In this document: piece by piece, positions 1 to 64,000 of the stretch
Position numbering within the stretch: the stretch's first letter is position 1
Layout: every line of letters starts with the position of its first letter
Source: a virus
Lineage: Duplodnaviria; Heunggongvirae; Uroviricota; Caudoviricetes
IMG/VR virus record: IMGVR_UViG_3300031963_000024
Span: 69,753-133,752 of that record
Length of the DNA stretch: 64,000 bases
Reading direction: 5' to 3' (one strand)
The notes under the pieces: model-generated
What the model saw: only the letters and a program-made list of their open reading frames with translations
The model's database searches: none
What the model was told of the DNA's origin: nothing
Made by a program: the position numbers and the translations under genes

Positions 1-1
1 T

Positions 2-1024
2 TTGAATCCTGATTATGATAAATCCAATACACTAATCCAAGTTTTAAATAGCTTAGGTATTATTACCGTGATGGATTTAGATGACTATTGGCTACCCACA
101 AAAGAACATCCAGCATATCATTTAGTTGTACAACACAAAATTCATGAAAAAATTTTAGCGAACATCAAGGTCGCAAAATATGTGACGACAACTACATCTA
201 TTTTTGCAGATGAAATTAAAAAGTATAACAAAAATGTATTTGTTTTACCAAACGCTATTAATCCAAATGAACAACAATTTATGGAACCAACAAAACCATC
301 AGAAAAATTACGATTTGGTTGGTTAGGTGGTTCTTCACACTTGCATGATTTGGGATTAATGAAAGGTTTTACAGATGCTATTGGTCAAGAATTTAGAGAT
401 AAGTCACAAATATTTCTTTGTGGTTTTGATACAAGAGGAACAATGACTGAAATTAACGCACAAACTGGTGAACAAAAACAAAGAGCAATTCTACCACAAG
501 AAACTGTGTGGGCGAGATATGAAGAAATTTTTACAAAAAATTATGAATTCACAACACCTGAATACAAGGATTATTTGATGAAATTTAGACAAGACTCTTG
601 GAATGGTAGTGAACAATTTTATAATCGTGTTTGGACTGAACCAGTGACATCTTACGCGAAAAACTACGCTAAATTTGATGTGTCTTTGGCACCAATTATG
701 AATCACACATTTAATAGAGTTAAATCACAATTGAAGGTAATTGAAGCTGGTTTTTATAAAAAAGCAATTGTGGCATCAAATATTGGTCCTTACACAATTG
801 ATTTGAAACATTCATTGGAAAATGGTAACTTTGTTGATGGAAATGCAATCTTAGTTGAGGAAAAAAGAAATCATTCAGATTGGGCTAAAGCAATGAAAAA
901 ACTAATTCAAAACCCAACATGGGCGGCAGATTTAGGTGAAAGATTATACGAAACAGTAAAAGACAAATACGATTTAAATATTGTTACAGACCATAGAGCA
1001 CAACTTTACAAATCATTAAAATAA
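2..1024 (+). CDS. Glycosyltransferase, GT-B fold (GT1/GT4-like), 5'-partial
   Basis: ORF runs off the window's 5' edge. The C-terminal half carries the GT-B group-1 signature (EAGFYKKAIVASNIGPYT...GNAILVEE), which resembles the E-x7-E region of retaining GT4 enzymes. Confidence 0.5.
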   Translation: MNPDYDKSNTLIQVLNSLGIITVMDLDDYWLPTKEHPAYHLVVQHKIHEKILANIKVAKYVTTTTSIFADEIKKYNKNVFVLPNAINPNEQQFMEPTKPSEKLRFGWLGGSSHLHDLGLMKGFTDAIGQEFRDKSQIFLCGFDTRGTMTEINAQTGEQKQRAILPQETVWARYEEIFTKNYEFTTPEYKDYLMKFRQDSWNGSEQFYNRVWTEPVTSYAKNYAKFDVSLAPIMNHTFNRVKSQLKVIEAGFYKKAIVASNIGPYTIDLKHSLENGNFVDGNAILVEEKRNHSDWAKAMKKLIQNPTWAADLGERLYETVKDKYDLNIVTDHRAQLYKSLK

Positions 1025-1025
1025 A

Positions 1026-1733
1026 ATGTTACCATATCCAAAAACCAAATTATTATTCTTTGACTTGGAAACTGTTGGTGGTTATCCAACACTAAAAGAA
1101 TTTGAAAAAAGTAATCCTGAACTTCATAAAGTTTTTATGAAATATCAAGATTGGTTTATTAAAAAATTTCCTGAGGACAAAGACAAAACACCTGAGGAAA
1201 TTTACGAAACAAGAGCCGCTCTTGTTCCTGAATTTGCCAAAATTGTTGTGGCAAGTTTTGCTTTTATTTCACCTGATGGAAAAATGCAAATGCAAACATT
1301 CGCGTTGGACGATGAAAAACAACTACTTAAAAATACAATTCAACTTTTAAATAAGGTTCACAAACTTAATTTTTTTATGTGTGGACATAACATTAAAGGG
1401 TTTGATATTCCAATGTTGGCAAAACGGATGATGATTAATGGTTTTGTACCACCGGCAATTATCCCAACCGCAGATACCAAGCCATGGGAAATTAAAGCCC
1501 TTGATACAAAAGAATTATGGAATGGTACAAACCCATTCACAATCGCGTCGTTAGAATTGATTTCAGTATCAATGGGTTGTGAATCATCAAAAGGTGGACC
1601 TGTTACTGGTGGTGTTGTTCACCACTCTTATTGGGAAGCAGGAATTCTTGATAAAATTGCGGAATACTGTGAAGACGATGTAAAAGCGTTGGTAGACTTA
1701 ATAGAAAAATTTGATAAATTACAATATGTTTAA
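1026..1733 (+). CDS. DEDDh-type 3'-5' exonuclease (DnaQ/RNase T-like)
   Basis: Exo I motif FFDLETVGG; Exo II motif CGHNIKGFDIPML; Exo III-like H...D (HHSYWEAGILD). Length is typical for this family. Confidence 0.65.
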   Translation: MLPYPKTKLLFFDLETVGGYPTLKEFEKSNPELHKVFMKYQDWFIKKFPEDKDKTPEEIYETRAALVPEFAKIVVASFAFISPDGKMQMQTFALDDEKQLLKNTIQLLNKVHKLNFFMCGHNIKGFDIPMLAKRMMINGFVPPAIIPTADTKPWEIKALDTKELWNGTNPFTIASLELISVSMGCESSKGGPVTGGVVHHSYWEAGILDKIAEYCEDDVKALVDLIEKFDKLQYV

Positions 1734-2322
1734 AAATCTAAAACAAATGAATAGTTTAATTTCTGAAATGAAGAAATTAACAAATGACCCAAATGCTTTG
1801 AAAGACCCACAAGCAATGATGGAATCTATGGGTATTGACCAAGATGAAATTGAAAAACAATTATCGGGTTTATTAACCAAAAAAGCAACTTTAAAATTTA
1901 CCAAAATTCATCCTGATTCGGTTGAACCAAAGTATAACTATGAAAGTGATTCAGGATTTGATTTACACTCAACCGAAGATTTGGAAGTTGGTCCATTTGG
2001 TAGAATTTTGGTACCAACAGGATTAAGATTTGATATTCCAATGGGTCATGAAATACAAGTAAGACCAAAGAGCGGTTTAGCTCTTAAACAAGGTTTAACT
2101 GTATTAAACACACCGGGAACAGTAGATGCTGGATATGACGGTGAAGTAAAAGTTATTGTATATAATACAAATAATCACGTTGTAATAATACCAAAAGGTA
2201 TGAAAATTGCACAAGCAGTTTTATGTCCAGTAATAAATGGTAAATTTGTAACACTACACGAAGTAATCGAATTAGATGAAAAAGAACGAGGCTCAAACGG
2301 ATTTGGTTCAACAGGAATCTAA
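1711..2322 (+). CDS. dut: dUTP diphosphatase (trimeric dUTPase) with ~55-aa N-terminal extension
   Basis: All canonical motifs are present: SDSGFDL, PKSGLALK, GTVDAGYDGEVKV, and the C-terminal RGSNGFGSTG. The true start may be a downstream Met, since the 5' end overlaps the preceding ORF by 23 nt. Confidence 0.9.
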   Translation: MINYNMFKNLKQMNSLISEMKKLTNDPNALKDPQAMMESMGIDQDEIEKQLSGLLTKKATLKFTKIHPDSVEPKYNYESDSGFDLHSTEDLEVGPFGRILVPTGLRFDIPMGHEIQVRPKSGLALKQGLTVLNTPGTVDAGYDGEVKVIVYNTNNHVVIIPKGMKIAQAVLCPVINGKFVTLHEVIELDEKERGSNGFGSTGI

Positions 2323-2698
2323 TACTAGTCCTGTGTTGGCAAATGGTGTTAAGAACTATCTAATTGACATTGATGGTACAGTAACTGAAGATGTGCCAAA
2401 TGAAGAATCTGAACGTATGGCAACTTGTTTACCATATGAAGGTTCGGTAGATATGATTAACACTTGGTATGATGATGGACATATTATAACATTCTTCACA
2501 TCGAGGACTGATGAACATGAAATAGTAACCAAACAATGGTTAGATAAACATGGTTTCAAATACCACAACTTGTTACTTAATAAACCAAGAGGTGGAAACT
2601 ATCATTGGATTGATAATCACATTGTACGAGCGACTCGTTATGATGGTAAATGGGGTGAATTAGTTAAAAAAGAACACACAATAGAAGTATTTGAATAA
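2276..2698 (+). CDS. HAD-superfamily phosphatase (nucleotidase / Pnk-phosphatase-like)
   Basis: HAD motif I LIDIDGTVT (DxDGT); motif II FFTSRT; Lys/Asp motifs (NKPRGG, WIDNH). The 5' end overlaps dut by 47 nt in another frame. A TTG near 2335 could be the real start. Confidence 0.55.
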   Translation: MKKNEAQTDLVQQESNTSPVLANGVKNYLIDIDGTVTEDVPNEESERMATCLPYEGSVDMINTWYDDGHIITFFTSRTDEHEIVTKQWLDKHGFKYHNLLLNKPRGGNYHWIDNHIVRATRYDGKWGELVKKEHTIEVFE

Positions 2699-4338
2699 TG
2701 ATTACAATTGGATATAGTACCCGAAGTTCAAAACCTGAACTACAAGAATATTTTAAAAAAACTTGTGGTGTAAAAAATATACAGGTTATTGAAAAAGTTA
2801 ACCCAAATGGTCAGTCGTTGACTGACGTTTATAACGATATTTTAAATGAATCTGAAAATGACATTGTGGTACTTTGTCACGATGACATTTATTTTGATAA
2901 CAAGAGTTGGGGATTTAAGATTTTGGAACACTTTAAAAAGACCGATTATGGTATCTTAGGGGTTGCAGGTTCAACTAACTTACCTAAGTCAGGTATGTGG
3001 TGGGAAGACCGTCGCAAAATGGTTGGTATTGTAAATCACGAACACGAGGGTAAAAAATGGGAATCAAAATATTCAAATGATTTAGGGAACAAAATTCATC
3101 AGACAGTTTTGATTGATGGATTGTTTATGGTTGTGAATAAAAGTAGAATCCAAGAAAATTTTGATACCAATGTTAAAGGTTTTCATTTGTATGATGTTGA
3201 TTTTTGTTTTAGAAATTACATTAAAGATGTAAAAATTGGTGTAATGTTCAATATTAGAATAACCCATAAATCAATTGGAATGACAAATGAACAATGGGAT
3301 TTAAACAGACAAGAATTTTCAAACAAATACCAAGACCAATTACCTATTAAAATCAAAAAAACAAAAGAAGATAAATTAAAAATTCTTTTATCTTGTTTAA
3401 ATTTTAAAACATTTACAGGTTCAGAAGTTTATGTTTATGAATTAGCCAAAGGATTAGTTAAAATGGGTCACGATGTTACAGTTTTATCTGAAATTGGTGG
3501 TCCGTTAACTGATAAAGCAAAAAAGATTGGTATTAAAGTTAGACCATTTAGTGAACCGCCAGGTTTTAAAATGGGTGATGGTAAATGGTCAGTGTCAACA
3601 CCAAACGGTGTTGAGGTTTCTAAAGAAGGTATGCTGTACAAAATACAAGATATTAACTACGATATTATTCACGTTCAACATGAACCAGTTACTAATATGG
3701 TACTACAATTATACCCAAATATTGAAAAAATTGCCACCATTCATTCAGAAGTTATTGATTTAGAAAAACCTGTGAAACATGAATCAATTAAGAGATATAT
3801 CGCAATTAGACCTGAAATTAAGGAACATATTGTTGAGCAAGATGAAATTACTGAATCACTAGTTGATGTTATTTATAACCCAATTGATGATACAAGGTTT
3901 AATGAAAAAGAAACCACAGAAGAAAATGCCGTGTTGTTTGTTGGAACAATAGATTATCTAAGAGAACAAACAATTAAAGATTTGATTGAATATACTAATG
4001 AAAATCAAATGGAATTGTGGATTGTAGGTGAAAACAAATCAGATTATTTAAATGATATTTTATTAAACAAACACGTCAAAAGATTTACACCAACTTGGAA
4101 TACCGAAACATTTATTAGAAAGGCAAAAGAAACTGCTGGTATTCTTTTAGGTAGAACAACAATTGAAAGTTGGATGTGTGGTAAAAAATCTTGGATATAT
4201 AACGTAGACAAATCAGGTGGCATTTTATCAAAAGAATTGGTTTCTCCACCACAAGATATAAATAAATTTTATGGTTCAACAGTTTGTGAAAAATTGGTGG
4301 ACTCTTACCTTAATATTATCAATGAAACTTTTAATTAA
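2698..4338 (+). CDS. Two-domain glycosyltransferase (N-terminal GT-A-like, C-terminal GT-B/GT4-like)
   Basis: N-terminal part has VVLCHDDIYF...ILGVAGS (DxD-like). C-terminal part starts with a GT4 N-domain signature (FTGSEVYVYELAKGLVKMGHDVTVL) and ends with TAGILLGRTTIESWMCGKK. Confidence 0.5.
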   Translation: MITIGYSTRSSKPELQEYFKKTCGVKNIQVIEKVNPNGQSLTDVYNDILNESENDIVVLCHDDIYFDNKSWGFKILEHFKKTDYGILGVAGSTNLPKSGMWWEDRRKMVGIVNHEHEGKKWESKYSNDLGNKIHQTVLIDGLFMVVNKSRIQENFDTNVKGFHLYDVDFCFRNYIKDVKIGVMFNIRITHKSIGMTNEQWDLNRQEFSNKYQDQLPIKIKKTKEDKLKILLSCLNFKTFTGSEVYVYELAKGLVKMGHDVTVLSEIGGPLTDKAKKIGIKVRPFSEPPGFKMGDGKWSVSTPNGVEVSKEGMLYKIQDINYDIIHVQHEPVTNMVLQLYPNIEKIATIHSEVIDLEKPVKHESIKRYIAIRPEIKEHIVEQDEITESLVDVIYNPIDDTRFNEKETTEENAVLFVGTIDYLREQTIKDLIEYTNENQMELWIVGENKSDYLNDILLNKHVKRFTPTWNTETFIRKAKETAGILLGRTTIESWMCGKKSWIYNVDKSGGILSKELVSPPQDINKFYGSTVCEKLVDSYLNIINETFN

Positions 4339-4984
4339 ATTTCCGACAAGGTCCCGTAGAAAACAATTCTTTGAAACCTTTAACAGGTATCAAGAATACA
4401 TAAGTGAACCCACCACAAGGTTTTTAATTACCATAGATGAGGATGACTCAGACATGAACAATGATGAGGTACTGGCAATACTTGAATCATACGATAATGT
4501 ATCTTTTGTAATTGGTCAAAGTAATTCTAAAATTCACGCAATTAACCGTGATATTGATACATCAGAAGATTGGGATATTATCTTATTGGCATCTGATGAT
4601 ATGATACCACAAGTTAAAGGGTTTGATAAAGTTATTAATACTTTGATGAACGCAAATTACCCTGACACAGATGGAATCCTTTTCTTTAATGATGGATTTA
4701 AAGGTCAAGAATTAAACACATTGTGTATTTTGGGTAAGAAATATTATGAAAGATTTAATTACATTTATTATCCTGAATATAAATCAGTTTGGTGTGATAA
4801 TGAGTTTATGTTAGTCGGAAACTTACTAAGAAAACAAAAGTATTTCCCAATGGTTATTATCAAACATGAACACCCTGATTGGGGATATGGTAAACATGAC
4901 GTAATACACAATAAAAATCATTCAGACTTGTCTTTTGATATGAATTTATTTAAAGATAGACAATCCAAAAATTTCTACATATGA
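4322..4984 (+). CDS. Hypothetical protein, possibly nucleotide-sugar transferase-like
   Basis: Start adjusted to the internal ATG at 4322 (MKLLIKFPTRS), giving only a 17-nt overlap. No recognisable catalytic motif. It lies inside the glycan gene cluster. Confidence 0.35.
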   Translation: MKLLIKFPTRSRRKQFFETFNRYQEYISEPTTRFLITIDEDDSDMNNDEVLAILESYDNVSFVIGQSNSKIHAINRDIDTSEDWDIILLASDDMIPQVKGFDKVINTLMNANYPDTDGILFFNDGFKGQELNTLCILGKKYYERFNYIYYPEYKSVWCDNEFMLVGNLLRKQKYFPMVIIKHEHPDWGYGKHDVIHNKNHSDLSFDMNLFKDRQSKNFYI

Positions 4985-5640
4985 AAAAAATCATATCATT
5001 TTGTTTGTGGGGTGATAATCCAAAATACACAATCGGAGCGATTGAAAACGCCAAATTAGCAAAAACAATATATCCTGATTGGACATGTAGATTTTATGTT
5101 GGTACTTCAACACCCGATGAAATTTGGGATGAATTATACGACATGGACAATACCGAAATGATTAATATGGAAATTGATGGTAATTGGTCAGGAATGTTTT
5201 GGAGATTTTATCCAGCGTCTGAAAATGACGTAGATGTTTTTATTGTCAGAGACACTGATTCAAGATTAAGTCAAAGAGAAAAAGAAGCCGTTGATGAATG
5301 GTTATCATCAGATAAAGGATTACATATTATGAGGGACCATCCTTTTCATAATAGTTTAATTATGGGTGGTATGTGGGGAATGAAAAAAGACACGTTTCCT
5401 AAAATGAAGGAACTGATTGACATCTACAAGGGAGGTGATTTTTGGCAAGTTGACCAAAACTTTTTAAATGAAATGGTTTACCCTTTGTGTAAAAATAATA
5501 CCATTATACATGACGAATTCATGAATTTTGAAAGTTGGAAAAAACCATTTCCAAGTGAAAGAAAAGACAAGGAATTTGTTGGTGATGTTTTTGATGAACA
5601 TAATCAAAGACACCCAGAATATTATACATTTATACCATGA
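4981..5640 (+). CDS. Hypothetical protein (glycan-cluster member)
   Basis: ATGA start/stop coupling with the upstream gene. No motif recognised. Confidence 0.4.
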   Translation: MKKIISFCLWGDNPKYTIGAIENAKLAKTIYPDWTCRFYVGTSTPDEIWDELYDMDNTEMINMEIDGNWSGMFWRFYPASENDVDVFIVRDTDSRLSQREKEAVDEWLSSDKGLHIMRDHPFHNSLIMGGMWGMKKDTFPKMKELIDIYKGGDFWQVDQNFLNEMVYPLCKNNTIIHDEFMNFESWKKPFPSERKDKEFVGDVFDEHNQRHPEYYTFIP

Positions 5641-6497
5641 AAATACTAATAATACAAGAAGCCGGAAGAAATGAACCAAACAAAGAATTTAGAGAGGCCA
5701 AAAATTTTCATAGGGGATTTCAAAAATTAGGGATTGATAGCGTCGTATGGGGGTTAAACCATGAAAATTTCAATATCCCTTACAATGAAATATCTAAAGA
5801 TTGTGATGTTATTTTTTTATTAGAAAATTATGAAACAGGTGGATGGGTACCCGATTTATCAAATGAAAAAAAATTAAAATTGTTTTGGTCTATTGATTCT
5901 CATTGTGTACCCACATCACATTTTAACACCGCAAAAAACCATAATATTGATATTGTACTTTATGCGGTATATAATCACGGAAAATTATTTGGTAGTCGTA
6001 AAACAATTTATTTACCTAATGCATATCCAGATGATTTAATTTACCCCATTAATGAAATTGAAAAAATTAATGATGTTGGGTTTTGTGGTTCTATTTTAAA
6101 TCGACAATCACATTTAAATTTATTATCAAAAAATTTTAATTTTAAAAATGATACTTTTGTTTTGGGACAAAAAATGGTTGAGACTATTAACTCATATAAA
6201 ATTCATTTTAATAGAAATTTATCTGATGATATTAATTTTAGAACGTTTGAGACTTTAGGGTGTAAAACGTTTTTAATAACAAACCCAACACCAGGTATTA
6301 ATGAATTATTTGAGATTGATAAACATTTAGTTGTTTATAAAAATAACGATGAATTAATTGAAAAAATAAAATATTATTTAGATAATGAAAATGAAAGAAA
6401 ATTGATTGAAAATCAAGGTTATGAATTTGTTAGAGAAAACCACACTTATTTTCAAAGAGCTAAACAAATTGTAAAAATAATAGAAGAAAATGTTTGA
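5637..6497 (+). CDS. CgeB-like / DUF3880-type glycosyltransferase
   Basis: C-terminal region FETLGCKTFLITNPTPGINELFE...VVYKNNDELIEKIKYY resembles the spore-maturation CgeB glycosyltransferase family. ATGA coupling to the upstream gene. Confidence 0.45.
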   Translation: MKILIIQEAGRNEPNKEFREAKNFHRGFQKLGIDSVVWGLNHENFNIPYNEISKDCDVIFLLENYETGGWVPDLSNEKKLKLFWSIDSHCVPTSHFNTAKNHNIDIVLYAVYNHGKLFGSRKTIYLPNAYPDDLIYPINEIEKINDVGFCGSILNRQSHLNLLSKNFNFKNDTFVLGQKMVETINSYKIHFNRNLSDDINFRTFETLGCKTFLITNPTPGINELFEIDKHLVVYKNNDELIEKIKYYLDNENERKLIENQGYEFVRENHTYFQRAKQIVKIIEENV

Positions 6498-7269
6498 TAG
6501 AATTGTCACAAGTACTAATGAAAATAGTACTTATTTAGGATTTTGGGAGCTTCAAATTTTATCCCATAAAAAGTTTTTCCCTGAAAAAAAAATAACAATA
6601 GCTTTTTTAACCGATAGAACATATGAAGATGAATTAGTTAAAGAAATGATTAGTTATGATATTGACGTACAGATATATAAACCAATTAATGGTATTCCCG
6701 AAGGAAACCATGCTAAAATATTAAGATACCTATGTGCATCACAATATGATAATGAAATTTGTTGTATTACTGATATGGATACAATACCATTGCAAAAAGA
6801 ATATTTAACCAATCAAACTAATCTTAGAGAACCAAATAAATTATTATGTATTGGTGCCGAGGTTTATAAAAACACACCCCACTATGGTAAATTTCCCGCA
6901 CACCACATGACAGCTGAAGGAAAAATATTTAAACAATTATTTAACCCTAATAATTTAAATTATGAAGACAGTGTTAAAGAAATTTCAAATTTTAAAGTTT
7001 TTGATTCAAAAGAAAGCCTTGTTAATTCAAGGGATGGTTTTTCGGATGAATCATTAATTAGAGTTTTAATAGAAAAAAATAGTGTCCCTGTTCAACATAT
7101 AGTAAGAAATGTTGACATATATAATGATTGGATTGATAGAAGTTGGTGGAATATTGATATTGAAAAATTAAAAAATTTAAAATATATAGAGTCAAATTTA
7201 TTAAGACCTTATGATGAAAATAAACAACAAATTGAACCAATTTTACAATTTTTAAAAGATGAATCATAA
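6490..7269 (+). CDS. Hypothetical protein
   Basis: ORF in operon context. No motif recognised. Confidence 0.4.
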   Translation: MFDRIVTSTNENSTYLGFWELQILSHKKFFPEKKITIAFLTDRTYEDELVKEMISYDIDVQIYKPINGIPEGNHAKILRYLCASQYDNEICCITDMDTIPLQKEYLTNQTNLREPNKLLCIGAEVYKNTPHYGKFPAHHMTAEGKIFKQLFNPNNLNYEDSVKEISNFKVFDSKESLVNSRDGFSDESLIRVLIEKNSVPVQHIVRNVDIYNDWIDRSWWNIDIEKLKNLKYIESNLLRPYDENKQQIEPILQFLKDES

Positions 7270-7849
7270 AAAAGCGGTTTTAGAAGGATTGGAAACTGGT
7301 AAACAGTTACCACATAATGATAGATTAACACAAGTATTTAATAACCTACTTAATATTGAAGATGGTTATTGCGTTGAAATAGGTGCGGGATACGGTGAAA
7401 CTACTGTTAAATTATTAAACTCAGTTAAAAACTATAAAATAATCGTTGTTGACCCATTTGAAGATGGTTGGGGTAGTATGCCTGAGTCCTACGGAAAACC
7501 ATATCCATTTTTTCTTTTTCAAAATGCAATTAAACAATTTTCAGATAAAGTAATATTAATTAAAAAATCATCTGATGATTCATCGGTTATTGATGAATTA
7601 TTAAAATACAAACCAATAATTTTTTCATTTGTTGACGGATTACAATATACCGATAATGTATTGTACGATTTAAATATGATGGATAAATTAAATTGTAAAG
7701 TAATATGTGTTGACGATTATAATAGATTAACTAACATTAGTCAGGTCCCTTTAGCAATTGAGGAATTTATAAAAAATAATAAAAATTATGATGTTGTTTA
7801 TCAAAACGACAATAAAGAAATTTATTTAGTTAGAAATGAAAAAAATTAA
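7259..7849 (+). CDS. Class I SAM-dependent methyltransferase (FkbM/TylF-like)
   Basis: Motif I CVEIGAGYGETTVKLL; acidic post-I residue in KIIVVDPFED. Confidence 0.45.
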   Translation: MNHKKAVLEGLETGKQLPHNDRLTQVFNNLLNIEDGYCVEIGAGYGETTVKLLNSVKNYKIIVVDPFEDGWGSMPESYGKPYPFFLFQNAIKQFSDKVILIKKSSDDSSVIDELLKYKPIIFSFVDGLQYTDNVLYDLNMMDKLNCKVICVDDYNRLTNISQVPLAIEEFIKNNKNYDVVYQNDNKEIYLVRNEKN

Positions 7850-8402
7850 ATATTTTAGATTTGATGATGTTTGTATTAATGCTGATATAGATTTGATAAA
7901 CAAAATGACAACATTTATGTTTGAAAAATTTCCAGACTGTGTTGTATTGTACGGAGTATCACCATTAGTTCACGACATGAGTTATGAAAAGAATGATGTT
8001 GAGAAACAAAGAATTTTTCCAAGAATATTAAACGCGTTATCGGATTATAAAAACTTCTATAAGGTTGACATGGCTGGATTGCCTGAGTTTCACCCAAAAG
8101 CAACATTAGCAGCACATGGATTAATACATGTTGACCATAGATTATTACCAAAGTCAGTACAAGAAATTAGTATATTAATTAGTGCTAGTTTAGTTAAATC
8201 AAAAATATTTATTCCACCATTTAATAAATGGAATAAAGATACTGAAGAAATATGTGATGAACATGGAATTGAATTAGTTAAATTTGAAGACGGTTGGTTG
8301 AGTATGGAACATAACAATTTTTCTGATATTCATAATAAATGGTATCTTCATGCTAGAGAATTTGAGTATGAAGATTTTGTTAAATGGTTTGGAAATGTAT
8401 AA
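7836..8402 (+). CDS. Hypothetical protein
   Basis: ORF in operon context. Confidence 0.4.
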   Translation: MKKIKYFRFDDVCINADIDLINKMTTFMFEKFPDCVVLYGVSPLVHDMSYEKNDVEKQRIFPRILNALSDYKNFYKVDMAGLPEFHPKATLAAHGLIHVDHRLLPKSVQEISILISASLVKSKIFIPPFNKWNKDTEEICDEHGIELVKFEDGWLSMEHNNFSDIHNKWYLHAREFEYEDFVKWFGNV

Positions 8403-9177
8403 AGTAGGTATTGTAGGTATGGGATTTGTGGGGAAAGCTGTGTTTCACGGTTTTTCTTTATTTTGTGAAACTAAAGGGTATGATATTGACCCTAAAAAAA
8501 GTACACATACTCTTGATGATGTTTTAAATTCTGATTTTGTTTTTGTTTGTTTGCCAACGCCAGAATCTTCAAATGGCTCAGCAGATTTAACCTACATACA
8601 TGATTTTTTTAATTCGTTAGAAAATAAAAATCCAATTTTTATTTTAAAATCAACAGTACCAATAGGGACAACATCTAATATTGAATCGTTGTATTCGGTT
8701 AAAATTGTTCATAGTCCAGAATTTTTATCCGCCAGAACCGCAGACATTGATTTTATAACATCTAATCGTGTTATTGTTGGTTCTAACAATTTAGAAATTT
8801 CATTAAAAGTTAACGAATTATTCACACAAAGATTTCCAGGTATTAATACTGTCACAACAACCCCAAATGAATCAGAATTAATTAAGTATTTTTTAAATTG
8901 TTTTTTCTCAACAAAAATAACATTCTTTAATGAAATGAGATTATTATCCGATAAACTTAATTTAAGTTGGGATAGTATTATGAATGGTGTATTAAGTGAT
9001 GGTAGAATTGAAAAAATGCACACGGATGTTCCTGGACATGACGGTAAATTTGGATTTGGTGGTGCTTGTTTTCCTAAAGACACAAAAGCCCTTAGAGACG
9101 TGTTTATTCAAAACCAAATTCAACCAATTGTTTTAGATTCAGTTATTAAACAAAATAGTATTATTAGACATGATTGA
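8392..9177 (+). CDS. UDP-glucose/GDP-mannose dehydrogenase family protein (short form)
   Basis: N-terminal Rossmann motif MYKVGIVGMGFVGKAV. Central motif HSPEFLSARTADIDF...RVIVG. Catalytic Cys motif GFGGACFPKDTKAL. The protein ends about 25 aa after the Cys motif, so the usual C-terminal UDP-binding domain is absent. Confidence 0.7.
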   Translation, partial: EMYKVGIVGMGFVGKAVFHGFSLFCETKGYDIDPKKSTHTLDDVLNSDFVFVCLPTPESSNGSADLTYIHDFFNSLENKNPIFILKSTVPIGTTSNIESLYSVKIVHSPEFLSARTADIDFITSNRVIVGSNNLEISLKVNELFTQRFPGINTVTTTPNESELIKYFLNCFFSTKITFFNEMRLLSDKLNLSWDSIMNGVLSDGRIEKMHTDVPGHDGKFGFGGACFPKDTKALRDVFIQNQIQPIVLDSVIKQNSIIRHD

Positions 9178-9649
9178 ATTAAATGATATAAATTGGGGCG
9201 GTTCAGGAATTGAAAAATGTTTATACGATTTTTTAATTAATAAATTTCCTAAAGGAACTAAAATGTTAGAATTTGGTGGAGGTAAAGTATCAACAAATGT
9301 TTTTTCTAATTACTTTAATTTAACAACAGTTGAAGAAGATTTAGAATGGTTAAACATTTTTAAAAATAGGTACATTTATGCACCAATAAAAAATGATTGG
9401 TATGACAATGAAATATTATCTAAAGAATTAGATAATGATTATCAAGTTATTTTTGTTGATGGTCCATTAGGCGAAGGAAATCGTGTTGGATTATTAAATA
9501 ATTTAAATTTATTTAATGAAAATATTACTTGGGTTTTTCATGATACATACAGAGTATCTGAAAAAAATTTAGCGACTGAATTCTCTGAAAAAACAAACAA
9601 AAAAATAACGTTTTATTCTGAGTGTGATTATTGGGCAATTGTAGAATAA
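9170..9649 (+). CDS. Putative SAM-dependent methyltransferase
   Basis: MLEFGGGKVST (motif I-like), TTVEED (post I), FVDGP (motif IV-like). Confidence 0.35.
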   Translation: MIELNDINWGGSGIEKCLYDFLINKFPKGTKMLEFGGGKVSTNVFSNYFNLTTVEEDLEWLNIFKNRYIYAPIKNDWYDNEILSKELDNDYQVIFVDGPLGEGNRVGLLNNLNLFNENITWVFHDTYRVSEKNLATEFSEKTNKKITFYSECDYWAIVE

Positions 9650-9650
9650 T

Positions 9651-10217
9651 ATGAAAATATCTATACACCAACCTAATTTTATGCCTTGGTTACCATTTTT
9701 CAAAAAAATTGAAATTGTTGATAAATTTGTTATTTTACAAAATTGCCAATTTGAAAAAAACAATTTTCAAAATAGATTTAATATTGAAGACAAGTGGTAT
9801 ACCTTAAGTACCAATAGAGGATTAGAACCAATTATAAATAAAAAATATGTTAATCATGTTAAAGATTGGTTAAAAATTAAAAACAATCTTAAAGACTATA
9901 AAGAAGTTTTAGACATGTTTGATGATTGTATTACTGAAAATTTATCAGAAACAAATTCTAAAATTATAAAAAAAGTTTGTAATATGTTAGATATTAAAAC
10001 TGAAATTGTGTTTGATTACCCGACTGATTTAAAATCAACGGAAAGGTTACTTGATATCTGTGTTAAACATGGCGCAACTGAATATGTTGCGGGAAGTAGT
10101 GGAAAAAAATACATGGACATTAAATTATTTGAAGATAGAAACATTAATGTAATTTTTCAGTCAACAAATAAAGAAGATATGATACCAATAGTTGAGGTAT
10201 TAAAAAAACAACTTTAA
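9651..10217 (+). CDS. WbqC-like family protein (LPS/O-antigen biosynthesis-associated)
   Basis: N-terminus MKISIHQPNFMPWLPFFKKIEIVDKFVILQNCQFEKNNFQNRFNI matches the WbqC family signature (IHQPNYLPWLGYF...FQNRN). Confidence 0.55.
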   Translation: MKISIHQPNFMPWLPFFKKIEIVDKFVILQNCQFEKNNFQNRFNIEDKWYTLSTNRGLEPIINKKYVNHVKDWLKIKNNLKDYKEVLDMFDDCITENLSETNSKIIKKVCNMLDIKTEIVFDYPTDLKSTERLLDICVKHGATEYVAGSSGKKYMDIKLFEDRNINVIFQSTNKEDMIPIVEVLKKQL

Positions 10218-10247
10218 TTTTTAAAAAAAAATAATACTTTATATATA

Positions 10248-10994
10248 ATGGATAAAAAACCTAGAAGAACCCCTACAGTATCTGTAGAAGACTCAAACCA
10301 ACAACACAAATCAAAAAAAGAAATTATCGGTACTTTGATTAAGAAAAAAACAAAAGATAAATTTTTATCAGATAGTCAAAAAGAGTATTATGAAATATTA
10401 CAAAACAATCAGATAACAATTTGTTCAGGTCCTGCAGGTGTAGGTAAATCATATATTGCAATGAAAGCCGCAATTGATTTATTAGCCGACCCCAACAATT
10501 CTTACGAAAAATTAATTATTGTAAGACCCGCAGTTGAAGCCGAGGAAAAACTTGGTTCACTACCTGGGAATGTTGAAGAAAAATTAGACCCGTATATTTT
10601 TCCGTCTTACTATCTTTTAAATAAAATTATTGGAAAAGATGTTAGGGAAAAATTAAAAAATATGGAAATTATTGAAGTTTTCGCCTTGGCTTATATGAGA
10701 GGTATGAACATTGATAACTCAATTCTTATTTTTGAAGAAGCACAAAACTGTACACCAAAACAAATGAAACTTCTTTTAACAAGAATTGGTTTTAACAGTA
10801 AATTTTTTATATCTGGTGATTTAGAACAAACTGACCGATATAAGGACAAAACACATTCAGGACTATGGGACGCTTTAGAAAAGTTTAAAAACATTGATGA
10901 TATAGGAACTTTTACATTTAAAGATTCTGACATTGTTAGAAATGCGATAATTACAAAAATATTAAAAAAATACGAAGATGAAGTTCGCTTTTGA
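10248..10994 (+). CDS. phoH: PhoH-like ATPase
   Basis: Walker A motif CSGPAGVGKSYIA; PhoH signature RPAVEAEEKLGSLPG; Walker B motif ILIFEEAQN. Confidence 0.85.
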   Translation: MDKKPRRTPTVSVEDSNQQHKSKKEIIGTLIKKKTKDKFLSDSQKEYYEILQNNQITICSGPAGVGKSYIAMKAAIDLLADPNNSYEKLIIVRPAVEAEEKLGSLPGNVEEKLDPYIFPSYYLLNKIIGKDVREKLKNMEIIEVFALAYMRGMNIDNSILIFEEAQNCTPKQMKLLLTRIGFNSKFFISGDLEQTDRYKDKTHSGLWDALEKFKNIDDIGTFTFKDSDIVRNAIITKILKKYEDEVRF

Positions 10995-11589
10995 TACCGA
11001 TGAAGTTTTAAGAGACACAATCTCTAAAATGAAAGCTACTTATGAAAAGTTTTTTATTGAGGACTATGTTTCTGAAGAAGGTGAAGAAGAGTTTGAGTAT
11101 AAAATAATTGAACCAATTACTTCACACAAATTTTCAGAACATTTTTTATTCCCATCTGAAAGTGACTATATTAATTTTTTATACTTGGATTTCCCAATGA
11201 ATATTTTTGGTCACTCACCATCAATGTCGGCAAATACATTTAACACTTTTTCTGAAATTCAAAAAAATGTTTTATCTAAAAGAGACAAATTAAGTGTTAT
11301 AGGAATGGGTGTGGCAAAAATAAAACCAGCATCATTATTTTTTTACTCAAAATATGGTATGGAAGTAGACAACATACAATTTTACAATAAAAAAACCATC
11401 AAAAAAATATGGTCTAAATTTGATGTTATAGTTACAGCAAACCCAGATTTACTTGAAATTAAACCAAAAAACAAAACATCAATTAAAATAAACACGGATT
11501 ATAACCAAAACTATGAGTCTGATTATTCAATTGATTCTATTGAAGGTTTTACTTCGGTATATAATCAATTAAAATTAAAACATGCTTAA
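10978..11589 (+). CDS. Hypothetical protein
   Basis: ORF with a 17-nt overlap to phoH. Confidence 0.4.
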   Translation: MKFAFDTDEVLRDTISKMKATYEKFFIEDYVSEEGEEEFEYKIIEPITSHKFSEHFLFPSESDYINFLYLDFPMNIFGHSPSMSANTFNTFSEIQKNVLSKRDKLSVIGMGVAKIKPASLFFYSKYGMEVDNIQFYNKKTIKKIWSKFDVIVTANPDLLEIKPKNKTSIKINTDYNQNYESDYSIDSIEGFTSVYNQLKLKHA

Positions 11590-11848
11590 TATATTTGGAG
11601 AAACATATCACATTGATTTTGATAAAATTGAGAATTTAATTTCTATAAAACAAACAGACACTGGTGATACTAAACAAAATGTTAGTATCGTTAAATTTGA
11701 ACTTATTAAAACAATGTTAGATGTTGTTCTTTCAGAGTCGGGTGAAATTGATGAAAAGATGGGTTTAAAAGGTAGTAATGATTTAACTATTCCCTTTAAA
11801 ATTGCTTTTAATACATTATTAAGATACGAAATATTACAAACATTATGA
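11582..11848 (+). CDS. Hypothetical protein
   Basis: Small ORF coupled to its neighbours. Confidence 0.35.
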   Translation: MLNIFGETYHIDFDKIENLISIKQTDTGDTKQNVSIVKFELIKTMLDVVLSESGEIDEKMGLKGSNDLTIPFKIAFNTLLRYEILQTL

Positions 11849-12900
11849 ACACAGAACTTATAACAAAATTAGAATTATCAATTAGTAATTTGGAAGAAAA
11901 AAAATCAAGAATATATTTTTTAGTTCAAGATACTAAAGGTAACGCCAAAGCTTCTATTAGAGTAATTTATGAAATGGCTTACCATTTATTTGAAAATGGT
12001 TACAACGCAATTATTATGCATGAACAAACTGACTATAAAGGTGTTTCATCTTGGTTAGATGAAAAATACATGTCATTACCACACAAACCAATTGAGGGAC
12101 AAAACTTAGAAATTTCACCTGAAGATTTTATGATAATTCCTGAATTATATGGACACGTAATGGAACAAGTTTCAAAATTTCCATGTGGTAAGATTGTATT
12201 ATGTCAATCATATGATTACATAATGGAAACATTAAGTCCCGGTACATCTTGGTCACAATACGGATTTTTAAAGTGTATCACAACTAGCGAAGAACAAAAA
12301 AAATATTTGGAAAAAATAATGAAAAATGTTTCATTTGATGTTATTGAACCAACAATTTCAAATTCATTCGAAAGAAAACCAATACCGTCAAAACCAATAG
12401 TGTCTGTTCACACAAGAGACCAAAGGGACACTATGAAGTTGATTAAAACTTTTTATTTAAAATACCCACAATTTAGATGGATTACTTTTAGAGATATGAG
12501 AGGTTTGAGTGAATTAGAATTTGCAACAATACTAAAAGACTCTTTTGTGTCTATATGGGTTGATGACATTTCAGGTCTTGGGACATATCCATTAGAATCA
12601 ATGAAAACAGGTACACCTGTGATTGGAAAAATACCTAATTTAAAACCTGATTGGATGAATGAACACAATGGTATTTGGACAAATGATACAATAAACATGG
12701 TTGATATATTAGCGGAATTTACACAAAACTGGCTTGAGGATAACATTTCAGAAAAACTTTACGAATCAGGTTATGAAACAGCTGAAAAATTTACAAATAC
12801 TGATGATTTCAAATCAAAAGTTTTAGAACGTTTTTCATCATATATAAACACGAGATTAAGTAATTTTAATTCTCAATTAGAAAAATTAAAAACAAATTAA
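11845..12900 (+). CDS. Glycosyltransferase, GT-B fold (GT4-like)
   Basis: C-terminal motif SFVSIWVDDISGLGTYPLESMKTGTPVIG matches the GT1-family E-x7-E sugar-donor pocket. Confidence 0.45.
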   Translation: MNTELITKLELSISNLEEKKSRIYFLVQDTKGNAKASIRVIYEMAYHLFENGYNAIIMHEQTDYKGVSSWLDEKYMSLPHKPIEGQNLEISPEDFMIIPELYGHVMEQVSKFPCGKIVLCQSYDYIMETLSPGTSWSQYGFLKCITTSEEQKKYLEKIMKNVSFDVIEPTISNSFERKPIPSKPIVSVHTRDQRDTMKLIKTFYLKYPQFRWITFRDMRGLSELEFATILKDSFVSIWVDDISGLGTYPLESMKTGTPVIGKIPNLKPDWMNEHNGIWTNDTINMVDILAEFTQNWLEDNISEKLYESGYETAEKFTNTDDFKSKVLERFSSYINTRLSNFNSQLEKLKTN

Positions 12901-12902
12901 TT

Positions 12903-13712
12903 ATGGAAAATAAAGTAGATATTTCAGTTATATTACCAATCGCATCATCATTTGGAAAAGATTTTGACATTCTTTTTGAAAAAGCGATTGACTCAATAAA
13001 AAAACAACAAGTTTCAATTAATGAACTTATTATTGTTCATTCGGATGAAGAATCATTATGTACTAAATTAAATTCATTTGATTTTGGTGATTTAAATGTT
13101 GTTAAAGTATTAAACACATCAGAACATACTGATTACGCATCACAAGTTAATCTTGGTGTCAAAAACGCATCATCAACATGGGTTAGTTTCTTTGAACACG
13201 ATGATGAATATTCGTTTATATGGTTTAAAAATGTGAATGATTATATTAAATACCACCCTGAGTGTGATGGATTTTTACCAATCGTTGTTGATGTTGATGA
13301 AACAGATGTATTCGCGGGATACACAAATGAAGCAACATTTGCGGCTTCATTCAACACTGAAATTGGTATTCTAACTAATGAATTGTTAAATCAATATCAA
13401 AATTTCCAAACAAGTGGAATGGTTGTTAAAAAATCAATTTTGGATAATTTTGGTGGTTTTAAAAAATCAATGAAACTAACATTTGTTTATGAATTTTTAT
13501 TAAGATTGACATATAACTCAGCAAGAATAATGACTATTCCAAGATTGGGATACAAACATGCTAACATGAGAGAATCATCAATTTTTTGGGGATATAAAAA
13601 CGGAAAAAATGTTTTGACCGACAACGAGGTTAAGTTTTGGATTGATACAGCAAAAAAAGAATATTTTTTTACAAATGACCGTGACATAAAATACGAAGAA
13701 ACCACTAATTAA
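12903..13712 (+). CDS. Glycosyltransferase family 2 (GT-A fold)
   Basis: ISVILPIASS...ELIIVHSDEE...NLGVKNASSTWVSFFEHDDEY follows the GT2 pattern (ss-ViiP...N.G...a.g.yi.flD.DD). Confidence 0.5.
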   Translation: MENKVDISVILPIASSFGKDFDILFEKAIDSIKKQQVSINELIIVHSDEESLCTKLNSFDFGDLNVVKVLNTSEHTDYASQVNLGVKNASSTWVSFFEHDDEYSFIWFKNVNDYIKYHPECDGFLPIVVDVDETDVFAGYTNEATFAASFNTEIGILTNELLNQYQNFQTSGMVVKKSILDNFGGFKKSMKLTFVYEFLLRLTYNSARIMTIPRLGYKHANMRESSIFWGYKNGKNVLTDNEVKFWIDTAKKEYFFTNDRDIKYEETTN

Positions 13713-14467
13713 TGATAGTTTCCGAAACAATTCCAAGCGGGAACACTGAATCCGCAGACTCAAAACGCAGTAAAAAAATTAAGTCAAATAATTATTTTGA
13801 CGTAAGAGAAGAGACTGCGGTTGTTATGTTTTTGGAAGCTGAAACTATGAAAGAAAGAAACGAAATTTATAATGAGTTTCTTAAAAAACCAATAGAAAAA
13901 ATGGTTTCTTCTATAATTAGAAGATACAAATTATATAGAAAGGACATGTCATTTGATGAAATATTAAATGACACCCATTCTTTTTTAATTACAAAATCAG
14001 ACAAGTTCAAACCAGATAAGAACAAAAAAGCATATTCTTATTTTGGTACGATTTGTAAAAATTATTTGATGGGTCAAATTATAAAAGACCAAAAGGATAC
14101 CAATAGAAAAGTATCTTATGAAGATATTTCATCTAGTTTAGAAGAAAGACCTGATTTGGTGTATTACATTGAAGATGACATAATTGAAACTGATAAAATA
14201 ATAATAGATTATATCGCTCAACTAAAAACGTTCATTGACGTATCATCATTAAACGAAAATGAGGTTAAATTAGGTTATGCTTTGTTAGAATTATTTGAAA
14301 ATTATGATTCAATTTTTGTTGGTAATGATAACAAAAAATTTAACAAAAATTTGGTTTTAATGTCAATTCGTGAAATGACAAACCTTTCAACAAAAGAAAT
14401 TAGATTAAGTATGAAAAAATACAAAAAACTATATTTTGATTTTGTTAAAAGTATTGATAACAGATAA
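13712..14467 (+). CDS. T4 gp55-like late-transcription sigma factor (putative)
   Basis: The segment KFKPDKNKKAYSYFGTICKNYLMGQIIKDQK aligns with T4 gp55 [31 protein letters not shown] (sigma region-2-like). Confidence 0.45.
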   Translation: MIVSETIPSGNTESADSKRSKKIKSNNYFDVREETAVVMFLEAETMKERNEIYNEFLKKPIEKMVSSIIRRYKLYRKDMSFDEILNDTHSFLITKSDKFKPDKNKKAYSYFGTICKNYLMGQIIKDQKDTNRKVSYEDISSSLEERPDLVYYIEDDIIETDKIIIDYIAQLKTFIDVSSLNENEVKLGYALLELFENYDSIFVGNDNKKFNKNLVLMSIREMTNLSTKEIRLSMKKYKKLYFDFVKSIDNR

Positions 14468-14492
14468 AATCCGTTGTTAAATATTTATAAGT

Positions 14493-14870
14493 ATGTCTAG
14501 ACCGAAGAAAAAAGAAATATCATTAAATAAAGAATCTGTATTATCATTAATGCAGGAAATATATAATGAGCTTGTTGAACAAAGAGCAACCGCATTAAGA
14601 ATTCAAAACAAAATGTTGGCTTTAATGAAGGATTCTTCAGACATGGCAATCATTGGACCAATTATTAAAGAACAACAAAAAATAATTAATGATACTGTTG
14701 AGAAAAAATTAACATTATCAAAACTACAGTCGACTGTTTGGGAAAAGTCACAACAAAAAAACAATGAAGAAAATTTCTCAATGTCAGATATTGATGACGC
14801 ATTAATTCAAGACTTACTTAAAAAAGACATATCAGACGAAGGTTCAGGCGGATATAAACTTAATAAATAA
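14493..14870 (+). CDS. Hypothetical protein
   Basis: ORF. Confidence 0.4.
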   Translation: MSRPKKKEISLNKESVLSLMQEIYNELVEQRATALRIQNKMLALMKDSSDMAIIGPIIKEQQKIINDTVEKKLTLSKLQSTVWEKSQQKNNEENFSMSDIDDALIQDLLKKDISDEGSGGYKLNK

Positions 14871-14879
14871 TTTAATATT

Positions 14880-17060
14880 ATGGCTGAAGAAACACCTTCC
14901 GAAGGACACGATAAAGTTAGGAAAAAAATTAATGTTTACAAAACCGCTGTAGATGTCAATAAAAAACAAAAAGCGCTCAAGAAAAAAAAGAAAGCTCTTA
15001 ATACAACTGTTGACAATGCTGAAGGTAAGTTTAAATCTAAGATTGAATCTTATAGTCAAAAAACTAAAGACGCACCAAAACAATTTAAAGAGGCCGCGAG
15101 AAATCAATTATCACAATTAATTGAAACTTTCAAAATGTCGGCATCTGACGGTGAAGACCCAAGTTCTAATTCTGAAACTGAAACAATTGATGTAAATAAA
15201 TTAAAAAAGGAAGAAGCAGAATTAGAGGCAGAGTTAAAAGAAGAACAAGCTAAAACACCAAAACCAGACGCAAGAATAGCTGAAATTAAATCACAACTTA
15301 AAGAGTTAGATAAAGAAATTGGTAAGGCAAATTTTAGTCAACTTAAAATAAATACACCAAAAAACGCGACCGAAGCCTTAAGAAATACCTTTATTCAAAC
15401 GGTCAATAGAACCAAAGAAAGATTACAAGAAGTTTTATCTAAGGAAATGGTATCAGCCTTAGGTTGTTCACAAGAACAAAATTACGAAACTAACAAACCA
15501 CTTTACATTAAAGTTTTGTGTATTGATGTGTTTGGTAAAACATTACAAACAGACCCTAATACCTCACCAGGTCAATACATCTATGAGGTTAATCCCTTTA
15601 ACCCCAAAAAACGACCATACTCATTTAACAGAGAATTATATAATAGATTACAAAATCCTGGTAAGAGTTATAAAGAAGAATACAATGTAAATTTTTTGGG
15701 TGCGACAAACCAAGAATTATTTAATATAACGTATGTTAAAGACCCCACACAAATAGATGGAAAACAATTGTATGGTGACTATTATAAAGTTGAATTGTCA
15801 CCAAGAGTAAGTGGTGAAAAAGTAGTTGATTTTTTAAATGATTATTTAAATTCAATAGACATTTTAAACTTTAATGAACTTTACAGTAACGTATTGAACT
15901 TATTAACAGGGTCAATCAATATTAAATTAAAAACAGGTGAAGATGATTTGAGAAGTCAAACTGAGTTTGAAAAAATATTACAAAGAATACTTGGTTTATG
16001 TTTTGACAATAAACAAGAAATTGATGTAAGTGGTTCAGGGAAACTAGACTCTTTAGACCAAATTGACGATAGTTTTTTTGTTTTAAGTCCTCAAGAAATG
16101 GTGGAAGTTGAAAACAAAGTAAAAAATGTCTTGGAAAGTGTGGTTCAATACAGGGATTGTGGTACACTTTTACTACCTGTTAACGCAGACGCTAATTTAG
16201 GTTTGTTAGACAAATTTTTAAATCCTGATGTAAACGCATCAAATGCTGATAGGATTGCTCAAGATTTATTGGATGAACTTTCCAAAAACCCAGATTGGAA
16301 AATTAGATTTCCTCAGTTGGATGTGCCAGACAAGTTAAGGGACATTATCAATACTGAATTTTTAGAATTGATTCCAATTGCTATATTTAATTCATTATTA
16401 TCACCAAAACACTTATTTCCATTAATGGTTATGGCGAAAGCACTTCAAAATGAATATGTCGATAATATTGAAACCCTACAAGATTTCCTACGTGAATTTA
16501 GGAAATTTATCATTAATTTACAGTCCAAAATATCGGGAATATTTGTTGAGGAGTTAGTCAAACAAATTCGTAAAAATATTAAGGATTTGATGCAAACAAT
16601 TGTACAACAAACAACAAATGAATTATTAAATAAAAAAGCGAAAATTATATTAGCAAGTATTAATTTAGCGTTAACATTAGCAACCGCAATTACTGATTAT
16701 AGAAGATGTAAGAGCATTATTGAAGAGTTACAAAGAATGTTATCTTTAACTTTGCAAATTAGGGGTTTAGCGGGAAATAGTGTTCCCACTTTGATTAACT
16801 ATTTGGCAAATTTAAAACCAGGTATGTCACCGACATCGTTACTTACAAGATTTATCGATAAGTTAGAAGAAGCTGGCGTTCCAACAGGTGATTTGCCAGA
16901 TGGAGGTCCAAATTTGAGTTTAATAATTCAACAATCTTTTAACCAATCGTTAATTGATGAGATTGCTGAAAATGGAAAAACAGATGTTACCATAACTGGT
17001 ATTGAAGTTGCTGATTTGTCAGCAAAAGGATTTACCAAAGTATCAGGAAATTTATTATAA
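14880..17060 (+). CDS. Hypothetical protein, N-terminal coiled-coil/lysine-rich (possible virion protein)
   Basis: 726-aa ORF. The N-terminus has a K/E-rich coiled-coil. The gene sits just upstream of the convergent structural block. Confidence 0.45.
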   Translation: MAEETPSEGHDKVRKKINVYKTAVDVNKKQKALKKKKKALNTTVDNAEGKFKSKIESYSQKTKDAPKQFKEAARNQLSQLIETFKMSASDGEDPSSNSETETIDVNKLKKEEAELEAELKEEQAKTPKPDARIAEIKSQLKELDKEIGKANFSQLKINTPKNATEALRNTFIQTVNRTKERLQEVLSKEMVSALGCSQEQNYETNKPLYIKVLCIDVFGKTLQTDPNTSPGQYIYEVNPFNPKKRPYSFNRELYNRLQNPGKSYKEEYNVNFLGATNQELFNITYVKDPTQIDGKQLYGDYYKVELSPRVSGEKVVDFLNDYLNSIDILNFNELYSNVLNLLTGSINIKLKTGEDDLRSQTEFEKILQRILGLCFDNKQEIDVSGSGKLDSLDQIDDSFFVLSPQEMVEVENKVKNVLESVVQYRDCGTLLLPVNADANLGLLDKFLNPDVNASNADRIAQDLLDELSKNPDWKIRFPQLDVPDKLRDIINTEFLELIPIAIFNSLLSPKHLFPLMVMAKALQNEYVDNIETLQDFLREFRKFIINLQSKISGIFVEELVKQIRKNIKDLMQTIVQQTTNELLNKKAKIILASINLALTLATAITDYRRCKSIIEELQRMLSLTLQIRGLAGNSVPTLINYLANLKPGMSPTSLLTRFIDKLEEAGVPTGDLPDGGPNLSLIIQQSFNQSLIDEIAENGKTDVTITGIEVADLSAKGFTKVSGNLL

Positions 17061-17257
17061 TGGAACCGAGTAAAATTAAAGAAATTATCAGTGAACCAAA
17101 AAATCAATCAAATATTGATTTAATGGAATGTATGGATTTTTTATCTAATGAACATGAACAATTAAAAGACACAATTTTAAAATTAACATATCATTTAGAT
17201 GAAGTTGAATTTTCATACAATAAAATTTTAGAAGAATACAAAAATAGAACCAAATGA
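17060..17257 (+). CDS. Hypothetical small protein
   Basis: ATGA-coupled small ORF. Confidence 0.3.
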   Translation: MEPSKIKEIISEPKNQSNIDLMECMDFLSNEHEQLKDTILKLTYHLDEVEFSYNKILEEYKNRTK

Positions 17258-18813
17258 TGGATGATGTAAAACACCACTCTTCTTTACCCAAAAAGTATAC
17301 ACAGGTTGTTAATTACGGAAAAGTAATTAGTAACAATGACCCTATGAACTTGGGTAGGATTAGGGTTGAACCAGTTTCATGGCAAAATGAAGACCTTTAC
17401 AGTGCATTTAAAAGTCCATTTGGAGCTAGACTTGACACAAAGAATTTTTGGACATCACAAGACCCATTTGTGTACATGCCTTTATTACCCTTGTTTATTT
17501 ATCAAGTTCCAAAAGTAGGTGAATATGTTCACGTAGTATATTACAACACTGAGTTTCAAGACAGAAATAAATTTTATATTCAAGGAAGTTTTTCAAGTCC
17601 AAATAATACCAAATTTGAACCATTCGATTCGGCTTTAGCATTTACTGCAAAAGGTGAAAGAAATTCATTACCAAACAATATTAGAAATAGTAATGGTGAA
17701 TATATTAACGTTGACCAAGTTGGTTTATATCCTGATATTAATACTATTGGTTTATTAGGTAGATATAATTCAGATATTTTATTACCTGAAAATGGTTTTG
17801 TTTTAAGGGCAAACACCATATTAGATGGTTCGGACCAATTAAATCCTACCTTCAACAAGAAACATAGTTTTATTTCATTACAAAAATACGATTCGAAAAC
17901 CATTGATAATGGTCCAACAACTTATTTAGAAAACAATAAGGTGGTACAACCAGTCAAATATTTGATTGAATATAACGTATATGGTGGTCTTGGAACATTA
18001 ACGGGTAATTACTCAGCGTATGCCTATGTATATAAAATTTCTGAATACCAACCTGTTTACACAAATAGTGTTGACAAAGGATTCTATGAATTTCCTGAAA
18101 TATCTAAAATTGGTCCAATTTATAAAGAGGACTATACCTTTAAATCTTACGATGAAATTGTAACAGGAATTAATAATTTAATTCAAAAAGTTAATAGTGG
18201 TAAATTCTTAGTGGGTAATACTCTAATCACAGATATATTCCCATTTGTTTTTCAACCTGAAAAACCTCTTTATGACAAATATAGTTTAAATAATATAACA
18301 AATGCAAATGTGGCCATTAATGCTCAAAGATTTATTTCATCTGTTTATCTAAATGAAACCGACACCAACAGAGGGTTGGGATTAGTTTGTAAACAAGGAG
18401 AATTGGGGCCTTTAACTCAATTAACATCATTCGAAGTCCAAAACATTTCGTCTGACCCAACTCCAATAACCTACGGTATTAACGTTTCAGATATATCCTT
18501 TTTTTTATCACATGATTCACAAATACCAGGTACAAATAAGATTGATTTTGATACCGCTGACTTTTCAGGAACTACCATATCACAAAAATTTATTGAGGAA
18601 TCTATAATACCAAATACCGCATCAATGGTACGAGGTGAACAACTTTTGAACTTAATTGAATTGATTGTCAAATACTTAACATCACATGTTCACCCTTATC
18701 ACCAAATGGGTCCAAATCAAGTTTCGTTGGATGGAACACAATCACAAAAAATACTTGCAGAATTATTTAACGCGACAGAAACCGTATTAAATAAAAACTT
18801 ACGAATTAATTGA
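17254..18813 (+). CDS. Hypothetical protein (possible structural)
   Basis: 519-aa ORF. Confidence 0.4.
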   Translation: MMDDVKHHSSLPKKYTQVVNYGKVISNNDPMNLGRIRVEPVSWQNEDLYSAFKSPFGARLDTKNFWTSQDPFVYMPLLPLFIYQVPKVGEYVHVVYYNTEFQDRNKFYIQGSFSSPNNTKFEPFDSALAFTAKGERNSLPNNIRNSNGEYINVDQVGLYPDINTIGLLGRYNSDILLPENGFVLRANTILDGSDQLNPTFNKKHSFISLQKYDSKTIDNGPTTYLENNKVVQPVKYLIEYNVYGGLGTLTGNYSAYAYVYKISEYQPVYTNSVDKGFYEFPEISKIGPIYKEDYTFKSYDEIVTGINNLIQKVNSGKFLVGNTLITDIFPFVFQPEKPLYDKYSLNNITNANVAINAQRFISSVYLNETDTNRGLGLVCKQGELGPLTQLTSFEVQNISSDPTPITYGINVSDISFFLSHDSQIPGTNKIDFDTADFSGTTISQKFIEESIIPNTASMVRGEQLLNLIELIVKYLTSHVHPYHQMGPNQVSLDGTQSQKILAELFNATETVLNKNLRIN

Positions 18814-18825
18814 TATTTATATATA

Positions 18826-20325
18826 ATGTCAATACACAAATCGTATTTTAGCAAAAACAACACCATTATTTTAAGTGGTAATACAAACACTGGTTTAAAT
18901 CCTGTGACAGAACTATTTTTTGGTAGAACTGATAACGTATTATCCACACCTGGCTTCTCAAGATTTATTTTTGATATTGATTTAAGTCAATTACAACAAA
19001 AAATAAGTGATGGTGTGGTTTATACAGGTAGTCCTATGACCCATAAGTTAAAGATGACAAATACAATCATGTTTAATTATGAGTTATTAAATACCACAAC
19101 ATCTGATAACAGAAGAAGGGCTTCAGCATTTGATTTAAGAGTGTTTAATATTCCCAAATTAAATTACACAGGAAGTTCTCAAACTTGGGATGAAGGTGTC
19201 GGTTATGATTATTATGATAACAATACATTAAATTCATCAAACGCCAGTTTGACATCAAGAAATTACAGAGACAATGATAAGTCATACTCCAATAGACCAT
19301 CAAATTGGTTCAATAGAAACCTAATAAACACTTGGAGTACACCTGGTGTATACTTTAATAATAACAGTGGTTCAGGGACGCAAATTAACTATTCAGGACT
19401 AACACAAGTTGGCCTACAACATTTTCAATTCGGAAATGAAAACTTAGATATTGATATTTCTTCAACAATCAATGATATATTAACGGGAGCTACCACAGGT
19501 TCAACAGGTTATATTATGGCATTTTCACCTGAATTAGAAAATATTACGGGTTTAACAGAAAATTATTCTGTTGGTTTCTTTACTAGACATACTCAAACGT
19601 TTTATGAACCTTATTTGGAAACAACATATGATGACCTAATTTTAGATGATAGAACAGCATTTTTTGAAAATAAAGTTAATAAGTTATATCTTTATTCATA
19701 TATTAATGGGACACCAACTAATTTTGATTTTAATCCAAAAGTTAATATTGCCGATTCTAATGGTGATTTAATTTCATCTTTAACAGGTTTAACAACAGTT
19801 AGACGTACTGAAGGAGTTTATGAGTGTACAATACCCGCACTAACGGGTTACACAACACCATGTCAGTTTAGTGATATTTGGAGTGGTGTAACTATTAACG
19901 GTGTGTCATTAGGAGATATAACAAATGATATAATATTAAGACCGGCAACAGAATATTATCAAGTTGGTCCATTGGCTAAAGACCCTGTTTTATATGGTTT
20001 TGAATTTTCAGGTATAAAACAAGATGAAAAAATATTAAATACTGATGTTCGTAAAGTAATTGTTAAAATAAAACAAGCGTATACATCAAATGTTATTTAT
20101 CCAAATTTCAAAGCTTATTATAGATTATATGTCAAAGAAGGTACAACAGAAGTTATTGTACAAGATTGGACAAGAATAAATCAAACACCAAACGAGTATT
20201 ATTTCATCTTTGATACTAAAGATAAAATACCAAATGAATATTATGTTGATATTAAAGTTTTAACTTCGGGAGAAGTAGATACTTATAAAAGAGAATTAAA
20301 ATTTCAAATAGTTAACCAAAAATGA
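18826..20325 (+). CDS. Hypothetical N/T/S/G/Y-rich protein (possible tail fiber/receptor-binding)
   Basis: 499-aa ORF with fibre-like composition. Assignment by composition only. Confidence 0.35.
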   Translation: MSIHKSYFSKNNTIILSGNTNTGLNPVTELFFGRTDNVLSTPGFSRFIFDIDLSQLQQKISDGVVYTGSPMTHKLKMTNTIMFNYELLNTTTSDNRRRASAFDLRVFNIPKLNYTGSSQTWDEGVGYDYYDNNTLNSSNASLTSRNYRDNDKSYSNRPSNWFNRNLINTWSTPGVYFNNNSGSGTQINYSGLTQVGLQHFQFGNENLDIDISSTINDILTGATTGSTGYIMAFSPELENITGLTENYSVGFFTRHTQTFYEPYLETTYDDLILDDRTAFFENKVNKLYLYSYINGTPTNFDFNPKVNIADSNGDLISSLTGLTTVRRTEGVYECTIPALTGYTTPCQFSDIWSGVTINGVSLGDITNDIILRPATEYYQVGPLAKDPVLYGFEFSGIKQDEKILNTDVRKVIVKIKQAYTSNVIYPNFKAYYRLYVKEGTTEVIVQDWTRINQTPNEYYFIFDTKDKIPNEYYVDIKVLTSGEVDTYKRELKFQIVNQK

Positions 20326-21041
20326 AAAATATAAATGAATTAGATGTCGCAAGTTTTATTAAGAACATTGTTGGCGATACAGGAAGAAACGTATTAACAA
20401 GTATTCCAGGTGTGGGAACCGCTGTAGGTGTAGGTGCGTCAATAAAAAACTTTAGTGAATTAAATGATGATTTAGAAAAATACAAACAACTTAAATCTGA
20501 AATAGTTGATGGAGAAGTTATAAAATCAGAAACGTTTGAAAAACTACTTGATGTTCAAGATGAACTCGAAGTTGATTTTATTGATTTACTACAGTCAATT
20601 GCTGGAATTACAAGTATTCCTGGTCTCGGATTTATTGCAAAAGGTTTAGGACCGTTTTTAGTAAAGTTGAGTATTGAAGAAATACTTGAAAAAATTAGTA
20701 GTGTTGTACCTATAGATAAAGAGGCTGAAGAATCATTCATTCCATATTTAGCGGCAATCAAAGATATCGAGGATTTGAAACAAAAGGCTAAGGAACTCGA
20801 ACCTCTTACCAAAGACGCAGACAAATTTATGGACCAAATGCTCGAAAGAAAAAATTTAGAAGAAGCTAAGAAAAACAGAAAAAAAACGGGAACTAAATTA
20901 TGTGCACGTGGAAAAGCGGCCGCTAAAGCAAAATTTGATGTTTATCCATCTGCATATGCTAACGGATACGCAGTACAGGTCTGTCAAGGTCGTATAAAGG
21001 GATTAGACGGAAAGAAAAGGTCCTCAGGGGCATATTCTTAA
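20322..21041 (+). CDS. Hypothetical protein
   Basis: ATGA-coupled. The C-terminus is KAKFDVYPSAYANGYAVQVCQGRIKG. Confidence 0.4.
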   Translation: MKNINELDVASFIKNIVGDTGRNVLTSIPGVGTAVGVGASIKNFSELNDDLEKYKQLKSEIVDGEVIKSETFEKLLDVQDELEVDFIDLLQSIAGITSIPGLGFIAKGLGPFLVKLSIEEILEKISSVVPIDKEAEESFIPYLAAIKDIEDLKQKAKELEPLTKDADKFMDQMLERKNLEEAKKNRKKTGTKLCARGKAAAKAKFDVYPSAYANGYAVQVCQGRIKGLDGKKRSSGAYS

Positions 21042-21053
21042 CAAAATAAAAAA

Positions 21054-21079
21054 AAGGGGTTTTAAGACCCCTTTTTTAA
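21054..21079. terminator. Bidirectional rho-independent terminator
   Basis: AAAAAAAAGGGGT-TTTAAG-ACCCCTTTTTT. A GC-rich stem is flanked by an A-run and a T-run at a convergent gene junction. Confidence 0.75.
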
Positions 21080-21949
21080 TGAATATAGAATTGTGTTAAC
21101 CCATTGTTTGGTTTTGTCACCTCCGAGTAATAAATAATTTAAATCATTGGTTTCTGACTCATTCAAAACATTTTTGTTTAATGATGCATGAAGTTCTGTG
21201 ACCATTTTTTCGGTAAATGGAACTCTGTTGTATAAATTTTTAATTACGGTCAAATTTTCGTTGATACCTTTTTTTTTCATCTCGTATAAAATTTTACCAG
21301 CCAATTTTGCTAAAGTAATTGGTGGTAAATAATTAACTGATTCCTTTGTTGTTTTGTAAGATGAGTAAACAGGTTTTTGTCCTTTACCTGTTTGTGTATC
21401 TGCTTTCTCAGCCTTTCTTTTTTTAGCACAAGCGGCTCTTTTTTGAAAATCACTCATACGTGCAGCAACACCTTTGGCCCTACATTTAGGATATGACTTT
21501 GGGTCTGCTTCGGCTCTTCCACAAGGTGGATGTCCACCACCTTCTTTTTTTCTACAAATATTGACCCAAGGACCTGCGGGTTGTTTAGAACCCTTAGGTT
21601 TTTTCTTAGTACCAAACCAAACCGCTAAATCCTCATTGACAACAGGAACACTATTGACTTCAGTGTTATGTGTACCACCAACATTTTTTTTTAATTCAAC
21701 AATATTTTTTTTGATTATATTTGTTATTTTTTTTTGTTTTTTTTCTTTATCAGTTTGGTCAGAAGGATTTTCAGTAAACGGACCTAATTCTGAATTATTC
21801 CATTTTTTTTCACCAAATACAAGAACTTTATTATAAACACCAGTACCTACTGAAGTTGACGAACTTTCATCAATTGATAAACTATTTTTAGACAAAGACA
21901 TAAAATATTCATTAAGAATATTTTTGATTAGTGCTTTATTGTTGTTCAT
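21062..21949 (-). CDS. Hypothetical basic, Cys-containing protein
   Basis: 295-aa ORF with a K/R-rich centre containing CRKKEGGGHPPCGR...KCRAKG. It has a locally GC-richer core. Confidence 0.4.
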   Translation of the reverse strand: MNNNKALIKNILNEYFMSLSKNSLSIDESSSTSVGTGVYNKVLVFGEKKWNNSELGPFTENPSDQTDKEKKQKKITNIIKKNIVELKKNVGGTHNTEVNSVPVVNEDLAVWFGTKKKPKGSKQPAGPWVNICRKKEGGGHPPCGRAEADPKSYPKCRAKGVAARMSDFQKRAACAKKRKAEKADTQTGKGQKPVYSSYKTTKESVNYLPPITLAKLAGKILYEMKKKGINENLTVIKNLYNRVPFTEKMVTELHASLNKNVLNESETNDLNYLLLGGDKTKQWVNTILYSLKKGS

Positions 21950-21982
21950 TTTTTTACGATTATTATATATAAATATCTTACT

Positions 21983-22204
21983 ATGATTAATAATAACACA
22001 AAACTATTCGATTTTTTACAATATAACTCAAATGACGAGCTTGAAAAAATAATTAATTCTATTGAAAAGGAGCAATCTTTATTTTATTTAATACAATCAG
22101 TAAAATCTGCGTATAAACGAGGTTGTTTTACATTAGAAGAATCTGAAATTATTTCAAAATCATTACGTGTTTTAAGTACACCCGATAAAAAAGATGAAGC
22201 ATAA
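21983..22204 (+). CDS. Hypothetical small protein
   Basis: 73-aa ORF flanked by two terminators. TATAAATA lies about 8 nt upstream of its ATG. Confidence 0.35.
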   Translation: MINNNTKLFDFLQYNSNDELEKIINSIEKEQSLFYLIQSVKSAYKRGCFTLEESEIISKSLRVLSTPDKKDEA

Positions 22205-22232
22205 AAAAAGGGACAATTTCTTGTCCCTTTTT
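22204..22232. terminator. Bidirectional rho-independent terminator
   Basis: AAAAAAGGGACAA-TTTC-TTGTCCCTTTTTT. Confidence 0.75.
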
Positions 22233-22250
22233 TATTTCATTTAGAAAAGA

Positions 22251-24047
22251 TTATCTCAATTCTCTTAAGTCAAATGTTCTAACACCATCAACTGTGATTT
22301 TACCGTAGAAACGGTTGTTCACCATCTTCTTAGCGTATCTTGTCATGATACCTTTGATAGGTGTGAAGTTGAATGGGTTATACATTGTTGGAGTCAATTG
22401 TAATGGTACGTATGGTGCGTACACATAACCTGTGTCTAACAATGAGTTACCTTTGTGACCCAACAATACTGTGTTTGGTGGGAAATAAGGGTCTCTGTAA
22501 ACTTGGTATCTACCAGCCAAAGTACCAACTCTTTCAATACCCATGTTGTATTGGTCTTGCTCAGGAGCTGCGTTTGATACGTGGAAGTATTCCAAATCAT
22601 CAAAGATTGCACTGATTTCTGAAGAAACAACAATCCAGTTAGCTCCACCTCTCAATGTTGATTTGTGGATTTGAGCTGAAAGTTGGTTGATTGCTGTAAT
22701 CAATGTTTGGTTCCAATCTTTTTGTGTGTATTGTGTTAATGGATTTGAAGCAGTTCCTCTCTTCCAACCGTTGTAATCCCATCTCAAAGTCCATGCTGCA
22801 CCTTTTCTCAAATCTCTCAAGATTTCTCTATCAATTTCTGCCGCAACTTGCTCAGACAATAAAGCTGTTAATTCAGCTTCAGCGTCAATGTTGTGGAATG
22901 CTGCAACGTCTTGTGCTAATTCAGGAGACCATTGTGCTCTCAATTTTCTTTCAGTTACAGAAACTGTTACTGATTCCAAATCAAAAGAAACTTCACCGAT
23001 TTCATCTTCAAATTCTAAGTTTTGATAAACTCTATATGTACATTTGAATGCTTGATTATATGCGGTTGTTACAGATGTTGTAACACCTGAGTAACCATCT
23101 AAAGAATCAGCACCGATTGAACAAGGAACTTGAGTATCCACCTCTAAGTAAATAATACCAAGAGCATCACAGATATTGTCATAAGAACCTCCATTACCTG
23201 TACTTGGGAATGATGTTGTTGCTTGTGAACCATATTGTACAATACCTTTACCGTATTTTTGAGTTACAACTCTAAATAATTGGTTACCAGACAATCCTGA
23301 AAAACCATTTGAAGTAGCATCTGTAATTGGTGTTACAGATAAGCTAGACAAAAACTCTTCAGAATCCATTTCGTTACCGTTAGGACCAATTAATTTACCA
23401 GCACCAGCTGTGTTAAATCCTGATAAAGCAATAATAACTTTTCTGTATTCACCAGCACTGTAACCACTTTGGATTAATTCTGAACCACTCCAAACTTGTG
23501 TAGACGCTGTGTATGTTTCAGCACTAAACTTACCTTTAGAATAGTCAAATAACCCTGGAGGGTCTAATGATGCTTCGTTACCTTCGTAGAATCTGTCATA
23601 CAAATTCTTATCGTTTGCGCCATAACCAGCATTTGTTGATGATGGTCCATTAGGTGCTCCAAAAGGTGCGAAGTGTGTACCACCTTCAGTTGGGTCTTGA
23701 CCCATGTCATAACCCTGAATTTTAGGTACGAAGTAGAACAATTTACCGATAGGTAAGTTCATAGCTTGTACAGATACGATGTCGTTAGCCAACAATTTAG
23801 AGAAAACTCTTCTTACGATTGGAAATACAACCGTTTCGAAAGAACCGTCTGATGCTGTGCTAGCAGCTTCGTTAATTAAGTGAGATGCTTGGTTTTCATA
23901 AAGTTGAGCGATGTTTTCTTTAACATGTCCTCTCAAACCTTCCAAGAATCCTAATTTGTCCCATTTGTTAATAGTATCTTCTTTGATAACTTTAAGGTGC
24001 TTAAGACCGATGTTACCAACAAGACCTGATTCTAATAATGCTCCCAT
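22251..24047 (-). CDS. Major capsid protein, T4 gp23-like
   Basis: N-terminus LLESGLVGN...AQLYENQA...VVFPIVRRVFSKLLANDIVSVQAMNLPIGKLFYF matches the conserved gp23-family block. The gene uses host-like high-expression codons (tac, aac, ttc, atc, cgt). Confidence 0.85.
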   Translation of the reverse strand: MGALLESGLVGNIGLKHLKVIKEDTINKWDKLGFLEGLRGHVKENIAQLYENQASHLINEAASTASDGSFETVVFPIVRRVFSKLLANDIVSVQAMNLPIGKLFYFVPKIQGYDMGQDPTEGGTHFAPFGAPNGPSSTNAGYGANDKNLYDRFYEGNEASLDPPGLFDYSKGKFSAETYTASTQVWSGSELIQSGYSAGEYRKVIIALSGFNTAGAGKLIGPNGNEMDSEEFLSSLSVTPITDATSNGFSGLSGNQLFRVVTQKYGKGIVQYGSQATTSFPSTGNGGSYDNICDALGIIYLEVDTQVPCSIGADSLDGYSGVTTSVTTAYNQAFKCTYRVYQNLEFEDEIGEVSFDLESVTVSVTERKLRAQWSPELAQDVAAFHNIDAEAELTALLSEQVAAEIDREILRDLRKGAAWTLRWDYNGWKRGTASNPLTQYTQKDWNQTLITAINQLSAQIHKSTLRGGANWIVVSSEISAIFDDLEYFHVSNAAPEQDQYNMGIERVGTLAGRYQVYRDPYFPPNTVLLGHKGNSLLDTGYVYAPYVPLQLTPTMYNPFNFTPIKGIMTRYAKKMVNNRFYGKITVDGVRTFDLRELR

Positions 24048-24082
24048 TTTTTAAAATATTTAGTTTGTTTTTAGTTTATTTT

Positions 24083-25366
24083 TTATTTATTCATTTTTGA
24101 CATAAGGTCCTTCATTCTTAAGAACTGTGGATTTTCATATGTCTTACTTTCAACCAAATTAGTTGAACCTTTTGATGGTGTTCTATCAATGTTTTCAACG
24201 ATAGATTCTTTAACCATTGGTTTTTCAACTGAACCCAATTCCTCTTTAATAGTTTGATAAAGATTTTTAGATTCTTTGATTGTTTCGACGTTGTCAAAAC
24301 GTCTCATGATATTTATTTTTTCTGATTTTGTAGTTGTATGTTCAGTAAACAATCTTGTAGCGTAAGCTAAGTTAGAATTGAAAACAGCAACTTCATTTAA
24401 TTTTTCTCTGAAAATATTTAATGCTTTTCTGTACTCTTCATTTTTAGCTCTCAACTTTTCAACTTCTTCTTGTAAAGCGTCATTTGTAATAACTTTCATT
24501 TTTGGAAGACCTTTTCTTTTTGGAAAATTTCTACTTCCATTTCCGTAAGTTCTAGCAGCTTCTTTTGTTTCAGTTTCTTTTTCTTCAACATCATGTTCAC
24601 CTTCCTTAAATTCAAATTTCTTAGGACCTTTAAAGTTTTCTTTGTGTTGTGACATGTTAGATTTGAAACCTTGCATGTTTACTTTACCTGAAGATTTTTC
24701 TGATTTAACTTTTCCCATACCCATACCTTTTGGTTTAACCATCATACTAGATTCCGTTACTGTAGAGTCATCTTCATCAACATTATCATCTTCACCTAAT
24801 TCAATTTCGTAAACAATTTCTTCGTCGTATGATTCATTAGTATCATTAGAGTTGTAATAATCTGACTCTTCTAATGATTCCATCATGTCATCGTCTTGGA
24901 AAGTAATTTTGTCTACATCTAAATCTTCACCAGTTTTCTTAATGATAACTCCGTCATTATCGCCCATACCGTTAAGTACTGCCATAATTTCTTCCATAGA
25001 TGCTCCCGTCATGTCTAACGGTTCTAGTTCATCATCATCATCTTCCAATCCCATGTCATCCATGTCATCCATGTCATCCATTTTCATAGAATCTGAATCA
25101 TCGGACATCATATCATCACCCATCATAGGTGTCTTCATGTCCATAGCCATCAATGAATCTTCTTCTTCATCTTCAGTAACATCTTCGTTACTATAAGACT
25201 CATCTACAGCATAAGTGTCAGCCTCTTCAAGAGACTCTTTTACTAACTCTTCGATTTCTTCCTTCATTGTAGAAGCAAGTATTCCTTTTGCGTTTTCGGT
25301 AACAACTTGTTCCAAATTTTTCATTTGTAACAACGCTTCCTCAACTAATGATTTTTTTTCGCTCAT
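24083..25366 (-). CDS. Prohead scaffold/core protein (gp22-like by position), highly acidic
   Basis: Lies immediately upstream of the capsid gene. Extremely D/E-rich, with DDMDDMDDM repeats and coiled-coil segments. Confidence 0.45.
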   Translation of the reverse strand: MSEKKSLVEEALLQMKNLEQVVTENAKGILASTMKEEIEELVKESLEEADTYAVDESYSNEDVTEDEEEDSLMAMDMKTPMMGDDMMSDDSDSMKMDDMDDMDDMGLEDDDDELEPLDMTGASMEEIMAVLNGMGDNDGVIIKKTGEDLDVDKITFQDDDMMESLEESDYYNSNDTNESYDEEIVYEIELGEDDNVDEDDSTVTESSMMVKPKGMGMGKVKSEKSSGKVNMQGFKSNMSQHKENFKGPKKFEFKEGEHDVEEKETETKEAARTYGNGSRNFPKRKGLPKMKVITNDALQEEVEKLRAKNEEYRKALNIFREKLNEVAVFNSNLAYATRLFTEHTTTKSEKINIMRRFDNVETIKESKNLYQTIKEELGSVEKPMVKESIVENIDRTPSKGSTNLVESKTYENPQFLRMKDLMSKMNK

Positions 25367-25447
25367 TTTTTGTGTAATAAAATAGTTTTTATTTACACTA
25401 TAAATATGCCCCTAATCAAAAAAATCTTAAATGGTGATATAATAAAA

Positions 25448-25474
25448 TAAAAAAAACCCGATTTCTCGGGTTTT
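25448..25474 (-). terminator. Rho-independent terminator (minus strand)
   Basis: AAAAAAAACCCGA-TTTC-TCGGGTTTT. The T-run follows the stem on the minus strand. Confidence 0.6.
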
Positions 25475-25477
25475 AAA

Positions 25478-25687
25478 TTATTCAAAAACTTCATCGATTT
25501 TACTTTCACTGACTGCCGTTATTCGCCAATCATGTTGAAATCCTTTGAATTTTTCGGTTACTTTAGCTTCAACATCTGTTACGCTGTAACCTTTAACTAA
25601 TTTTTCTTCTCTAACTTTTTTGATTTTTCCTGTGTTTTCATCAATCAAGTCGTACTGAATTTTTGCTACAAAATATTTTTCGTCCAT
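25478..25687 (-). CDS. Hypothetical small protein (head-module)
   Basis: 69-aa ORF between the protease and scaffold genes. Confidence 0.4.
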   Translation of the reverse strand: MDEKYFVAKIQYDLIDENTGKIKKVREEKLVKGYSVTDVEAKVTEKFKGFQHDWRITAVSESKIDEVFE

Positions 25688-25697
25688 AATAATAATT

Positions 25698-26420
25698 TTA
25701 TCTATATCCCAAAAAATCGTTCAATTTTCCCATTAAGTCAAGCGATTTACCTAAACCACCATCAATTCTTCCATCTTCTTTTGATTTTTTTTCTTCTTCA
25801 AGATTTTCATCGTATTTGTGACGGTCATCCTTATTAAGGAATAGATAAGCGCCGGGTGTAGATGGATTCATAACCAAGTCAAAACAAATCATTTCATAAT
25901 CATTTTGAACTTCATTGTGTTCTCCCTTTTTAGCTAAAGAACCTACACCACGTGAAGATACCCCCATCGTAACACCTTGTCTCATTAAGTTTGCCGCTAC
26001 ATCACCCTTAGATGATACAATACCTCTTTCATGGAAACCTGGTGTTGTTAATAACCTTAGTTTACCCATAAGAACGTTATCATCCCACCATATATCATCA
26101 ATAATGTGTGATACTCTGTCTAAATCAATCAAAGATGATTCAGGGTGATTAAGTTCTGATGTTGCCAAACCTTTAGATATTGTTTGTTTATATTTTTCAG
26201 CTTCTCTTTTAAGAATATTTTCAGGATATACACGACCATTTCTATTAGGTGTACCATACTTTTGTAGAGTTGCGTAAAATACAAATGGTTTAGAGTGGTC
26301 TAATTGTGATTTTTGTTCATTAACTAAATCAGTATCTACGGCATTTTTCATAGATATATGACCTGCATCATATTCTATCAATATTCCTTTACCTATTTCA
26401 TTCGGTTTAAGTATCTTCAT
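25698..26420 (-). CDS. Prohead core serine protease, T4 gp21-like (peptidase S77)
   Basis: The segments SELNHPES (catalytic His) and GVSSRGVGSL (catalytic Ser) resemble the gp21 family. Its position upstream of scaffold and capsid matches T4 synteny. Confidence 0.6.
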   Translation of the reverse strand: MKILKPNEIGKGILIEYDAGHISMKNAVDTDLVNEQKSQLDHSKPFVFYATLQKYGTPNRNGRVYPENILKREAEKYKQTISKGLATSELNHPESSLIDLDRVSHIIDDIWWDDNVLMGKLRLLTTPGFHERGIVSSKGDVAANLMRQGVTMGVSSRGVGSLAKKGEHNEVQNDYEMICFDLVMNPSTPGAYLFLNKDDRHKYDENLEEEKKSKEDGRIDGGLGKSLDLMGKLNDFLGYR

Positions 26421-26443
26421 ATTAAAATATTTATCAATAAATA

Positions 26444-26902
26444 TTAGAATATCTCAAAGTTTTTGTTTTTCAACTTGTTTTTAGAATATTGAATGGTAAA
26501 ATACTTTGATTTCTTTAAAACATTGTCGTGAACTTCTTTTAATACGTGATTTAATTCTGTTGATATATTTTCAGATTTGAACTCAATATTTTCTTTTGTA
26601 AAGAATGTAATTTCAAGATTTAAAAAACTTGCTTTATCTACTTTTATCCCACTTGTTCTTAAATCTAAATCAACAATAAAATGTTCTTTGAATAATGATT
26701 TATTGTAAACTTCTAAAACTTTATGTTTAATAGTTCGAGATATTGTCCCAACTACTCTTTCCCAATTATCCCTTTCTTGTGTGGGTGTTACCCATGTTTG
26801 TAATACTAAATAAATTGATTTTAATTCTGTCGCATCTACACTACCGTAATAGCACTTAGCATCTTGGAATAAATCCAATTTTGATGTTTTTCCTTTTTTC
26901 AT
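26444..26902 (-). CDS. Hypothetical protein (head-module)
   Basis: 152-aa ORF. Confidence 0.4.
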   Translation of the reverse strand: MKKGKTSKLDLFQDAKCYYGSVDATELKSIYLVLQTWVTPTQERDNWERVVGTISRTIKHKVLEVYNKSLFKEHFIVDLDLRTSGIKVDKASFLNLEITFFTKENIEFKSENISTELNHVLKEVHDNVLKKSKYFTIQYSKNKLKNKNFEIF

Positions 26903-27014
26903 TCTTTTTCATTTGTGAAATGTTTATTTGTTGTAGTGAAAAGATAATAAAAAAAAACTTATTAACAAATTTAATTTTATTTGTATATTTATATCAATAA
27001 CACACATTTTTTAT

Positions 27015-27209
27015 ATGATAAAAATAATTTTAGAAAAAGGTGAAAGTTTGGAAAAAGCTTTAAAACGTTACAAACACAAAGTTATCAAAACAAAACAAAT
27101 TGAACAACTTCGTGCAAAACAAGAGTATGTTAAAAAAACAACTTTGAAAAGGGAACAAATAAAAAAAGCAATATACAAACAACAAATCGCCCAAAGTAAC
27201 TTTGACTAA
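27015..27209 (+). CDS. rpsU: Ribosomal protein S21 homolog
   Basis: 64-aa basic protein. IKIILEKGESLEKALKRYKHKVIKTKQIEQLRAKQEYVKKTTLKREQIKKA follows the bS21 pattern (V.V....esie.ALrRFKr..ek.G.l.e.rrR.fYeKPt..rKr...a). Confidence 0.65.
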   Translation: MIKIILEKGESLEKALKRYKHKVIKTKQIEQLRAKQEYVKKTTLKREQIKKAIYKQQIAQSNFD

Positions 27210-27215
27210 TATTTA

Positions 27216-27476
27216 TTGGTAACAAATACCAAGAATATGAAAAACTTTATTATGAATTTACTAGGAAACGGTTCTGACGTTTCATCAAAAAGATTCGCAT
27301 CTTTATTCACTTTATTAAACGTAATTATCTTAGCTTATGTTGCAACATTTACATCTAAAGATGGTGTAACACCTGAGTATATGTTTGATGCACTTTGTTT
27401 AATTGCTGGTGGTGGATTGGGTCTTACAGTTGTTGAGAAGATTTTCTCAAAAGGTTCAGACAAAAAAGCTGAATAA
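27216..27476 (+). CDS. Hypothetical small membrane protein
   Basis: Two predicted TM helices. Followed by a terminator. Confidence 0.4.
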   Translation: MVTNTKNMKNFIMNLLGNGSDVSSKRFASLFTLLNVIILAYVATFTSKDGVTPEYMFDALCLIAGGGLGLTVVEKIFSKGSDKKAE

Positions 27477-27477
27477 C

Positions 27478-27505
27478 AAAAAACCCCTCTTTTGAGGGGT
27501 TTTTA
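27478..27505. terminator. Rho-independent terminator
   Basis: AAAAACCCCTC-TTTT-GAGGGGTTTTT. Confidence 0.75.
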
Positions 27506-27507
27506 TT

Positions 27508-28233
27508 TTAAAGTCCTTCTGACAACTTTTTAAGTTTGTAATATGATAAGGAATCAATCGGTGTTGATTCTATTCTTACCTTTGTTTCATTTAATTTTTT
27601 GTTGGTATCATCATCACTTTCGTTAATACTTGAAAGTTTTCCAAGAACCTCAGTTTTCAATCTTTCAATACCTTCACTCAATTCTTCTTGTGACATTCTT
27701 AAGATTGATTTTAATTCAAACAATTCAGATTCACTTAATTGTGAATATTCTTTTGCGAATGTGTCAGCTGCCACACCAAACATAGATTCTAATGGAATGT
27801 TAACTGATTCTGTGATTGTTGATTCTTCTTTTGTTTCTGACATTAACTTCCACATTTGTTTTCTTGATTCAACCAATTTAGTAAAATCATCGGCGGTTTT
27901 TGCATAAACCATGTTATCTAATAACTCATATTGATTATCAATACTTTCTCCTAAAGTTTCAACCCAGCTGTCGAACTGTTCAAATTCACGTTTGTTACTG
28001 TTAATTGTATTTTTTATGAAATCAACTGAAAGTCCCAAAAATTCTTTCGCAACTTCTTCGTTCAATCCTTTGGTTTTCATTAAGGAACCGTATTCAACAT
28101 ATAGTTCACCAACGGATTTGTTGTCCTTAATAAAATCTCTAAATTCTTTTATAATTTGTTTAAAATCTTCAGTTTTGTATGTTTTAACTAAAGCATTTTC
28201 AACAATACTTTTTAATAATCCAAAATTTCTCAT
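27508..28233 (-). CDS. Hypothetical protein
   Basis: 241-aa ORF. Confidence 0.4.
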   Translation of the reverse strand: MRNFGLLKSIVENALVKTYKTEDFKQIIKEFRDFIKDNKSVGELYVEYGSLMKTKGLNEEVAKEFLGLSVDFIKNTINSNKREFEQFDSWVETLGESIDNQYELLDNMVYAKTADDFTKLVESRKQMWKLMSETKEESTITESVNIPLESMFGVAADTFAKEYSQLSESELFELKSILRMSQEELSEGIERLKTEVLGKLSSINESDDDTNKKLNETKVRIESTPIDSLSYYKLKKLSEGL

Positions 28234-28246
28234 ATCAATAAATATC

Positions 28247-30088
28247 TTAAGTATTTAATAATTCGTTTAATTTGGTTTCAATTTCATTAATTGATGTTCT
28301 ACCTTTAGATAAATCAATTTCATCTCTACCACTAATTAAATCATCTTCCAAAATTAAATTTAAATCGTTCATTTTACTTTCAGGTGTTACTTCACCTCCA
28401 GCCGGTGGTTCAGGGGATTCAGGAATATCAGGTGCTCCACCCATATCTTCAGGTCCTCCACCTATTCCACCTAAACTACCCATATCACCACTTGGTGGTG
28501 CTCCACCCATATCGTCACCCTCAGCAGGTGGCGTGGCTGTTTCACCGGGTTTCTTACCATACAATCTATCAATATTATCAAAAATACCTGTATGAATAAT
28601 TACCTCAGGAGTTTTTTGTAATTCAGCCCCAACTGCTTTTTCAATTCTTTGTTGTTGGATATCCAATTTAATTTCCTCATCAGAGAATCCAAGAATGTGT
28701 TTTTTTGCCCATGTTGTTGATACCGCTTGGATACCGTTACCTGGGTCAGAAACCGCATCTTTATAAAGAAGTATTTTTTCTTTCCAATTCTCAATCTTTA
28801 ATAAATCAGCTTGAGTTGATGGGTTAGTTAATCCTAATGTGAAGTTTGTTAATTCATCTTCAAAACCAAGAATAAACAAGTGAATAATTGCAATCTTATT
28901 TAATTCCTGAATCATTGATTTTTGAATTCTATTAATTGTTCTCGCAAAACGAATATCTTGTAATGCCAAGTTCTTACCATCACCAACAACTTCTTCAAAA
29001 CCTAAGAACGCTTTTGGTACACGAAGAGCGGTTAATAATTTCTTTTGGATATATTCAATATCGGCAATTTCAGAAAGGTTCTGTGCTCCCGCCAATGTTT
29101 CAATAGGACTTGTTTGTGCTGGGTCACGAACAGGAATGAAATAATCTTGGTCAACCGCCATTTGGTTCATTCTTAAGTCAACGTTACCTGTTTTTGAGTC
29201 AACAACTTGGTCTCTCTTAAACTTATTAGCAATTCTTTGAATGTATGGTTCAACGTCCTTATCATCCATGTTACCAACATAAACTTTGAATACACGTCTT
29301 TCAGGTGCTCTTGATGTTCTATACACCAACATTGCATCTTCTGATAATAACAACTGTTTCCAAGTACGTCTTGCTTTTTCCAACATAGCAGTACCATAAG
29401 GAAGTTTTCTATCATCACCTAACAAACGGAAGTGTGCGACCTCCCAAGTATTCATTTCCATATCTTTTACTTTCCATACGAATTTCAAAGATTTTGCATC
29501 CTCAGTTGTATTATGTGATGGTTTGATTTTCATACCACGTTCCAAACGTTCAATTTCAATGTTTGGAAGTTGTTGACAACCCATAATACCTTTTTCAGAA
29601 TCCAATTTTAAGTAAACAAAGTTATCACCATACTTACAAGTGTTTCTTGTCCACATTGGTAAGTTGGTGTTAATATCCAATCTGTTATTAAATAAATCCG
29701 CTAATATTCCCTTAATTCTATTTGATTCTGAATATATTTGTAGGATATATCCATCTTCATTTGTTGTTGTTGATTCCTCAGCGTAGATATCAAGTGCTGC
29801 GGAAATTTCAGGGGTATACTCCATTGACTCATAATCATAGTATGATGCCAATCTTGTTGGTTCGTAATAAATTGCCTGAGAATATAAATTATTTTCTACT
29901 TTACCCCATTGTTGACCAAGATACATTGTCTGTTGAGCTTGGAGTTTTTCCTTCTCAAATTCTTGCTTATCTGTGGTTTTTAATAATTCCTTCTTATCAA
30001 ATTTATAAACTGGAGGCTGTTGACCCAAAGTTGAGTCGGGACCAAAGACTTTGGTAAGTCGTTGCCATATGGTGAAATTGTCTGCCAT
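28247..30088 (-). CDS. Putative portal protein (gp20-like by synteny) with Gly/Pro-rich C-terminal tail
   Basis: 613-aa ORF immediately downstream of the large terminase and upstream of the head-maturation genes. No motif verified. Confidence 0.45.
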   Translation of the reverse strand: MADNFTIWQRLTKVFGPDSTLGQQPPVYKFDKKELLKTTDKQEFEKEKLQAQQTMYLGQQWGKVENNLYSQAIYYEPTRLASYYDYESMEYTPEISAALDIYAEESTTTNEDGYILQIYSESNRIKGILADLFNNRLDINTNLPMWTRNTCKYGDNFVYLKLDSEKGIMGCQQLPNIEIERLERGMKIKPSHNTTEDAKSLKFVWKVKDMEMNTWEVAHFRLLGDDRKLPYGTAMLEKARRTWKQLLLSEDAMLVYRTSRAPERRVFKVYVGNMDDKDVEPYIQRIANKFKRDQVVDSKTGNVDLRMNQMAVDQDYFIPVRDPAQTSPIETLAGAQNLSEIADIEYIQKKLLTALRVPKAFLGFEEVVGDGKNLALQDIRFARTINRIQKSMIQELNKIAIIHLFILGFEDELTNFTLGLTNPSTQADLLKIENWKEKILLYKDAVSDPGNGIQAVSTTWAKKHILGFSDEEIKLDIQQQRIEKAVGAELQKTPEVIIHTGIFDNIDRLYGKKPGETATPPAEGDDMGGAPPSGDMGSLGGIGGGPEDMGGAPDIPESPEPPAGGEVTPESKMNDLNLILEDDLISGRDEIDLSKGRTSINEIETKLNELLNT

Positions 30089-30125
30089 CCCTCTAAATAT
30101 AGTATCTTTTTTTTATGAATAAACT

Positions 30126-31895
30126 TTATCTTCTACCGAATAACCATAAATACTGTTCATAATCCTTTTTTGTTGGATTTGATGAAAAAGCATCGTTATA
30201 TCCTGTTGGTGATAAAACAGGCATTCCCGGATTAAATTGTGTTATTTCTCTATTTGTACTGTCGTCAGCTACGGTCCAAGAGCTTAACATAGCCTTTGTT
30301 TGTTCATTAACCTTTTCAAGTTGATTATATGCGTTTTGTCCAACATATAAAGCCATTGACATTGACATAATTAAATCATCATGTTGCCCTTTCATGTGGT
30401 CAGGTCGTCCGTTTATATAAACATACGTATTCATCTCACCAAGTAATCTAGCAGAATACAATTTAAATCCATGTCTTAACGCTTCCTCAAACGCCGCAAT
30501 AATTTGAACCCTTTTACCATTAAAGTTTATACCCGGTATTTTTTCATTAGACTTAACAGTTGACTCCCAAATATTACCATAATTAATTCCATCAACATAT
30601 AAGTTTTTATAACCCAATTCTTGTAATTTTCTTGATGTTGAAACTCCCATACCACCCGTAATATCAATAACAATAAACGCATCGTAGTAATTTCCCCACT
30701 TATAAGCAATTTCAGCCGCAACATCAGGAGGAAGTTTTCCAACATACTCGGCAACTTGTTCCCTTTCGTCAAAATCGATAACTTGGAATGATGTAAAATC
30801 CTCAGAGTCACCCCTTGATACGTCCATACCCATAATGTATCTGTGACCAACAACTGGTTCTTTCCAAATCCATAATTGATTTTGAACCATCTTTGATTCA
30901 GGTTGACGAACCATTTCAGTTCTAATCTTATCAGTTAATTGTGCATCGAATACGTTATCTCCCGAACCTAAAAAGTTACATTCCAACTCCTGAGAAATTT
31001 TTCTCTTATCAAATTTTAACTTTTTGGCCATAGTTTCAAACCAACCAGAACTTACTTTGTAACCATCATCCATTAATTTTTTGAAATCACCAAAATTTCT
31101 TTGACTTGTTGGTACACCATCAAAACTAATAATCTCAGGGTTGGGGTATTCATCACGATTTAAAAAATAGTGAATTAAATCTTTGACTTTAATAAAGTAT
31201 AAATCTTTAGTATATCTTGGGTCTCTCCACCAATACATTTCAGTAACTTTAAAACTATTCATTCCTTTAATAGCCTGTTCATAGATACTGTAATAGATTG
31301 CATCATATCCGTTTGGTGTTGAAATTACAATAACTTTACCACCTGTTGATAACGATGCCATACAAGCTGCCCAGAAATCGTCATTAGCTTCGATGTACGC
31401 AGCCTCGTCAAATATCAATACGGTAGGGGTATAACCACGAAGTGCATCAGGTGAAGTTGCAACCGCTTTGACTTCACACCCATTTGATAATTTAAAGTGT
31501 CTTTGTGAATTCTTTTCAGATGAAAATGATACCCCCATCCAATTTGGCCACTGTTCCGTAAACCCTCTAATTTTATTAGCAAATTCTACCGCAGTATCTA
31601 ATTTGTTGGCAATTACAAGAATTTTTTCAGGTTTTTGTTTGTTTGCAAAAACTACTTTTTTAGACGCCCAAGCGGCAGTAACTGTTGATACACCGGCTTG
31701 ACGATATTTTAAGGCAATGTTTTCCTCGTAGTTATCATAATCTTCTACTAAGGTTTCTTGGTCAGGAAATAAATCCAACGGAACGTATTTTGACTGTGTG
31801 TTGTCATACGTTTGTAAATAATTTCTTAAAGCGTATGGAGTGTTTTTGACACACTTAGCATATTCTATAAGGGCTTGTTCTTTTGTGATACTCAT
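30126..31895 (-). CDS. Terminase large subunit, T4 gp17-like
   Basis: Walker A-like YRQAGVSTV; Walker B VLIFDEAAYI; C-terminal RNaseH-like nuclease motif MGMDVSRGDSEDFTSFQVIDFD. Confidence 0.8.
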   Translation of the reverse strand: MSITKEQALIEYAKCVKNTPYALRNYLQTYDNTQSKYVPLDLFPDQETLVEDYDNYEENIALKYRQAGVSTVTAAWASKKVVFANKQKPEKILVIANKLDTAVEFANKIRGFTEQWPNWMGVSFSSEKNSQRHFKLSNGCEVKAVATSPDALRGYTPTVLIFDEAAYIEANDDFWAACMASLSTGGKVIVISTPNGYDAIYYSIYEQAIKGMNSFKVTEMYWWRDPRYTKDLYFIKVKDLIHYFLNRDEYPNPEIISFDGVPTSQRNFGDFKKLMDDGYKVSSGWFETMAKKLKFDKRKISQELECNFLGSGDNVFDAQLTDKIRTEMVRQPESKMVQNQLWIWKEPVVGHRYIMGMDVSRGDSEDFTSFQVIDFDEREQVAEYVGKLPPDVAAEIAYKWGNYYDAFIVIDITGGMGVSTSRKLQELGYKNLYVDGINYGNIWESTVKSNEKIPGINFNGKRVQIIAAFEEALRHGFKLYSARLLGEMNTYVYINGRPDHMKGQHDDLIMSMSMALYVGQNAYNQLEKVNEQTKAMLSSWTVADDSTNREITQFNPGMPVLSPTGYNDAFSSNPTKKDYEQYLWLFGRR

Positions 31896-31912
31896 CCCTT
31901 ATAAATACTCCG

Positions 31913-33244
31913 TTACTTGGTTGGCGGAGTATCAATACCTAAATCACTTAAGAAACTCAAGTCAACATCATCGTCATCATCATCGTCAGATGGATAACCC
32001 ATAGTGTCGTCATCGTCATCATCTTCATAGTTTGAACTACCTAAAATTTCTTCTAAATCTTGTTTGTTTAACTCATCGATGATTTGGTCAGCAATACGTT
32101 CCATTTCAGTATACGCAGTTGCATCACCCTTATTAACTCTTTGGGCTAATGATGTGAATTTGTTTTTTGGTAATTTAGAAAACTCTCTGAAAATTAAACT
32201 TTGAACAATCTTCATGTTGTCTTCTAATACTTTTGCAGGATATGTTTCCAACAATTTTTCCCACAAATATGTACCTGTGATAATATCAAATATTTCGTTT
32301 ACTAATGTGTCAGCAGTTTGTTTAACCATTTGAGCTTGAATTGGGTCAGTTGGTAAAGATGCCGCACCTAAAATATCGTAATAACCTTTAATTAATTCAT
32401 GAACCAAAATTGGGAACATAACCGCCTTTGCTCTAACAACAAAATTACCAGTATATTCACCGTCTTCATCTTGTTCCATTTCTACTTCTTCAGAACCACC
32501 CATATTTTGTCCCGCCGCAGCCATTTGTTGTACCATTTCAGGTGGTAATAACCAATACAAGTAATCATTCATTGCCATCAAAGCACCATACTTGTCAGTA
32601 ATACCAGGTTCCATTTCTTCCAATGAATCTCTGATTAATTCAAACATAAAGTGACCCTTTTTAGCGGCACCTTGAATAATTGCGTTCATAAATCTACGTT
32701 TTGCAACCATGTAATCAAAGTTTTCAAACGCATCTACAAATTCTTCTAAATCTTCACCTGAATCTTCAAATGCTAATTCAATATCTTCAGATGAAAACTC
32801 TTCAGGTTCTGCTTGGAAATTTTCATTCCCCGCTTCACCCATTCCAACCAACTTAGGGTCAAATTGTATAAATTCGGCATATTTTGGGTCAACCAATTCA
32901 TTTGATACTAAATCTTTTGCCAATTGTTCAAGTTCTTGTCTTCTTGAACTTTCAAATTGACTAACCTCACCAAACAATCTCATCATCATCATTTGAAGTC
33001 CACCCATATTGTTAGGAACATTCATTCCCAAATATCTTTCAAGTTTTGTCACAACATCTCTAAATCTTTTAGATGCTGCAATTTCTTCAAATGATTGTCT
33101 ATCATCTTCACCCTTTTTAGGAATAAATGGACTATTAGAAAGTGGTGTTTCACCTCTTTCAATTGCCCTTTTTAAATCAGGGTTTATACTAAAACCTGTT
33201 GGCTCATCAATTGGAGCTTCAAATATTTTTCTTTTGTTTTTCAT
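31913..33244 (-). CDS. Hypothetical protein with poly-Asp C-terminus
   Basis: 443-aa ORF. C-terminus is DDDDDDTMGYPSDDDDDDDVDLSF. Confidence 0.4.
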   Translation of the reverse strand: MKNKRKIFEAPIDEPTGFSINPDLKRAIERGETPLSNSPFIPKKGEDDRQSFEEIAASKRFRDVVTKLERYLGMNVPNNMGGLQMMMMRLFGEVSQFESSRRQELEQLAKDLVSNELVDPKYAEFIQFDPKLVGMGEAGNENFQAEPEEFSSEDIELAFEDSGEDLEEFVDAFENFDYMVAKRRFMNAIIQGAAKKGHFMFELIRDSLEEMEPGITDKYGALMAMNDYLYWLLPPEMVQQMAAAGQNMGGSEEVEMEQDEDGEYTGNFVVRAKAVMFPILVHELIKGYYDILGAASLPTDPIQAQMVKQTADTLVNEIFDIITGTYLWEKLLETYPAKVLEDNMKIVQSLIFREFSKLPKNKFTSLAQRVNKGDATAYTEMERIADQIIDELNKQDLEEILGSSNYEDDDDDDTMGYPSDDDDDDDVDLSFLSDLGIDTPPTK

Positions 33245-34188
33245 TATTTTAACTTGTAACCCATTGAGGTGAATGTATTATAGCTCAACCATTTTGGACC
33301 TTTAGCTTTTGGATTTGGTTTTTGTGCCGGTTCAATCTTGAAAGGATTTTTCTTACCAGGTGCTTTACTTGGTGTTTTTGTTGGTGTCTTAACAGGTGCT
33401 TTTGTTGGAGCTGGTGCTCCAACTCCCGCTTCAGTCATCTCAGCTTTTGGATTTGGTTTTTGCGCAGGTTCAATTTTAAAAGGGTTCTTCTTACCAGGTT
33501 GTTTTACTTTTTCACCTGGTTTTACAGTTGGTACCTTTGCAGGTGCCGGTGCCGATTTAGTTGAACCTTCAAACATTTTCATTAATTGACCTTTAGTGAT
33601 ATGTTCAGGTATATGCTTTTCAATTAACTTAGTCAAGCTTTCCTCCAATTCTTGCATATCTTTCTTCTTTTTTTCAGGTAATTTACTGAAATCAGTATCA
33701 TCTGAAAATTCTTTAGCCCATTTACACCATTTTCTTTTGGCTTTCTCAGTTCTTGAGTTTTCACATTTTGCCCAAAATAATCTTTGTTGTGATTTTGATT
33801 GAAACTTTTCGGTTACTTCAGTTTCACCTACCATTTTTCTATCATTATTTTGTGGTGATGTATCATCATCCATACCATCATCGGCAGATTGGCTCTCACC
33901 GTGAGCACCTAATTGTCCTGTATAATCTTGGTCAGCGTCTAATCCAAAATCATCTTCATCAATATTTTTTTCGGCTAAACCTAATTTTTTCATTTTTAAC
34001 TCAACATCGGTTAATTTTCTATTCAATAAATCCAATCCCTGAATGTTTTTTTCTAAGTTAGGATTTGTTGGTTGTTCAACCAATCTTGTATATAATAACC
34101 CAATCTGAGATTCATTCAAACCTCTTAGGGTGTTGTAAGTAAAACCATTACTTATCAATTTTTCTATTTTTTCACCAATGTTAGACAT
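33244..34188 (-). CDS. Hypothetical lysine/proline-rich protein with internal duplicated 19-aa segment
   Basis: PGKKNPFKIEPAQKPNPKA occurs twice. This is encoded by ~60-nt direct repeats about 138 nt apart. Confidence 0.4.
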   Translation of the reverse strand: MSNIGEKIEKLISNGFTYNTLRGLNESQIGLLYTRLVEQPTNPNLEKNIQGLDLLNRKLTDVELKMKKLGLAEKNIDEDDFGLDADQDYTGQLGAHGESQSADDGMDDDTSPQNNDRKMVGETEVTEKFQSKSQQRLFWAKCENSRTEKAKRKWCKWAKEFSDDTDFSKLPEKKKKDMQELEESLTKLIEKHIPEHITKGQLMKMFEGSTKSAPAPAKVPTVKPGEKVKQPGKKNPFKIEPAQKPNPKAEMTEAGVGAPAPTKAPVKTPTKTPSKAPGKKNPFKIEPAQKPNPKAKGPKWLSYNTFTSMGYKLK

Positions 34189-34585
34189 GTGTTAAATTTT
34201 TTTCAAATGTTAATATAATATCCCTCTCGTATAGTTTTGACATAACATCTTGTTCACTATCACCATAATGAAATACCAATCTTGTATCTTCTTCATTATA
34301 GTATTCATTTTCAATGTCTTCCCACGATAATGCAATCACTTTATCAACTGCGTCGTAGAAAGAAAAAAAGTCAGAGTTCTGAATAACGTTAAGTTTTATT
34401 TTATCGTTTTTTAGAACTCCAACTTTTGTTATGTAGTCTATATGAGGGGGTTGTGGATTTCCACCAGCTGGTGATGATTCCCAATCTTCCCCGCTTACGT
34501 CTTCGTTGTCTGAGAATATAAACTCATAAAGGTTGTCGCCTCTAAAGTTTGGTCCTAACTCATTTACGAAAACTAAACGGTTCAT
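34181..34585 (-). CDS. Hypothetical protein
   Basis: 134-aa ORF. Confidence 0.35.
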   Translation of the reverse strand: MNRLVFVNELGPNFRGDNLYEFIFSDNEDVSGEDWESSPAGGNPQPPHIDYITKVGVLKNDKIKLNVIQNSDFFSFYDAVDKVIALSWEDIENEYYNEEDTRLVFHYGDSEQDVMSKLYERDIILTFEKNLTHV

Positions 34586-35811
34586 AGAATTTCACCTTTT
34601 GGAGAAACCTTAATTTGTTTTCCCTCGTTTTCAAATACTAAGTTTTTCAAGTTAGTTTTACCAATAAATTTAGCACCTTCATTTTCCCTTAAAATAAATT
34701 CAGATGTTAATTCTTGTTCAATTGTTTCTGAAAGATTTTTAACTTCTTCCATAACACTAACTTTGTTTATTTTTTTCTTAATATAAGTTTGTACTTTTTT
34801 TGATTCGTTAAGTTCTTTTTCTTCAGGTGTTTCAACAAAATACTTAGATAATATTTTATCAACTTTAGACTCAGTAAACATACCGTCCATAATTGCATTT
34901 ATCTTAGAATTGTAACTATTACCTTCACCTACTTCAGGTTCAGCAGTAATTTCATCACCCATGTCCAAATCAGAAGTATCAGGTTCAGTTGGTTCCATAC
35001 CGATTTCGTCATAACTAGAACCATCTTCACCACCTTCCTCTCCTTCAAATCTTGATAAGATATCCTCCTTATCAGTTTCGTCCAATAAATTCAAATCAAC
35101 AGCTGATAAGATAGAATTAAGAACATACTTAACATCTTCAGAAGTCATTTCTTGTTCAGATGCGTAAGCTCTTAATTTTTGCCCCAATTTACCGGTTAAC
35201 TTTTGAACTTGTTTCAATGTCACAGGACCTTCATCTCCTTCACCACCCATATCATCTGGCATCATATCATCACTTGGTGGTTCTTCCATACCCATATCAT
35301 CCGGCATCATATCATCACTTGGTGGTTCAGGCATTGCCTCATCTCCCATAGGAGCAGGTGCTGGTTCAGGTGATGGTGCTGCCGGCATTTCAGGTGCGGG
35401 TGCAACGGGTGCAGGTGCGGGAACATCAGATTTTGGTGTTTTTAAAACAAACTTTTTTTGTTCACCAAACAATGCAGTACCTTGTTCATTTTCATTCAAT
35501 CTATTTAATTCACCTGCAATTAAATTTAATTTCTTTAATGCTTGTGAATAAGATGAATGATATTTTCTATTTTTCATTGGGTCAATGTAATCCAAAGTAG
35601 ATTCATCAATACCTTTTTTAACGATATATCCGTTTCTTTCTTTTACAATACCGTACACATTGCCATCGGCAAGTACTCTTGTATAATCGGTTGTTTCATT
35701 TACATTGATTTCTTGTTTAGGTGCTTCACCGTATCTTGCAATTTCCATTATTCTTGCAATCTTCTCGGCTCCTTGAAGTTTTTCACTACCTATTGGTTTT
35801 AAATCTGCCAT
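34582..35811 (-). CDS. Hypothetical protein with Pro/Ala linker and acidic tandem repeats
   Basis: Contains PAPAPVAPAPEMPAAPSPEPAPAP and a duplicated EPPSDDMMPDDMG segment. Confidence 0.4.
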   Translation of the reverse strand: MADLKPIGSEKLQGAEKIARIMEIARYGEAPKQEINVNETTDYTRVLADGNVYGIVKERNGYIVKKGIDESTLDYIDPMKNRKYHSSYSQALKKLNLIAGELNRLNENEQGTALFGEQKKFVLKTPKSDVPAPAPVAPAPEMPAAPSPEPAPAPMGDEAMPEPPSDDMMPDDMGMEEPPSDDMMPDDMGGEGDEGPVTLKQVQKLTGKLGQKLRAYASEQEMTSEDVKYVLNSILSAVDLNLLDETDKEDILSRFEGEEGGEDGSSYDEIGMEPTEPDTSDLDMGDEITAEPEVGEGNSYNSKINAIMDGMFTESKVDKILSKYFVETPEEKELNESKKVQTYIKKKINKVSVMEEVKNLSETIEQELTSEFILRENEGAKFIGKTNLKNLVFENEGKQIKVSPKGEIL

Positions 35812-35837
35812 TTTATATGTTGTTTAATTTTTATCTT

Positions 35838-36029
35838 TTATGAGTTTAGTCCATTAAATCCACCCAATGTTATTGCACTACATTGGATTGCGATTGATGT
35901 ATTATCGGTTTCGGTCCATACAGGGTGTGGTGTGTTGAACGTAACAATTTCACCAACGGTATTTCCTGTACCAGGTACGTAACCTACTACGACTGCGGTA
36001 TTATTAGAAGTACATGCTGTTGTCGCCAT
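35838..36029 (-). CDS. Hypothetical small protein
   Basis: 63-aa ORF. Confidence 0.3.
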   Translation of the reverse strand: MATTACTSNNTAVVVGYVPGTGNTVGEIVTFNTPHPVWTETDNTSIAIQCSAITLGGFNGLNS

Positions 36030-36057
36030 AATTTTTCTTTATAAATATGTTATTACA

Positions 36058-36813
36058 TCAAAATAATTCATCATCTTCCAAAGAAAGACGTTTATCCATC
36101 AAATCATTTTCAAAGTCAAAAAGTTTTTGAAGATATCCATTTCTTCTTAAAACTTTAAAAGTTAAATTTTCATACGAGTATTCACCTTCTTTTTCTAACC
36201 CACTTGTTCTGTATTTTTTTATTTTATCTTTAACTTTTTTAATCATTTCTTTAGCGTCATCCAATTCTTCTTCCTCAGCATTATCAATGACAGTGTCTAT
36301 CATATCTTGTAATTGTCCTACCTTTTGAACTAAAATGTCTTTATCAATATTGACATCTTCTTCTTTCTTTGGGACGGTGTCCCACTCATCGTTCATGATG
36401 GAATATACACCCGATGAAAAGTGTGCTTCGTTTGAATCTTGGATATACAATTCAACTTCAAATCCTTTGATTGTGATATTGTGTGATGAGTTAAATAATG
36501 TTTTCTTTAATTTGAACAATTCAGAATACAATTCTTTTTGTTCCCCAAAATCTTCAAAGTTTACAATGATGTGTAAATCAACATCAGAATATTCAGACCA
36601 GTTGTAATTACACAATGAACCTGTCATGATAATGTCTTGAACAAACATATCAACATTAACGAATTTAATAAACTCTTCAGCGATTTCATTAAGTTGGTCT
36701 CTAATTTCCAACTTCATGTGTGACTTAGACGCATCGTCAGGATTTACCCATATTTCAGGATTTAATTCTTCTTGAACACCAAAACTAGAAATAATTTTTT
36801 GCAAGTCTTTCAC
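36058..36813 (-). CDS. Nucleotidyltransferase-fold protein (minimal NTase/Pol-beta superfamily)
   Basis: TGSLCNYNWSEYSDVDLHII matches the G[SG]-x9-13-DxD NTase signature. Confidence 0.45.
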   Translation of the reverse strand: MKDLQKIISSFGVQEELNPEIWVNPDDASKSHMKLEIRDQLNEIAEEFIKFVNVDMFVQDIIMTGSLCNYNWSEYSDVDLHIIVNFEDFGEQKELYSELFKLKKTLFNSSHNITIKGFEVELYIQDSNEAHFSSGVYSIMNDEWDTVPKKEEDVNIDKDILVQKVGQLQDMIDTVIDNAEEEELDDAKEMIKKVKDKIKKYRTSGLEKEGEYSYENLTFKVLRRNGYLQKLFDFENDLMDKRLSLEDDELF

Positions 36814-36833
36814 AATGATAAATACAAAGAACT

Positions 36834-37076
36834 TTACAATTTTTTGTATTTATAATTTTTACTGATTTCAGTGGTGAAAAACTTACCTTGTGATTCTGAT
36901 AATCTGAACTTAGCGTAAACTTTGTGTGGTACATTTTCATATTCATACTTTGTACCGTTTTTAAATGTAACAACCATATTTTCGGTTGACATATCATACT
37001 GTGATTCTGTGATGTTGGATGATTCAATTACATTATAAATCATCATACCTTTAATTTCTTCTCTTAAAATTGCCAT
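36834..37076 (-). CDS. KTSC domain-containing protein
   Basis: 80-aa protein. VVTFKNGTKYEYENVPHKVYAKFRLSESQGKFF fits the KTSC pattern (Y.Y..VP..v...F..A.S.G..F). Confidence 0.45.
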   Translation of the reverse strand: MAILREEIKGMMIYNVIESSNITESQYDMSTENMVVTFKNGTKYEYENVPHKVYAKFRLSESQGKFFTTEISKNYKYKKL

Positions 37077-37087
37077 ACTAATAAATA

Positions 37088-37118
37088 CAAAAAAACCCCT
37101 ACTTTGTGTAGGGGTTTT
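37088..37118. terminator. Bidirectional rho-independent terminator
   Basis: AAAAAAACCCCTAC-TTTGT-GTAGGGGTTTTT. Confidence 0.75.
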
Positions 37119-37121
37119 TCT

Positions 37122-37577
37122 TTAGGACTTCATTTTATTTATTTTGTCTCGTAATTTAATTGCCGATTCAAAGTCTTGTTTACTTATAACCTCGTCCAAT
37201 TCGGTTTGTAGTTTTTTGACTTCATCTTTGTTCTTTTCAAGTTTTTTGATTTTATCTCTAACTTCGGCAGCCTTTTCAAATTCTTGATTTTCAACATAAT
37301 TTTCAATCTCTTTTTTAAGTAGAGAAATTTCATCAGTTTCTTTAGGAGACTTTTTGTTTGGAGTTCCATAAGTCGTTGTAATCACGTACCTAAACATTCC
37401 ATTTGGTGATGTATACGTTTCTGTTTTCCATTCACCATTTTCATTAGAACCTTCTTTAATTTCAGATTCATCATGTGAGATAGATGAAAATTCTTGGTTT
37501 AATGAACCAATCATCTCATCCAATTCACTCATCATTTCTTTTAAACTTTTTCTGTTTCTTCCAAATAATTCAAACAT
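37122..37577 (-). CDS. UVR-motif protein (two UvrB/UvrC-like motifs)
   Basis: Two UVR-like motifs, EFEKAAEVRDKIKKLEKN and DFESAIKLRDKINKMK. The gene is divergent from the ClpC-like gene. Confidence 0.45.
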   Translation of the reverse strand: MFELFGRNRKSLKEMMSELDEMIGSLNQEFSSISHDESEIKEGSNENGEWKTETYTSPNGMFRYVITTTYGTPNKKSPKETDEISLLKKEIENYVENQEFEKAAEVRDKIKKLEKNKDEVKKLQTELDEVISKQDFESAIKLRDKINKMKS

Positions 37578-37602
37578 ATTTTTTTTCTTAATTTTTTTAG
37601 TT

Positions 37603-37610
37603 TATCTTTG
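37603..37610 (+). promoter_or_regulatory. Bacteroidetes sigma-A-type -7 element (TATCTTTG) upstream of clpC-like gene
   Basis: TTTATCTTTGTAA matches the TAnnTTTG consensus. This is one of 8 copies of a conserved TATCTTTGTAT motif at gene 5' ends. Confidence 0.55.
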
Positions 37611-37721
37611 TAAAACCAATTATACAAAAATATGCCAAACAAGTAAACCTGACAATATGTCATATTTGTATGTCATTTTGACATTATTGATAATTTAGAA
37701 TAAAAACTTATACTTTAACAT

Positions 37722-39806
37722 ATGATTGAATCACAAGACCAAAACGAAAAGATGGGTGGAAACCGAAAAGGTAAAACAGATACAATTAACTCCAAAACAC
37801 CTGTTTTGGACAATTTTTCTCGTGACCTTATTAAACTAGCAAAAGAAGGCAAACTTGACCCTGTAATTGGTAGGGAACATGAGATTGAAAGATTGGCACA
37901 GATTATTTCAAGAAGAAAGAAAAACAACCCTATTTTGATTGGTGAACCAGGTTGTGGTAAAACCGCAATTGTTGAAGGTTTAGCTATGAAAATATTTCAA
38001 GGAGACTGTCCTCAAAACTTAATTGATAAAAGAATTGTTAGTTTAGATATGACATCAATTGTTGCCGGTACAAAATATCGTGGACAGTTTGAAGAACGTA
38101 TTAAAGTAATACTTGATGAGTTGAGTGATAACCATGATGTTGTCATATTCATTGATGAAATTCACACAATCATTGGTGCTGGAAATTCATCAGGTTCGTT
38201 GGACGCTTCTAATATCTTTAAGCCAGCACTTGCTCGTGGTGAACTCCAGTGTATTGGTGCGACAACCTTAGATGAATACCGTGAACATATTGAAAAGGAT
38301 GGTGCGTTAGAGCGTCGTTTCCAAAAAGTACATGTTGATGCAACATCTATTGAGGACACAATTATAATTATGAATCGTGCCAAAGAAAACTACGAAAAAC
38401 ATCACAAGGTTCATTTTAGTAATGAAGTTATTAAAACTTGTGTAATGTTGGCGGACCGATACATCACTGACCGTGAGTTTCCTGATAAAGCAATTGATAT
38501 TATGGATGAGGTAGGTGCAAGATGTCAAATCAACGTAACCGTTCCTGAAATTATTGAAAAACTTAAAGAGGAAGCAAACCAAATTAAGGACCGTAAAGTT
38601 GAAGTTGTTAGAAGTCAAAAGTACGAAGAAGCTGCGGAATTACGAGATATGGAACGTAAAGTTTTAGCTCGTCTTCAAGAAGAAAAAGAGAAGTTTGAAA
38701 AAGACCGACTAACAAATAAAAAAGAAGTTACCGAAGAAATGGTTTATGAAGTTGTTTCCCAAATGACCAAAATCCCAATTTCAAAACTTTCACAATCAGA
38801 ATCAGATTCGTTAATTAATTTAGAAGAAAGTTTAACCAAAGCGGTTATTGGACAAGAAGATGCGGTATCTAAAATTTCAAAAGCAATCCGTAGGAATCGT
38901 GTAGGTATTAAAGACCCGAATAAACCAATTGGTTCATTTATTTTCTTGGGTTCAACAGGTATTGGTAAAACACATTTGGCTAAACAATTAGCCAAAGAAA
39001 TCTTTGGAAGTTCAGATGCTTTGATTCGTGTAGATATGTCTGAGTATCAAGAAAAATTTACAATGACAAGATTGGTTGGTTCGCCTCCAGGTTATGTTGG
39101 TCACCAAGAAGGTGGACAATTAACTGAACAAGTTAAAAACAAACCTTATTGTGTAATCTTGTTTGATGAAATTGAAAAGGCACACAAAGACGTTTATTCA
39201 CTTTTGCTACAAGCGATGGATGAGGGACATTTGACTGACGGTCTTGGTAGAAAAATCAACTTTAAAAATACCTTGATTATTATGACATCTAACATTGGTG
39301 CTAGAAAAGTACAAGACTTTGGTACTGGAGTTGGATTTGGAACTCGTTCTAAAAATGAAAAAGAAACTGAAATCAAACAAATGATGATTGAGGATGAACT
39401 TAAAAAGTTTTTTCCACCTGAATTTTTGAATCGTGTTGATGATGTTGTTTTCTTTAATTCATTAAAAGAAAATGAAATTAAACAAATTGTTACTTTGGAA
39501 ATTTCTAAATTAATTTTACGATTACGTTCTATGAACTATAACATTGTTATTGATGAAAGTTTGGTTAGTAGAATTTGTGAAGTTGGGTTTGATGAAAAAT
39601 TTGGGGCTCGTCCAATCAAAAGAGCTATCCAAAATCAAATTGAGGATTTTATCTCAGATGAGATTCTTAAGAAGAATATTGTTAATGATTCAGTATATAT
39701 ATTGGAGTTTGTTGATGACAAAGTTCGTATAAAAGAAAAAACATCAGAAATTACTGATGTTTCAGAAAAACCAAAAAGGGGTAGAACAAAAAAAGGGGTC
39801 AATTAA
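37722..39806 (+). CDS. ClpC/ClpB-like double-ring AAA+ unfoldase lacking Clp_N domain
   Basis: D1 module: [15 protein letters not shown], Walker [20 protein letters not shown]. Middle UVR motif [14 protein letters not shown] (ClpC-type). D2 module: [28 protein letters not shown], sensor [11 protein letters not shown] candidate VGF loop (GTGVGFGTR) is present. Confidence 0.85.
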
Positions 39807-39822
39807 GACCCCTTTTTTTTAA
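39788..39822. terminator. Bidirectional rho-independent terminator
   Basis: AAAAAAGGGGTC-AATTAA-GACCCCTTTTTTTT at a convergent junction. Confidence 0.75.
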
Positions 39823-40661
39823 TCCCATAACATCCATCGTTCCGTTTTTGGTTTGTGTTCGTGGAATGTGTGACCCAAACTTTCAATCATTTGTTTTACC
39901 ATCTCAATCGCTGTGAACACATCCTCAATAACAACATACTCATTGGCTGTGTGGTAGTTGTAATAACCACAAGATACATTTAAACAAGCAATGTTGAATT
40001 TTGATGCAATTTGTGAAACGTCAGTGTACGGGTGTTTCATCAATTCATGTTTTTCACCAAAATGTTCATTAAGAAGTGGTCCAACCTTTTCAAAGAAAGG
40101 AGAGTTACGGTCAAAAAGTTTTACACCCCAACAATATTCAGTTACCATCCAAGATTCGGGAGCATCAAACTGAATACAGTAACCAACATTAGAGAAAAAC
40201 TCAGGACTTGCTTTTCGTGAACCGTGACAACCTGTTTCTTCAGATACAAAGAAAGCCGCTTTAATAACGGGGAGTTGTTCAAGGACATCTAAACATGAAT
40301 AGACACCACATTTGTCATCACCACCAATTCCAACAGGGTTACCTGTAACTGCGTGATAAGCCTTAAAGGAATCTTTTAGTTCCCCATGTACGTTTGGGAG
40401 TTGTTCTTCCTCTACAACCATTTCAGTGATTGAGTGGACGGTGTCAGTATGTGCAATAACACATGGATAGACATCTGCCTCACCTTTTGTAACATAAACG
40501 TTACCATACTGGTCAATTGTGTGGTCGTATCCTTTTTCAGTAAAATACTTGTCAAGATACTCAATCATAAGAGTTTCTTGGTAAGTTTTAGTCGGAATAG
40601 AAAGGACTTCTTTTAGGTGTTGAATTTTTTCTGGAGTCATTTGACTACAAAGATACAACAA
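39819..40661 (-). CDS. M20/M28/M42-family zinc metallopeptidase-like protein
   Basis: Metal-ligand motifs VIAHTDTVH, GGDDKCGV and SEETGCHG. Confidence 0.45.
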   Translation of the reverse strand: MLYLCSQMTPEKIQHLKEVLSIPTKTYQETLMIEYLDKYFTEKGYDHTIDQYGNVYVTKGEADVYPCVIAHTDTVHSITEMVVEEEQLPNVHGELKDSFKAYHAVTGNPVGIGGDDKCGVYSCLDVLEQLPVIKAAFFVSEETGCHGSRKASPEFFSNVGYCIQFDAPESWMVTEYCWGVKLFDRNSPFFEKVGPLLNEHFGEKHELMKHPYTDVSQIASKFNIACLNVSCGYYNYHTANEYVVIEDVFTAIEMVKQMIESLGHTFHEHKPKTERWMLWD

Positions 40662-40666
40662 ATATT

Positions 40667-42817
40667 TTAAATTTCAAAAAGTTGATAATTTTTTAACAAA
40701 GAAATTAGTTGTTCAAAAGTTAATGTATATTTTTTAACTTTTGCCGAGTATCCAATATTTTTTTGTATTTTCACGGTTATTGTATTATCAGGTTCCACAC
40801 CAACAATTATAATCTGTGTGTCTTTTAAAGTTGGTATGTCTTTTTTAACATTAAAACCAATCTTATCAACAATGTATGATACTATTTTTTGATATTCTTG
40901 GATATCATCAAATGCGCCATCTTCTTCATCAAATAAGTTTTCATATAATTCATCTAACAATTTTTCGGATTCAGAATTAAACCTTGCGTCAAAAGTATCA
41001 TCATCTTTGTATTCATAATAATTATCAAAAATATCACTTACCGAGATTTCTTCATCAATCGCAGCAGTAATAACGGCTCTAATTGATTTTTGTGGTGAAC
41101 CATATTTTTCATAAAGTGACAACATATTGTCAACCGATGTATAATATTTACGAAAACAAACTTTAGATTCAACACCAATTGGTTCTAAAACATTACAATA
41201 TTCATCATTAACCGCAGCTTCAATTCCAACTGTATACGCATCATTAGTAGCATATTCATATTCTTCCGTCATTTTTTCTTTAAACCAATTGTGTGCGTTT
41301 AAAATTTCAGCACATTTAGAATAATAATCACTCCTATAATTTTTCATCAATTCATCTTTTTGTTGAAATAATTGTGGTGAAATGAGAGTGATAATATTAT
41401 CTAATTTTTCTTTATTTTCTTGATTTAAAGATGTTAAAACATAACCTTCCTTCCAATCTTCCTCGGCAGTATATGAATCAACCCATTCAGTTTGTCTACC
41501 ATAACTATTACCCGCAAATGACTCTAACTGTGATATTGTGTATTCGTATAGTTGATGTTTAAATAATTTAAAATAATCTTCAGGGTCAAAAAATAACATA
41601 ACATTTCCATCAACAATTTCAAAAGTTTCTTCACCACTTGTAATATTAAACGATGCGTCAATTTTATCTTTTTTATAGTTAAGTAATGTTTGATAATCAG
41701 TTCCACCAATGTTTAAAATGTTACTTAATATTTCGTCCATTCCTGGCATTGATGCGTATAACACATCAAAATTTGAACGATTGTCTTGTTGGTCCCATAC
41801 TTCAGGTTTTCCACTTTCAGGTATTCTAATGGCAAATTTTGAATTTCTAATGTTGGTTCCTTTTTTATTGATTACATAAACAAATTTTGAATTTCTAGTG
41901 TAATCGTCAAAGTATCTTGAACTATCTCTTGATGAAACACACCATTTTGTTTCCGCACCATAAACACAAGATGCTTGGTAAGTCATTGGTTGAACAATCA
42001 AATATTTTTGGTCTTCGTATAATTTTCTTGACTCATTCTTGGCTTTTTTAATTTCATCTGTTGTATATGTTCTATTTTTGATTTGACGAAAAAACTCTCT
42101 CATCGCATTTATATCTGGATATGCGTTGATGTCTTTTGGTGATTTAACAATTTTATTATACGACGAACCAAAATTTTCTAAATCACCTCTCTTCAATCTA
42201 TTTGCAAATTCTTCGGTGTCTTTTTTGGAAACTCTTCTATCAATAAAAATCATTATGTCACTAACCTGAGACATTGAATTTAACAAATTAATCCAATCAA
42301 GTTTTTTAATTTCTCTTGCCTGTGATATTACCCAAGGCAAATACTTTTTTGTTGAACTTTCATCACGAGCCCAAAGTGAATCAAATATTTCTTTTTTTAA
42401 ATTTTCATTATCAACATCTTTTCCCCAATCAATATCCAAACTTTTAAAGTCATTATATAAATCAGTTTGTTTATCTTCTCTTAATAACCCCTCAAATAAC
42501 GTTCTTAGGTCCTCTGAAGGACCGTTAAGCATCACGTCAATATAATGTGACGTTTCCTCAGGTTTATCTTCAACACTACCAAGATATTCACTTTTACCAT
42601 TATACTCACAATAAATTCCACCTTCAGGTGTTATGGTTAATGTAAATGTTAATCCGTCACCTTCAATAACATATTGTTCAGTTCCAACATCAGTGTTATC
42701 ATCATATGTACAAGTAATTCTTTCTGTTGGGAAATCAAATTTTCCCAAAATCTCTTGTATTTTAGTAATATAAGAAAAATATGAAGCTGGTTGTCCGAAA
42801 TAACTTATTTGTTCCAT
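40667..42817 (-). CDS. Hypothetical large protein
   Basis: 716-aa ORF. Confidence 0.4.
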   Translation of the reverse strand: MEQISYFGQPASYFSYITKIQEILGKFDFPTERITCTYDDNTDVGTEQYVIEGDGLTFTLTITPEGGIYCEYNGKSEYLGSVEDKPEETSHYIDVMLNGPSEDLRTLFEGLLREDKQTDLYNDFKSLDIDWGKDVDNENLKKEIFDSLWARDESSTKKYLPWVISQAREIKKLDWINLLNSMSQVSDIMIFIDRRVSKKDTEEFANRLKRGDLENFGSSYNKIVKSPKDINAYPDINAMREFFRQIKNRTYTTDEIKKAKNESRKLYEDQKYLIVQPMTYQASCVYGAETKWCVSSRDSSRYFDDYTRNSKFVYVINKKGTNIRNSKFAIRIPESGKPEVWDQQDNRSNFDVLYASMPGMDEILSNILNIGGTDYQTLLNYKKDKIDASFNITSGEETFEIVDGNVMLFFDPEDYFKLFKHQLYEYTISQLESFAGNSYGRQTEWVDSYTAEEDWKEGYVLTSLNQENKEKLDNIITLISPQLFQQKDELMKNYRSDYYSKCAEILNAHNWFKEKMTEEYEYATNDAYTVGIEAAVNDEYCNVLEPIGVESKVCFRKYYTSVDNMLSLYEKYGSPQKSIRAVITAAIDEEISVSDIFDNYYEYKDDDTFDARFNSESEKLLDELYENLFDEEDGAFDDIQEYQKIVSYIVDKIGFNVKKDIPTLKDTQIIIVGVEPDNTITVKIQKNIGYSAKVKKYTLTFEQLISLLKNYQLFEI

Positions 42818-42858
42818 TATAAATAAATACTTTGATTTGGCACTTTGAGATAATATTT

Positions 42859-42866
42859 ATATCTTT
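42859..42866 (+). promoter_or_regulatory. Sigma-A-type -7 element (TATCTTTGTAT) driving the ncRNA candidate
   Basis: TTTATATCTTTGTATAAC, a match to the recurrent motif. Confidence 0.55.
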
Positions 42867-42871
42867 GTATA

Positions 42872-43404
42872 ACAAATCACGGGTGACTCCCTTAATAGTT
42901 AAGGCTGACCTTAAGCATCTGACGCAAGTCTATACAGGGGGCGAAAGTGATTTTAATGTTCTTTGAAAATATGGGGGTGAAATAGAATCGATTGGCGTGG
43001 CTAGTCAATGGATGCACGTATGAGCTGAGTTAACTCATTAAAAACTGATTTAAAAAATTAAACGGCAACGTTTTGAACAAAATGGCAGCTATCGGTTTAA
43101 TCCGTGAAGATGCTTCTGTATTAGCTTAATTGTTAATACAACACAGGTCGGGAGACATATAACCTAGGAACAGAAGTCTTGAAAGATGTGGTTTCTATCT
43201 TAAAAGGAACAAACAGGGTGTAGGACATCCTTTAAGTTCTACCACCGTGGCTGAACGGTGTGAAAATTCAGATATTTTGGATTGTTAGAAAACAATAACC
43301 TAAACGTGTAGTATCTTTTGGTTGGGACGAACAAGACCGCAGGGCGGTACTGCGCACTTCCACTAAACAAATTAAAGTGGTCTAATTTGACCACTTTTTT
43401 TTTT
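42872..43404 (+). ncRNA. Large structured ncRNA candidate (~530 nt), unclassified
   Basis: No ORF of 60 aa or more on either strand over ~600 nt in an otherwise tightly packed genome. GC content is visibly higher than the flanks. Multiple local and long-range helices are present (AAATCAC...GTGATTT; CACCG-TGGCTGAA-CGGTG; CGCAG-GGCGGTA-CTGCG). It is bounded by an upstream promoter motif and a strong terminator. Confidence 0.5.
43376..43404 (+). terminator. Rho-independent terminator
   Basis: GTGGTC-TAATTT-GACCAC followed by T10. Confidence 0.75.
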
Positions 43405-43424
43405 GTAAATTAAAAAAATTGTCG

Positions 43425-43432
43425 TATCTTTG
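43425..43432 (+). promoter_or_regulatory. Sigma-A-type -7 element (TATCTTTGTAT), TTTG about 20 nt upstream as a possible -33
   Basis: GTCGTATCTTTGTATTG. A TTTG at ~43402 gives the Bacteroidetes -33/-7 spacing. Confidence 0.55.
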
Positions 43433-43452
43433 TATTGTTAATCACTACCACT

Positions 43453-44193
43453 ATGACAAACACAACCACTAAACTCAACGCCAAAATCAGAAACTACAAC
43501 GGTCAAAATGACTTCGTTCGCAAAATGAAACAAGTAGTATTCCAATACGGAGGACTAACTGAAAAACAAGCCCAAGCAGCTGAAAAAGCATTGGCCGAAC
43601 CAACAAAAGTTGAGACACGTTTCCTACCTGACAATATGAGAAAAATCGCTGACTACTCAGGTGAAAACACCTTCGTGTTGGATGTAAAAGGTAAGTTCCT
43701 TAAATACGGTACTTTGTCAGACGCACAAGTATCTGCAGCAAACAAACAAATCCAAAAAGAAAATGACGACAAAAACCGAATGGACGTGAACATTGACGTA
43801 ATCGGTGAAACAATCGTGGTAGGTCGTAACACAGGTGAGGACTTGAAAAAACAAAAAGGTTTGAACTTCAACCCACTTTTGTTGGACATCACTGAGGTTG
43901 TTACCTTGACTGCAAAAGCGGTAAAATTCAAAGGTAAATTGACAACCAAAAACTGTGGTGTCTGCAAATCATGTGGTCGTACCTTGACCGATGAGTTCTC
44001 TCGTCTAACAGGATACGGTAAGACATGTGCAAAACACTTGAGAGTTGAGTACATCAAAGACAAGTCTGAAGTTGAACGTTTCAACCAAGATGTACTTGCA
44101 AGAATTGAAGAGATTGGTGAAATGGAATTTTGGGTTCCTCGTCGTCAAATCAAAGTGTGGAACGGAGTTTCAGCAATGTTGTTGAAATTCTAA
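43453..44193 (+). CDS. Hypothetical highly-expressed early protein with internal duplication and C-terminal CxxC...CxxC/H zinc ribbon
   Basis: The ORF track starts at 43435, but the -7 element ends at 43432, so the start is more likely the ATG at 43453 (near-leaderless). Codon usage is sharply different from its neighbours (ttc, aac, gac, tac, atc, cgt), like the capsid gene. Duplicated ~27-aa module (FVRKMKQVVFQYGGLTEKQAQAAEKAL / FVLDVKGKFLKYGTLSDAQVSAANKQI). Zinc-ribbon motif CGVCKSCGR...CAKH. Confidence 0.55.
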   Translation: MTNTTTKLNAKIRNYNGQNDFVRKMKQVVFQYGGLTEKQAQAAEKALAEPTKVETRFLPDNMRKIADYSGENTFVLDVKGKFLKYGTLSDAQVSAANKQIQKENDDKNRMDVNIDVIGETIVVGRNTGEDLKKQKGLNFNPLLLDITEVVTLTAKAVKFKGKLTTKNCGVCKSCGRTLTDEFSRLTGYGKTCAKHLRVEYIKDKSEVERFNQDVLARIEEIGEMEFWVPRRQIKVWNGVSAMLLKF

Positions 44194-44205
44194 TAAACAA
44201 AAACC

Positions 44206-44241
44206 GATAAGTGTTTGATACTTCGGTATCAAATACTTATC
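44206..44241 (+). other. Perfect 16-bp stem-loop with UUCG tetraloop (processing/stability element or U-tract-less terminator)
   Basis: GATAAGTGTTTGATAC-TTCG-GTATCAAATACTTATC with one G.U pair. No trailing U-tract. Confidence 0.5.
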
Positions 44242-44255
44242 ATTACACAAAGTAT

Positions 44256-44765
44256 ATGGAAAAAGTATTAGTATTAAACAGCGATTACACACCCTTGAAC
44301 GTAACAACAATGCGTAGAGGATTTGTATTGGTTGATAAAGGTAAAGCTGAGGTATTGAAGAAGGATGAGAATCCCATTATTACCACTATTGGTAACTTTG
44401 TAAGACCTATCATCATTAGATTGCTCAGTTATATCAGAATTAAGAAAAACGCTAAAGATATCAAGATTTCCCGTTCACGAGTTTATCAAAGGGACGATTA
44501 TGCTTGTGTATATTGTGGAGGATTAAAGAAATTAACGATTGACCATGTCATACCAAAATCTCGTGGTGGTGATAACACTTGGGAAAACATGGTCACTTGT
44601 TGTTTTGATTGTAACTCAAGGAAGGGGAGTAAGACACCTGAAGAGGCTGGTCTGAAATTTAGGGTTCGTCCTTATAGACCCTCCGTTTTTTCTGAATTGG
44701 TTGCAGGTCGTGCCGCACATATTTGGGAAGAGTTTCAACAAGACTTCTTTAGTTATCCAAAATAA
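44256..44765 (+). CDS. HNH endonuclease (McrA-like)
   Basis: Start moved to MEKVLVLN (ATG at 44256), downstream of the hairpin. HNH motif YACVYCGG...LTIDHVIPKSRGGDNTWENMVTCCFDCNSRKG. Confidence 0.85.
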   Translation: MEKVLVLNSDYTPLNVTTMRRGFVLVDKGKAEVLKKDENPIITTIGNFVRPIIIRLLSYIRIKKNAKDIKISRSRVYQRDDYACVYCGGLKKLTIDHVIPKSRGGDNTWENMVTCCFDCNSRKGSKTPEEAGLKFRVRPYRPSVFSELVAGRAAHIWEEFQQDFFSYPK

Positions 44766-44770
44766 TTTCT

Positions 44771-44778
44771 TATCTTTG
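44771..44778 (+). promoter_or_regulatory. Sigma-A-type -7 element (TATCTTTGTAT) upstream of tRNA-Leu
   Basis: TTCTTATCTTTGTATAAG. The predicted TSS falls a few nt before the tRNA 5' end. Confidence 0.55.
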
Positions 44779-44792
44779 TATAAGAAATAATT

Positions 44793-44878
44793 GCTTGGGT
44801 GGCGGAATAGGTAGACGCGCTGGACTTAAAATCCAGTGAACAGTAATGTTCGTACGGGTTCGATTCCCGTCTCAAGTA
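44793..44878 (+). tRNA. tRNA-Leu (anticodon UAA), type II with long variable arm
   Basis: Acceptor GCTTGGG/CTCAAGT (two G.U pairs). D-arm GCGG-AATAGGTAGA-CGC. Anticodon arm CTGGA-CTTAAAA-TCCAG. Long variable arm. T-arm ACGGG-TTCGATT-CCCGT. Discriminator A. No encoded CCA. Confidence 0.8.
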
Positions 44879-44887
44879 CTAAAAGAA

Positions 44888-44910
44888 AAAGGTGTCTCAC
44901 GACACCTTTT
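44888..44910 (+). terminator. Rho-independent terminator after tRNA
   Basis: AAGGTGTC-TCAC-GACACCTTTTCTT. Confidence 0.7.
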
Positions 44911-44949
44911 CTTAGATTTAGGACCCCTCCTTTCAATTAAATGTTTATC

Positions 44950-45588
44950 CTATATGGAATTCCGAATCTCTTCGGCTTTAGCATCCATTTTATCGGACAC
45001 CTTTTTGAGTTCTGAACAAATTTCTCCCATCATTTTATCTTGTAAATCTCTGTGGAAATTATCATCACCCATGATTGTTTGAACTGAAGATTTAAATACC
45101 TGACCTGTTTTTGACCCTAATTCGGTATCAATCCCTGTTGCCAAGATATTATCACCAAAACCTTGTATCATTCCTTTAGACACTTTGTCTGTTAAAAATC
45201 TACAATCAGAAAAAAGTTTTGGAACATCTTCATCACTTACATTTTCAATTTCTACTTTTACTGCATTTCTTACCCAACCATCAAATTCCATTTTATCTGA
45301 AATCCAATCGGCCAATCTTGATTTAACTGTTCCAAAAAACTCACTATCAAAATCACCAAACAAACCTTGTAACATATTGAACAAAGATTCGTTAATTAGT
45401 TTATTTGAAAAGTTTTTGTTTTGGAATGTATTAACTTTATGTATGGTAGTCTCAATTAGAGAATCTATATCAGAACAATTTTTTAAAGTTCCAAAATGAC
45501 CATCAAGTATTTTACTCTCAATCACCAAAGAATTTTTGTTCTGTTTTTCTTCTAATAAAGCCCCACGCAATTTATTTCTAAGATTCAT
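44950..45588 (-). CDS. Hypothetical protein
   Basis: 212-aa ORF. Confidence 0.4.
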   Translation of the reverse strand: MNLRNKLRGALLEEKQNKNSLVIESKILDGHFGTLKNCSDIDSLIETTIHKVNTFQNKNFSNKLINESLFNMLQGLFGDFDSEFFGTVKSRLADWISDKMEFDGWVRNAVKVEIENVSDEDVPKLFSDCRFLTDKVSKGMIQGFGDNILATGIDTELGSKTGQVFKSSVQTIMGDDNFHRDLQDKMMGEICSELKKVSDKMDAKAEEIRNSI

Positions 45589-45610
45589 AACTATAAATAT
45601 ATGGTTGTAA

Positions 45611-46915
45611 TTAAATATCCAAATAATATGGACTATCTTTATCTTGTTGGATTCTAAATCTCTGTGAAATTAATGTATCTAACTTAGCTCTGTCTTTTAA
45701 ATCAGAAGATTTCTGACAATATAATATTTTGTCTTTAATTGGTCTTAATTGTGCGTCAGTTATATTTGGCGCTTGGTTTACCTTTTTCAATCTTCTGTAA
45801 TTTAATGCTTGTTCGGAATAATAATCAAACAATGATTTACAAGTTGCGTAAGCAGGTATACCAGTACCAACAGCATTTGCGTAATCATTTAAATACTTTA
45901 ACTCAATTGGTGTTGATGTTGTAGTATTTGTTGGTGGTGCAGTTGTTTTTTGTCCCGAAGATGAGACACACAACTTTTTGTATTGTTCAATACTACATAT
46001 TAATTCTTTACTGATATTACCATTGGTATTATCTAATCCGTTTTTACCTTTATAATCAATTATAAACTTATCAAAATCATCAGTAAAATAAGGTGTACTA
46101 TCTTTTGTATAACCTAAAGCTTTTTTAATTCTGGCAACTGTATCGCTTTTTTCTCCCCTTATTACTTCATCACCACCACCAATTACTGATGTAATTATTT
46201 TACCTGAAGCGTTTTTGTAGTTGTCATCTTCAGTTTGTTTTTTTGGAATGCCATTAACAACATTAACAACAACTATTTTTGATGCTTGTTCTAAAATTTG
46301 TGATAAACCACTACTTCTTTTTAATTGAATTCCCTCATATAATGTTAAGTAGTTTTGTAGACTTGGTAAATGAAGGTCAATTTTACTTTGTATATCTTCA
46401 TCTGTTTTATATTTAGAAATATTTTTACCATATAACGATAAAATTGCTCCAACATATGAAGTTTCTTCATTAAAGTTTTTACTTAAAAAATGTTTAATTT
46501 TATTACTTACTTGTTGATTGTATTCTAAATTGAATTTTTCATTATTAACTGATAAAAAATTTACTGATTCATTAAATTTATCAAATATTTCTTTTGCTTT
46601 GTCTACGGTTTCTGATTGTTGTGCTGCACCACCACCTGACGTTAAAGATTGTTGATACTCATTACCATACTTTTGGTATGCAGTTCTAATTGTATTATTG
46701 TTAAATGGTCCTGTCGCTGATAAATTTATTTGCGTTGCATATGCCGCATCAGTTTGTCTAACCCACGCTCTAAACGCATCACCTTCAGCTTGTGTTTTAA
46801 ACGGTGTTGAAGGTAATTGGGTACCTCCTGAATTCTCACCTGTGTTAGTGTTAGTTTTTTGAGGTTTACCAGTTTTTTTTGGTTTGTCTTCTAATAATAT
46901 TTTTTCTAATCCCAT
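45611..46915 (-). CDS. Hypothetical protein (possible virion component)
   Basis: 434-aa ORF in a block of large minus-strand ORFs. Confidence 0.4.
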   Translation of the reverse strand: MGLEKILLEDKPKKTGKPQKTNTNTGENSGGTQLPSTPFKTQAEGDAFRAWVRQTDAAYATQINLSATGPFNNNTIRTAYQKYGNEYQQSLTSGGGAAQQSETVDKAKEIFDKFNESVNFLSVNNEKFNLEYNQQVSNKIKHFLSKNFNEETSYVGAILSLYGKNISKYKTDEDIQSKIDLHLPSLQNYLTLYEGIQLKRSSGLSQILEQASKIVVVNVVNGIPKKQTEDDNYKNASGKIITSVIGGGDEVIRGEKSDTVARIKKALGYTKDSTPYFTDDFDKFIIDYKGKNGLDNTNGNISKELICSIEQYKKLCVSSSGQKTTAPPTNTTTSTPIELKYLNDYANAVGTGIPAYATCKSLFDYYSEQALNYRRLKKVNQAPNITDAQLRPIKDKILYCQKSSDLKDRAKLDTLISQRFRIQQDKDSPYYLDI

Positions 46916-46920
46916 GATAA

Positions 46921-48243
46921 TTATTGTTCAAGATATTTAAAACTGTTGCCGTCCTCAGTGTATTTATAATCAACACCATTTACATCTGTTACAATATAAA
47001 CATTACCTTCTTTATTGAATTTTTCTTTACCAGTGTAGTCAGCTCCCCAATCTTTTTTAATAAATTCTTTAAAATTAAATAATGGGTCAACCTTCTGTAT
47101 TTGTTTTTTACCTTTATCCCACAATTTATTAGCCGATTCCATTGAAATGTTTTCAGATAGCATATCTTTGGTATCCGATAAGAATGTTGCTGGTAACCAA
47201 AGTGGTGTGTAAAAAAACTTCATACCAATTTTACTTATAAAGTATTCTTGCCATTCAGTTAAAGCAACTTCTTTTTGGGTGTCAGTCATTGTTTCCCATT
47301 CAGGATACTTGGTGTTAACCCATTTTGTAAAAAGTGCATCTTTAATTCTTAAACTCTGAATTATTGAGTATCCGCTAATTACTAACCCGATTGTAAAATA
47401 CCACTGTAGTACTCCTGTCAATTTATTACCTTCAAATTTATAATTTTTCAAAAACTTAGTTATCCATGATGTTTTATAATTTGCTGGTAACTCATCATAA
47501 ATTTTTTGAATATCATTGGTTAAATATGTTAAAACATTTTCATATGTGGGTTCGTTAACATTTTTAACAATTTTATTATATAAACCATCTAAAAACTCTT
47601 GAGCATTTCTTTTTTTAGTTATTGCATTAAATTGGTCTTTTGTATTTGGGTCGGTAAGTAATTCAACTAAAGCATCATCTGCGTTTTTAGTTATTGTATT
47701 TTTACCAACTTTGATTTCTTCGTATACCCAATTAAATATTTTTTTCTGTGTTAGAATAGATGGGTCAGTTAAAAGTGAGTTTGTAATTTTTTTAATATTT
47801 ACTATGTCTTCTATACCTACTTTTTTCAAAAATAATTTAAAGTCATCGTATTCTAGAGCTCCTAAATCTTTAAGTAATGGTTTGTTTATTAATAAATTAT
47901 CAACAAAAGTTTTTTCTAATTTAGTATTGCTATTTATTAATTTTAAAAATTTTGATATTGCGTCTTCTTTAGTTGAAGTAGCTAATTCAGAAACTATTTT
48001 ACTAGCTCTTGCAAATTCATCATCAACATTTGTTATATTTTTACCTAAATTAGGAAACTCAGTCAAAAAATCATCAATTGAATTTGCGAACACATTTTTT
48101 TCGGCTCTTGAAAATGTTTTAATTCCTGATAGTACGTTATCTAATACACTTAAAACTGTTGGGAGTAATCCTTCAGCTTCCGTTATCAACATCAATTCTC
48201 TATATCTTTTGATTTCACTAATAATATTTTGTTTCATAATCAT
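46921..48243 (-). CDS. Hypothetical protein
   Basis: 440-aa ORF. Confidence 0.4.
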   Translation of the reverse strand: MIMKQNIISEIKRYRELMLITEAEGLLPTVLSVLDNVLSGIKTFSRAEKNVFANSIDDFLTEFPNLGKNITNVDDEFARASKIVSELATSTKEDAISKFLKLINSNTKLEKTFVDNLLINKPLLKDLGALEYDDFKLFLKKVGIEDIVNIKKITNSLLTDPSILTQKKIFNWVYEEIKVGKNTITKNADDALVELLTDPNTKDQFNAITKKRNAQEFLDGLYNKIVKNVNEPTYENVLTYLTNDIQKIYDELPANYKTSWITKFLKNYKFEGNKLTGVLQWYFTIGLVISGYSIIQSLRIKDALFTKWVNTKYPEWETMTDTQKEVALTEWQEYFISKIGMKFFYTPLWLPATFLSDTKDMLSENISMESANKLWDKGKKQIQKVDPLFNFKEFIKKDWGADYTGKEKFNKEGNVYIVTDVNGVDYKYTEDGNSFKYLEQ

Positions 48244-48261
48244 ATAAATATATTGTAAAAG

Positions 48262-50199
48262 TTATTTATTTGTTTGTGTAGTATCAGCATTGATAAATAA
48301 ATTCTTTTCATCTGGTTTTAATTCAACATCAAACATACCTGATAAATCAATTTCATTATCCATATTATTAATTGTTGTGTCTAAACCATTTGTAATTTTT
48401 TCTAAGAAAGTATTATATTCATTTTTAGCGGTGTTTTCTTTTATCTTATTAATAATCTTTCTTTTTTCCTTAATATCATCAAGAATTTCTTTAGCGTTAT
48501 TGAATTTTTTTTCGGTAAATAACTTTTCAAAATTTGTTTTTAATTGATTTTGTTCATTTTCTGTTAGGGTCTGGTCCGCAGACAATGAGTTAAAGATTAA
48601 ATCAAACATTTCCAATCTAGTTTTAGATTGTATTTCTGCATCATCCAATGTATCCCAAAGAGAATATAAGGCTAATCCTGTTACACCAAGTTCAGCACCT
48701 ATTTTTTGACCAATTATGTTAGATTTAACAGGACTTGATTTTACAAGTTCTTTAATTTTATTCTGTGCGTTTATATTTTTTACTGAATTTATTACCTTTT
48801 CTAAATTACCTGTTTTTGATAACGCATCCATTATTTTTAACTCTTCGTCAGTCAATGTTTTGAATACATTTGCAACATCACTTTTTGTAGCGTTTGCAAA
48901 CTTTTTGGCCAAGTTTGTGGCCTCCGAAGGACTAACTTTAATACCAAATGATGCAAATGGTGTAAATGCAAGTATGGTACTTAACAAAGCTCCCGCAGAA
49001 TCACCTGAATCTGATTGTATTTTTGCTGCAACTAAATCTAAACCAAGAGATGCTAAATAAGCAATTAAATTACCTTTACCAAGTACGCTAACAATTATGG
49101 AAACCCCATTTAGTATTAAAGGACCATATTCTTCAATAAATGATGCATTACCATATCTTAATTTATCGTAAGGAATTAATTTATCATTTGATTTGAAATA
49201 ATATTTTTTTGATATTTCGTAATTTCCTTCGTTATTTACATATAAATTTTTTTTCCAAACATATTCATCATATGGTGGTGGTAGTATAAAATCTTTTACA
49301 GTATCTTTAATTTTACTAAATATCAATTGATATAAATCACCATTTTTAGGTGCGTTACCTGATTGATAAAGTCCTTTAGGTGAATTTGTAAAACGTCTTA
49401 ATTCATCATCTGTCAATTTGGTTATAAATGATTTTTTAATTGAGTCTACCGAATTAAAATCTTCGTAAGTAAAATAACTAACTTTACTATTTTTTGGTAG
49501 GTCAACATCACCATATTCATTAAAGGATGCAAATTTTGTTTTACCATATTTATCATTCAATTTTTTAACCTCTTGGCAGTACTCGGGATAGTACGCACAG
49601 CTACCCGAATTTTTTTGATATTGTATAATATAATCATCCAATTCTTTTCCTGATAAACCACTCCCATATGGTGAAACCATTTTTTTGGTACCAACACCAA
49701 ATTGTTTTTTTAGTTCGGCTAATTCTCTTTGATATAAAGATTCAATATTTTTAAGTTGTTCTTTTTGTTTTAAAACCGGTGTTAATTTTTCTTGTTGTTT
49801 TGGGTCATACTCAGGAAATTGTTGTTGGAATCTTCCACCTGGTCCTAAGTAGTCTGATTGAGGTATTTGAGGCTTTTCAAATTTTGGAATTTGAGTTGTT
49901 TGTGTTTTTGGCATCTGAGAAACAATTTTATTAATGTTTCTTCCTGCCAATGCTGTTTGAATTTTATTAAAATCAGCGGTTTGTGGGTATTGATTATTTG
50001 TAATGTTTGGGTATATATCTTTTGCTGGTATGTTTGAGTTGTTAGTTCCAGGATACCCAACCAATTTACCTGATGGTGTGTAATAATATCCACCTTGTTC
50101 CAATATTATTTCTCTGTTTTCAGAAAGCGTTTTTGAAGAATCATACCTCATACAAAGTAAAATTTCATTTAATATGTCTTGTGGATTCTGATTACTCAT
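48262..50199 (-). CDS. Hypothetical large protein
   Basis: 645-aa ORF. Confidence 0.4.
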   Translation of the reverse strand: MSNQNPQDILNEILLCMRYDSSKTLSENREIILEQGGYYYTPSGKLVGYPGTNNSNIPAKDIYPNITNNQYPQTADFNKIQTALAGRNINKIVSQMPKTQTTQIPKFEKPQIPQSDYLGPGGRFQQQFPEYDPKQQEKLTPVLKQKEQLKNIESLYQRELAELKKQFGVGTKKMVSPYGSGLSGKELDDYIIQYQKNSGSCAYYPEYCQEVKKLNDKYGKTKFASFNEYGDVDLPKNSKVSYFTYEDFNSVDSIKKSFITKLTDDELRRFTNSPKGLYQSGNAPKNGDLYQLIFSKIKDTVKDFILPPPYDEYVWKKNLYVNNEGNYEISKKYYFKSNDKLIPYDKLRYGNASFIEEYGPLILNGVSIIVSVLGKGNLIAYLASLGLDLVAAKIQSDSGDSAGALLSTILAFTPFASFGIKVSPSEATNLAKKFANATKSDVANVFKTLTDEELKIMDALSKTGNLEKVINSVKNINAQNKIKELVKSSPVKSNIIGQKIGAELGVTGLALYSLWDTLDDAEIQSKTRLEMFDLIFNSLSADQTLTENEQNQLKTNFEKLFTEKKFNNAKEILDDIKEKRKIINKIKENTAKNEYNTFLEKITNGLDTTINNMDNEIDLSGMFDVELKPDEKNLFINADTTQTNK

Positions 50200-50543
50200 T
50201 ATAGTAATGTATTACCTTTACCTCTTTTAGTTCCTGATTCCCATTTGGTAACACCAATTTGATTAGATTTACTTCTTGTTAATCCTGATTCCCATTTAGT
50301 GGTTCCAACAGGATTTGCTTTACCTCTTGACACACCTGATTCCCATTTGGTTACTGATGGGTATCCTTTTCCACCTTCCGCTCCTCCCGATGAACTTGAA
50401 GATGAAGAACTTGACGAAGGTGTTGATGGTTCTGATGGTGTAGAAGCCGCAGCTGGTTCAGCGGCAGGTTCTTCATCCTCTACCATCATCAGTTGTTTAA
50501 TTCTTTTCAATTCCTCGTTAAGCATTACCAATAAATACAACAA
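50199..50543 (-). CDS. Hypothetical protein with poly-Ser linker and three tandem 17-aa TKWESG repeats
   Basis: Three tandem repeats: VTKWESGVSRGKANPVG / TTKWESGLTRSKSNQIG / VTKWESGTKRGKGNTLL. Preceded by an S10 run. Confidence 0.4.
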   Translation of the reverse strand: MLYLLVMLNEELKRIKQLMMVEDEEPAAEPAAASTPSEPSTPSSSSSSSSSSGGAEGGKGYPSVTKWESGVSRGKANPVGTTKWESGLTRSKSNQIGVTKWESGTKRGKGNTLL

Positions 50544-50552
50544 TATTGTATA

Positions 50553-50885
50553 TTATTCGTATTCTGCGGGTGGAATTTTGTCAGGGTAAACAATATAAAA
50601 TTCATTTAGAAATGACATAAGTTCATCTTCATCCAAATATTCAGGGAACTCGTTGTTAATTTCTAATGAATCTTCTTCAAATAACCAGTCAGTAACTGGC
50701 GCTAAGTAATCGTATCCAAACTCTTCAAAGAAGTTGTTTTCAATTACATCTGTCCTAACCATGTCTTCTTCATCATTCATTAATCTAAAGGTGACTTCAG
50801 TAATGTTTTCGGATTGGTGGTAGGAAATAATTTCTACTATTTCCATTTTGTTTTGTTGTAAAAAATATTTATCTTTGCTTATCAA
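50553..50885 (-). CDS. Hypothetical acidic protein
   Basis: 110-aa ORF. Confidence 0.4.
   Translation of the reverse strand: MISKDKYFLQQNKMEIVEIISYHQSENITEVTFRLMNDEEDMVRTDVIENNFFEEFGYDYLAPVTDWLFEEDSLEINNEFPEYLDEDELMSFLNEFYIVYPDKIPPAEYE
50870..50877 (+). promoter_or_regulatory. Sigma-A-type -7 element (TATCTTTG)
   Basis: ATATTTATCTTTGCTTATC, about 50 nt upstream of the + ORF at 50929. Confidence 0.45.
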
Positions 50886-50928
50886 AATATCTTAATAATT
50901 TACAAAAGACACATTAAACCAAAAAAAT

Positions 50929-51141
50929 ATGTTATTTAAAAAAACTAAAACCGAACCAAATTTGATTGAATTTCGTAAAGCTTGTGTTGTTATTAACTCT
51001 TGTAAGACCTATGCTCAATTAAAAATTGCAATTAATTATGCAAATCTTTATTACGTCAAAAATAAAGATTTTACCACCCACCAACATTTAATGAAATTGG
51101 TGTCCAAAAAACTTCAAGAAACGAAATTAGTTAAAGTTTGA
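50929..51141 (+). CDS. Hypothetical small protein
   Basis: 70-aa ORF downstream of the promoter motif. Confidence 0.35.
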   Translation: MLFKKTKTEPNLIEFRKACVVINSCKTYAQLKIAINYANLYYVKNKDFTTHQHLMKLVSKKLQETKLVKV

Positions 51142-51831
51142 GAATCTCTTGAACCAATTCAAAGATTCTTTAATTGAATCTTTAACTTTTTCAGGATTTT
51201 CAACACCCTCAAAAGTATTTGTTGCGCCATAAGGACCTGGTGAATCAAATTCGTATGCTGGTTTTTCTTCAGGGTACATTTCTTTACCATCTTCCATGTC
51301 GCCGTTGAGTTTTACCATTCCTAAAAAATTTCCATCAGAATCATAAGAAGGAAATAATTCCTCACCACCAGCTTGCATGTCTTCATCTTCAAATTGTTCA
51401 GGTCCTTTTGAATCAAAATCATAATTAGAAAAATCAATTTCAGAATAAGGTTCAGTAATATCTTCATTCATGTAACTTTCACCACACACTTCGCAAACAT
51501 CTTCTTGAATAGAACCACCACACGCTTCACACATTTTGTTCTCAACGTAATCAAACGAACCGTAGTGTGGTTCAGCAACATCACTATTCATTGATTCATT
51601 AATACCCACATTGGTATATCGTTTAACTTCACCTTTGTTATTAACAGTGATTCCCGCTTTATCACCAGCAGGGTCATAAGTATGAATTCTATTGTCAGGT
51701 TCAGGGAATCTTAATGTTTGATAACCATCATATGGTCTGCTATGTTGGTTTAATAGGGCTTGTTTTTCTTCATCAGAAATGTTTAACATGTATCTCATAC
51801 ACAATAAATATCTTATTTGTTTAAAATCCAC
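51127..51831 (-). CDS. Hypothetical protein with CxxC...CxxC zinc ribbon
   Basis: Contains CEACGGSIQEDVCEVCG. Confidence 0.4.
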   Translation of the reverse strand: MDFKQIRYLLCMRYMLNISDEEKQALLNQHSRPYDGYQTLRFPEPDNRIHTYDPAGDKAGITVNNKGEVKRYTNVGINESMNSDVAEPHYGSFDYVENKMCEACGGSIQEDVCEVCGESYMNEDITEPYSEIDFSNYDFDSKGPEQFEDEDMQAGGEELFPSYDSDGNFLGMVKLNGDMEDGKEMYPEEKPAYEFDSPGPYGATNTFEGVENPEKVKDSIKESLNWFKRFSNFN

Positions 51832-51963
51832 TTGATTATAATTTTAATCTTTATTACAATTTCACTACAGGGTAAGGAAATGGTGATTTGAGTCTAAAAG
51901 CATCTTGGTAATTTGTAAAAGCCCTAAATTCCATTTCCCCCTTTTTTTGACCGAAAAAAACAA

Positions 51964-52359
51964 ATGAAAAATATATTTCTATCCCTATTATTGTTGTTAT
52001 CAACAAGTCTATTTGGTCAATACACGACCACACAAATCCGAACAAATACGGTATCAACATCAAAAATGATATTCAACTATCAAACTGATAAATGGGATTT
52101 TGTATCAAACAATGATTACACATCATTTGTTAGTGATTGGACTTTCAACATAACTGATGAAAACACAGGAATGATTTCAAATGGTGGTGTCAATTATGAT
52201 ATCTTATCATATTCAAAAGTTGATGATGCCGCTTACGTCAAAGTATTCAACACTAGAGCTCAAAGAGTCATGGAAATAGTTATAAGAAAAACTGAAAATG
52301 GTCTTGGTATTGTTGTATTTGATAAGGAACAAAGAATATCATATTATTTTTTCCCATGA
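51964..52359 (+). CDS. Hypothetical secreted protein
   Basis: N-terminal signal peptide MKNIFLSLLLLLSTSLFGQ. Confidence 0.4.
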   Translation: MKNIFLSLLLLLSTSLFGQYTTTQIRTNTVSTSKMIFNYQTDKWDFVSNNDYTSFVSDWTFNITDENTGMISNGGVNYDILSYSKVDDAAYVKVFNTRAQRVMEIVIRKTENGLGIVVFDKEQRISYYFFP

Positions 52360-52652
52360 GTTTTACAATAGATTTAGATGAATATGCCGAAGGTGCCATT
52401 TTGTTAGATGGACTTGAGGAGGCAATTATTGGAATTGTTGAGGAATTTGGAAATGGTAGACGAATCTTATATTCTAAACCAAAAATACTATCAATATTAT
52501 GTGAAAGAGATTTGATGACAATGGGTGAGGCCGAAGAATTTTACGATTATAACATTTTAGGTTTACATGCTGGTGAACAAAATGCGGTATTCCTTGATGT
52601 TGATGTGTCCGTAAAAAAAACAGGAGAAGGTTACAAGTATTTGGTTAGTTAA
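52356..52652 (+). CDS. Hypothetical protein
   Basis: ATGA-coupled ORF. Confidence 0.35.
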   Translation: MSFTIDLDEYAEGAILLDGLEEAIIGIVEEFGNGRRILYSKPKILSILCERDLMTMGEAEEFYDYNILGLHAGEQNAVFLDVDVSVKKTGEGYKYLVS

Positions 52653-52663
52653 AATTTTAATAC

Positions 52664-52671
52664 TATCTTTG
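52664..52671 (+). promoter_or_regulatory. Sigma-A-type -7 element (TATCTTTG), leaderless configuration
   Basis: ACTATCTTTGTGGTATG. The ATG at 52676 is about 5 nt after the motif. Confidence 0.5.
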
Positions 52672-52675
52672 TGGT

Positions 52676-53326
52676 ATGAAATTGATTTTAGAAAAAGGTC
52701 AGCAGTTATTTTTCACGAGTGATACACATTATTCTCACTCTAATATCTGCCGTGCAACAACTCGTTGGGCTGGTTCTGAAAACTTAACCCGTGATTTCAA
52801 GTCTCTTGACCACATGAATGACACATTGGTAAATAACATCAACGAAATGGTTGGTGAAAATGATGTTTTGATTCACTTAGGTGACTGGTCTTTTGGCGGG
52901 TTTGAACAAATTGAAGAGTTTCGTAACAGAATTTTATGTAAAAATGTTCACTTGGTTTATGGAAACCACGACCATCACATTCGTAGAAACAAAGAGAATG
53001 TTCAAAGTTTGTTCACATCAACTCAAGATTATATCCACTTGGATTTAAGAATCCCAAACGGAAAAGAAATGGACAAACTTTCAATTGTATGTATGCACTA
53101 CCCAATTGCAAGTTGGAACGGAATGAACGATGGTGTAATTCACTTACACGGTCACGTTCACTTACCTCCACACCTTAGAATTAACGATGGTAAGGCAATG
53201 GACGTGGGTGTTGATGGTAACAACTTGTATCCAATTAACATCAAAGAAATTCGTTCAATTATGAAAGACCGACCACACAAAAAATTGACATTACCTAAAG
53301 ACCATCACGAAAAAAGAATTGACTAA
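52676..53326 (+). CDS. Calcineurin-like metallophosphoesterase (candidate RNA 2',3'-cyclic/3'-phosphatase)
   Basis: MPE motifs: TSDTHYSH, LGDWSFGG, GNHDHH, MHYP, GHVH. Confidence 0.65.
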   Translation: MKLILEKGQQLFFTSDTHYSHSNICRATTRWAGSENLTRDFKSLDHMNDTLVNNINEMVGENDVLIHLGDWSFGGFEQIEEFRNRILCKNVHLVYGNHDHHIRRNKENVQSLFTSTQDYIHLDLRIPNGKEMDKLSIVCMHYPIASWNGMNDGVIHLHGHVHLPPHLRINDGKAMDVGVDGNNLYPINIKEIRSIMKDRPHKKLTLPKDHHEKRID

Positions 53327-53759
53327 TATGACAACTTATACATCAGCAGGAAAAAACCTTTATCTATTACGTGGAATACCAGGGGCTGGTAAATCCACCT
53401 TGGCAAAACAACTTGGTTGTACTCATTTTGAGACCGATAAATATTTTACGGATATTCATGGAAACTACAATTTTGATGGATTAAAATTAAAACAAGCACA
53501 TGAGTGGTGTCAATCTCAAGTTGAGATGGCAATGATTCAAAATCATATTACAAGTGGTTTGGATTCATCTGACATTGTTGTTTCCAACACATTTACACAA
53601 GAGTGGGAAATGAAACATTACTATGATTTGGCAAGTCAATATGGGTATAAGGTATTCAGTATAATTGTGGAAAACAGGCATGGTGGTGTTAATGAACACG
53701 GAGTACCTGAGGACAAATTACAGGCAATGAAAGACCGATTTGAAGTTAAATTAGTTTAA
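53319..53759 (+). CDS. P-loop kinase, T4 polynucleotide-kinase-like
   Basis: Walker A motif GIPGAGKSTLAKQL is similar to the T4 Pnk GCPGSGKST. 146 aa. The start overlaps the MPE gene by 8 nt. Confidence 0.55.
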   Translation: MTNMTTYTSAGKNLYLLRGIPGAGKSTLAKQLGCTHFETDKYFTDIHGNYNFDGLKLKQAHEWCQSQVEMAMIQNHITSGLDSSDIVVSNTFTQEWEMKHYYDLASQYGYKVFSIIVENRHGGVNEHGVPEDKLQAMKDRFEVKLV

Positions 53760-53775
53760 TAAAAATAACTATTTA

Positions 53776-53807
53776 AAATCCCCATCAAAAGTGGGGATTT
53801 TTTTTAC
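53776..53807 (+). terminator. Rho-independent terminator
   Basis: AAAATCCCCAT-CAAAAG-TGGGGATTTTTTTT. Confidence 0.7.
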
Positions 53808-53853
53808 ACTCAGAATACCTTTTTGTACATAATATTGTCTATACTTATAAGAT

Positions 53854-56800
53854 ATGAAAAAATTATTACTTTTAATGATGTTCTTGTTCAGTTTTTTAAC
53901 TGTTCAGGCAACCCACATGATGGGTGCAGATGTTTCCTACAAATGTTTAGGAAATGGAAAGTACAAAATAATTGCTAAAGTTTACCGAGATTGTAGAGGT
54001 GTGTCTATGGGTACACCGTCATTTGGCACTTATGCAGGATTAAATGGTGGAAATGGATGTGGTAGTTACACATTAAGTGGACTATCAAGGGTTTCAATTA
54101 AAGACGTAACAACAAGATGTTCAACAAGTAGTAATCCATGTGGTACCGCAAATTCCGCCTTTGCGAATAAAGGTGTTGAAGAACACACATTTGAAGCCAC
54201 GATTGATTTTAATACGTCACCATTAAACAATTTTGTAAATAAATCAACATGTTGTGAGGTTACATTTTATGTGAATGAGTGCTGTAGAAATGGTGGTATT
54301 ACAACAGGACAGTCAAATCAAAACTTTTACGCCACGGCAATGGTTAACATTTGTAACCTTCAAAAAATGAAGAACAAGTGTAACAGTTCACCACAATTAT
54401 CTAACCCACCTATTGCCTTTTTATGTTGTAATCAACCTTGGTATTACAATAATGGTGCGACTGACACAATAGATTATGATTCAATTTCATATAAGTTAGT
54501 AAATGGGCTTCAGGGTATTCCTAACAGTTCAGTTTCATATTCATCACCATTTACTGCTAGAGTGCCTATGACACCGTATTGTGTACCACCAACGACAATT
54601 AACTGTACACCAAACCCAAAAACAAACCCACCAAGAGGTTTTTATTTTGATACAACAAATGGTGATATTATTACAACACCAACCAAATGTGATGAATCTG
54701 CGGTTATATGTGTTGAACAAACTGAATGGAGAAAAGACACGTCTGGTGTATGGCGTGTAATTGGTAGAACAAGACGTGACATGCAGGTATGGGTTAGGGA
54801 TGATTGTGGATATAACAAAGCACCGACTTTGGGTCCCAAGTTTACTTACAAAGTATGTGAGGGTGAAACTTTGAAGTTTAAGGTTGAATCTGATGATGAA
54901 ACTTTTACACCATATCAGACAACTCCTGATACAACAACAATGAAATGGAACAACGGTATTCCTGGCGCGAAGTTTACATTGGCGAATAAGAGTGATTGGC
55001 CAGAAAAAAGAAAGTCTTACGCAAACTTTGAATGGACACCGCCAATTGGTTCGGCTTCTGATATATCATATTCATTTACAGTTACCGTTAGTGACGAACA
55101 CTGTGAACCACCAGCAACATCAATTCGTTCATTTAAGATTAAGGTAAATCCAAAACCTACATCAAAACGTAGATATACCCAATTAAAATGTGGAAGGTTC
55201 GCCATGGAAGCGTATGAGTTATATGCCGCAACAAGTTATTCATGGAGTGTTAGAGATACTTTGGCGAACGAGTTATTTTACTCTTCAAAGAAAACCGATA
55301 CCATGAATTACTATTATGAAGGTAAGTATATTATCATTCATAAATTAACAAGTGCCCAATCATGTGTTACGATTTATAGTGATACCGTTTATTTAACCCA
55401 ACCACCAAAAGTTGTATTGGCAGATGCTGATAGTTTTGCTTGTAAAGAAACTACATTTACATTGAAGGCTAAAGTAATTGCTGGTAAACCTACTTTGAAA
55501 TACAAATGGAATAATGGTGATACCACCGATTTCACAACGATTAAAAACTTCAAATCTGATTCAACGTTGATGTTGGAAGTAACTGATGGTGATGGTTGTA
55601 AGTTCCGTGATACCACATTAACATTTGTTAAACCACTACCTGTTATTACTTTCGGTTCAGATAAGGTTATCTGTACGTATGAAACTAATACATTTGATGG
55701 TCAAAACAATGACACGGTAAAATACTTGTGGAGTACGGGTGATACAACTCGTTACATGACAACAAACCTAAAAGGTAGTTATTGGGTTAGAATTACTGAT
55801 ACGACATATCAGTGTGTGAAGTATGACACGGCAATACTTGTTGTGAATGATACTGTCATATCTAATGCTGGACCTAACCAATCAATATGTGATAAAGATA
55901 CATTCACCTTGACTGCCAATCATAAACCAACATCATTGACTCCTACATATACTTGGGGTGGATTAGGGAATTTATCAACCTATAAGTTAAAATCTGATAT
56001 TACAAAGTTAACTTATATGTTTACATTGAAGACGGTGTTGACTCAAAACGGGCACACTTGTGAAGATATGGATACAATTTTTGTAAGGGTTAAACCATTA
56101 CCAAAAATTGGTTGGGACCCAAAACCATTGAAACCTCAATGTTATTCTTATGGTAGTGTATGGATGGAACCATTCTTGGTTAAACCTCATAACTTTGGAA
56201 CATATGAAATATGGAGCGGAAACAAAAATAAAATAGGAAACATTGTTACGAATCCATCTAACGGAAGGTTCCTATTCAACACAATATCAGTAGATAATAG
56301 TAAATTACAAGGAGGTAATAACTTTACTACAAAAGTTTATGTTAAGTTTAACGATACAAATGGTTGTTCAAACATGGATTCAACAACACAAACAATATAT
56401 GGTACACCCATTATCCAATTAAGAAAGGCGACAGTATGTCAAGATATTGGGTCAATGATGATGGACAATTTGAGAGTAAGACCAGCAACCAAAAATGGTG
56501 TGAACATGTTATGGGAAGTTGTTAGAGCACCTAATGGTGTGGACACATCTAAACTACTTTATAATATTTCTACGAACTCAATTCCAAACATTAGATTTAA
56601 CTTTGGTGCACCTTCACAGGATTATTACAAAGGTTTGTACACTTTCAAACTTACCGTTAAAGATTTAATTACGGGTTGTCAAAGTACCGACACTGTTGAT
56701 GTAAATATCATTACAGAACCTAAAGTTGAATTGACAACCATACCTCTTTATTGTGAAAATTCAGGTGTGAGTATTAATTTATTTGATTACATTTTGGTGG

Positions 56801-58389
56801 ATGGTGTTAAACCTACTCAAGGTACCATCTTTATTCAGGATAGGAATGGTGATAGAAATGACCCTAAAGTATCTACAGATATATCAACAGGTATATTCAA
56901 AACTAGTATAGGTGTAGGTAATTATAACATTAAGTTTGTAAGTAACCTTATAGCTCCTGACCATTCAGTTACTTGTTCAAGAGTGGATAGTTTTGATGTG
57001 ATTATTAGTTATAAACCTGACCTGAAAGTAATAGGTATGGGTTTTTGTTCAACATATCCTTGGCCATATGAATTGAAAAATGTAATAACCGATGGTAGTT
57101 GGGGTGTGACAAAAATCACTTACCCTGATGGGGGACTTTTTACACCAACACCGAAGGCTAAAGGATATATCGGAGGTTTTAATAATCCTTACAAACTTAT
57201 GATGGTTGGTGAAAGTCAATATGGTTGTAAAGATACTGAGATATTAAAACTAACAGTAATGAACCAACCTGAAATTAAGTTTGTTCCACCATTTGTGAGT
57301 TGTGGTAAAGATACTTGGACTCTAAAATTAGACACTGCAAACATTGACTCCGCAGTTAAATTCAGATGGGTAGTTAATACTAATCTTTATGATACTCTAA
57401 CACCTCCTGGTGGTCAAATGATTGGTAACAAAAGAGGTTTTGGTAAAAAACAATACGTACCATCTGATAATGATACTGCAAGAGGATACTTTACGGTTAA
57501 ATTCAAATCTTGGGACGCACCACTTTGTGCTAGAGTAATTGACAGTGTCAAGATTTTAATCACACCTTATCCTGAACCTGACTTCACCACAACAAATGGA
57601 TGTCAACCACATTTTTCAACATTCACACCGACTGAAAAACGCGGAATTAAATCAATTGAGTATTCGTGGGTTGTAAATGATACATTCTTACTAAGAGATA
57701 ATTTTAGTTGGTCAAAAACTTTTAATAACTTTGGTTATTATAGAACATCATTAACAGCGGTTAATAACACGTTCTTTCCTGAAAAGATATGTGGAACATC
57801 TATAACAAAAACATTTGAAGTTTATCCAAAACCAAGTGTTGTGTTTACTACTGACCCATTGTACAAAACAACGGTGGCATTACCTAAGTTTAAAACTATT
57901 AATACATCAAGTGTTAGTCAGAATCCATTTGTGACTAATATGAAGTACAATTGGACTTGGGGTAAATTATTTAAGATTGGTAGTGATACATTTAAGAATT
58001 CAAACATTGTATTTGGTAAAGATACGGGAACTTATTGGATTAAGTTAGTTGTTACAACAGATAAAGGATGTAAAGACTCAACAATTAGTAGAGTACTAAT
58101 TGGGCCTGACATAATTGTGTTTGTTCCTGACGCTTTCACACCTGACAATGCAGGTCCAAATGAAAACAATACATTCAAACCATTCGTTATTAATAATAAA
58201 ACATACGAAATGTTAATCTTTAACCGTTGGGGAGAAAAAATGTTTGAAACAACTGACCTTTCAAAAGGATGGGATGGAAACTATTTGGGTAAACCAGCAC
58301 CCGATGGTGTATATGTGTATAAGATGATTGTAACTTCATTGGAAGATAAGGTTTTCCAATATAATGGAACTTTTACATTATTAAGATAA
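53854..58389 (+). CDS. SprB-repeat adhesin-like protein with signal peptide and T9SS type-B (gliding motility-associated) C-terminal sorting domain
   Basis: Signal peptide MKKLLLLMMFLFSFLTVQA. Cys-rich N-terminal domain. Several degenerate SprB-like repeats (KYKWNNGDTTDFTTIKNFKSDSTLMLEVTDGDGCKF; KYLWSTGDTTRYMTTNLKGSYWVRITDTTYQCVKY; KYNWTWGK...TYWIKLVVTTDKGCKD). C-terminal 90 aa VPDAFTPDNAGPNENNTFKPF...IFNRWGEKMFETTDLSKGWDGNYLGKPAPDGVYVYKMIV matches the TIGR04131/CHU_C T9SS CTD-B consensus. Confidence 0.8.
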   Translation: MKKLLLLMMFLFSFLTVQATHMMGADVSYKCLGNGKYKIIAKVYRDCRGVSMGTPSFGTYAGLNGGNGCGSYTLSGLSRVSIKDVTTRCSTSSNPCGTANSAFANKGVEEHTFEATIDFNTSPLNNFVNKSTCCEVTFYVNECCRNGGITTGQSNQNFYATAMVNICNLQKMKNKCNSSPQLSNPPIAFLCCNQPWYYNNGATDTIDYDSISYKLVNGLQGIPNSSVSYSSPFTARVPMTPYCVPPTTINCTPNPKTNPPRGFYFDTTNGDIITTPTKCDESAVICVEQTEWRKDTSGVWRVIGRTRRDMQVWVRDDCGYNKAPTLGPKFTYKVCEGETLKFKVESDDETFTPYQTTPDTTTMKWNNGIPGAKFTLANKSDWPEKRKSYANFEWTPPIGSASDISYSFTVTVSDEHCEPPATSIRSFKIKVNPKPTSKRRYTQLKCGRFAMEAYELYAATSYSWSVRDTLANELFYSSKKTDTMNYYYEGKYIIIHKLTSAQSCVTIYSDTVYLTQPPKVVLADADSFACKETTFTLKAKVIAGKPTLKYKWNNGDTTDFTTIKNFKSDSTLMLEVTDGDGCKFRDTTLTFVKPLPVITFGSDKVICTYETNTFDGQNNDTVKYLWSTGDTTRYMTTNLKGSYWVRITDTTYQCVKYDTAILVVNDTVISNAGPNQSICDKDTFTLTANHKPTSLTPTYTWGGLGNLSTYKLKSDITKLTYMFTLKTVLTQNGHTCEDMDTIFVRVKPLPKIGWDPKPLKPQCYSYGSVWMEPFLVKPHNFGTYEIWSGNKNKIGNIVTNPSNGRFLFNTISVDNSKLQGGNNFTTKVYVKFNDTNGCSNMDSTTQTIYGTPIIQLRKATVCQDIGSMMMDNLRVRPATKNGVNMLWEVVRAPNGVDTSKLLYNISTNSIPNIRFNFGAPSQDYYKGLYTFKLTVKDLITGCQSTDTVDVNIITEPKVELTTIPLYCENSGVSINLFDYILVDGVKPTQGTIFIQDRNGDRNDPKVSTDISTGIFKTSIGVGNYNIKFVSNLIAPDHSVTCSRVDSFDVIISYKPDLKVIGMGFCSTYPWPYELKNVITDGSWGVTKITYPDGGLFTPTPKAKGYIGGFNNPYKLMMVGESQYGCKDTEILKLTVMNQPEIKFVPPFVSCGKDTWTLKLDTANIDSAVKFRWVVNTNLYDTLTPPGGQMIGNKRGFGKKQYVPSDNDTARGYFTVKFKSWDAPLCARVIDSVKILITPYPEPDFTTTNGCQPHFSTFTPTEKRGIKSIEYSWVVNDTFLLRDNFSWSKTFNNFGYYRTSLTAVNNTFFPEKICGTSITKTFEVYPKPSVVFTTDPLYKTTVALPKFKTINTSSVSQNPFVTNMKYNWTWGKLFKIGSDTFKNSNIVFGKDTGTYWIKLVVTTDKGCKDSTISRVLIGPDIIVFVPDAFTPDNAGPNENNTFKPFVINNKTYEMLIFNRWGEKMFETTDLSKGWDGNYLGKPAPDGVYVYKMIVTSLEDKVFQYNGTFTLLR

Positions 58390-58390
58390 T

Positions 58391-58597
58391 ATGAAGCTAC
58401 ATAAAATAATTTTGGCATGTATTTTATTAGTAGGGTGTGAAAAAGAACCAATACAAATAAACCCACCTAAAATTTTAAATAATTACCAAAATGAAGTTAA
58501 AACAATTTCTAAACCTAATTCAAAAAAGCGTAAATTGGGTAAAAGAACATTCCGTATTCCAAAAATTCTAAAAACAAAAACTAAAAACTATTTATAA
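58391..58597 (+). CDS. Small basic lipoprotein
   Basis: Lipobox ILLVGC followed by EKEPI. 68 aa, K/R-rich. Confidence 0.45.
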   Translation: MKLHKIILACILLVGCEKEPIQINPPKILNNYQNEVKTISKPNSKKRKLGKRTFRIPKILKTKTKNYL

Positions 58598-58607
58598 ATA
58601 AAAAAAC

Positions 58608-59333
58608 ATGAAAAAAATAATATTATCGCTCGTTTTAGTTGGTATGATTGGTTTTATGGGTTGTGAAAAAGAACCTATACCAACACCAAACCCAACAGTT
58701 AATCTTTTGGTAGATGAAGAACCAAACGCTGTAGTAGATTCTATGGGTACCGTTATCTTTGATAACCCAATGACATCTGACATAACACCAACAACTGATG
58801 CAACAATAATGGATTATCCATTATTTTTGGATTACGACCCATTTACAATGGTTACATCAAGAACTGGTAAAATTGATTCTTGTGTAAAAGGTATTGAAGT
58901 TACAAAGGCCGAAAAAGAACTTTTAACTAAGGCTCATTTAAATAAAGTTGAATGTCAAAAACAAAACAAAATAATTGTTGCAAGAATTAATAGAGAAATT
59001 GAAGGTTGGGCTAAAACACAAAAATATAATTATTATGTAAATTGGTATATGGTTGAAAAATCAAAATTAGATTATGATTTAAAAATGGGTGTAATAACTG
59101 AATCCCAATATAAAGAAAAACTTACCACTTTAGAAAAAACATGGAAAAGTAAAATGTCCTATTTAAATAATCAGGTAAAAGAAAAAATCAAAACAAGTTT
59201 GGATAGAGCAACTGCGTGTGGTAAAATAAAAGATTGTGAAAAGGAGTATCTACATAAGGTGTTAGATATACTTGGTAAATCAAGATATAAGAAATGGATG
59301 GAGTGTCACAAACATAACTACAAAAAGAAATAA
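58608..59333 (+). CDS. Lipoprotein, paralogous N-terminus to preceding gene
   Basis: Lipobox GFMGC followed by the same EKEPIP motif. 241 aa. TATAAATA lies about 8 nt upstream. Confidence 0.5.
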   Translation: MKKIILSLVLVGMIGFMGCEKEPIPTPNPTVNLLVDEEPNAVVDSMGTVIFDNPMTSDITPTTDATIMDYPLFLDYDPFTMVTSRTGKIDSCVKGIEVTKAEKELLTKAHLNKVECQKQNKIIVARINREIEGWAKTQKYNYYVNWYMVEKSKLDYDLKMGVITESQYKEKLTTLEKTWKSKMSYLNNQVKEKIKTSLDRATACGKIKDCEKEYLHKVLDILGKSRYKKWMECHKHNYKKK

Positions 59334-59337
59334 AAAT

Positions 59338-59371
59338 AAGACCCAAGATTTGATTATCTTGGGTTTTTTTA
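59338..59371 (+). terminator. Rho-independent terminator
   Basis: AAGACCCAAGAT-TTGATT-ATCTTGGGTTTTTTT. Confidence 0.75.
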
Positions 59372-59384
59372 TTATTATGCGGTT

Positions 59385-60065
59385 ATGAAAAAAAATATAA
59401 TAGGAATTATCCTTTTAATTATTCTAATAATTTTAAGTTTTATAGGTATTAGTTCAACCCTATATTCAAAACCCAATTTACCAAATGATACAATCATTGT
59501 AATACCAAAAGTTCAAGATACCGTTGTTAATATTAACGGAAAATATGGAACTTTTATTGGTGATTCACACACATCAAATCATAATTCAGGATGGCAAGTT
59601 GTTGTTTGTAAAAAAACAGGTCTAAGAATGAATAATCTATCAGTTTCAGGTAAGACAACAGGTTGGATGCTTGAAACCGCAAAAACATCACTACATAAGG
59701 GTATTGATTATTGTTTTGTTTATGGTGGTGCCAACGATATGTTCACAAAATCAATAACACCTAAACGAGCAGTTTCTAATATTCAACAAATTGTTGACTT
59801 ATGTCATACATATAACATTCGTTGTGTGGTTTTAACAGGTTTTGACCCTGTTAAATGTACAAGGACATCAAATCCCGCTTATGGTCCAAGATACGCTCAG
59901 TTTCAAAAAATGTTAATGGATTCAATATCAGGTGCAACTGTTGTTGATACACGTGTAATTGATAGAACAGGATGTTGGGACGAATTATGTCATATGAACC
60001 CTGAAGGTCACAAAAAAATTGGAATGAAAGTAATTCATGACATGAAATTTCATATTATCAGATAA
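59385..60065 (+). CDS. SGNH/GDSL hydrolase (esterase) with N-terminal membrane anchor
   Basis: N-terminal TM helix IIGIILLIILIILSFIGI. Block I GTFIGDSHT (GDSx). Block III YGGANDM (GxND). Block V DELCHMNPEGH (DxxH). Confidence 0.65.
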   Translation: MKKNIIGIILLIILIILSFIGISSTLYSKPNLPNDTIIVIPKVQDTVVNINGKYGTFIGDSHTSNHNSGWQVVVCKKTGLRMNNLSVSGKTTGWMLETAKTSLHKGIDYCFVYGGANDMFTKSITPKRAVSNIQQIVDLCHTYNIRCVVLTGFDPVKCTRTSNPAYGPRYAQFQKMLMDSISGATVVDTRVIDRTGCWDELCHMNPEGHKKIGMKVIHDMKFHIIR

Positions 60066-60071
60066 TTTTAT

Positions 60072-60079
60072 TATCTTTG
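60072..60079 (+). promoter_or_regulatory. Sigma-A-type -7 element (TATCTTTGTAT), leaderless configuration
   Basis: TTTATTATCTTTGTATTGTG. The CDS appears to start at a GTG at 60084. Confidence 0.5.
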
Positions 60080-60083
60080 TATT

Positions 60084-61115
60084 GTGTTACCTAAATTAAA
60101 CAAATATCACAATGATGGACTGTTATATAAACAGACACATCCTACATTACCGTTAACCATATGGAATTATACACCAGCGGTTCAATACGGTGAAAAGTGG
60201 GATGAAGTAACTTTACAGTGCCGTGGTTTAGTGACTGGTACTGAAGGTAATGTAGTTGCAAGACCATTTAAAAAATTCTTCAACATAGAAGAAAACAAAC
60301 ACACACCTACCCAAGATTTTGAGGTATTTGATAAGATGGATGGTTCATTGGGAATCATATTCAAGTACAATGGTGAAATGATATGTGCCACTCGTGGTTC
60401 TTTTACCTCAGACCAATCAAAGTGGATGAGTGAGTTCGCTCAAAAGTACAATTACCAAGACATCATAGTTGAAGGGTTCACTTATTTGTTTGAAATCATC
60501 TACCCTGAAAATAGAATAGTTGTTAATTATGATGGTCAAGAAAGATTGGTATTGTTAGGTATCATCAATACTGAGACAGGTGAAGAACTTCCACACAATG
60601 AGTTGTTTGAAGGGTTTGACGTTGTCAAAAAATACGATGGAGTTCGGGATTATTCCGAATTAAAGGGTAAAGTTGAGCAAAACTCTGAAGGATTTGTTGT
60701 TCGTTTTTCTAACGGAGACCGAATGAAAATTAAAGGTGAGGAATATCTACGACTTCATAAGATAATGACAAATGTATCAACCACTGGTGTTTGGGAATTG
60801 TTATCTAATGGTGGCGACATCAATGAGTTCTTAAAGGACGTACCTGATGAATTTTATAAGAAAGTAAAAGATTATGCGGATTTATTGAAGTATGGGTTTT
60901 ACCGAGTATCTGAAGATTGTGGAAAGGCACACTATTACTTCAGATATGGAAAATATAGTGATAAAGAAATTGAACCAACTAAAAAACAGTTCGCAGAACA
61001 TGTTATGAATCATGGACATCCACCATACAGAGCGGTGATGTTCGCCATGTGGGATGGAAAACCTTATGATAAATTGATATGGAACATAATAAAACCAGAA
61101 TGGAAGAAACTGTAA
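60084..61115 (+). CDS. RNA ligase, T4 Rnl1 family
   Basis: LQCRGLVTGTEGNVVARPFKKFFNIEENKH...VFDKMDGSLGIIFKYNGEMICATRGSF aligns with T4 RnlA [31 protein letters not shown]...[25 protein letters not shown]. This covers motif I (KxDGS) and the KS.GS block. The start is inferred as a GTG. Confidence 0.75.
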   Translation: MLPKLNKYHNDGLLYKQTHPTLPLTIWNYTPAVQYGEKWDEVTLQCRGLVTGTEGNVVARPFKKFFNIEENKHTPTQDFEVFDKMDGSLGIIFKYNGEMICATRGSFTSDQSKWMSEFAQKYNYQDIIVEGFTYLFEIIYPENRIVVNYDGQERLVLLGIINTETGEELPHNELFEGFDVVKKYDGVRDYSELKGKVEQNSEGFVVRFSNGDRMKIKGEEYLRLHKIMTNVSTTGVWELLSNGGDINEFLKDVPDEFYKKVKDYADLLKYGFYRVSEDCGKAHYYFRYGKYSDKEIEPTKKQFAEHVMNHGHPPYRAVMFAMWDGKPYDKLIWNIIKPEWKKL

Positions 61116-61312
61116 CCCGTGAAGAAATGGTTTCATTGGTCAAATCACGTGGATGGTATTCTATGTGGAATGAAAACAATTGGAATAGTCCTGAGACTGA
61201 TAATTTAGATTGGGGTGGGCGGTCTTTGAAAGCCGCCTACCAACAATGTCTTGATGATATTGAAATGGAAGAACGAGTTAAACAAGGAAAAACAATAAAA
61301 ATTAAAATATAA
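61079..61312 (+). CDS. Hypothetical small protein
   Basis: 77-aa ORF overlapping the ligase 3' end by 37 nt. Confidence 0.3.
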   Translation: MEHNKTRMEETVTREEMVSLVKSRGWYSMWNENNWNSPETDNLDWGGRSLKAAYQQCLDDIEMEERVKQGKTIKIKI

Positions 61313-61316
61313 AGTT

Positions 61317-61586
61317 ATGCCAGATTTTAGTACGGAAATCGACATTGATGTTGATGAATTTTGGGATGAATGCTCAAGAAGTGAAAAAAAAGAGTTAATC
61401 GACCTTTTGGTTGAGGAAGGACATGTTACAAGAGTTCCTAACAGTAGTATCAATGATGAAATTCAAAAACCGTCTTTGATAGAAATTGAGTGGAATGATA
61501 TGATTGATAAATTATCTTTATTAAGACAGAGATTGTCAATTGAAGAGGAAGATACCATAAAGGCTCTGGTTGAAAAATACTCATGA
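61317..61586 (+). CDS. Hypothetical small acidic protein
   Basis: 89-aa ORF. Confidence 0.35.
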   Translation: MPDFSTEIDIDVDEFWDECSRSEKKELIDLLVEEGHVTRVPNSSINDEIQKPSLIEIEWNDMIDKLSLLRQRLSIEEEDTIKALVEKYS

Positions 61587-61960
61587 AAAACAAAAAAATC
61601 TACTACTCATCTAAAAATGAAAAACACGAAATTTTAGAAATTTATTGGATAAAAAATAAATTTATTAATAAAGGATATCATGAGCTAACTGTTAACCTTA
61701 ATGGTGCACATCACTCATATGATATAAATGATTTAAATAGATATACAATCAATTCTATTGCAGGTGCTTATATTAAGAATATAACTCTTGGTTTCAAATG
61801 GGTTCGTGATGATGATTTTATGGATAGATTCATTCAAACACTAACACCAATTGTTGAGGAATTTAAAAAAGACGTTGAATATCATCATTCAATTGATGGT
61901 TGGATTGGAAGAGTTTTTATTGAACCTATTGAAAACCTTGTTGATTGGTTAAAAAAATAA
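61583..61960 (+). CDS. Hypothetical protein
   Basis: ATGA-coupled, 125 aa. Confidence 0.35.
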   Translation: MKNKKIYYSSKNEKHEILEIYWIKNKFINKGYHELTVNLNGAHHSYDINDLNRYTINSIAGAYIKNITLGFKWVRDDDFMDRFIQTLTPIVEEFKKDVEYHHSIDGWIGRVFIEPIENLVDWLKK

Positions 61961-61975
61961 AACTATATTTAAAAC

Positions 61976-62233
61976 ATGTTTAACAAATTTTATAAATTAG
62001 ATTTTGGACTACAAATGATTATCACTTGTCTTGTCCTATTTTTTTCAAACCAACTTGTGTCATACACATTGAGTATGGCTAACGTTCCTAGTACAGTATC
62101 ATTTAACGTGGGTGTTGTACTAACATTTATATTGTTTTTACTCCAAACAATATCAATTTATCTTGGAGCAATGGGAATTATTAACTACATAAAACAAACA
62201 AAAACAAAAAATAAAGATGAGCAATCTAACTAA
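61976..62233 (+). CDS. Small two-TM membrane protein with charged C-terminus (holin-like topology)
   Basis: Two hydrophobic helices followed by a KQTKTKNKDEQSN tail. Topology only; no homology claimed. Confidence 0.3.
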   Translation: MFNKFYKLDFGLQMIITCLVLFFSNQLVSYTLSMANVPSTVSFNVGVVLTFILFLLQTISIYLGAMGIINYIKQTKTKNKDEQSN

Positions 62234-63071
62234 ACTTCTAATCGGAGTATCGGTACTGGTACTTTTGATTTTCGGGTTCACGGGATGTGAACGAATTGAC
62301 GCAGGACACGTAGGTGTTAAAGTAAATCTTTACGGTGATGGTAAAGGTGTTGATGATGTAACTGAGGTTACAGGATGGGTATTGTATAACCCGATTTCAA
62401 CCAAAATTGTTGAATTCCCAACTTATGTTCAACATAAAGAATATAAAAAAACTGAAGACGGTGTTGATGAATCTTTTGTGGTAAACTCTAAAGACGGTTC
62501 CGAGTTCCATTGTTCACCAATGGTAAACTACGCAGTAAAACGTGAAAAGGTTCCTTATATATTTGCAAAATATCGTGTTGAGTTGGACCGAATTGAAGAA
62601 GGTTTCTTAAAGACATCTATCTTTGATGCGTTCCGTGTGGTAGCAAATAGTTACACAGCAGACGCTCTTATATCTAATAGACAAGAGTTTGAAATCAAAG
62701 TCCGACAGGTATTGGAAAAACAATTATCACCTGAAGGATTTGTATTACAACAATTTACATCAAACTTAGTTTACCCTGAAACATTTAAGAAAGCGATTGA
62801 GGCTAAGAACAACGCTGTACAATCGGCACTTATGGCGGAAAATCAAGTTAAAACCGCTGAAGCACAAGCAAGAATTAAAATTGCAACCGCTGAAGGTAAT
62901 GCACAGGCTTTGTTGACAAACGCAAGGGCTGAGGCGGAATCTAACAAATTGAGACAACAAACTTTAACACCGTTGTTGCTTCAACAAATGTGGATTGAAA
63001 AATGGGAAGGTAATGTTCCAAGTACTGTTCTCGGAAGTAACCAAAACCTAATGTTTGGATTAAATAAGTAA
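62217..63071 (+). CDS. SPFH/band-7 (prohibitin/HflK-like) lipoprotein
   Basis: N-terminal LLIFGFTGC lipobox-like signal. SPFH core. C-terminal Ala/Glu-rich heptads (AIEAKNNAVQSALMAENQVKTAEAQARIKIATAEGNAQALL). Confidence 0.55.
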   Translation: MSNLTKLLIGVSVLVLLIFGFTGCERIDAGHVGVKVNLYGDGKGVDDVTEVTGWVLYNPISTKIVEFPTYVQHKEYKKTEDGVDESFVVNSKDGSEFHCSPMVNYAVKREKVPYIFAKYRVELDRIEEGFLKTSIFDAFRVVANSYTADALISNRQEFEIKVRQVLEKQLSPEGFVLQQFTSNLVYPETFKKAIEAKNNAVQSALMAENQVKTAEAQARIKIATAEGNAQALLTNARAEAESNKLRQQTLTPLLLQQMWIEKWEGNVPSTVLGSNQNLMFGLNK

Positions 63072-63079
63072 AAAAAAAT

Positions 63080-63110
63080 AACCCGGGATGTAAAAGTCTC
63101 GGGTTTTTTG
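63080..63110 (+). terminator. Rho-independent terminator
   Basis: AAAAAAAATAACCCGGGATG-TAAAAGT-CTCGGGTTTTTTG. Confidence 0.65.
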
Positions 63111-63112
63111 TT

Positions 63113-63120
63113 TATCTTTG
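63113..63120 (+). promoter_or_regulatory. Sigma-A-type -7 element (TATCTTTGTAA)
   Basis: GTTTATCTTTGTAACAT. The ATG is about 10 nt downstream. Confidence 0.5.
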
Positions 63121-63129
63121 TAACATATT

Positions 63130-63306
63130 ATGGAACTACTATATATTGTATTCGGCATGTGGATTGGGGTAATTTTTACTTATTTCCAATGGTACAGACC
63201 AATGGCACAAAAAATTGAAGACCTTGAAGAAGGTATGAAAGATTGTATTAAATCAGGATTAAATGGACCAATAAATTACGGTTCAATAGAAAAAGACATG
63301 GACTAA
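63130..63306 (+). CDS. Small membrane protein (58 aa), not in the supplied ORF track
   Basis: MELLYIVFGMWIGVIFTYFQWYRP... One TM helix. Sits between the promoter motif and the CYTH gene. Confidence 0.35.
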   Translation: MELLYIVFGMWIGVIFTYFQWYRPMAQKIEDLEEGMKDCIKSGLNGPINYGSIEKDMD

Positions 63307-63322
63307 AAAAAAAATAAACGAT

Positions 63323-63784
63323 ATGATAACATTTCAGGAAATTGAACGTAAATTTTTATTGAAGAGATTCCCACGTCTCGCCAAAATCAATACTGTATAC
63401 CAAATTGAACAATGGTATCATGCCGATGGTTTTAGATATAGATATCAAGTTGAAATTCCTACAGGTGAAATCCATATTTTTAAAACCAAAAAAACAAATA
63501 TTTCCAAAGGTATTAATACTGAGGAAGAAACAACTTTAACATCTGAGGAGTTCCAACAACTTGATTTGGCAAATTCACTTCATATTAAAAAAACCCGAAC
63601 TGTTGTAAAACATAAGGGTCATAAATTGGAAATTGACAAATATGAAGGTTTAAATATTGTCATCATGGAGATTGAACTTGGTGATATTAATGAAAAATAT
63701 TCATTACCGAAATATATTGAAAAAGAAGTCCTTTATGAAGTAACGGGTATAAAAGAATTTAGTAATAAAAATTTAGCGGAATGA
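63323..63784 (+). CDS. CYTH-domain protein (triphosphate tunnel metalloenzyme; CyaB/ThTPase-like)
   Basis: N-terminal EIERKFLL (ExExK signature). Length 153 aa. Later acidic motifs (MEIEL). Confidence 0.6.
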   Translation: MITFQEIERKFLLKRFPRLAKINTVYQIEQWYHADGFRYRYQVEIPTGEIHIFKTKKTNISKGINTEEETTLTSEEFQQLDLANSLHIKKTRTVVKHKGHKLEIDKYEGLNIVIMEIELGDINEKYSLPKYIEKEVLYEVTGIKEFSNKNLAE

Positions 63785-63884
63785 GAAAAATAGTGGACAA
63801 AGTTATTATTTTTTTCTTATGTTTAATACCAGGACCGATAATCATGCGGTTTATTAGAAACGACAAAAAAGACAATTGGTTAAT

Positions 63885-64000
63885 ATGACAAACGAAGAAT
63901 GGATTGAGGAATTGTATCACCTATCTCATGAGATTGGTAAGTACAATGAAATGCATGGTAAAGTAAATGAGTGTAGAAAAAAACACCCTGACTTAAATAC
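63885..64000 (+). CDS. Hypothetical protein, 3'-partial
   Basis: ORF begins MTNEEWIEELYHLSHEIGKYNEMHGKVNECRKKHPDLN and runs off the window. ATGA overlap with a 35-aa ORF (63781-63888) that is itself ATGA-coupled to the CYTH gene. Confidence 0.3.
   Translation, partial: MTNEEWIEELYHLSHEIGKYNEMHGKVNECRKKHPDLN

Follow-up and report, generated by a model that had tools for sequence, protein, structure and literature searches.

A glycan-biosynthesis locus with a conserved frame and an exchangeable cassette in an uncultured, distant T4-like phage

Within the 64 kb stretch of viral DNA that we analysed (the window), we identify a functional glycan-biosynthesis locus with two layers, namely a conserved frame of genes and an exchangeable cassette. 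Our preferred reading, to which we give a probability of roughly 45%, is that soluble cytoplasmic enzymes encoded here build a variable, acidic, methylated glycan on an acceptor of the phage's own, probably a virion protein. In the ORF map of the window, 22 consecutive plus-strand ORFs form a gap-free array spanning positions 2-21041, in agreement with the single plus-strand array described in an initial annotation of this DNA. The many ATGA overlaps it had also reported were borne out in part, as the raw ORF map has overlaps at 15 junctions but a strict ATGA at only 3 of 21. The genes o1 to o19 are as follows.

o1, 2..1024, + strand: GT-B type glycosyltransferase (PHROG 7162 'glycosyltransferase', 7.9e-46)
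o2, 1026..1733, + strand: PolB-type 3'-5' exonuclease of the conserved frame (PF10108, 3.4e-09), kept in relatives
o3, 1726..2322, + strand: dUTPase (PF00692, 2.8e-25)
o4, 2276..2698, + strand: small HAD-superfamily phosphatase (PF24694, 2.5e-09)
o5, 2698..4338, + strand: two-domain glycosyltransferase, GT-A-like Glyco_tranf_2_5 then GT4-type GT-B (Pfam)
o6, 4322..4984, + strand: putative glycosyltransferase (PHROG 14945 'glycosyltransferase', 2.4e-16)
o7, 4981..5640, + strand: member of a very large and highly conserved family (3867 homologues, with identity typically at 60-65%)
o8, 5637..6497, + strand: CgeB-like glycosyltransferase, C-terminal half of GT-B (PF13524, 1.2e-28)
o9, 6490..7269, + strand: conserved protein (dN/dS 0.12-0.15)
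o10, 7259..7849, + strand: probable class I SAM methyltransferase (Methyltransf_24, sub-threshold)
o11, 7836..8402, + strand: conserved protein (dN/dS 0.05-0.09)
o12, 8350..9177, + strand: predicted short two-domain nucleotide-sugar 6-dehydrogenase (PF03721 and PF00984)
o13, 9170..9649, + strand: small class I SAM-dependent O-methyltransferase-like protein (fold-confirmed)
o14, 9651..10217, + strand: WbqC-like protein (PF08889, 2.2e-32)
o15, 10248..10994, + strand: PhoH-like ATPase, non-glycan (PF02562, 2.7e-63)
o16 and o17, 10978..11848, + strand: two conserved small proteins between PhoH and the glycosyltransferase pair, without family match
o18, 11845..12900, + strand: GT-B (GT4-like, retaining type) glycosyltransferase (family profile and AF2 fold)
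o19, 12903..13712, + strand: GT2-family (GT-A) glycosyltransferase (PF00535, 3e-06, 27.7 bits against a cut-off of 23.3)

The replicon is a large, uncultured freshwater phage, distantly T4-like, whose host is probably a member of the Bacteroidota. The claim that the locus is phage-borne is upheld by genes for a T4-like major capsid protein, a portal and a large terminase elsewhere in the window and by the recurrence of the locus on numerous contigs of freshwater phages, up to 193 kb long; these glycosyltransferases were found in no cultured relative. What had been described as one 14-kb island is instead three glycan modules, because 5 to 7 of the 19 genes are non-glycan and split it (the PolB-type exonuclease, the dUTPase, the HAD phosphatase, PhoH, o16 and o17). 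The dUTPase ORF opens at TTG 1711, its likely start is ATG 1726, and public contigs have it as a 198-aa protein. The o4 product, with weaker matches to Acid_phosphat_B and HAD_PNKP, is possibly a sugar-phosphate phosphatase.

HMM, profile or fold evidence backs o1, o5, o6, o8, o18 and o19, in line with the at least six glycosyltransferases first proposed. Support from Pfam itself is mixed: o5, o8 and o19 pass, o1 lies just below the cut-off (26.3 bits against 27 for Glyco_trans_1_4), and o6 and o18 have no match. The third of the GT-B enzymes counted initially, o6, is a putative glycosyltransferase whose GT-B fold is presumptive, with no match in Pfam or PDB.

The conserved frame has four of these glycosyltransferases, namely o1, o5 and the paired o18 and o19, and they are retained throughout the phage lineage. 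The 5' end of o1 is cut by the window edge (its full length is 403 aa on full contigs, e.g., L001), and the gene is 68% identical in L056 and L069, with dN/dS of 0.15-0.18. The two domains of o5, PF13712 (Glyco_tranf_2_5, 1.4e-26, residues 37-211) and PF13439 (GT4 N-domain, 5.4e-16, residues 241-400), are found in a protein that is 43-48% identical in L050, L056, L058 and L069, 94% in L250 and 71% in L251 (dN/dS 0.05-0.18). The family profile of o18, which has 652 relatives among 50%-identity representatives, matches the GT4 enzyme AmGGT (PDB 8xsg) at 2.1e-26, and the AF2 model (pLDDT 95.3) has a GT-B fold for which Foldseek returns 8xsg as the best match (E 7.9e-14, TM 0.74). Identity of o18 between lineage members is only 58-75%, with dN/dS of 0.14-0.23. 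Always adjoining it, o19 (dN/dS 0.16-0.20) has weak NCBIfam matches to TuaG, AglG and PglI-type GT2 enzymes.

In this phage the cassette, o6-o14, comprises two or three further glycosyltransferases, one or two O-methyltransferases, the WbqC-like protein, the dehydrogenase, and o9 and o11. The ORF of o6 opens at 4271 with a likely start at 4322 (dN/dS 0.02-0.13). The family of o7 (dN/dS 0.07-0.09) has an invariant R-D-x-D-S-R motif and homologues named 'protein O-GlcNAc transferase' or SPINDLY in some sources; it has no Pfam model and its profile has no PDB match, and o7 may be a glycosyltransferase. The match of o8 to PF13524 is firm (100.4 bits, cut-off 25; dN/dS 0.07-0.09) and is of the CgeB type, CgeB being involved in spore-coat maturation. 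No match was found for o9 in Pfam, PHROG, NCBIfam or PDB, and none of significance for o11 in any library searched. Of the two SAM methyltransferases proposed, o13 is confirmed by its fold and o10 (dN/dS 0.11-0.22) falls below threshold (Methyltransf_24, 9e-4, 20.5 bits, cut-off 26.3); its ExGxG motif I lines up with that of a relative's protein that matches Methyltransf_24 firmly. The naming of o14 as WbqC-like proved sound (113 bits against a cut-off of 21.3). The WbqC family is associated with O-antigen clusters; it has no solved relative, and our literature search gave no functional work on it.

Two points absent from the first reading are the exchange of the cassette between o5 and PhoH and a fusion of the dehydrogenase to the methyltransferase in close relatives. 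The relatives L050, L056, L057, L058 and L069 have o1-o5, o12 and o15-o22 in common and carry different genes between o5 and o12, i.e., a DegT aminotransferase, GNAT and DUF1919 set, a sulfotransferase, or a UDP-GlcNAc 2-epimerase with a methyltransferase and a GT2. A further replacement set consists of GT29 sialyltransferase-like, KDO8P-synthase-like and DHDPS-like proteins and GSCFA. In 80 further lineage loci, o18-o22 are syntenic without exception, o16 is found in 76, o17 in 78 and PhoH in 73. The 4.4 kb upstream of PhoH in those 73 loci contain 343 ORFs that fall into 131 protein clusters (77 singletons), including SDR epimerases, DegT, GT2, GT11 and rhamnosyl-O-methyltransferase-like enzymes. 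Thus, between the two-domain glycosyltransferase, the conserved 5' anchor, and PhoH, the conserved 3' boundary, the whole gene set gives way to genes of other sugar pathways; PhoH and the genes as far as o22 are kept. The possibility that these are pseudogenes was tested and does not hold: the ten genes o5-o14 have dN/dS of 0.02-0.25 against two relatives with the same cassette and are all under purifying selection, and most conserved-frame genes have dN/dS of 0.1-0.4. The retention of four glycosyltransferases with the rest swapped suggests a strain-variable sugar coat, the target of which is most likely the phage's own particle.

The dehydrogenase had been described as a truncated UGDH ending about 25 aa past the catalytic Cys. 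The protein in fact ends 35 aa after Cys240, and the C-terminal UDP-binding domain is indeed absent: o12 matches the NAD-binding PF03721 (6.7e-17) and the central PF00984 (1.2e-18) but has no PF03720 match, and it aligns to UGDH structures only up to residue ~300 of 393-446. Truncation, however, is the wrong description. Judged by sequence, all catalytic residues are kept (invariant positions include S101, T102, E124, K179, N183, C240, K243 and D244), and the likely start at 8395 corresponds to a near-invariant Met16. The family is short everywhere it was found: on at least 592 contigs of viruses, on chromosomes of SAR86 and Woesebacteria, and in Marinimicrobia genomes. A damaged or truncated gene is ruled out by this large conserved two-domain subfamily with all its catalytic residues, and the short dehydrogenase appears to be a distinct enzyme form. 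To our knowledge, every characterised member of the UGDH family has a UDP-binding domain, and its lack counts against our preferred reading, in which o12 would be active without one. In close relatives (P0008, P0009, P0016 and L250), o13 is fused to the C-terminus of o12.

Since all products are soluble, the glycan would be assembled in the cytoplasm of the infected cell. The conserved glycosyltransferases would lay a common core on a phage-own acceptor, most likely a virion protein, and the cassette enzymes would then add and tailor a variable outer part. The dehydrogenase would oxidise the C6 of a hexose to a uronic acid through the Cys240/Lys243/Asp244 thiohemiacetal chemistry of the UGDH family, and the adjacent O-methyltransferase would methylate its product, giving a glycan that is acidic, methylated and particular to the strain. 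The acceptor, the order of the steps and the identities of the sugars are those we infer. Among characterised enzymes, o18 is closest to AmGGT and ApAgt, both soluble alpha-1,6-glucosyltransferases, the latter of which extends glucose on cytoplasmically N-glycosylated proteins (PMC12159676). Together with the four conserved glycosyltransferases and the lack of membrane, flippase or polymerase components, this relative acting on protein-linked glucose leans towards an acceptor belonging to the phage, where the initial annotation had offered both virion glycosylation and host-surface remodelling. The CgeB type of o8 points the same way. A 19-residue stretch as hydrophobic as a membrane helix is missing from every island protein, and their domain matches include no Wzx, Wzy, ABC transporter or initiating phosphoglycosyl-transferase. 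As a separate observation that runs against a virion acceptor, the island is co-linear with nucleotide-metabolism genes and does not lie within the head and tail genes.

Soluble GT-B and GT-A enzymes also work on lipid-linked intermediates at the inner membrane face, so the missing transmembrane segments are compatible with work on host LPS or capsule precursors. The phage enzymes may accordingly modify lipid-linked O-antigen, capsule or other envelope glycan intermediates of the host during infection, a reading we consider rather unlikely. A changed host surface could exclude superinfecting phages, keep new virions from binding again to debris or to cells already infected, or mask receptors, and the cassette would vary because host surface polysaccharides do. 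The cassette families are of O-antigen and capsule type (WbqC, DegT, SDR epimerases, GT2, GT11, GT29-like, KDO8P-synthase-like and sulfotransferase), and o8-o14 are low in GC (24-28%, compared with 35-38% for head genes), consistent with their having been acquired from elsewhere. The locus adjoins large Laminin_G_3 proteins, probably tail fibres, the same layout as in the pelagimyophage 'host recognition cluster'; for such clusters in aquatic myophages, modification of the host O-chain is the one interpretation in print (PMC7029224). The phage also encodes a GDSL esterase and a 1511-aa protein, the latter with a homologue that contains a CHU_C (type IX secretion) domain, and both point to interaction with the host envelope. 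Against this stands the conservation of four glycosyltransferases in a lineage as diverse as the o18 identities indicate, with hosts presumably different: a hypervariable host polysaccharide would not favour such conservation, and a conserved acceptor fits it better. Moreover, the locus lacks any flippase, polymerase, transporter, initiating transferase or membrane protein, and the nearest characterised o18 relatives are cytoplasmic enzymes acting on soluble acceptors. Known seroconverting phage systems depend on membrane proteins and lysogeny, and no integrase was found among the part of the window genes that was scanned.

DNA glucosylation is classical in T4-like phages, the T-even phages being the familiar case, and this locus is interleaved with nucleotide-metabolism genes (the exonuclease, dUTPase, HAD phosphatase and PhoH). 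The glycosyltransferases could attach a complex glycan to modified bases of the phage's DNA as a defence against restriction and CRISPR, which we regard as improbable. In its favour, uronic-acid-containing DNA modifications occur in certain cultured phages that have UGDH-like genes, SP-15 among them. Phage DNA glycans made by 5hmC-glycan gene clusters can contain as many as three sugars, with Kdo and heptose among them, and the clusters can include epimerases (bioRxiv 10.1101/2023.12.21.572611). However, GATC is absent from the window (0 observed against 164 +/- 13 expected) and from 53 of the 80 lineage loci, and other 4-base palindromes are depleted in the window. The absence of GATC implies that the phage DNA is exposed to restriction; such selection is not expected on DNA shielded by bulky glycans. 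Our inspection for DNA-modification genes covered ~84 kb of a genome of ~190 kb or more, and a scan of 50 window proteins gave no C5-methyltransferase, hydroxymethylase or TET/JBP-type dioxygenase. A single ThyA-family gene came up, a short way beyond the window; its product, 40% identical to E. coli ThyA, is ruled out as a dCMP hydroxymethylase because it retains the dUMP-specifying Asn. The best structural matches of o18 are not the T4 alpha- or beta-glucosyltransferase. The view that the locus exceeds the needs of DNA glucosylation also stands, in that the gene set is larger than any described for this purpose, and we know of no described DNA glycan pathway that matches at least six glycosyltransferases plus methyltransferases.

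The solubility of all island products would also suit a soluble acceptor outside the virion, envelope and DNA, with a host or phage non-structural protein, a small molecule, or a storage or compatible solute as candidates, or a mainly redirected host nucleotide-sugar pool. The solved structure nearest to o18 is that of AmGGT, an enzyme that elongates free oligoglucose and does not accept glycopeptides, which counts against a phage-protein acceptor. Of 80 viral loci, 41 have the short dehydrogenase among replication genes with an SDR epimerase/dehydratase as its sole partner, and there it resembles part of a two-gene metabolic module more than of a glycan locus. We nevertheless see little likelihood in this alternative: at least six glycosyltransferases with serotype-like exchange of tailoring genes point to a structured surface glycan under diversifying selection rather than to pool rewiring, and four of the glycosyltransferases are core genes of the lineage.

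The window opens with 22 consecutive plus-strand ORFs (o1 to o22, positions 2-21041), all intergenic gaps among them being 30 nt or shorter. Scans of the Pfam, PHROG and NCBIfam libraries gave the following assignments for o1 to o19, where GT stands for glycosyltransferase.

Gene map of the glycan locus
2-1024, +, o1: GT-B glycosyltransferase, incomplete at the window edge; full contigs give 403 aa
1026-1733, +, o2: PolB-type exonuclease
1726-2322, +, o3: dUTPase
2276-2698, +, o4: small HAD phosphatase
2698-4338, +, o5: two-domain GT (Glyco_tranf_2_5 and GT4)
4322-4984, +, o6: 'glycosyltransferase' by PHROG
4981-5640, +, o7: no assignment from library scans
5637-6497, +, o8: CgeB-like GT
6490-7269, +, o9: no assignment from library scans
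7259-7849, +, o10: Methyltransf_24, sub-threshold
7836-8402, +, o11: no assignment from library scans
8350/8395-9177, +, o12: UDP-sugar dehydrogenase, N-terminal and central domains only
9170-9649, +, o13: no assignment by sequence; fold of a class I methyltransferase
9651-10217, +, o14: WbqC
10248-10994, +, o15: PhoH
10978-11848, +, o16 and o17: no assignment from library scans
11845-12900, +, o18: no assignment by library scans; GT4 by family profile and AF2 model
12903-13712, +, o19: GT2

With o18 resolved by profile and model, six GTs are therefore supported among o1 to o19, and the gene inventory of the initial annotation, including its six GTs, proved essentially right. Its description of a 14-kb glycan island has to be redrawn: the glycan genes are present, but instead of one uninterrupted island they form three modules (o1; o5 to o14; o18 and o19) set apart by nucleotide-metabolism genes and genes without assigned function. 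Similarly, the tightly coupled plus-strand array is borne out by the short gaps and by 15 of the 21 junctions between o1 and o22 overlapping in the raw ORF map, but its supposedly many ATGA overlaps come down to three of the strict type.

The assignment of o18 draws on a profile of its family (54 sequences), which matches the GT4 glucosyltransferase AmGGT (PDB 8xsg) over residues 44-337 with an E-value of 2.1e-26 and other GT4 enzymes (BshA, SPS) at 1e-5 to 1e-3. The AF2 model of o18 (pLDDT 95.3, pTM 0.92) has a GT-B fold with two Rossmann-like lobes. It superimposes on 8xsg with a Foldseek TM of 0.74 at a sequence identity of only 19%, and the top 50 listed of its 262 PDB matches at E<=1e-3 are all GT-B enzymes. 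Foldseek also showed that many giant-virus GT-B proteins, some of them CgeB-like, share this fold, and a tblastn search of the phage collection with o18 found no homologue in cultured phages. Among the other genes, the WbqC-like o14 scores 113.1 bits against PF08889 (Pfam cut-off 21.3); neither it nor o5 had a match in the PDB, and the literature available to us contained nothing relevant on WbqC function. Single-sequence searches of PDB sequences with o6, o7, o9 and o11 returned nothing significant. The o7 family comprises at least 3867 database proteins of 215-220 aa, is unusually conserved, at 60-65% identity with 64 invariant columns, has no Pfam model, and found no match in the PDB when searched as a family profile. 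Some databases give o7 relatives the putative source annotation 'O-GlcNAc transferase/SPINDLY', and members of the family also occur in huge phages and in Synechococcus phage S-SRM01.

Comparison with related loci separates a frame of conserved genes, comprising the GTs o1, o5, o18 and o19 and the genes from PhoH to o22, from a cassette (o6 to o14) lying between o5 and PhoH. Five related viral contigs have o1 to o5, the short dehydrogenase (o12) and o15 to o22 in common at 43-77% protein identity, and their genes between o5 and the dehydrogenase are entirely different.

Cassette contents on the five contigs
L056 and L057: DegT aminotransferase, GNAT and DUF1919, then SDR, in both; a second, longer gene of the UDP-glucose dehydrogenase (UGDH) family, 386 aa, in L056 only of the two
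L050: sulfotransferase
L058: UDP-GlcNAc 2-epimerase, methyltransferase, GT2
L069: GT29 sialyltransferase-like, DHDPS-like, KDO8P-synthase-like, methyltransferase, GSCFA

A wider scan for o18, for which 10 sequences were used as the 54-sequence alignment was too divergent, located it on 564 or more viral contigs. Of the 80 best loci, all keep o18 to o22 in synteny and 73 have PhoH, and the 4.4 kb upstream of PhoH hold 343 ORFs falling into 131 protein clusters, 77 of them singletons, with SDR epimerases, DegT, several GT2, GT11 and a rhamnosyl-O-methyltransferase-like enzyme among the clusters. The cassette type of the window was found again on two contigs (L250 and L251), and its genes o8 to o14 have a GC content of 24-28% as against 35-38% for the head genes. 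When compared with L250 (dS ~0.5) and L251 (dS ~1.2), every gene from o5 to o14, including three without assigned function, has a dN/dS of 0.02-0.25, which removes the possibility, raised in the initial annotation, that these are host-derived pseudogenes. Comparison of frame genes with more remote relatives gave 0.1-0.4, except for o17 at ~0.6. We found no earlier description of such a two-layer layout, in which a cassette at a fixed position within a conserved GT frame is swapped in a serotype-like manner. To our knowledge, the GT clusters of aquatic phages have been listed in surveys and never explained; a four-GT frame with an exchanged cassette, all under purifying selection, gives the locus an architecture that can be tested.

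The dehydrogenase o12 has an NAD-binding Rossmann domain (PF03721, 6.7e-17), with the GxGxxG glycines G23, G25 and G28 invariant or near-invariant, and a central domain (PF00984, 1.2e-18) that aligns to 4a7p and 7kws across GFGGxCFPKD. Its residues E124, K179, N183, C240, K243 and D244 do not vary across 26 diverse family members and belong to an invariant catalytic set known from canonical UGDHs, namely the KSTVP Ser/Thr, the PEFL Glu, the central-helix Lys and Asn, and the Cys, Lys and Asp of C-x-x-K-D, whose roles are established UGDH enzymology. The C-terminal UDP-binding domain is absent, as had been claimed from the sequence, with no PF03720 match in o12 or any other window protein scanned; the protein ends, however, 35 residues past Cys240 and not about 25 as first estimated, whereas solved UGDHs run on for 100-150 residues as the UDP-binding domain. 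Thus o12 shares with the canonical three-domain UDP-glucose/GDP-mannose 6-dehydrogenases (4a7p, 7kws, 1dlj) the NAD-binding and central domains, the Cys-x-x-Lys-Asp motif, the Lys/Asn pair and the PEFL Glu, and differs from them in a family-specific insert, DVPGHDG, ahead of the GFGG-C motif and in a short conserved tail. No curated family covers this form; o12 scores 146.8 bits against the NCBIfam model for nucleotide-sugar dehydrogenases, TIGR03026, which is below the cut-off of 189.8.

The short form is not peculiar to this phage. The best 120 database relatives of o12, down to 48% identity, are nearly all 250-316 aa long. Relatives are encoded on 592 or more viral contigs; for the 80 best, the length of the ORF is 231-319 aa, except for two with an N-terminal extension. 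Cellular contigs, some of them complete chromosomes, carry it in SAR86, Woesebacteria and Marinimicrobia, with a length of ~250-335 aa in 78 of 80 loci (the exceptions being L168 with 388 aa and L213 with 489 aa), and the cultured Kyanoviridae phage C48C1 has a 319-aa version beside a nucleotide-sugar epimerase. We rejected the explanation that the short dehydrogenase is a pseudogene or an assembly artefact, since dozens of contigs independently show this length and short proteins are found throughout the family. The dN/dS of o12 is 0.12-0.15. These comparisons of sequence argue for a distinct two-domain subfamily common to these phages and streamlined bacteria, of which we found no published description. 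The commonest viral neighbour is an SDR epimerase/dehydratase (41 of 80 loci). On a 350-kb contig (L248, from JGI 3300024259), two tandem short paralogues of 264 and 282 aa at 5204-6849 are accompanied by two SDR epimerase/dehydratases, a dTDP-sugar isomerase, two radical-SAM enzymes (one B12-binding) and an MptE-like protein; this gene set looks like an elaborate deoxy-sugar pathway, and the contig is very large and probably viral. The SDR neighbours and the dTDP-sugar genes would therefore place the family in nucleotide-sugar pathways. The short form is abundant, both on viral contigs and in streamlined bacteria of marine waters and groundwater. It routinely receives the annotation UDP-glucose 6-dehydrogenase and is without the nucleotide-binding domain, and its real substrate therefore affects many metagenome annotations. 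A few longer versions were also seen: a 478-aa homologue (P0119) appears to have an intein-like insert of ~200 aa at the catalytic motif (GFGGTC...THN-CFPKD), and two loci that also hold o6 and o7 homologues (L014, at 9410-10858, and L015) encode a 482-aa version with a 195-aa N-terminal extension. A second methyltransferase fusion was suspected for this extension, but a PDB search and pairwise BLAST gave support to neither that nor any other assignment.

The gene directly following the dehydrogenase, o13, was considered as its displaced UDP-binding domain. This was rejected, since o13 is a class I methyltransferase by both fold and motifs. The o13 fold is a Rossmann-like seven-strand methyltransferase fold, and the 22 family members have E34, G36, G38, D97, H124 and D125 invariant, corresponding to motif I (E/DxGxGxG) of the SAM-binding loop and acidic residues after strands 4 and 5. 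Pfam scans of the individual members gave weak Methyltransf_24 matches in eight of the 22 (best E 0.017) and did not return the DUF579 family. The motifs presumably recall the plant DUF579 glucuronoxylan methyltransferases, a likeness that we take as a lead only. In three close relatives, namely P0008 (87% identity), P0009 (83%) and P0016 (69%), the dehydrogenase and an o13-type methyltransferase form one polypeptide of 416-431 aa, and on L250 the fusion sits within an otherwise identical cassette; as separate genes in the window, they share an overlap of 8 nt (ATGATTGA). The methyltransferase thus occupies the exact place of the canonical UDP-binding domain. From the fusion we infer that o12 and o13 may act on the same sugar, by C6 oxidation and O-methylation. 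We found no earlier description of a natural dehydrogenase/O-methyltransferase fusion, and it offers a concrete hypothesis for in vitro work.

The phage itself encodes a T4-type major capsid protein, portal, large terminase, prohead protease and ClpA-like ATPase in the window. Among cultured phages it is closest to Flavobacterium phage immuto, Microcystis phage Mel-JY01 and Rhodothermus phage RM378, with identities of only 28% for the terminase and 37-44% for the capsid; a megablast search of the phage collection with the 14 kb found no nucleotide match, and tblastn of o5 found none either. Many contigs of freshwater metagenomes, the longest 193 kb, carry the identical locus, and the lineage recurs in JGI samples 3300032093, 3300008111 and 3300032050. 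A lack of Shine-Dalgarno sequences together with A/T-rich upstream regions is typical of Bacteroidota and their phages, and in the window a Shine-Dalgarno core (AGGA, GGAG or GAGG) stands within 20 nt upstream of only one gene out of 52, with A/T-rich pre-start regions. In addition, a near-identical homologue, on another contig, of the 1511-aa protein at 53854-58389 (+) carries a faint PKD match and CHU_C, the C-terminal sorting domain of Bacteroidota type IX secretion substrates. Both the rarity of Shine-Dalgarno sequences and the CHU_C protein suggest that the host belongs to the Bacteroidota.

Proof of glycosylated virions exists for mycobacteriophages and giant viruses, and DNA glycans are likewise proven in T-even phages and others. 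In the present locus, no GT or tailoring protein has a hydrophobic 19-residue window of 1.6 or more; single 19-residue windows reach 1.6 only in the exonuclease, the dUTPase and o22, and none of o1 to o21 has a window typical of a membrane helix. Nor did Pfam, PHROG or NCBIfam scans detect an initiating phosphoglycosyl transferase, flippase, polymerase, ABC transporter or GtrA/B/C among o1 to o22. With neither membrane segments nor export domains, synthesis should therefore be cytoplasmic and any export reliant on the host. We put the probability that the acceptor is the virion or another phage-own protein at roughly 45%. The occurrence of four well-conserved, lineage-core GTs in diverse phages fits a conserved acceptor, and, by analogy, the soluble closest characterised relatives of o18 and the spore-coat CgeB type of o8 would favour a phage-own one, as would the improbability of a DNA target (see below). 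The o18 family is homologous to AmGGT and to Agt of the Actinobacillus ApNGT/ApAgt system, as soluble retaining GT4 enzymes, and ApAgt elongates glucose on cytoplasmically N-glycosylated adhesins (PMC12159676). As a difference from the Actinobacillus system, an HMW1C/NGT (GT41) homologue is not demonstrated in the phage. Against a virion acceptor, AmGGT does not accept glycopeptides (PMC12159676).

Several further observations that speak against a virion acceptor are in favour of the host envelope as the target, an explanation that we consider a serious one even if on the unlikely side. The cassette families are classic for O-antigen and capsule, and soluble GTs can use lipid-linked precursors. 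Moreover, L001 1-4527 (~2.6-7.1 kb upstream of the window) holds two large minus-strand genes, one of more than 966 aa with Laminin_G_3 and one of 633 aa, as well as a DUF3721 protein, set apart from o1 by a few small plus-strand ORFs. The two large genes are probably tail fibres, which would put the glycan locus close to a host-recognition region. Phage-encoded change of a surface glycan is also the logic of the seroconverting prophage systems (GtrABC, O-acetyltransferases), which are integral membrane proteins of temperate phages; in contrast, the products of the locus are all soluble, and no integrase was seen in the scanned part of the window. The lack of any membrane, flippase, polymerase, transporter or initiating-transferase gene among o1 to o22 likewise weighs against the host envelope, although host machinery could serve. 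The 1511-aa protein may be exported or surface-anchored by the type IX secretion system of the host, which would be unusual for a phage protein and bears on this alternative.

The nearest precedent for a host-surface target is the 'host recognition cluster' of pelagimyophages and cyanomyophages, hypervariable LPS/GT gene clusters for which modification of the host O-chain was proposed (Zaragoza-Solas et al. 2020, PMC7029224). As in the present locus, these clusters belong to aquatic T4-like myophages, contain several GTs and sugar-nucleotide enzymes including a 'UDP-glucose 6-dehydrogenase', and lie beside tail-fibre genes (PMC7029224). However, the window phage is not a pelagimyophage, its variable part has a fixed position between conserved genes, and four of its GTs are lineage-core; in the part of PMC7029224 available to us, neither a cassette-within-frame layout nor the short dehydrogenase form is reported.

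DNA as the acceptor would have a parallel in phage DNA-hypermodification clusters, in which GT-A and GT-B enzymes are recruited from LPS- or teichoic-acid-type enzymes, sometimes with epimerases, and which are defined by an adjacent C5-methyltransferase and 5mC dioxygenase, or a hydroxymethylase (Pyle et al., bioRxiv 10.1101/2023.12.21.572611). In contrast to these clusters and to T-even glucosyltransferases, no such base-activating enzyme (hydroxymethylase, C5-methyltransferase or 5mC dioxygenase) was found among the 50 window proteins scanned (~84 kb inspected of ~190 kb or more), and restriction sites are avoided. GATC does not occur in the 64-kb window (0 observed vs 164 +/- 13 expected) and is absent from 53 of 80 lineage loci as well, CCGG, TCGA, CGCG, GCGC and CTAG are at 0.34-0.48 of expectation, and the mean observed/expected ratio is 0.66 for 4-base palindromes vs 1.03 for other 4-mers. 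By the indirect argument that glycan-shielded DNA would need no restriction-site avoidance, we regard a DNA target as improbable. The absence of GATC in the window and in most of these loci implies extreme restriction-site avoidance, under strong lineage-wide pressure from GATC-specific nucleases.

A ThyA-family gene just past the window end also weighs against a DNA target. The stretch L252 11850-16010 (~70 bp to 4 kb past the 3' end of the window) includes this gene, whose product belongs to the thymidylate synthase family, is 389 aa long and has two insertions. At 40% identity to E. coli ThyA it keeps the catalytic Cys and the dUMP-specifying Asn and so is probably a true thymidylate synthase. 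Downstream of it in the stretch are an I-TevI-like GIY-YIG homing endonuclease, an RmlC-like dTDP-sugar isomerase, which is a further sugar-nucleotide gene outside the island, and a PPK2 polyphosphate kinase. Other soluble acceptors, or effects on the nucleotide-sugar pool, have in our estimate little chance of being the explanation, and a small remainder of the weight is left unassigned.

Within a phage-own acceptor, a more specific scheme can be put forward as speculation that is rather unlikely to hold in every part. The four conserved cytoplasmic GTs would build a common core, the swapped cassette would write the strain-specific outer part of a virion glycan, and in this strain the two-domain dehydrogenase, despite missing the UDP-binding domain that all characterised family members have, would make an acidic sugar. 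Such a virion coat would be to the phage what LPS core plus O-antigen is to a bacterium, and dozens of cassette types would exist in nature; the dehydrogenase may either oxidise an acceptor-bound hexose or pass its product to the fused or adjacent O-methyltransferase. If this is so, the UGDH family would gain a new functional class, one that SAR86 and CPR bacteria use as well. More generally, a virion target would mean that large environmental phages are coated with variable glycans, with effects on host recognition, adsorption to particles and grazing, and the reading of GT-type genes as 'host LPS' auxiliary metabolic genes would be complicated.

The mechanism proposed here resembles that of mycobacteriophages, whose soluble GTs, in work by Freeman et al. 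from 2023, reportedly act in the cytoplasm on capsid and tail proteins of the phage itself. Those phages have two or three GTs beside structural genes and no tailoring cassette, whereas the window locus has at least six GTs as well as the dehydrogenase, methyltransferases and WbqC, and its acceptor is a proposal. Chloroviruses and mimiviruses likewise make virus-encoded, host-independent, cytoplasmic and partly methylated glycans with multi-domain GTs and sugar-nucleotide enzymes such as UGDH. Their UGDH, however, is a full-length three-domain enzyme, they are viruses of eukaryotes, and the likeness is seen in overall logic and fold only. Another comparison is with the moraphages, large freshwater phages (200-307 kb) predicted to infect Bacteroidota. 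Their core genome comprises four orthogroups of putative GTs together with PhoH, a ClpA-type ATPase, a sigma factor and T4-like structural genes, and a Rhodothermus phage appears in their capsid tree (Perez-Hernandez et al. 2025, PMC12619734). Compared by description only, the window phage matches them in its four lineage-conserved GTs, PhoH, ClpA-like ATPase and distant relatives, but its longest contig of 193 kb is below their size range. The moraphage GTs are listed there without analysis of organisation, variability or dehydrogenase (PMC12619734). As such, the kind of region is known, GT-rich variable regions having been reported for aquatic myophages and a four-GT core for moraphages.

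Searches for regulatory signals in the window gave no guide to expression timing: with 18 occurrences vs 10.4 +/- 3.3 expected, the T4 late-promoter box TATAAATA shows no clear enrichment, and its orientation does not follow that of the genes. Sigma-70-like sites are as frequent as expected by chance, and the hairpins that resemble terminators fall within coding sequence. The major capsid protein (22251-24047, -, 597-598 aa) is spanned by the PHROG capsid profile only at residues 322-574, and its relatives align in two pieces covering 56-60% of it; this partial coverage suggests a large extra or insertion domain. The ClpA-like AAA+ ATPase (37722-39806, +) matches PHROG 4871 with an E-value of 1e-241 and lies between minus-strand genes for a nucleotidyltransferase-fold protein with weak MTPAP/NTP_transf_2 matches (36058-36813) and an M20/M42-type peptidase (39819-40661). 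An HNH endonuclease (44211-44765, +) lies directly upstream of the only tRNA gene, tRNA-Leu(TAA) at 44793-44879. Toward the end of the window, a GDSL/SGNH esterase (59385-60065, +), which could act on O-acetylated polysaccharide, is followed by a T4 Rnl1-type RNA ligase (60084-61115, +) and an SPFH/Band-7 protein (62217-63071, +).

Follow-up and report, generated by a model that had tools for sequence, protein, structure and literature searches.

bS21 is the ribosomal protein found most commonly in phage genomes. In Bacteroidota, bS21 hides the anti-Shine-Dalgarno (anti-SD) sequence of the ribosome, and the one strong SD reported in Flavobacterium johnsoniae serves to autoregulate the production of bS21 itself. 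In this bacterium, Tyr54 of bS21 stacks on A1534 of the 16S rRNA, so that the anti-SD is sequestered (Jha et al. 2021, PMC7797042). The rpsU gene of Flavobacteriales carries an extended SD, and ribosomes without bS21 expose their anti-SD and translate rpsU faster, which constitutes the autoregulation (PMC7797042, PMC9976891). A phage bS21 that is co-expressed with structural genes is the best natural candidate for viral remodelling of the bacterial ribosome, an idea that has already been published.

Chen et al. (2022, ISME Commun 2:31, PMC9723584) described five clades of freshwater-lake Bacteroidetes myophages of 293–331 kb and 31–34% GC, in a data set of 61 sequences. The gene order in their Supplementary Table 2 is TerL, portal, hypothetical protein, bS21 (reverse), hypothetical protein, Peptidase_S77, DUF4494, hypothetical protein and Gp23 (PMC9723584). 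The bS21 of these phages is Flavobacteriia-like, conserves Tyr54 and diverges at Arg21, Phe23, Asp25 and Thr28 (F. johnsoniae numbering), and its N-terminal helix was placed over the anti-SD, where mRNA would bind (PMC9723584). In metatranscriptomes, high levels of bS21 transcripts were found alongside those of the capsid and other late genes (PMC9723584). A bS21 is also encoded by Pelagibacter phage HTVC008M and is reported to enter E. coli ribosomes in vivo (Mizuno et al. 2019, Nat Commun 10:752, as cited in PMC9976891). The statement in the initial annotation of our locus, that S21 had been described for phages of Bacteroidetes and SAR11, is thus correct for both (PMC9723584; HTVC008M via PMC9976891).

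The bS21 gene and its genomic neighbourhood

The window analysed here is a stretch of 64,000 nucleotides from the IMG/VR virus record IMGVR_UViG_3300031963_000024. The genes around its S21 gene are arranged as follows.

22251–24047, minus strand: gp23-like capsid protein
24083–25366, minus strand: acidic scaffold-like protein
25478–25687, minus strand: DUF4494 protein
25698–26420, minus strand: Peptidase_S77 prohead protease
26444–26902, minus strand: 152-aa protein, divergent from S21 and upstream of the S77 protease
27015–27209, plus strand: bS21 (ribosomal protein S21), ATG start, 64 aa, pI 10.1
27237–27476, plus strand: 79-aa protein, charged at its C-terminus and with two predicted transmembrane helices, 3' of S21
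27508–28233, minus strand: 241-aa protein, acidic and helical, encoded between S21 and portal
28247–30088, minus strand: T4-type portal protein
30126–31895, minus strand: TerL

The ORF at 27015–27209 is a genuine ribosomal protein S21 gene, far beyond chance. It had initially been read as a 64-aa basic ORF with the bS21 pattern, and a search with the Pfam Ribosomal_S21 profile bore this out: PF01165 matched with 38.3 bits (E 1.1e-9, profile positions 2–54 of 55), where the gathering score is 27. The equivalog model TIGR00030 of NCBIfam gave 32.8 bits, which also exceeds its curated cut-off (28.95 bits), and PHROG 21469, 'ribosomal protein S21', matched with an E-value of 4e-4. The top match among PDB chains was the bS21 of F. 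johnsoniae (7JIL chain z, E 1.5e-11), to which residues 2–60 align without gaps, with Tyr54 kept; the identity to F. johnsoniae bS21 is 43%. The protein has 18 lysines and arginines versus 7 aspartates and glutamates; pI values range from 9.9 to 10.5 in the phage S21 set and from 10.1 to 11.0 in the cellular set. An AlphaFold2 model made from 27 homologues had a mean pLDDT of 89.3 and contained helices at residues 12–26, 28–36 and 41–63. The best 10 Foldseek matches of this model in the PDB were all bS21 chains with a TM-score of about 0.5; the shortness of the protein explains their weak E-values (0.06 or higher).

That the ORF is non-functional has a negligible probability, be it a product of chance, a captured piece of host DNA in decay or a host–phage chimera created during assembly. 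The sole weak point that could speak for it is the modest HMM score, which is expected at 64 aa. It is refuted by the curated HMM cut-offs that were passed, by the intact state of the ORF (60–65 aa) and a dN/dS of far less than 1 among 43 distinct phage variants, by the same flanks on dozens of independent contigs from different samples, and by the conservation of the promoter-like box and terminator described below. A misread minus-strand gene was ruled out as well, as the interval of the S21 and 79-aa genes contains no minus-strand ORF longer than 44 aa.

S21 is on the plus strand, and all annotated neighbours of the S21 unit are on the minus strand. The initial observation that the gene lies on the opposite strand inside the head-morphogenesis block therefore stands, with the portal and 241-aa genes on one side and the genes from protease to capsid on the other. 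Apart from the 79-aa gene, which is the one addition, the gene order, strand reversal and Pfam families are identical to those of the phages of Chen et al., which means that this arrangement, including the gene order and the reverse strand, was already published in 2022. By position, their 'bS21_CN' neighbour (fam498/fam20), which lies between bS21 and portal, corresponds to our 241-aa gene. The GC content is 28–36% in most of the window and about 31–34% in their phages. The 79-aa, 152-aa and 241-aa proteins gave no credible family in Pfam, PHROGs or NCBIfam.

Among 5.8 billion proteins, 57 homologues of the S21 protein were found, mostly of 64 aa. A scan of IMG/VR that used the neighbouring S77 protease identified at least 596 related loci, 80 of which were kept for comparison. 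In nearly all of the approximately 70 loci from IMG/VR and metagenomes that cover the gap, the 241-aa and 152-aa genes flank an S21 gene on the opposite strand. Across the related loci, identity to the window was 43–100% for S21 and 69–100% for the protease, and the 152-aa protein was found at 45–100% identity in every related locus that covers its position. Two loci (L006 and L007) encode protease, 152-aa, S21 and 79-aa proteins that are 100% identical to those of the window, and the S21 of a third (L008) is 98% identical, i.e., one residue is changed. The scaffold, 241-aa and capsid homologues of these three loci are 87–98% identical to the window. As judged by this protein-level comparison, the three are very close relatives of the window phage. 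The same arrangement was seen in a more distant relative from a 270-kb contig (L073). Megablast of positions 22000–32000 against GenBank phages gave no match. The nearest cultured phages by capsid protein are Microcystis phage Mel-JY01 and Flavobacterium phage immuto, with approximately 42% identity over part of the protein.

In a single relative, L064, no more than 78 bp separate the homologues of the 241-aa and 152-aa genes, and S21 is missing. This empty site supports the description of S21 as 'inserted' in the initial annotation, and it makes the S21 unit an insertion/deletion polymorphism of a head module that is collinear elsewhere. It further implies that the gene is either dispensable in L064 or located elsewhere in its genome.

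Predicted transcription and translation signals of the S21 unit

The following elements surround and separate the two plus-strand genes.

26903–27014, no strand: divergent intergenic region of 112 bp between the 152-aa gene (minus) and S21 (plus)
26985–26992, plus strand: promoter-like box ATATTTAT, 22 nt upstream of the S21 ATG
27209–27216, plus strand: second ATATTTAT box, 20 nt before the 79-aa gene; it overlaps the stop codon of S21
27479–27504, both strands: bidirectional intrinsic-terminator hairpin with an A-run, a 6-bp GC stem (CCCCTC/GAGGGG) and a T-run

Among the 8-mers that precede ORF starts in the window, the box ATATTTAT shows the strongest enrichment: it is found upstream of 12 of 75 genes (0.42 expected). 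These make up 12 of its 19 occurrences, and the sense orientation prevails over the antisense (12 versus 4). Besides S21, it is found 4 nt before the ATG of the 241-aa gene, 16 nt before that of the protease gene and 33 nt before that of the scaffold gene, and versions with one mismatch lie 4–5 nt before the portal and TerL genes. The box is conserved among relatives: it was present in 33 of 34 unique regions upstream of phage S21, and in none of 71 upstream of cellular rpsU. Upstream of other head genes, it was found in all 37 unique regions for the 241-aa gene, all 42 for the protease, 34 of 35 for the scaffold and 21 of 27 for the portal; the second box was kept in 7 of 9 unique regions upstream of the 79-aa gene. 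In the unique upstream regions of relatives, no box was found before the capsid gene (0/32) or the DUF4494 gene (0/41).

The box is similar to TAnnTTTG, the sigma-A -7 element of Bacteroidota, but has A where the latter has G. Its position, its conservation and this likeness make ATATTTAT a candidate promoter. A Bacteroidota-type TAnnTTTG promoter was looked for before S21 and none was found. As TAtcTTTG boxes precede other genes in the window, including those for a phosphoesterase and a peptidase, at least two promoter classes seem to be present, with S21 in the class of the head genes. We also considered that the box might be a T4 late promoter serving the 152-aa gene, since it reads TATAAATA in reverse complement. 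This was rejected given the constant spacing between box and S21 across clades, and the excess of sense over antisense boxes likewise speaks against a minus-strand reading. Chen et al. found it probable that the capsid gene is co-transcribed with the gene upstream of it, and the protease gene with the one downstream (PMC9723584). The distribution of the candidate box reproduces these transcription units, which they inferred from RNA reads. Co-expression of S21 with late structural genes, as first proposed for this locus, agrees both with their metatranscriptomes and with the presence of ATATTTAT before several head genes.

A small membrane protein and a terminator had been predicted to follow S21, and both were recovered. 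The 79-aa protein has hydrophobic helices at about residues 19–40 and 49–66. This topology is holin-like, although 'holin' is a guess from topology. The family has more than 440 homologues in metagenomes, including two distant ones in other phage contexts without a called S21 gene, which gave no functional clue. Following S21, the 79-aa gene occurs only in the clade of the window and its sister clade. In a third clade (L027–L029) it is replaced by a 95–98-aa protein of the same kind, and in the other clades S21 is monocistronic. Weak tblastn matches to the 79-aa protein (32–34% identity) were found on the structural strand in four loci. From this distribution, the 79-aa membrane protein is a putative clade-specific partner of S21. 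The hairpin at the end of the unit (-17.6 kcal/mol, z -3.3) lies between the convergent 79-aa and 241-aa genes. Of 50 unique contexts, 28 have a perfect hairpin with a T-run at the end of the S21 unit, and several unrelated sequences make up the stems. An Rfam scan of positions 25000–29500 (E ≤ 1) returned only sub-threshold leader and sRNA models, all of them on the terminator hairpin, and thus no known RNA family.

The translation signals of phage S21 differ from those of cellular rpsU. No GGAGG-like stretch is found upstream of the S21 gene in the window, and its duplex with the 3' tail of 16S rRNA has an energy of -1.1 kcal/mol. When a strong SD is defined as a duplex energy of -8 kcal/mol or stronger, it was present in 75 of 81 unique cellular rpsU loci (median -19.6 kcal/mol; a pattern-limited scan dominated by Flavobacterium and Sphingobacteriia) versus 2 of 48 unique phage S21 loci (median -1.1 kcal/mol). 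The cellular loci without a strong SD were of the Weeksellaceae type (Faecalibacter, Empedobacter, a Weeksellaceae MAG and a Flavobacteriia MAG) or from Tenacibaculum, and three phage lineages (L063, L035 and L036) have kept an SD-like sequence. The absence of an SD would place the phage copy outside the host feedback loop. The loss could also be a neutral by-product of capture behind a phage promoter, which is conceivable because Bacteroidota ribosomes ignore the SD anyway.

Origin, presumed host and phage-specific residues

The nearest cellular S21 is 62% identical and is encoded on a 543-kb contig of a metagenomic Bacteroidota, in the context rpsU, tyrosine recombinase/integrase, hpf, tuf, secE, nusG and rplK. 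In a set with one genome per prokaryotic species, the best cellular hits were from Bacteroidota (Sphingobacteriia, Flavobacteriia and Bacteroidales) at 41–53% identity, the sole exception being one MAG labelled Limnohabitans. In a neighbour-joining tree, the 43 distinct phage S21s formed one clade apart from 66 cellular Bacteroidota sequences, which speaks for a single, ancient capture with vertical inheritance thereafter.

Other genes in the window point in the same direction as to the host. A 1511-aa protein at 53854–58389 ends in a CHU_C type IX secretion sorting domain. The type IX secretion system is not known outside Bacteroidota. An SD precedes only one of 75 genes in the window, and the start regions are A-rich at -2/-3, -5/-6 and -10 to -14; regions of SD-independent initiation in F. 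johnsoniae are likewise A-rich (PMC6847099). From the cellular hits, the CHU_C protein and the SD-less, A-rich starts, the host of this phage is presumed to be a member of the Bacteroidota.

Phage S21 is under purifying selection. Pairwise dN/dS between 64-aa variants was 0.11–0.29 in comparisons with unsaturated synonymous sites, L051 and L070 having been left out because they were misaligned through indels. Phage and cellular S21 have A15, L16, K17, K20, K22, T26, K40, R46, A52 and Tyr54 in common, and Tyr at position 54 is found in 97% of the 43 phage variants and in 100% of the 66 cellular sequences. Nine positions (5, 8, 21, 23, 24, 27, 28, 30 and 37) separate the two groups; they are almost fixed in phages and differ from all cellular sequences. 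Seven of these fall within residues 21–37, in and after the N-terminal helix (21, 23, 24, 27, 28, 30 and 37). For example, V23 is present in 95% of phage S21s versus F23 in 96% of cellular ones, and Q28 in 100% of phage S21s versus V or T in cellular ones. The phage consensus is Y/H21, V23, I/Y24 and Q28, versus R/K21, F23, D/E24 and V/T28 in cells, and the window has H21, V23, I24 and Q28. The window S21 thus shares Tyr54, the divergent N-terminal positions and a Flavobacteriia-like nearest cellular bS21 with the phages of Chen et al., and our alignment adds positions 5, 8, 27, 30 and 37 to their residue pattern. The fixed phage positions suggest a phage-specific function rather than plain mimicry.

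Possible roles and comparison with known systems

We consider it probable, if well short of certain, that late in infection the phage bS21 fills the bS21 site, keeps the anti-SD sequestered through Tyr54 and escapes autoregulation, and that it may bias initiation. According to this model, bS21 would have been captured once from a Bacteroidota host lineage and fixed between head-module genes of a large freshwater myophage. It would form a self-contained, moron-like unit of promoter-like box, coding sequence, small membrane protein (in this clade) and bidirectional terminator. S21 would have a promoter of the class that also serves the portal, protease and scaffold/capsid units, so that the protein would appear when structural proteins are made; the shared motif comes from this analysis, and the late timing from the metatranscriptomes of Chen et al. 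As its mRNA has no SD, it would be translated independently of the bS21 occupancy of ribosomes, unlike host rpsU. The conserved C-terminal helix and Tyr54 suggest that the protein would bind the bS21 site on the 30S platform, and ribosomes would then stay SD-blind, which fits the SD-less phage genes. With vacant bS21 sites filled, the SD-dependent translation of host rpsU would be held repressed, and the ribosome pool would drift towards phage bS21. Given that Chen et al. place the N-terminal helix over the anti-SD, the substitution cluster at positions 21, 23, 24, 27, 28, 30 and 37 may bias initiation towards phage late mRNAs. The translational reprogramming first suggested for this locus is thus a hypothesis, as it is in published work.

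Another account is one of supply: the phage copy would function just as host bS21 does and keep ribosomes replete after the late shut-off of host transcription, thereby sustaining bulk translation with no selectivity for mRNAs. It is consistent with the conservation of Tyr54 and the rRNA-anchoring residues, and with the late joining of bS21 in 30S assembly (PMC7797042). Moreover, phage genes share the SD-less, A-rich initiation regions of their presumed hosts, so that a new specificity is not strictly needed. However, plain supply does not sit well with nine near-fixed phage positions, seven of them in residues 21–37, that differ from all cellular sequences, nor with the single clade formed by all phage copies, and we regard it as unlikely. 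We are more doubtful still about a specific form of selectivity, in which phage bS21 would favour ATATTTAT-driven late mRNAs with very short leaders while escaping and silencing the host rpsU loop. If the spacing of 4–5 nt from -7 box to transcription start in F. johnsoniae is assumed, the leaders predicted in this clade for the portal, TerL and 241-aa genes measure about 1–2 nt, and those in most relatives about 8–14 nt. On the 30S platform, such mRNAs would have their 5' ends next to the N-terminal helix of bS21, where the phage substitutions sit. The translation of leaderless mRNAs in E. coli has been linked to whether bS21 is present or absent (PMC10491246).

Two further explanations place the action of the protein elsewhere. 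Chen et al. raised the idea that bS21 is delivered by virions (PMC9723584), i.e., that it is packaged in capsids and injected, and acts on host ribosomes as soon as the next infection begins. In favour of this, the protein is both small and basic (pI 10.1), and its gene lies between two head-module genes near the portal and prohead protease and has their promoter-like box, but it forms an autonomous opposite-strand unit with its own terminator, and we find virion delivery very unlikely. A role in counter-defence, in which phage bS21 overcomes host stalling of phage translation or the degradation or withdrawal of host bS21, strikes us as very unlikely too. Chen et al. mention the stalling of phage translation as a defence of Cellulophaga baltica (PMC9723584), McNutt et al. 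speculate on an arms race over bS21 exchange and rpsU autoregulation (PMC9976891), and without an SD the phage copy would escape host feedback. However, the S21 locus has no defence or anti-defence signature, and this explanation overlaps largely with the filling of the bS21 site by a late phage copy that we prefer.

The rpsU of Flavobacteriia (PMC7797042; McNutt et al. 2023, PMC9976891) is homologous to the window S21 and of the same length, and shares Tyr54, ALK, K20/K22, K40 and R46. It differs in its extended SD, where the window S21 has none, and in its rpsU-integrase-hpf-tuf context, whereas the window S21 sits among phage head genes and has a phage-type promoter-like box and phage-specific residues instead. 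Like the window phage, HTVC008M is a T4-like myophage of an abundant aquatic bacterium with a bS21, but its host belongs to a different phylum (SAR11 is an alphaproteobacterium) and the Bacteroidota-specific logic of anti-SD sequestration by Tyr54 does not apply to it. No close sequence relation to HTVC008M was detected by tblastn of the window S21 against GenBank phages, in which the only matches were huge-phage records (44–50% identity) and Staphylococcus phage and faecal-phage entries (38–44%). In Francisella tularensis, bS21 paralogues alter the translation of specific genes (PMC9578407, PMC13374519). They set a precedent for a variant swap that changes the translation of particular mRNAs, although they are chromosomal gammaproteobacterial paralogues rather than viral ones and have no link there to SD-blind ribosomes.

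Morons, a concept from work on lambdoid phages, are autonomous transcription units between late-operon genes of tailed phages; in the classical case, expression is from the prophage and it is the lysogen that benefits. The S21 unit likewise has its own promoter-like element, its own terminator, an opposite orientation, a place between two conserved head genes and an empty-site relative. The box at 26985–26992, whose promoter activity is inferred, the hairpin at 27479–27504 and the empty site of L064 make it moron-like. It differs from morons in that its box is common to structural genes and that it was reported to be transcribed with late lytic genes.

The closest comparison remains that with the phages of Chen et al. 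Both the window and these phages have Clp/chaperone ATPase and glycosyltransferase genes near the S21 block. The window has its 79-aa gene between bS21 and the 241-aa neighbour; in three scaffolds of their data set that were compared, this gene is absent. The result for the window is thus confirmatory, as its sequence falls in a group of freshwater Bacteroidota phages that had already been described. The missing SD, the ATATTTAT box and the terminators are not discussed in their paper, and the SD loss, the shared ATATTTAT box, and the clade-specific membrane partner and empty-site relative appear to be additions to the literature. The SD loss, the promoter-like box of the head genes and the autonomous unit with an empty-site relative are useful leads within this group of phages rather than a new kind of system.

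Promoter-like boxes and leader elements

Twelve gene starts in the window have the promoter-like box ATATTTAT 0–33 nt upstream on the sense strand. The boxes are listed here by start coordinate, that is, the first base of each box read on its own strand:

14481, 18813, 26985 and 27209, plus strand: sense ATATTTAT boxes
51811, 48251, 45600, 36048, 28245, 26444, 25407 and 21976, minus strand: sense ATATTTAT boxes

The box is also kept upstream of the head genes in relatives with protein identities of only 30–70%. In seven window genes, the gap between box and ATG is only 4–5 nt (five exact copies of ATATTTAT and two one-mismatch versions, before the portal and TerL genes), and in one further gene it is 0 nt. 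If the distance from the -7 box to the transcription start is as in F. johnsoniae (4–5 nt), such gaps would imply leaders of 1–2 nt. Late mRNAs from these boxes would then be nearly leaderless.

The box before the prohead protease (window 25698–26444, minus strand) belongs to the near-perfect palindrome ATATTTATTGATAAATAT. This palindrome extends over the stop codon of the 152-aa gene and was seen in the window's clade only. Directly after the protease, all relatives encode a DUF4494 protein (61–99% identity), which in the window is the following gene:

25478–25687, minus strand: DUF4494 protein, 69 aa

The match of this protein to the Pfam model is limited to the C-terminal half (positions 71–138 of 139), and its gene appears to be co-transcribed with that of the protease.

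Another group of window genes, distinct from the group with ATATTTAT, is preceded by TAtcTTTG, the canonical Bacteroidota-type -7 box, in some cases with TTG upstream of it. These genes, which include a peptidase and a phosphoesterase, are:

39819–40640, minus strand: gene with TAtcTTTG upstream
43453–44193, plus strand: gene with TAtcTTTG upstream
52676–53326, plus strand: gene with TAtcTTTG upstream
63130–63306, plus strand: gene with TAtcTTTG upstream

The TAtcTTTG boxes suggest that the phage also has a second promoter class, of host-sigma type.

A second short conserved word, AATAAAC, was observed in the leaders of three genes, about 15–30 nt upstream of their starts:

24047: start of the capsid gene
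25366: start of the scaffold gene
26902: start of the 152-aa gene

It occurs at the same positions in related loci, diverged relatives included, and was not found before S21. Possible roles for AATAAAC are as a leader element or in marking a site of processing.

Presence of S21 and of Shine–Dalgarno sequences

One relative, L064, has an empty site (980–1120 of that locus) with neither S21 nor the membrane-protein gene, where homologues of the 241-aa (32% identity) and 152-aa (54%) genes adjoin. The bS21_CN family, which corresponds by position to the 241-aa gene, was reported as not detected in the two S21-less outgroups of Chen et al. 2022 (PMC9723584). The presence of a 241-aa homologue in the S21-less L064 means that the co-occurrence of S21 and bS21_CN is not absolute.

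Three phage lineages carry a Shine–Dalgarno-like sequence ahead of S21 (L063, L035 and L036, with AAAGGAGG, AAGGAG and AGGAG), whereas the remaining phage lineages have not kept one. This sequence could be an ancestral remnant or a sign of a different host group. Some cellular rpsU genes also lack a Shine–Dalgarno sequence, namely those of Tenacibaculum (L125, L127) and Weeksellaceae-type loci (L097, L100, L140, L151). The Tenacibaculum S21 proteins have K at position 5, as do most phage copies, and K27 in place of G27; the rest of the signature that discriminates phage from cellular S21 is missing.

Host and accessory genes

Further genes of the window are:

53854–58389, plus strand: 1511-aa protein that contains PKD domains and, at its C-terminus, a CHU_C sorting domain for type IX secretion
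37722–39806, plus strand: ClpA/ClpB-like double AAA+ ATPase
2698–4338, plus strand: fused, two-domain glycosyltransferase
44793–44879, plus strand: tRNA-Leu(UAA)

The 1511-aa phage protein is apparently addressed to the type IX secretion system of the host. Such a protein also points strongly to a host within the Bacteroidota. The Clp-like ATPase and the glycosyltransferase fit the accessory genes listed for the freshwater bS21 phages of Chen et al.

Follow-up and report, generated by a model that had tools for sequence, protein, structure and literature searches.

The window analyzed here is a stretch of viral DNA of 64,000 nucleotides (IMGVR_UViG_3300031963_000024:69753-133752). It contains a gene for a ClpC-like double-ring AAA+ unfoldase without an N-domain. 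A gene for a small tandem-UVR protein (UVR2x) is divergent from it, and a gene for a zinc exopeptidase is convergent with it (Table 1). A preliminary description of this DNA had marked these three ORFs, and their coordinates and strands were confirmed.

The KTSC-domain gene was present in 87 of 91 scanned loci, three outgroup loci included, and the nucleotidyltransferase-fold gene was present in 86 of the 91. The conserved 716-amino-acid protein had no match in Pfam. The window also encodes the portal, terminase, and major head proteins. The block from portal to peptidase is syntenic and collinear across the clade described below; therefore, part of the gene adjacency is simply inherited.

Table 1. 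Features of the ClpC-like locus and its surroundings (positions in the window)
Feature	Position	Strand	Basis or detail
Major head protein	22251-24047
Portal	28247-30088
Terminase	30126-31895
Nucleotidyltransferase-fold protein, 251 aa	36058..36813	-	weak Pfam NTP_transf_2 / MTPAP-like; PHROG 36119
KTSC-domain protein, 80 aa	36834..37076	-	Pfam KTSC 1e-16
Hairpin and T-run terminator directly 3' of UVR2x stop codon	37089..37121	-	14-bp stem, 5 GC pairs
UVR2x, tandem-UVR protein, 151 aa	37122..37577	-	Pfam UVR x2, E 1.4e-16
UVR2x motifs	37233-37331 and 37128-37223	-
Shared divergent regulatory region, two 13-bp palindromes	37578..37721	.
Palindrome TGACAATATGTCA	37650-37662
Palindrome TGTCATTTTGACA	37671-37683
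N-domain-less ClpC-like double-ring AAA+ unfoldase, 694 aa	37722..39806	+	Pfam, NCBIfam, ClpC alignment
D1 Walker A (GEPGCGKT, residues 74-81)	37941..37964	+	read from sequence
Short ClpC-type M-domain, one UVR-like motif, Y301 equivalent to S. aureus F436	38532..38756	+	ClpC alignment
Predicted ClpP-docking loop, F533-G-T-G-V-G-F539	39318..39338	+	aligned on ClpC P-loop
Terminator-like hairpin for peptidase transcript, inside 3' end of ClpC-like ORF	39738..39763	-	consensus scan only
Lid-less clan-MH (M20/M42-like) di-zinc exopeptidase, convergent with ClpC-like gene	39819..40661	-	Pfam M20, PHROG 4191
Conserved protein, 716 aa, upstream of peptidase on the same strand	40667..42817	-	conservation in 73 loci

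The ClpC-like protein and its origin

The protein is a class I Hsp100 protein of the ClpC type without a Clp_N domain. It matches Pfam AAA (1.3e-24), AAA_lid_9 (5e-27), AAA_2 (4e-63), and ClpB_D2-small (1e-20), and no Pfam match to Clp_N was found in its 694 residues. Residues 19 to 677 align with residues 154 to 812 of Staphylococcus aureus ClpC (phmmer; E = 2.6e-223). The 144 bp upstream of the ORF are an intergenic spacer; therefore, no N-domain is hidden 5' of it. An apparent match of the phage start codon to a conserved internal Met of bacterial ClpC was an alignment artifact.

Both AAA+ modules contain Walker A and B motifs, pore loops (KYRG and GYVG), and arginine fingers, which are 93 to 100% conserved in 79 phage homologs. 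The mean conservation of the D1 Walker A is 96%. Some relatives carry an intein-like insert exactly at this motif.

The M-domain aligns without gaps with that of S. aureus ClpC (AQEFENAANLRD on the S. aureus side). The aromatic tip residue, Y301, lies opposite F436. It is Y or F in all inspected phage M-domain sequences, and its conservation is about 90% or more across both the phage and the Bacteroidota sets. This region also gives a weak match to a profile of the UVR family.

V537-G-F539 aligns with the ClpC P-loop, which is AGF in S. aureus. At four loop positions (F533, G534, G538, and F539), none of the 79 phage and 77 Bacteroidota sequences has a substitution; the 79 phage proteins all carry V, I, or L at position 537. 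The residues flanking this core are only about 52% conserved. By alignment, the ClpP-docking tripeptide is kept, and docking is predicted. The preliminary description had called this a ClpC-type protein with both AAA modules, a UVR-type middle domain, and no Clp_N domain, and had suggested a VGF-like ClpP loop that could be checked by alignment to ClpC. All of these assignments are borne out.

Other members of the Hsp100 family fit less well. ClpB has a long M-domain with two motifs, the second for DnaK coupling, and ClpB and ClpL lack the ClpP loop. ClpA lacks an M-domain, and ClpE has an N-terminal zinc finger. The NCBIfam ClpB model (TIGR03346) matches in two pieces with 822 bits against a cutoff of 1,232, and the ClpP loop also speaks against ClpB. 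ClpA, ClpE, and ClpL were rejected because the M-domain and the ClpP loop are both found and an N-terminal Cys motif is absent; their PDB sequences also match more weakly than ClpC does. A defense system was rejected with PADLOC, which returned only partial AAA-module matches for the ClpC-like protein and none for the other five neighbors tested.

The closest cellular homologs are ClpC proteins of Bacteroidota. They contain about 840 to 870 residues and are 55 to 61% identical over D1, the M-domain, and D2. Both groups have the Walker, pore-loop, and arginine-finger motifs, the short UVR-type M-domain, and an F-G-x-G-[VI]-G-F ClpP loop. They differ in an N-domain of about 145 residues (two Clp_N repeats), which was present in all full-length Bacteroidota homologs examined and is absent from the phage protein. 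In ClpC this domain is where adaptors and pArg bind and where repression acts. Judged by these alignments, the phage gene descends from a Bacteroidota clpC, lost both Clp_N repeats, and kept every motor motif. Bacteroidota clpC loci have no UVR2x or peptidase neighbor, unlike the phage loci.

The gene is a core gene in a clade of T4-like jumbo phages with Bacteroidota hosts. The protein lacks the N-domain in all 88 clade loci and is 657 to 719 residues long. Relatives of the gene were found in at least 578 IMG/VR contigs, and the locus had no DNA match among GenBank phages. The clade probably corresponds to the published "moraphages," which are T4-like freshwater phages of Bacteroidota with genomes of up to 307 kb (Perez-Hernandez et al. 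2025, PMC12619734). Their core-gene table includes a Clp ATPase and a "putative peptidase." Clp genes are also mentioned in jumbo phages by Iyer et al. (2021, PMC7824862). Both papers list the genes without describing the loss of the N-domain, the loop for ClpP, the partner slot with its operator, or the separate acquisition by huge phages. The earlier statement that a double-ring Hsp100 protein is uncommon in phages was too strong, given these two papers, the number of contigs, and an existing phage Hsp100 family (PHROG 4871).

Two huge phages, LR745206 and LR756502 (634 to 642 kb), also encode an N-less ClpC. It is 75% identical to Bacteroidota ClpC and 60% identical to the clade proteins, and both copies were placed outside the clade on a neighbor-joining (NJ) tree. 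Acquisition and truncation of ClpC in these two phages appear to be separate from those in the clade. Together with the N-less form of every clade protein, this speaks for selection in favor of losing the N-domain.

The divergent slot, the palindromes, and the peptidase

UVR2x contains an N-terminal Phe-rich helix, a small beta unit, and two UVR motifs. The phenylalanines at the tips of these motifs, F100 and F136, are invariant. Clustered at 50% identity, the family falls into about 170 groups, almost all of them 60 to 190 residues long. UVR2x had no protein match among GenBank phages. The AF2 model had a pLDDT of 67 and matched nothing in the PDB at E <= 0.001 (Foldseek). McsA, the protein-arginine kinase activator, has N-terminal CxxC zinc fingers, a C-terminal UVR-like region, and McsB as partner. 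It was rejected, as the NCBIfam McsA model matches the UVR part only (E = 5.6e-11, about 42 bits against a cutoff of 210). UVR2x has no cysteine in its 151 residues; therefore, the zinc fingers of McsA are not possible. UvrB and UvrC, which have helicase or nuclease domains in addition to the UVR motif, were rejected because only the last 40 or so residues of their models match. UVR2x had no Pfam HSP20 match. McsA of Firmicutes and ClpF of plants are small UVR-motif proteins of ClpC pathways that resemble UVR2x; UVR2x differs from them in its two tandem motifs and in having no cysteine and no YccV domain (Pfam).

Among 80 viral loci anchored on UVR2x, the ClpC-like gene is divergent and adjacent in 75. 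Of the other five loci, four lie at a contig edge, which leaves 75 of 76 testable loci. One UVR2x homolog (L227) lies in a different context. Insertions of other genes separate UVR2x from the KTSC gene and seldom separate it from the ClpC-like gene. The terminator 3' of UVR2x would set it apart from the KTSC gene as a monocistronic unit.

Anchoring on ClpC gives a different count. UVR2x occupies the divergent slot in 45 of 88 loci and a small heat shock protein (sHSP) in 11; the rest have other small proteins or, in 16 loci, nothing. The ClpC tree implies no fewer than 22 changes of slot content. The slot is variable, and UVR2x is an accessory gene in it. Because UVR2x is missing from 43 loci and the slot is empty in 16, the partner either is not obligatory or has a substitute encoded elsewhere in the genome. 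The suggestion of a dedicated partner is supported in that UVR2x behaves as a dedicated neighbor of the ClpC-like gene, and it needs correction in that about half of the ClpC-like loci lack UVR2x. No ClpC residues, in the M-domain especially, separated loci with UVR2x from loci without it beyond phylogenetic noise; the aromatic tip is universal. A comparison of UVR2x with the slot sHSPs aligned only 14 residues with 5.7% probability (hhalign), and homology of its N-terminal half to them is not demonstrable.

The spacer between the two divergent genes contains two operator-like palindromes of 13 bp with the consensus TGACA-N3-TGTCA. This spacer is the only intergenic region of the window that contains them; the other exact match is one TGTCA-N3-TGACA at position 2875, within an ORF. 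Across 87 related loci, the 300 bp preceding the ClpC-like gene contain 64 palindromes, against 3 in about 1.09 Mb elsewhere, an enrichment of about 900-fold. None was found upstream of 77 bacterial clpC genes. The palindrome follows the slot occupant. It is present with UVR2x (36 of 45 loci), sHSP (10 of 11), and the L9_180 family (4 of 4), and nearly or entirely absent with the PPYYP family (0 of 9), other small ORFs (0 of 3), and an empty slot (1 of 16). An N4 spacer was rejected on chance-level counts; N3 is the correct spacing. No report of the palindrome was found in the literature. A scan for sigma-70-type promoters between positions 36700 and 41000 gave 17 sites against 17.9 expected. 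Boxes of the form TAnnTTTG, which we take to be the Bacteroidota-type consensus, can be read in the spacer.

The peptidase matches Pfam M20 (27.5 bits against a cutoff of 24.6) and PHROG 4191 (E = 1e-42). Its match to M42 is below the gathering threshold (19.1 against 23.2 bits), although the fold is similar. H71, D73, D115/D116, E141, E142, D166, and H237 are invariant in 26 homologs. They make up the full set of metal and catalytic residues of clan MH: H, bridging D, catalytic E with a metal-binding E, D/E, and H. The match above the cutoff and the complete di-zinc site agree with the earlier label of a convergent metallopeptidase-like gene. Translation probably starts at the ATG at 40640, which gives 273 residues as in the homologs, rather than at the TTG at 40661. 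The AF2 model had a pLDDT of 88, and its best Foldseek matches were PepT, TET, and DapE (E about 1e-11). The phage enzyme has the clan-MH fold and the H-D-E-E-D-H site of PepT (M20B) and TET (M42). It contains only about 273 to 280 residues. PepT aligned in two pieces (query 13 to 167 with chain 9 to 168 and query 216 to 262 with chain 326 to 371), with about 150 chain residues skipped; the lid/dimerization domain between the equivalents of D166 and H237 is absent.

In 85 of 88 loci the peptidase gene adjoins the ClpC-like gene; its strand varies, and the adjacency persists across about three orientation changes. In one sublineage it is codirectional and begins 21 to 69 bp past the ClpC-like stop codon. 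These codirectional variants have an unrelated C-terminal extension. The family is also present in Cellulophaga, Klebsiella, Pectobacterium, and Bacillus phages, and neither of the two PHROG 4191 contexts inspected in other phages has a Clp gene. Adjacency is the sole link between the peptidase and the ClpC-like gene, and the family also occurs in phages without Clp. Processing of capsid or scaffold, which had also been proposed, has nothing specific in its favor; the core genes of the published relatives include a T4-type prohead core protease (PMC12619734).

Possible function of the locus

A close experimental counterpart is S. aureus deltaN-ClpC (Jenne et al. 2025, PMC12583610). It has raised ATPase activity, binds ClpP, forms ring dimers and rods through its M-domain, and degrades no substrate; with the further change F436A, it becomes highly active and toxic. 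Like the phage protein, it is truncated in the linker before D1 and retains the M-domain. This shared truncation predicts ClpP binding, raised ATPase activity, and ring dimers for the phage protein. The S. aureus form is a laboratory construct that is inert in proteolysis unless F436 is mutated, whereas the phage version is natural, is under purifying selection, and has candidate partner genes. To our knowledge, the regulation of Bacteroidota-type ClpC has not been studied, and the S. aureus behavior may not carry over to it.

We tentatively favor, at somewhat less than even confidence, a ClpP-coupled and adaptor-independent unfoldase in which a partner protein handles repression by the M-domain. 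We infer the mechanism as follows. Hexamers of the ClpC-like protein would dock on host ClpP. No clpP, clpS, or mecA gene was found in the 64-kb window by tblastn with approximate query sequences. Without an N-domain, the protein would not receive host adaptors, degrons, or repression that act through that domain, so substrates would be selected through the pore. It would probably need an M-domain ligand, because head-to-head contacts between M-domains lock S. aureus deltaN-ClpC and must be broken to release it. UVR2x is the candidate ligand; it has two UVR hairpins with the same aromatic tip as the M-domain. By capping or bridging M-domains, the hairpins may switch the motor on or bring clients to it, and the N-terminal part may contact the clients. 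In sister phages, an sHSP would take the place of UVR2x under the same palindromic operator, which points to non-native or aggregated proteins as the clients. The exopeptidase may trim the released peptides to amino acids. TET-type enzymes finish the peptides made by ATP-dependent proteases. The net result would be a phage-controlled proteostasis and proteolysis module that acts through a long jumbo-phage infection. SPO1 Gp53, an adaptor-like phage protein that manipulates host ClpCP (Mulvenna et al. 2019, PMC6873191), shares the theme of a small phage protein that controls ClpC-ClpP proteolysis. Gp53 acts on host ClpC, whereas the present phage brings its own N-less motor.

A fuller form of this proposal is quite unlikely to hold in every part. 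Here, UVR2x would be an anti-repressor or adaptor that caps the M-domain and turns N-less ClpC into a constitutive, adaptor-free ClpP protease. UVR2x and sHSP would be interchangeable client-delivery cassettes under one operator, and the locus would be a phage-encoded heat-shock-like regulon that recycles host protein to amino acids, with the exopeptidase as the last step. Loss of the N-domain would have been reached separately in two phage lineages.

It is possible, though unlikely, that the protein is a ClpP-independent chaperone or disaggregase for virion production. It would work with sHSP, UVR2x, and the DnaK and DnaJ of relatives to keep structural proteins soluble or remodel assembly intermediates, and no proteolysis would take place. 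The gene does lie within a morphogenesis block with portal, terminase, and major head protein, and the partner slot contains an sHSP in 11 loci. DnaK, DnaJ, and HSP20 are encoded by the published relatives (PMC12619734), and the related ClpL, which forms M-domain ring dimers, is cited as a stand-alone disaggregase. Two observations point the other way. The M-domain is of the short ClpC type and lacks the second ClpB motif, with only the fragmentary, below-cutoff match to the ClpB model. All 79 phage sequences keep the ClpP tripeptide and its FG anchor, although the rest of the loop drifts. Bacteroidota ClpC conserves the loop just as strongly, so its retention could partly reflect structural constraint.

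We judge it distinctly unlikely that the three genes are functionally unrelated, with an inherited synteny and with other targets for UVR2x and the peptidase. Such a reading is consistent with the collinear region, with the absence of UVR2x from half of the loci and its homolog in another context, and with a peptidase family that is widespread without Clp. Against it, the same few families return to the same divergent position and the same operator in spite of the slot turnover, UVR2x stays next to the ClpC-like gene in all but one testable locus, and the peptidase is still adjacent after the orientation changes.

Interference with host ClpC is improbable: an N-less copy that co-assembles with it or competes for ClpP, disabling N-domain-dependent host proteolysis or stress and defense signaling, would fit the identity to Bacteroidota ClpC, the identical ClpP loop, pore loops, and M-domain tip, the precedent of Gp53, and the mixing of natural N-less isoforms such as Escherichia coli ClpB80 with the full-length protein, but the sequences have diverged by about 40%, the phage clade is monophyletic and evolves on its own, and the ATPase and pore motifs are all conserved, though competition alone needs neither. 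Under such interference, UVR2x could equally target the host M-domain.

ClpC is normally held off by its N-domain and M-domain. Deregulation of ClpC kills bacteria, and several antibiotics act in this way. The phage protein is a natural counterpart of deregulated ClpC, which has hitherto been studied just as an engineered mutant. This strongly conserved N-less protein would let ClpC researchers test the two-lock model (N-domain and M-domain) on material that already exists. The locus points to an uncharacterized operator and to the equally uncharacterized UVR2x family, and it ties heat shock genes reported from Bacteroidota jumbo phages into one locus. An N-less phage ClpC with candidate M-domain partners would show a virus-built protease beyond the reach of host controls.

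Architecture and origin of the ClpC-like protein

The three open reading frames of the locus lie exactly where the preliminary description had placed them. The product of the ClpC-like gene contains AAA, AAA_lid_9, AAA_2, and ClpB_D2-small domains (Pfam), with no Pfam match to Clp_N. Residues 154 to 812 of Staphylococcus aureus ClpC align to it with no large gaps (E, 2.6e-223), as do residues 144 to 804 of Bacillus subtilis ClpC. ClpB, ClpA, ClpE, and ClpL were rejected as its identity, since they gave lower scores than ClpC or only piecewise matches. The first ~25 residues align with the low-complexity linker behind the N-domain of bacterial ClpC, and the 144 bp 5' of the gene are intergenic. 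The N-domain is thus missing, as had been claimed.

The protein contains the Walker A and B motifs, the pore loops (KYRG and GYVG), and the D2 arginine-finger region. Its motor motifs are 93 to 100% conserved among 79 phage homologues. The M-domain is of the short ClpC type, and Y301 is opposite S. aureus F436 in the alignment. These features and the Pfam domains bear out the claim of two AAA modules with a ClpC-type UVR middle motif. A VGF-like ClpP-docking loop had also been suggested, and V537-G-F539 does align onto the ClpC P-loop. All 79 phage sequences share F533, G534, G538, and F539, and each has V, I, or L at position 537. The 16 residues after the loop are only ~52% conserved. The description of the protein is correct, because the domains, the ClpC alignment, the motifs, the linker, and the intergenic upstream region agree.

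Six related loci (L210, L213, L216, L228, L232, and L233) contain ~480 bp that interrupt the ClpC-like gene exactly at the D1 Walker A. The insert opens with CVLGDTWIEV directly after GEPG, like intein block A, but stop codons occur in the frame read. A degenerate intein, an intron, and an assembly error are all possible explanations. Another locus, L179, has ClpC-like residues 1 to 78 and 23 to 692 on two separate stretches ~300 bp apart, suggesting that the 5' end of the gene was partly duplicated or received an insertion.

The closest cellular homologues (55 to 61% identity) are all Bacteroidota ClpC, from Flavobacteriales, Crocinitomicaceae, Chitinophagaceae, and Saprospiraceae. The full-length bacterial copies are all ~840 to 890 aa long, with ~160 to 200 residues preceding the aligned part. 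No homologue of the peptidase or of UVR2x, the 151-aa tandem-UVR protein, was found within 5 kb of those bacterial clpC genes. IMG/VR contains at least 578 contigs with relatives of the ClpC-like protein; the best 80, on contigs that reach 321 kb, are 64 to 94% identical. The protein is 657 to 719 aa long in all 88 loci. In a neighbor-joining tree, the 79 distinct phage sequences form a single clade.

Two huge phages of 634 to 642 kb (LR745206 and LR756502) also encode an N-less ClpC, with unrelated neighbors (glycosyltransferases). Their ClpC is 75% identical to Bacteroidota ClpC versus only 60% to the clade of the window, and it sits among bacterial sequences in the neighbor-joining tree, which carries no support values. 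These identities and the tree position indicate that the two phages probably acquired and truncated a ClpC separately, so that the N-domain was lost a second time. Jumbo phages with Clp ATPases are already known (PMC7824862, PMC12619734). We found no published description of consistent N-domain loss with the ClpP loop retained, or of apparent N-domain loss recurring in a second phage lineage.

Features of the window and of related loci
Feature	Source	Coordinates	Remarks
Glycosyltransferase fusion	Window	2698-4338	546 aa; two different domains, Glyco_tranf_2_5 and Glyco_transf_4
Major head protein	Window	22251-24047	PHROG 138
T4-type portal	Window	28247-30088	Pfam Portal_T4, 3.5e-77
Large terminase	Window	30126-31895	Best cultured relatives (Flavobacterium phage immuto, a Microcystis phage) only ~28% identical
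Low-complexity proteins	Window	33244-34188; 34582-35811	Conserved, morphogenesis block
KTSC gene	Window	36834-37076(-)	
UVR2x gene	Window	37122-37577(-)	151 aa
Palindromes TGACAATATGTCA and TGTCATTTTGACA	Window	37650-37662 and 37671-37683	13 bp each
ClpC-like gene	Window	37722-39806(+)	694 aa
Peptidase gene	Window	39819-40661(-)	Convergent with ClpC-like gene
tRNA-Leu (anticodon TAA)	Window	44793-44879	Sole tRNA within the 64-kb window
PKD-like/CHU_C protein	Window	53854-58389	1511 aa
N-less ClpC	LR745206 (L001)	5887-7992	701 aa; huge phage
N-less ClpC	LR756502 (L002)	5923-8046	707 aa; huge phage
Walker A insert (example)	L210	2956-3436	
Split ClpC-like gene	L179	1325-3857	
UVR2x homologue	L227	3848-4336	

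Phage identity

The window comes from a T4-like jumbo phage and has a G+C content of ~31%. The "moraphages" of a 2025 paper are freshwater, T4-related phages of up to 307 kb with Bacteroidota hosts (PMC12619734). Their core genes include a Clp ATPase and a "putative peptidase," neither discussed further, and DnaK, DnaJ, and HSP20 are reported in some of them (PMC12619734). Contigs of 302 to 306 kb encode a 72%-identical ClpC-like copy in the same gene order as the window. The window very probably belongs to the moraphage group or to a close relative.

The 1511-aa protein combines PKD-like repeats with a type IX secretion signal (CHU_C) at its C terminus and is of a type also present in the 305-kb relatives. 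It is unusual in a phage and supports a Bacteroidota host. The two low-complexity proteins have long stretches of this kind, an acidic Pro/Ala-rich tract in one and a repeated GKKNPFKIEPAQKPNPKA unit in the other. Neither had a family match. Either could serve as a scaffold or internal head protein.

The divergent slot and its palindromes

UVR2x contains two Pfam UVR motifs. In the family alignment, the Phe-rich N-terminal helix is conserved, the small beta unit varies, and conservation is very high in the two UVR hairpins, each with an invariant aromatic residue (F100 and F136) at the position matching the M-domain tip. The AF2 model was of moderate confidence (pLDDT 67), and Foldseek returned no fold match for it. 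The family is small, with ~170 clusters at 50% identity (E ≤ 1e-10), almost all of 60 to 190 aa, and no homologue was found in GenBank phages. McsA, UvrB/C, and a defence system were ruled out for UVR2x or the locus by family-model searches.

The ClpC-like gene was adjacent and divergent in 75 of the 80 viral loci found from UVR2x alone. Four of the five exceptions are contig ends. The other, L227, is real and holds the sole UVR2x homologue found without a ClpC-like gene within 4 kb; its neighbors are unrelated small genes, one of which encodes a 108-aa protein with a Cys-x-Cys motif at its end. Insertions of other genes occur between the UVR2x and KTSC genes and are rare between the UVR2x and ClpC-like genes. 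A strong hairpin terminator lies directly 3' of the UVR2x stop codon, so the gene is probably its own transcription unit.

From the ClpC-like side, UVR2x occupies the divergent slot in only about half of the loci (see the table of occupants), and a profile search found no hidden copies in the others. The small heat-shock protein (sHSP) gene lies ~130 to 200 bp upstream of the ClpC-like start on the minus strand, which is the position of UVR2x in the window. Parsimony on the ClpC tree counts at least 22 changes of slot content. We found no published description of this variable UVR2x/sHSP slot.

Occupants of the divergent slot in 88 loci
Occupant	Loci	With palindrome	Remarks
UVR2x	45	36/45	
sHSP	11	10/11	Pfam HSP20, E 5e-15 to 7e-12; L013, L042, L048, L059, L061, L067, L071, L085, L088, L089, L090
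PPYYP family	9	0/9	No known identity; 95-117 aa, motif conserved
L9_180	4	4/4	Family of ~180 aa, no known identity
Other small ORFs	3	0/3	
Empty	16	1/16	

The 144-bp spacer that separates UVR2x from the ClpC-like gene contains two palindromes of the TGACA-N3-TGTCA type, a putative operator. No other intergenic site in the 64-kb window carries them; the single further exact match (TGTCA-N3-TGACA at 2875) is within an ORF. The 87 related loci (L004 to L090) contain 64 palindromes within 300 bp upstream of the ClpC-like gene versus 3 in the other ~1.09 Mb, an enrichment of ~900-fold. None was found upstream of 77 bacterial clpC genes. Across the loci, the motif tracks occupancy of the slot by UVR2x, the sHSP, or L9_180. 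Searches found no published mention of the motif and no description of the operator. UVR2x and the sHSP share the palindrome and the position and therefore fill one regulatory and positional niche.

The peptidase and a proposed mechanism

The peptidase is a clan-MH enzyme. It matched Pfam M20 barely over the cut-off and PHROG 4191 at 1e-42, and PepT matched in two pieces with the lid domain skipped. The AF2 model was confident (pLDDT 88, pTM 0.89), and its best fold matches were PepT, TET/M42 aminopeptidases, and the DapE catalytic domain. Across 26 homologues, none of the di-zinc or catalytic residues varies. The longest ORF, from a TTG, encodes 280 aa; the alignment with the ~273-aa homologues begins at the ATG at 40640, making this the likelier start.

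The peptidase gene adjoins the ClpC-like gene in 85 of 88 loci. Convergent copies, as in the window, encode ~260 to 285 aa. One sub-lineage has codirectional copies 21 to 69 bp downstream that encode ~350 to 385 aa with a C-terminal extension. Orientation changed ~3 times on the ClpC tree. Other members of the family come from Cellulophaga, Klebsiella, Pectobacterium, and Bacillus phages, and no Clp gene was found in the two outside contexts inspected (early/replication regions). The family thus has its own function.

The architecture, origin, conservation patterns, and gene associations are directly supported by these results. We infer the rest of the mechanism. UVR domains pair with each other, as those of UvrB and UvrC do. 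Engineered S. aureus ClpC lacking the N-domain (deltaN-ClpC) has raised ATPase activity and binds ClpP, which the wild type does not (Jenne et al. 2025, PMC12583610). Its rings dimerize head to head through the M-domains, with ClpP it assembles into rods, and it does not degrade substrate (PMC12583610). With F436A introduced at the M-domain tip, the construct becomes highly active and more toxic, with relaxed substrate choice (PMC12583610). The phage protein corresponds to a naturally occurring deltaN-ClpC that has kept the aromatic tip, and on this likeness we propose ClpP docking and an M-domain ligand.

A ClpP-independent assembly chaperone or disaggregase would fit the location and the sHSP link, and it does not fit the invariant ClpP loop; we consider it rather unlikely. 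A mere inherited neighborhood of three genes is less likely still. Strong background synteny and the autonomy of the peptidase family are weaknesses of our model, as is the lack of UVR2x in many relatives whose M-domains look alike. Phage manipulation of ClpC is already known (PMC6873191), and interference with host ClpC is an improbable role for this locus.

Under the proposed mechanism, which we consider the likeliest of these readings, the ClpC-like protein would dock on the ClpP of the host, as tblastn detected no clpP, clpS, or mecA in the window. An M-domain ligand would open it. UVR2x, both of whose hairpins carry the aromatic tip of the M-domain, is the obvious candidate. The sHSP as the alternative in the slot suggests non-native proteins as the clients, and the exopeptidase would complete degradation.
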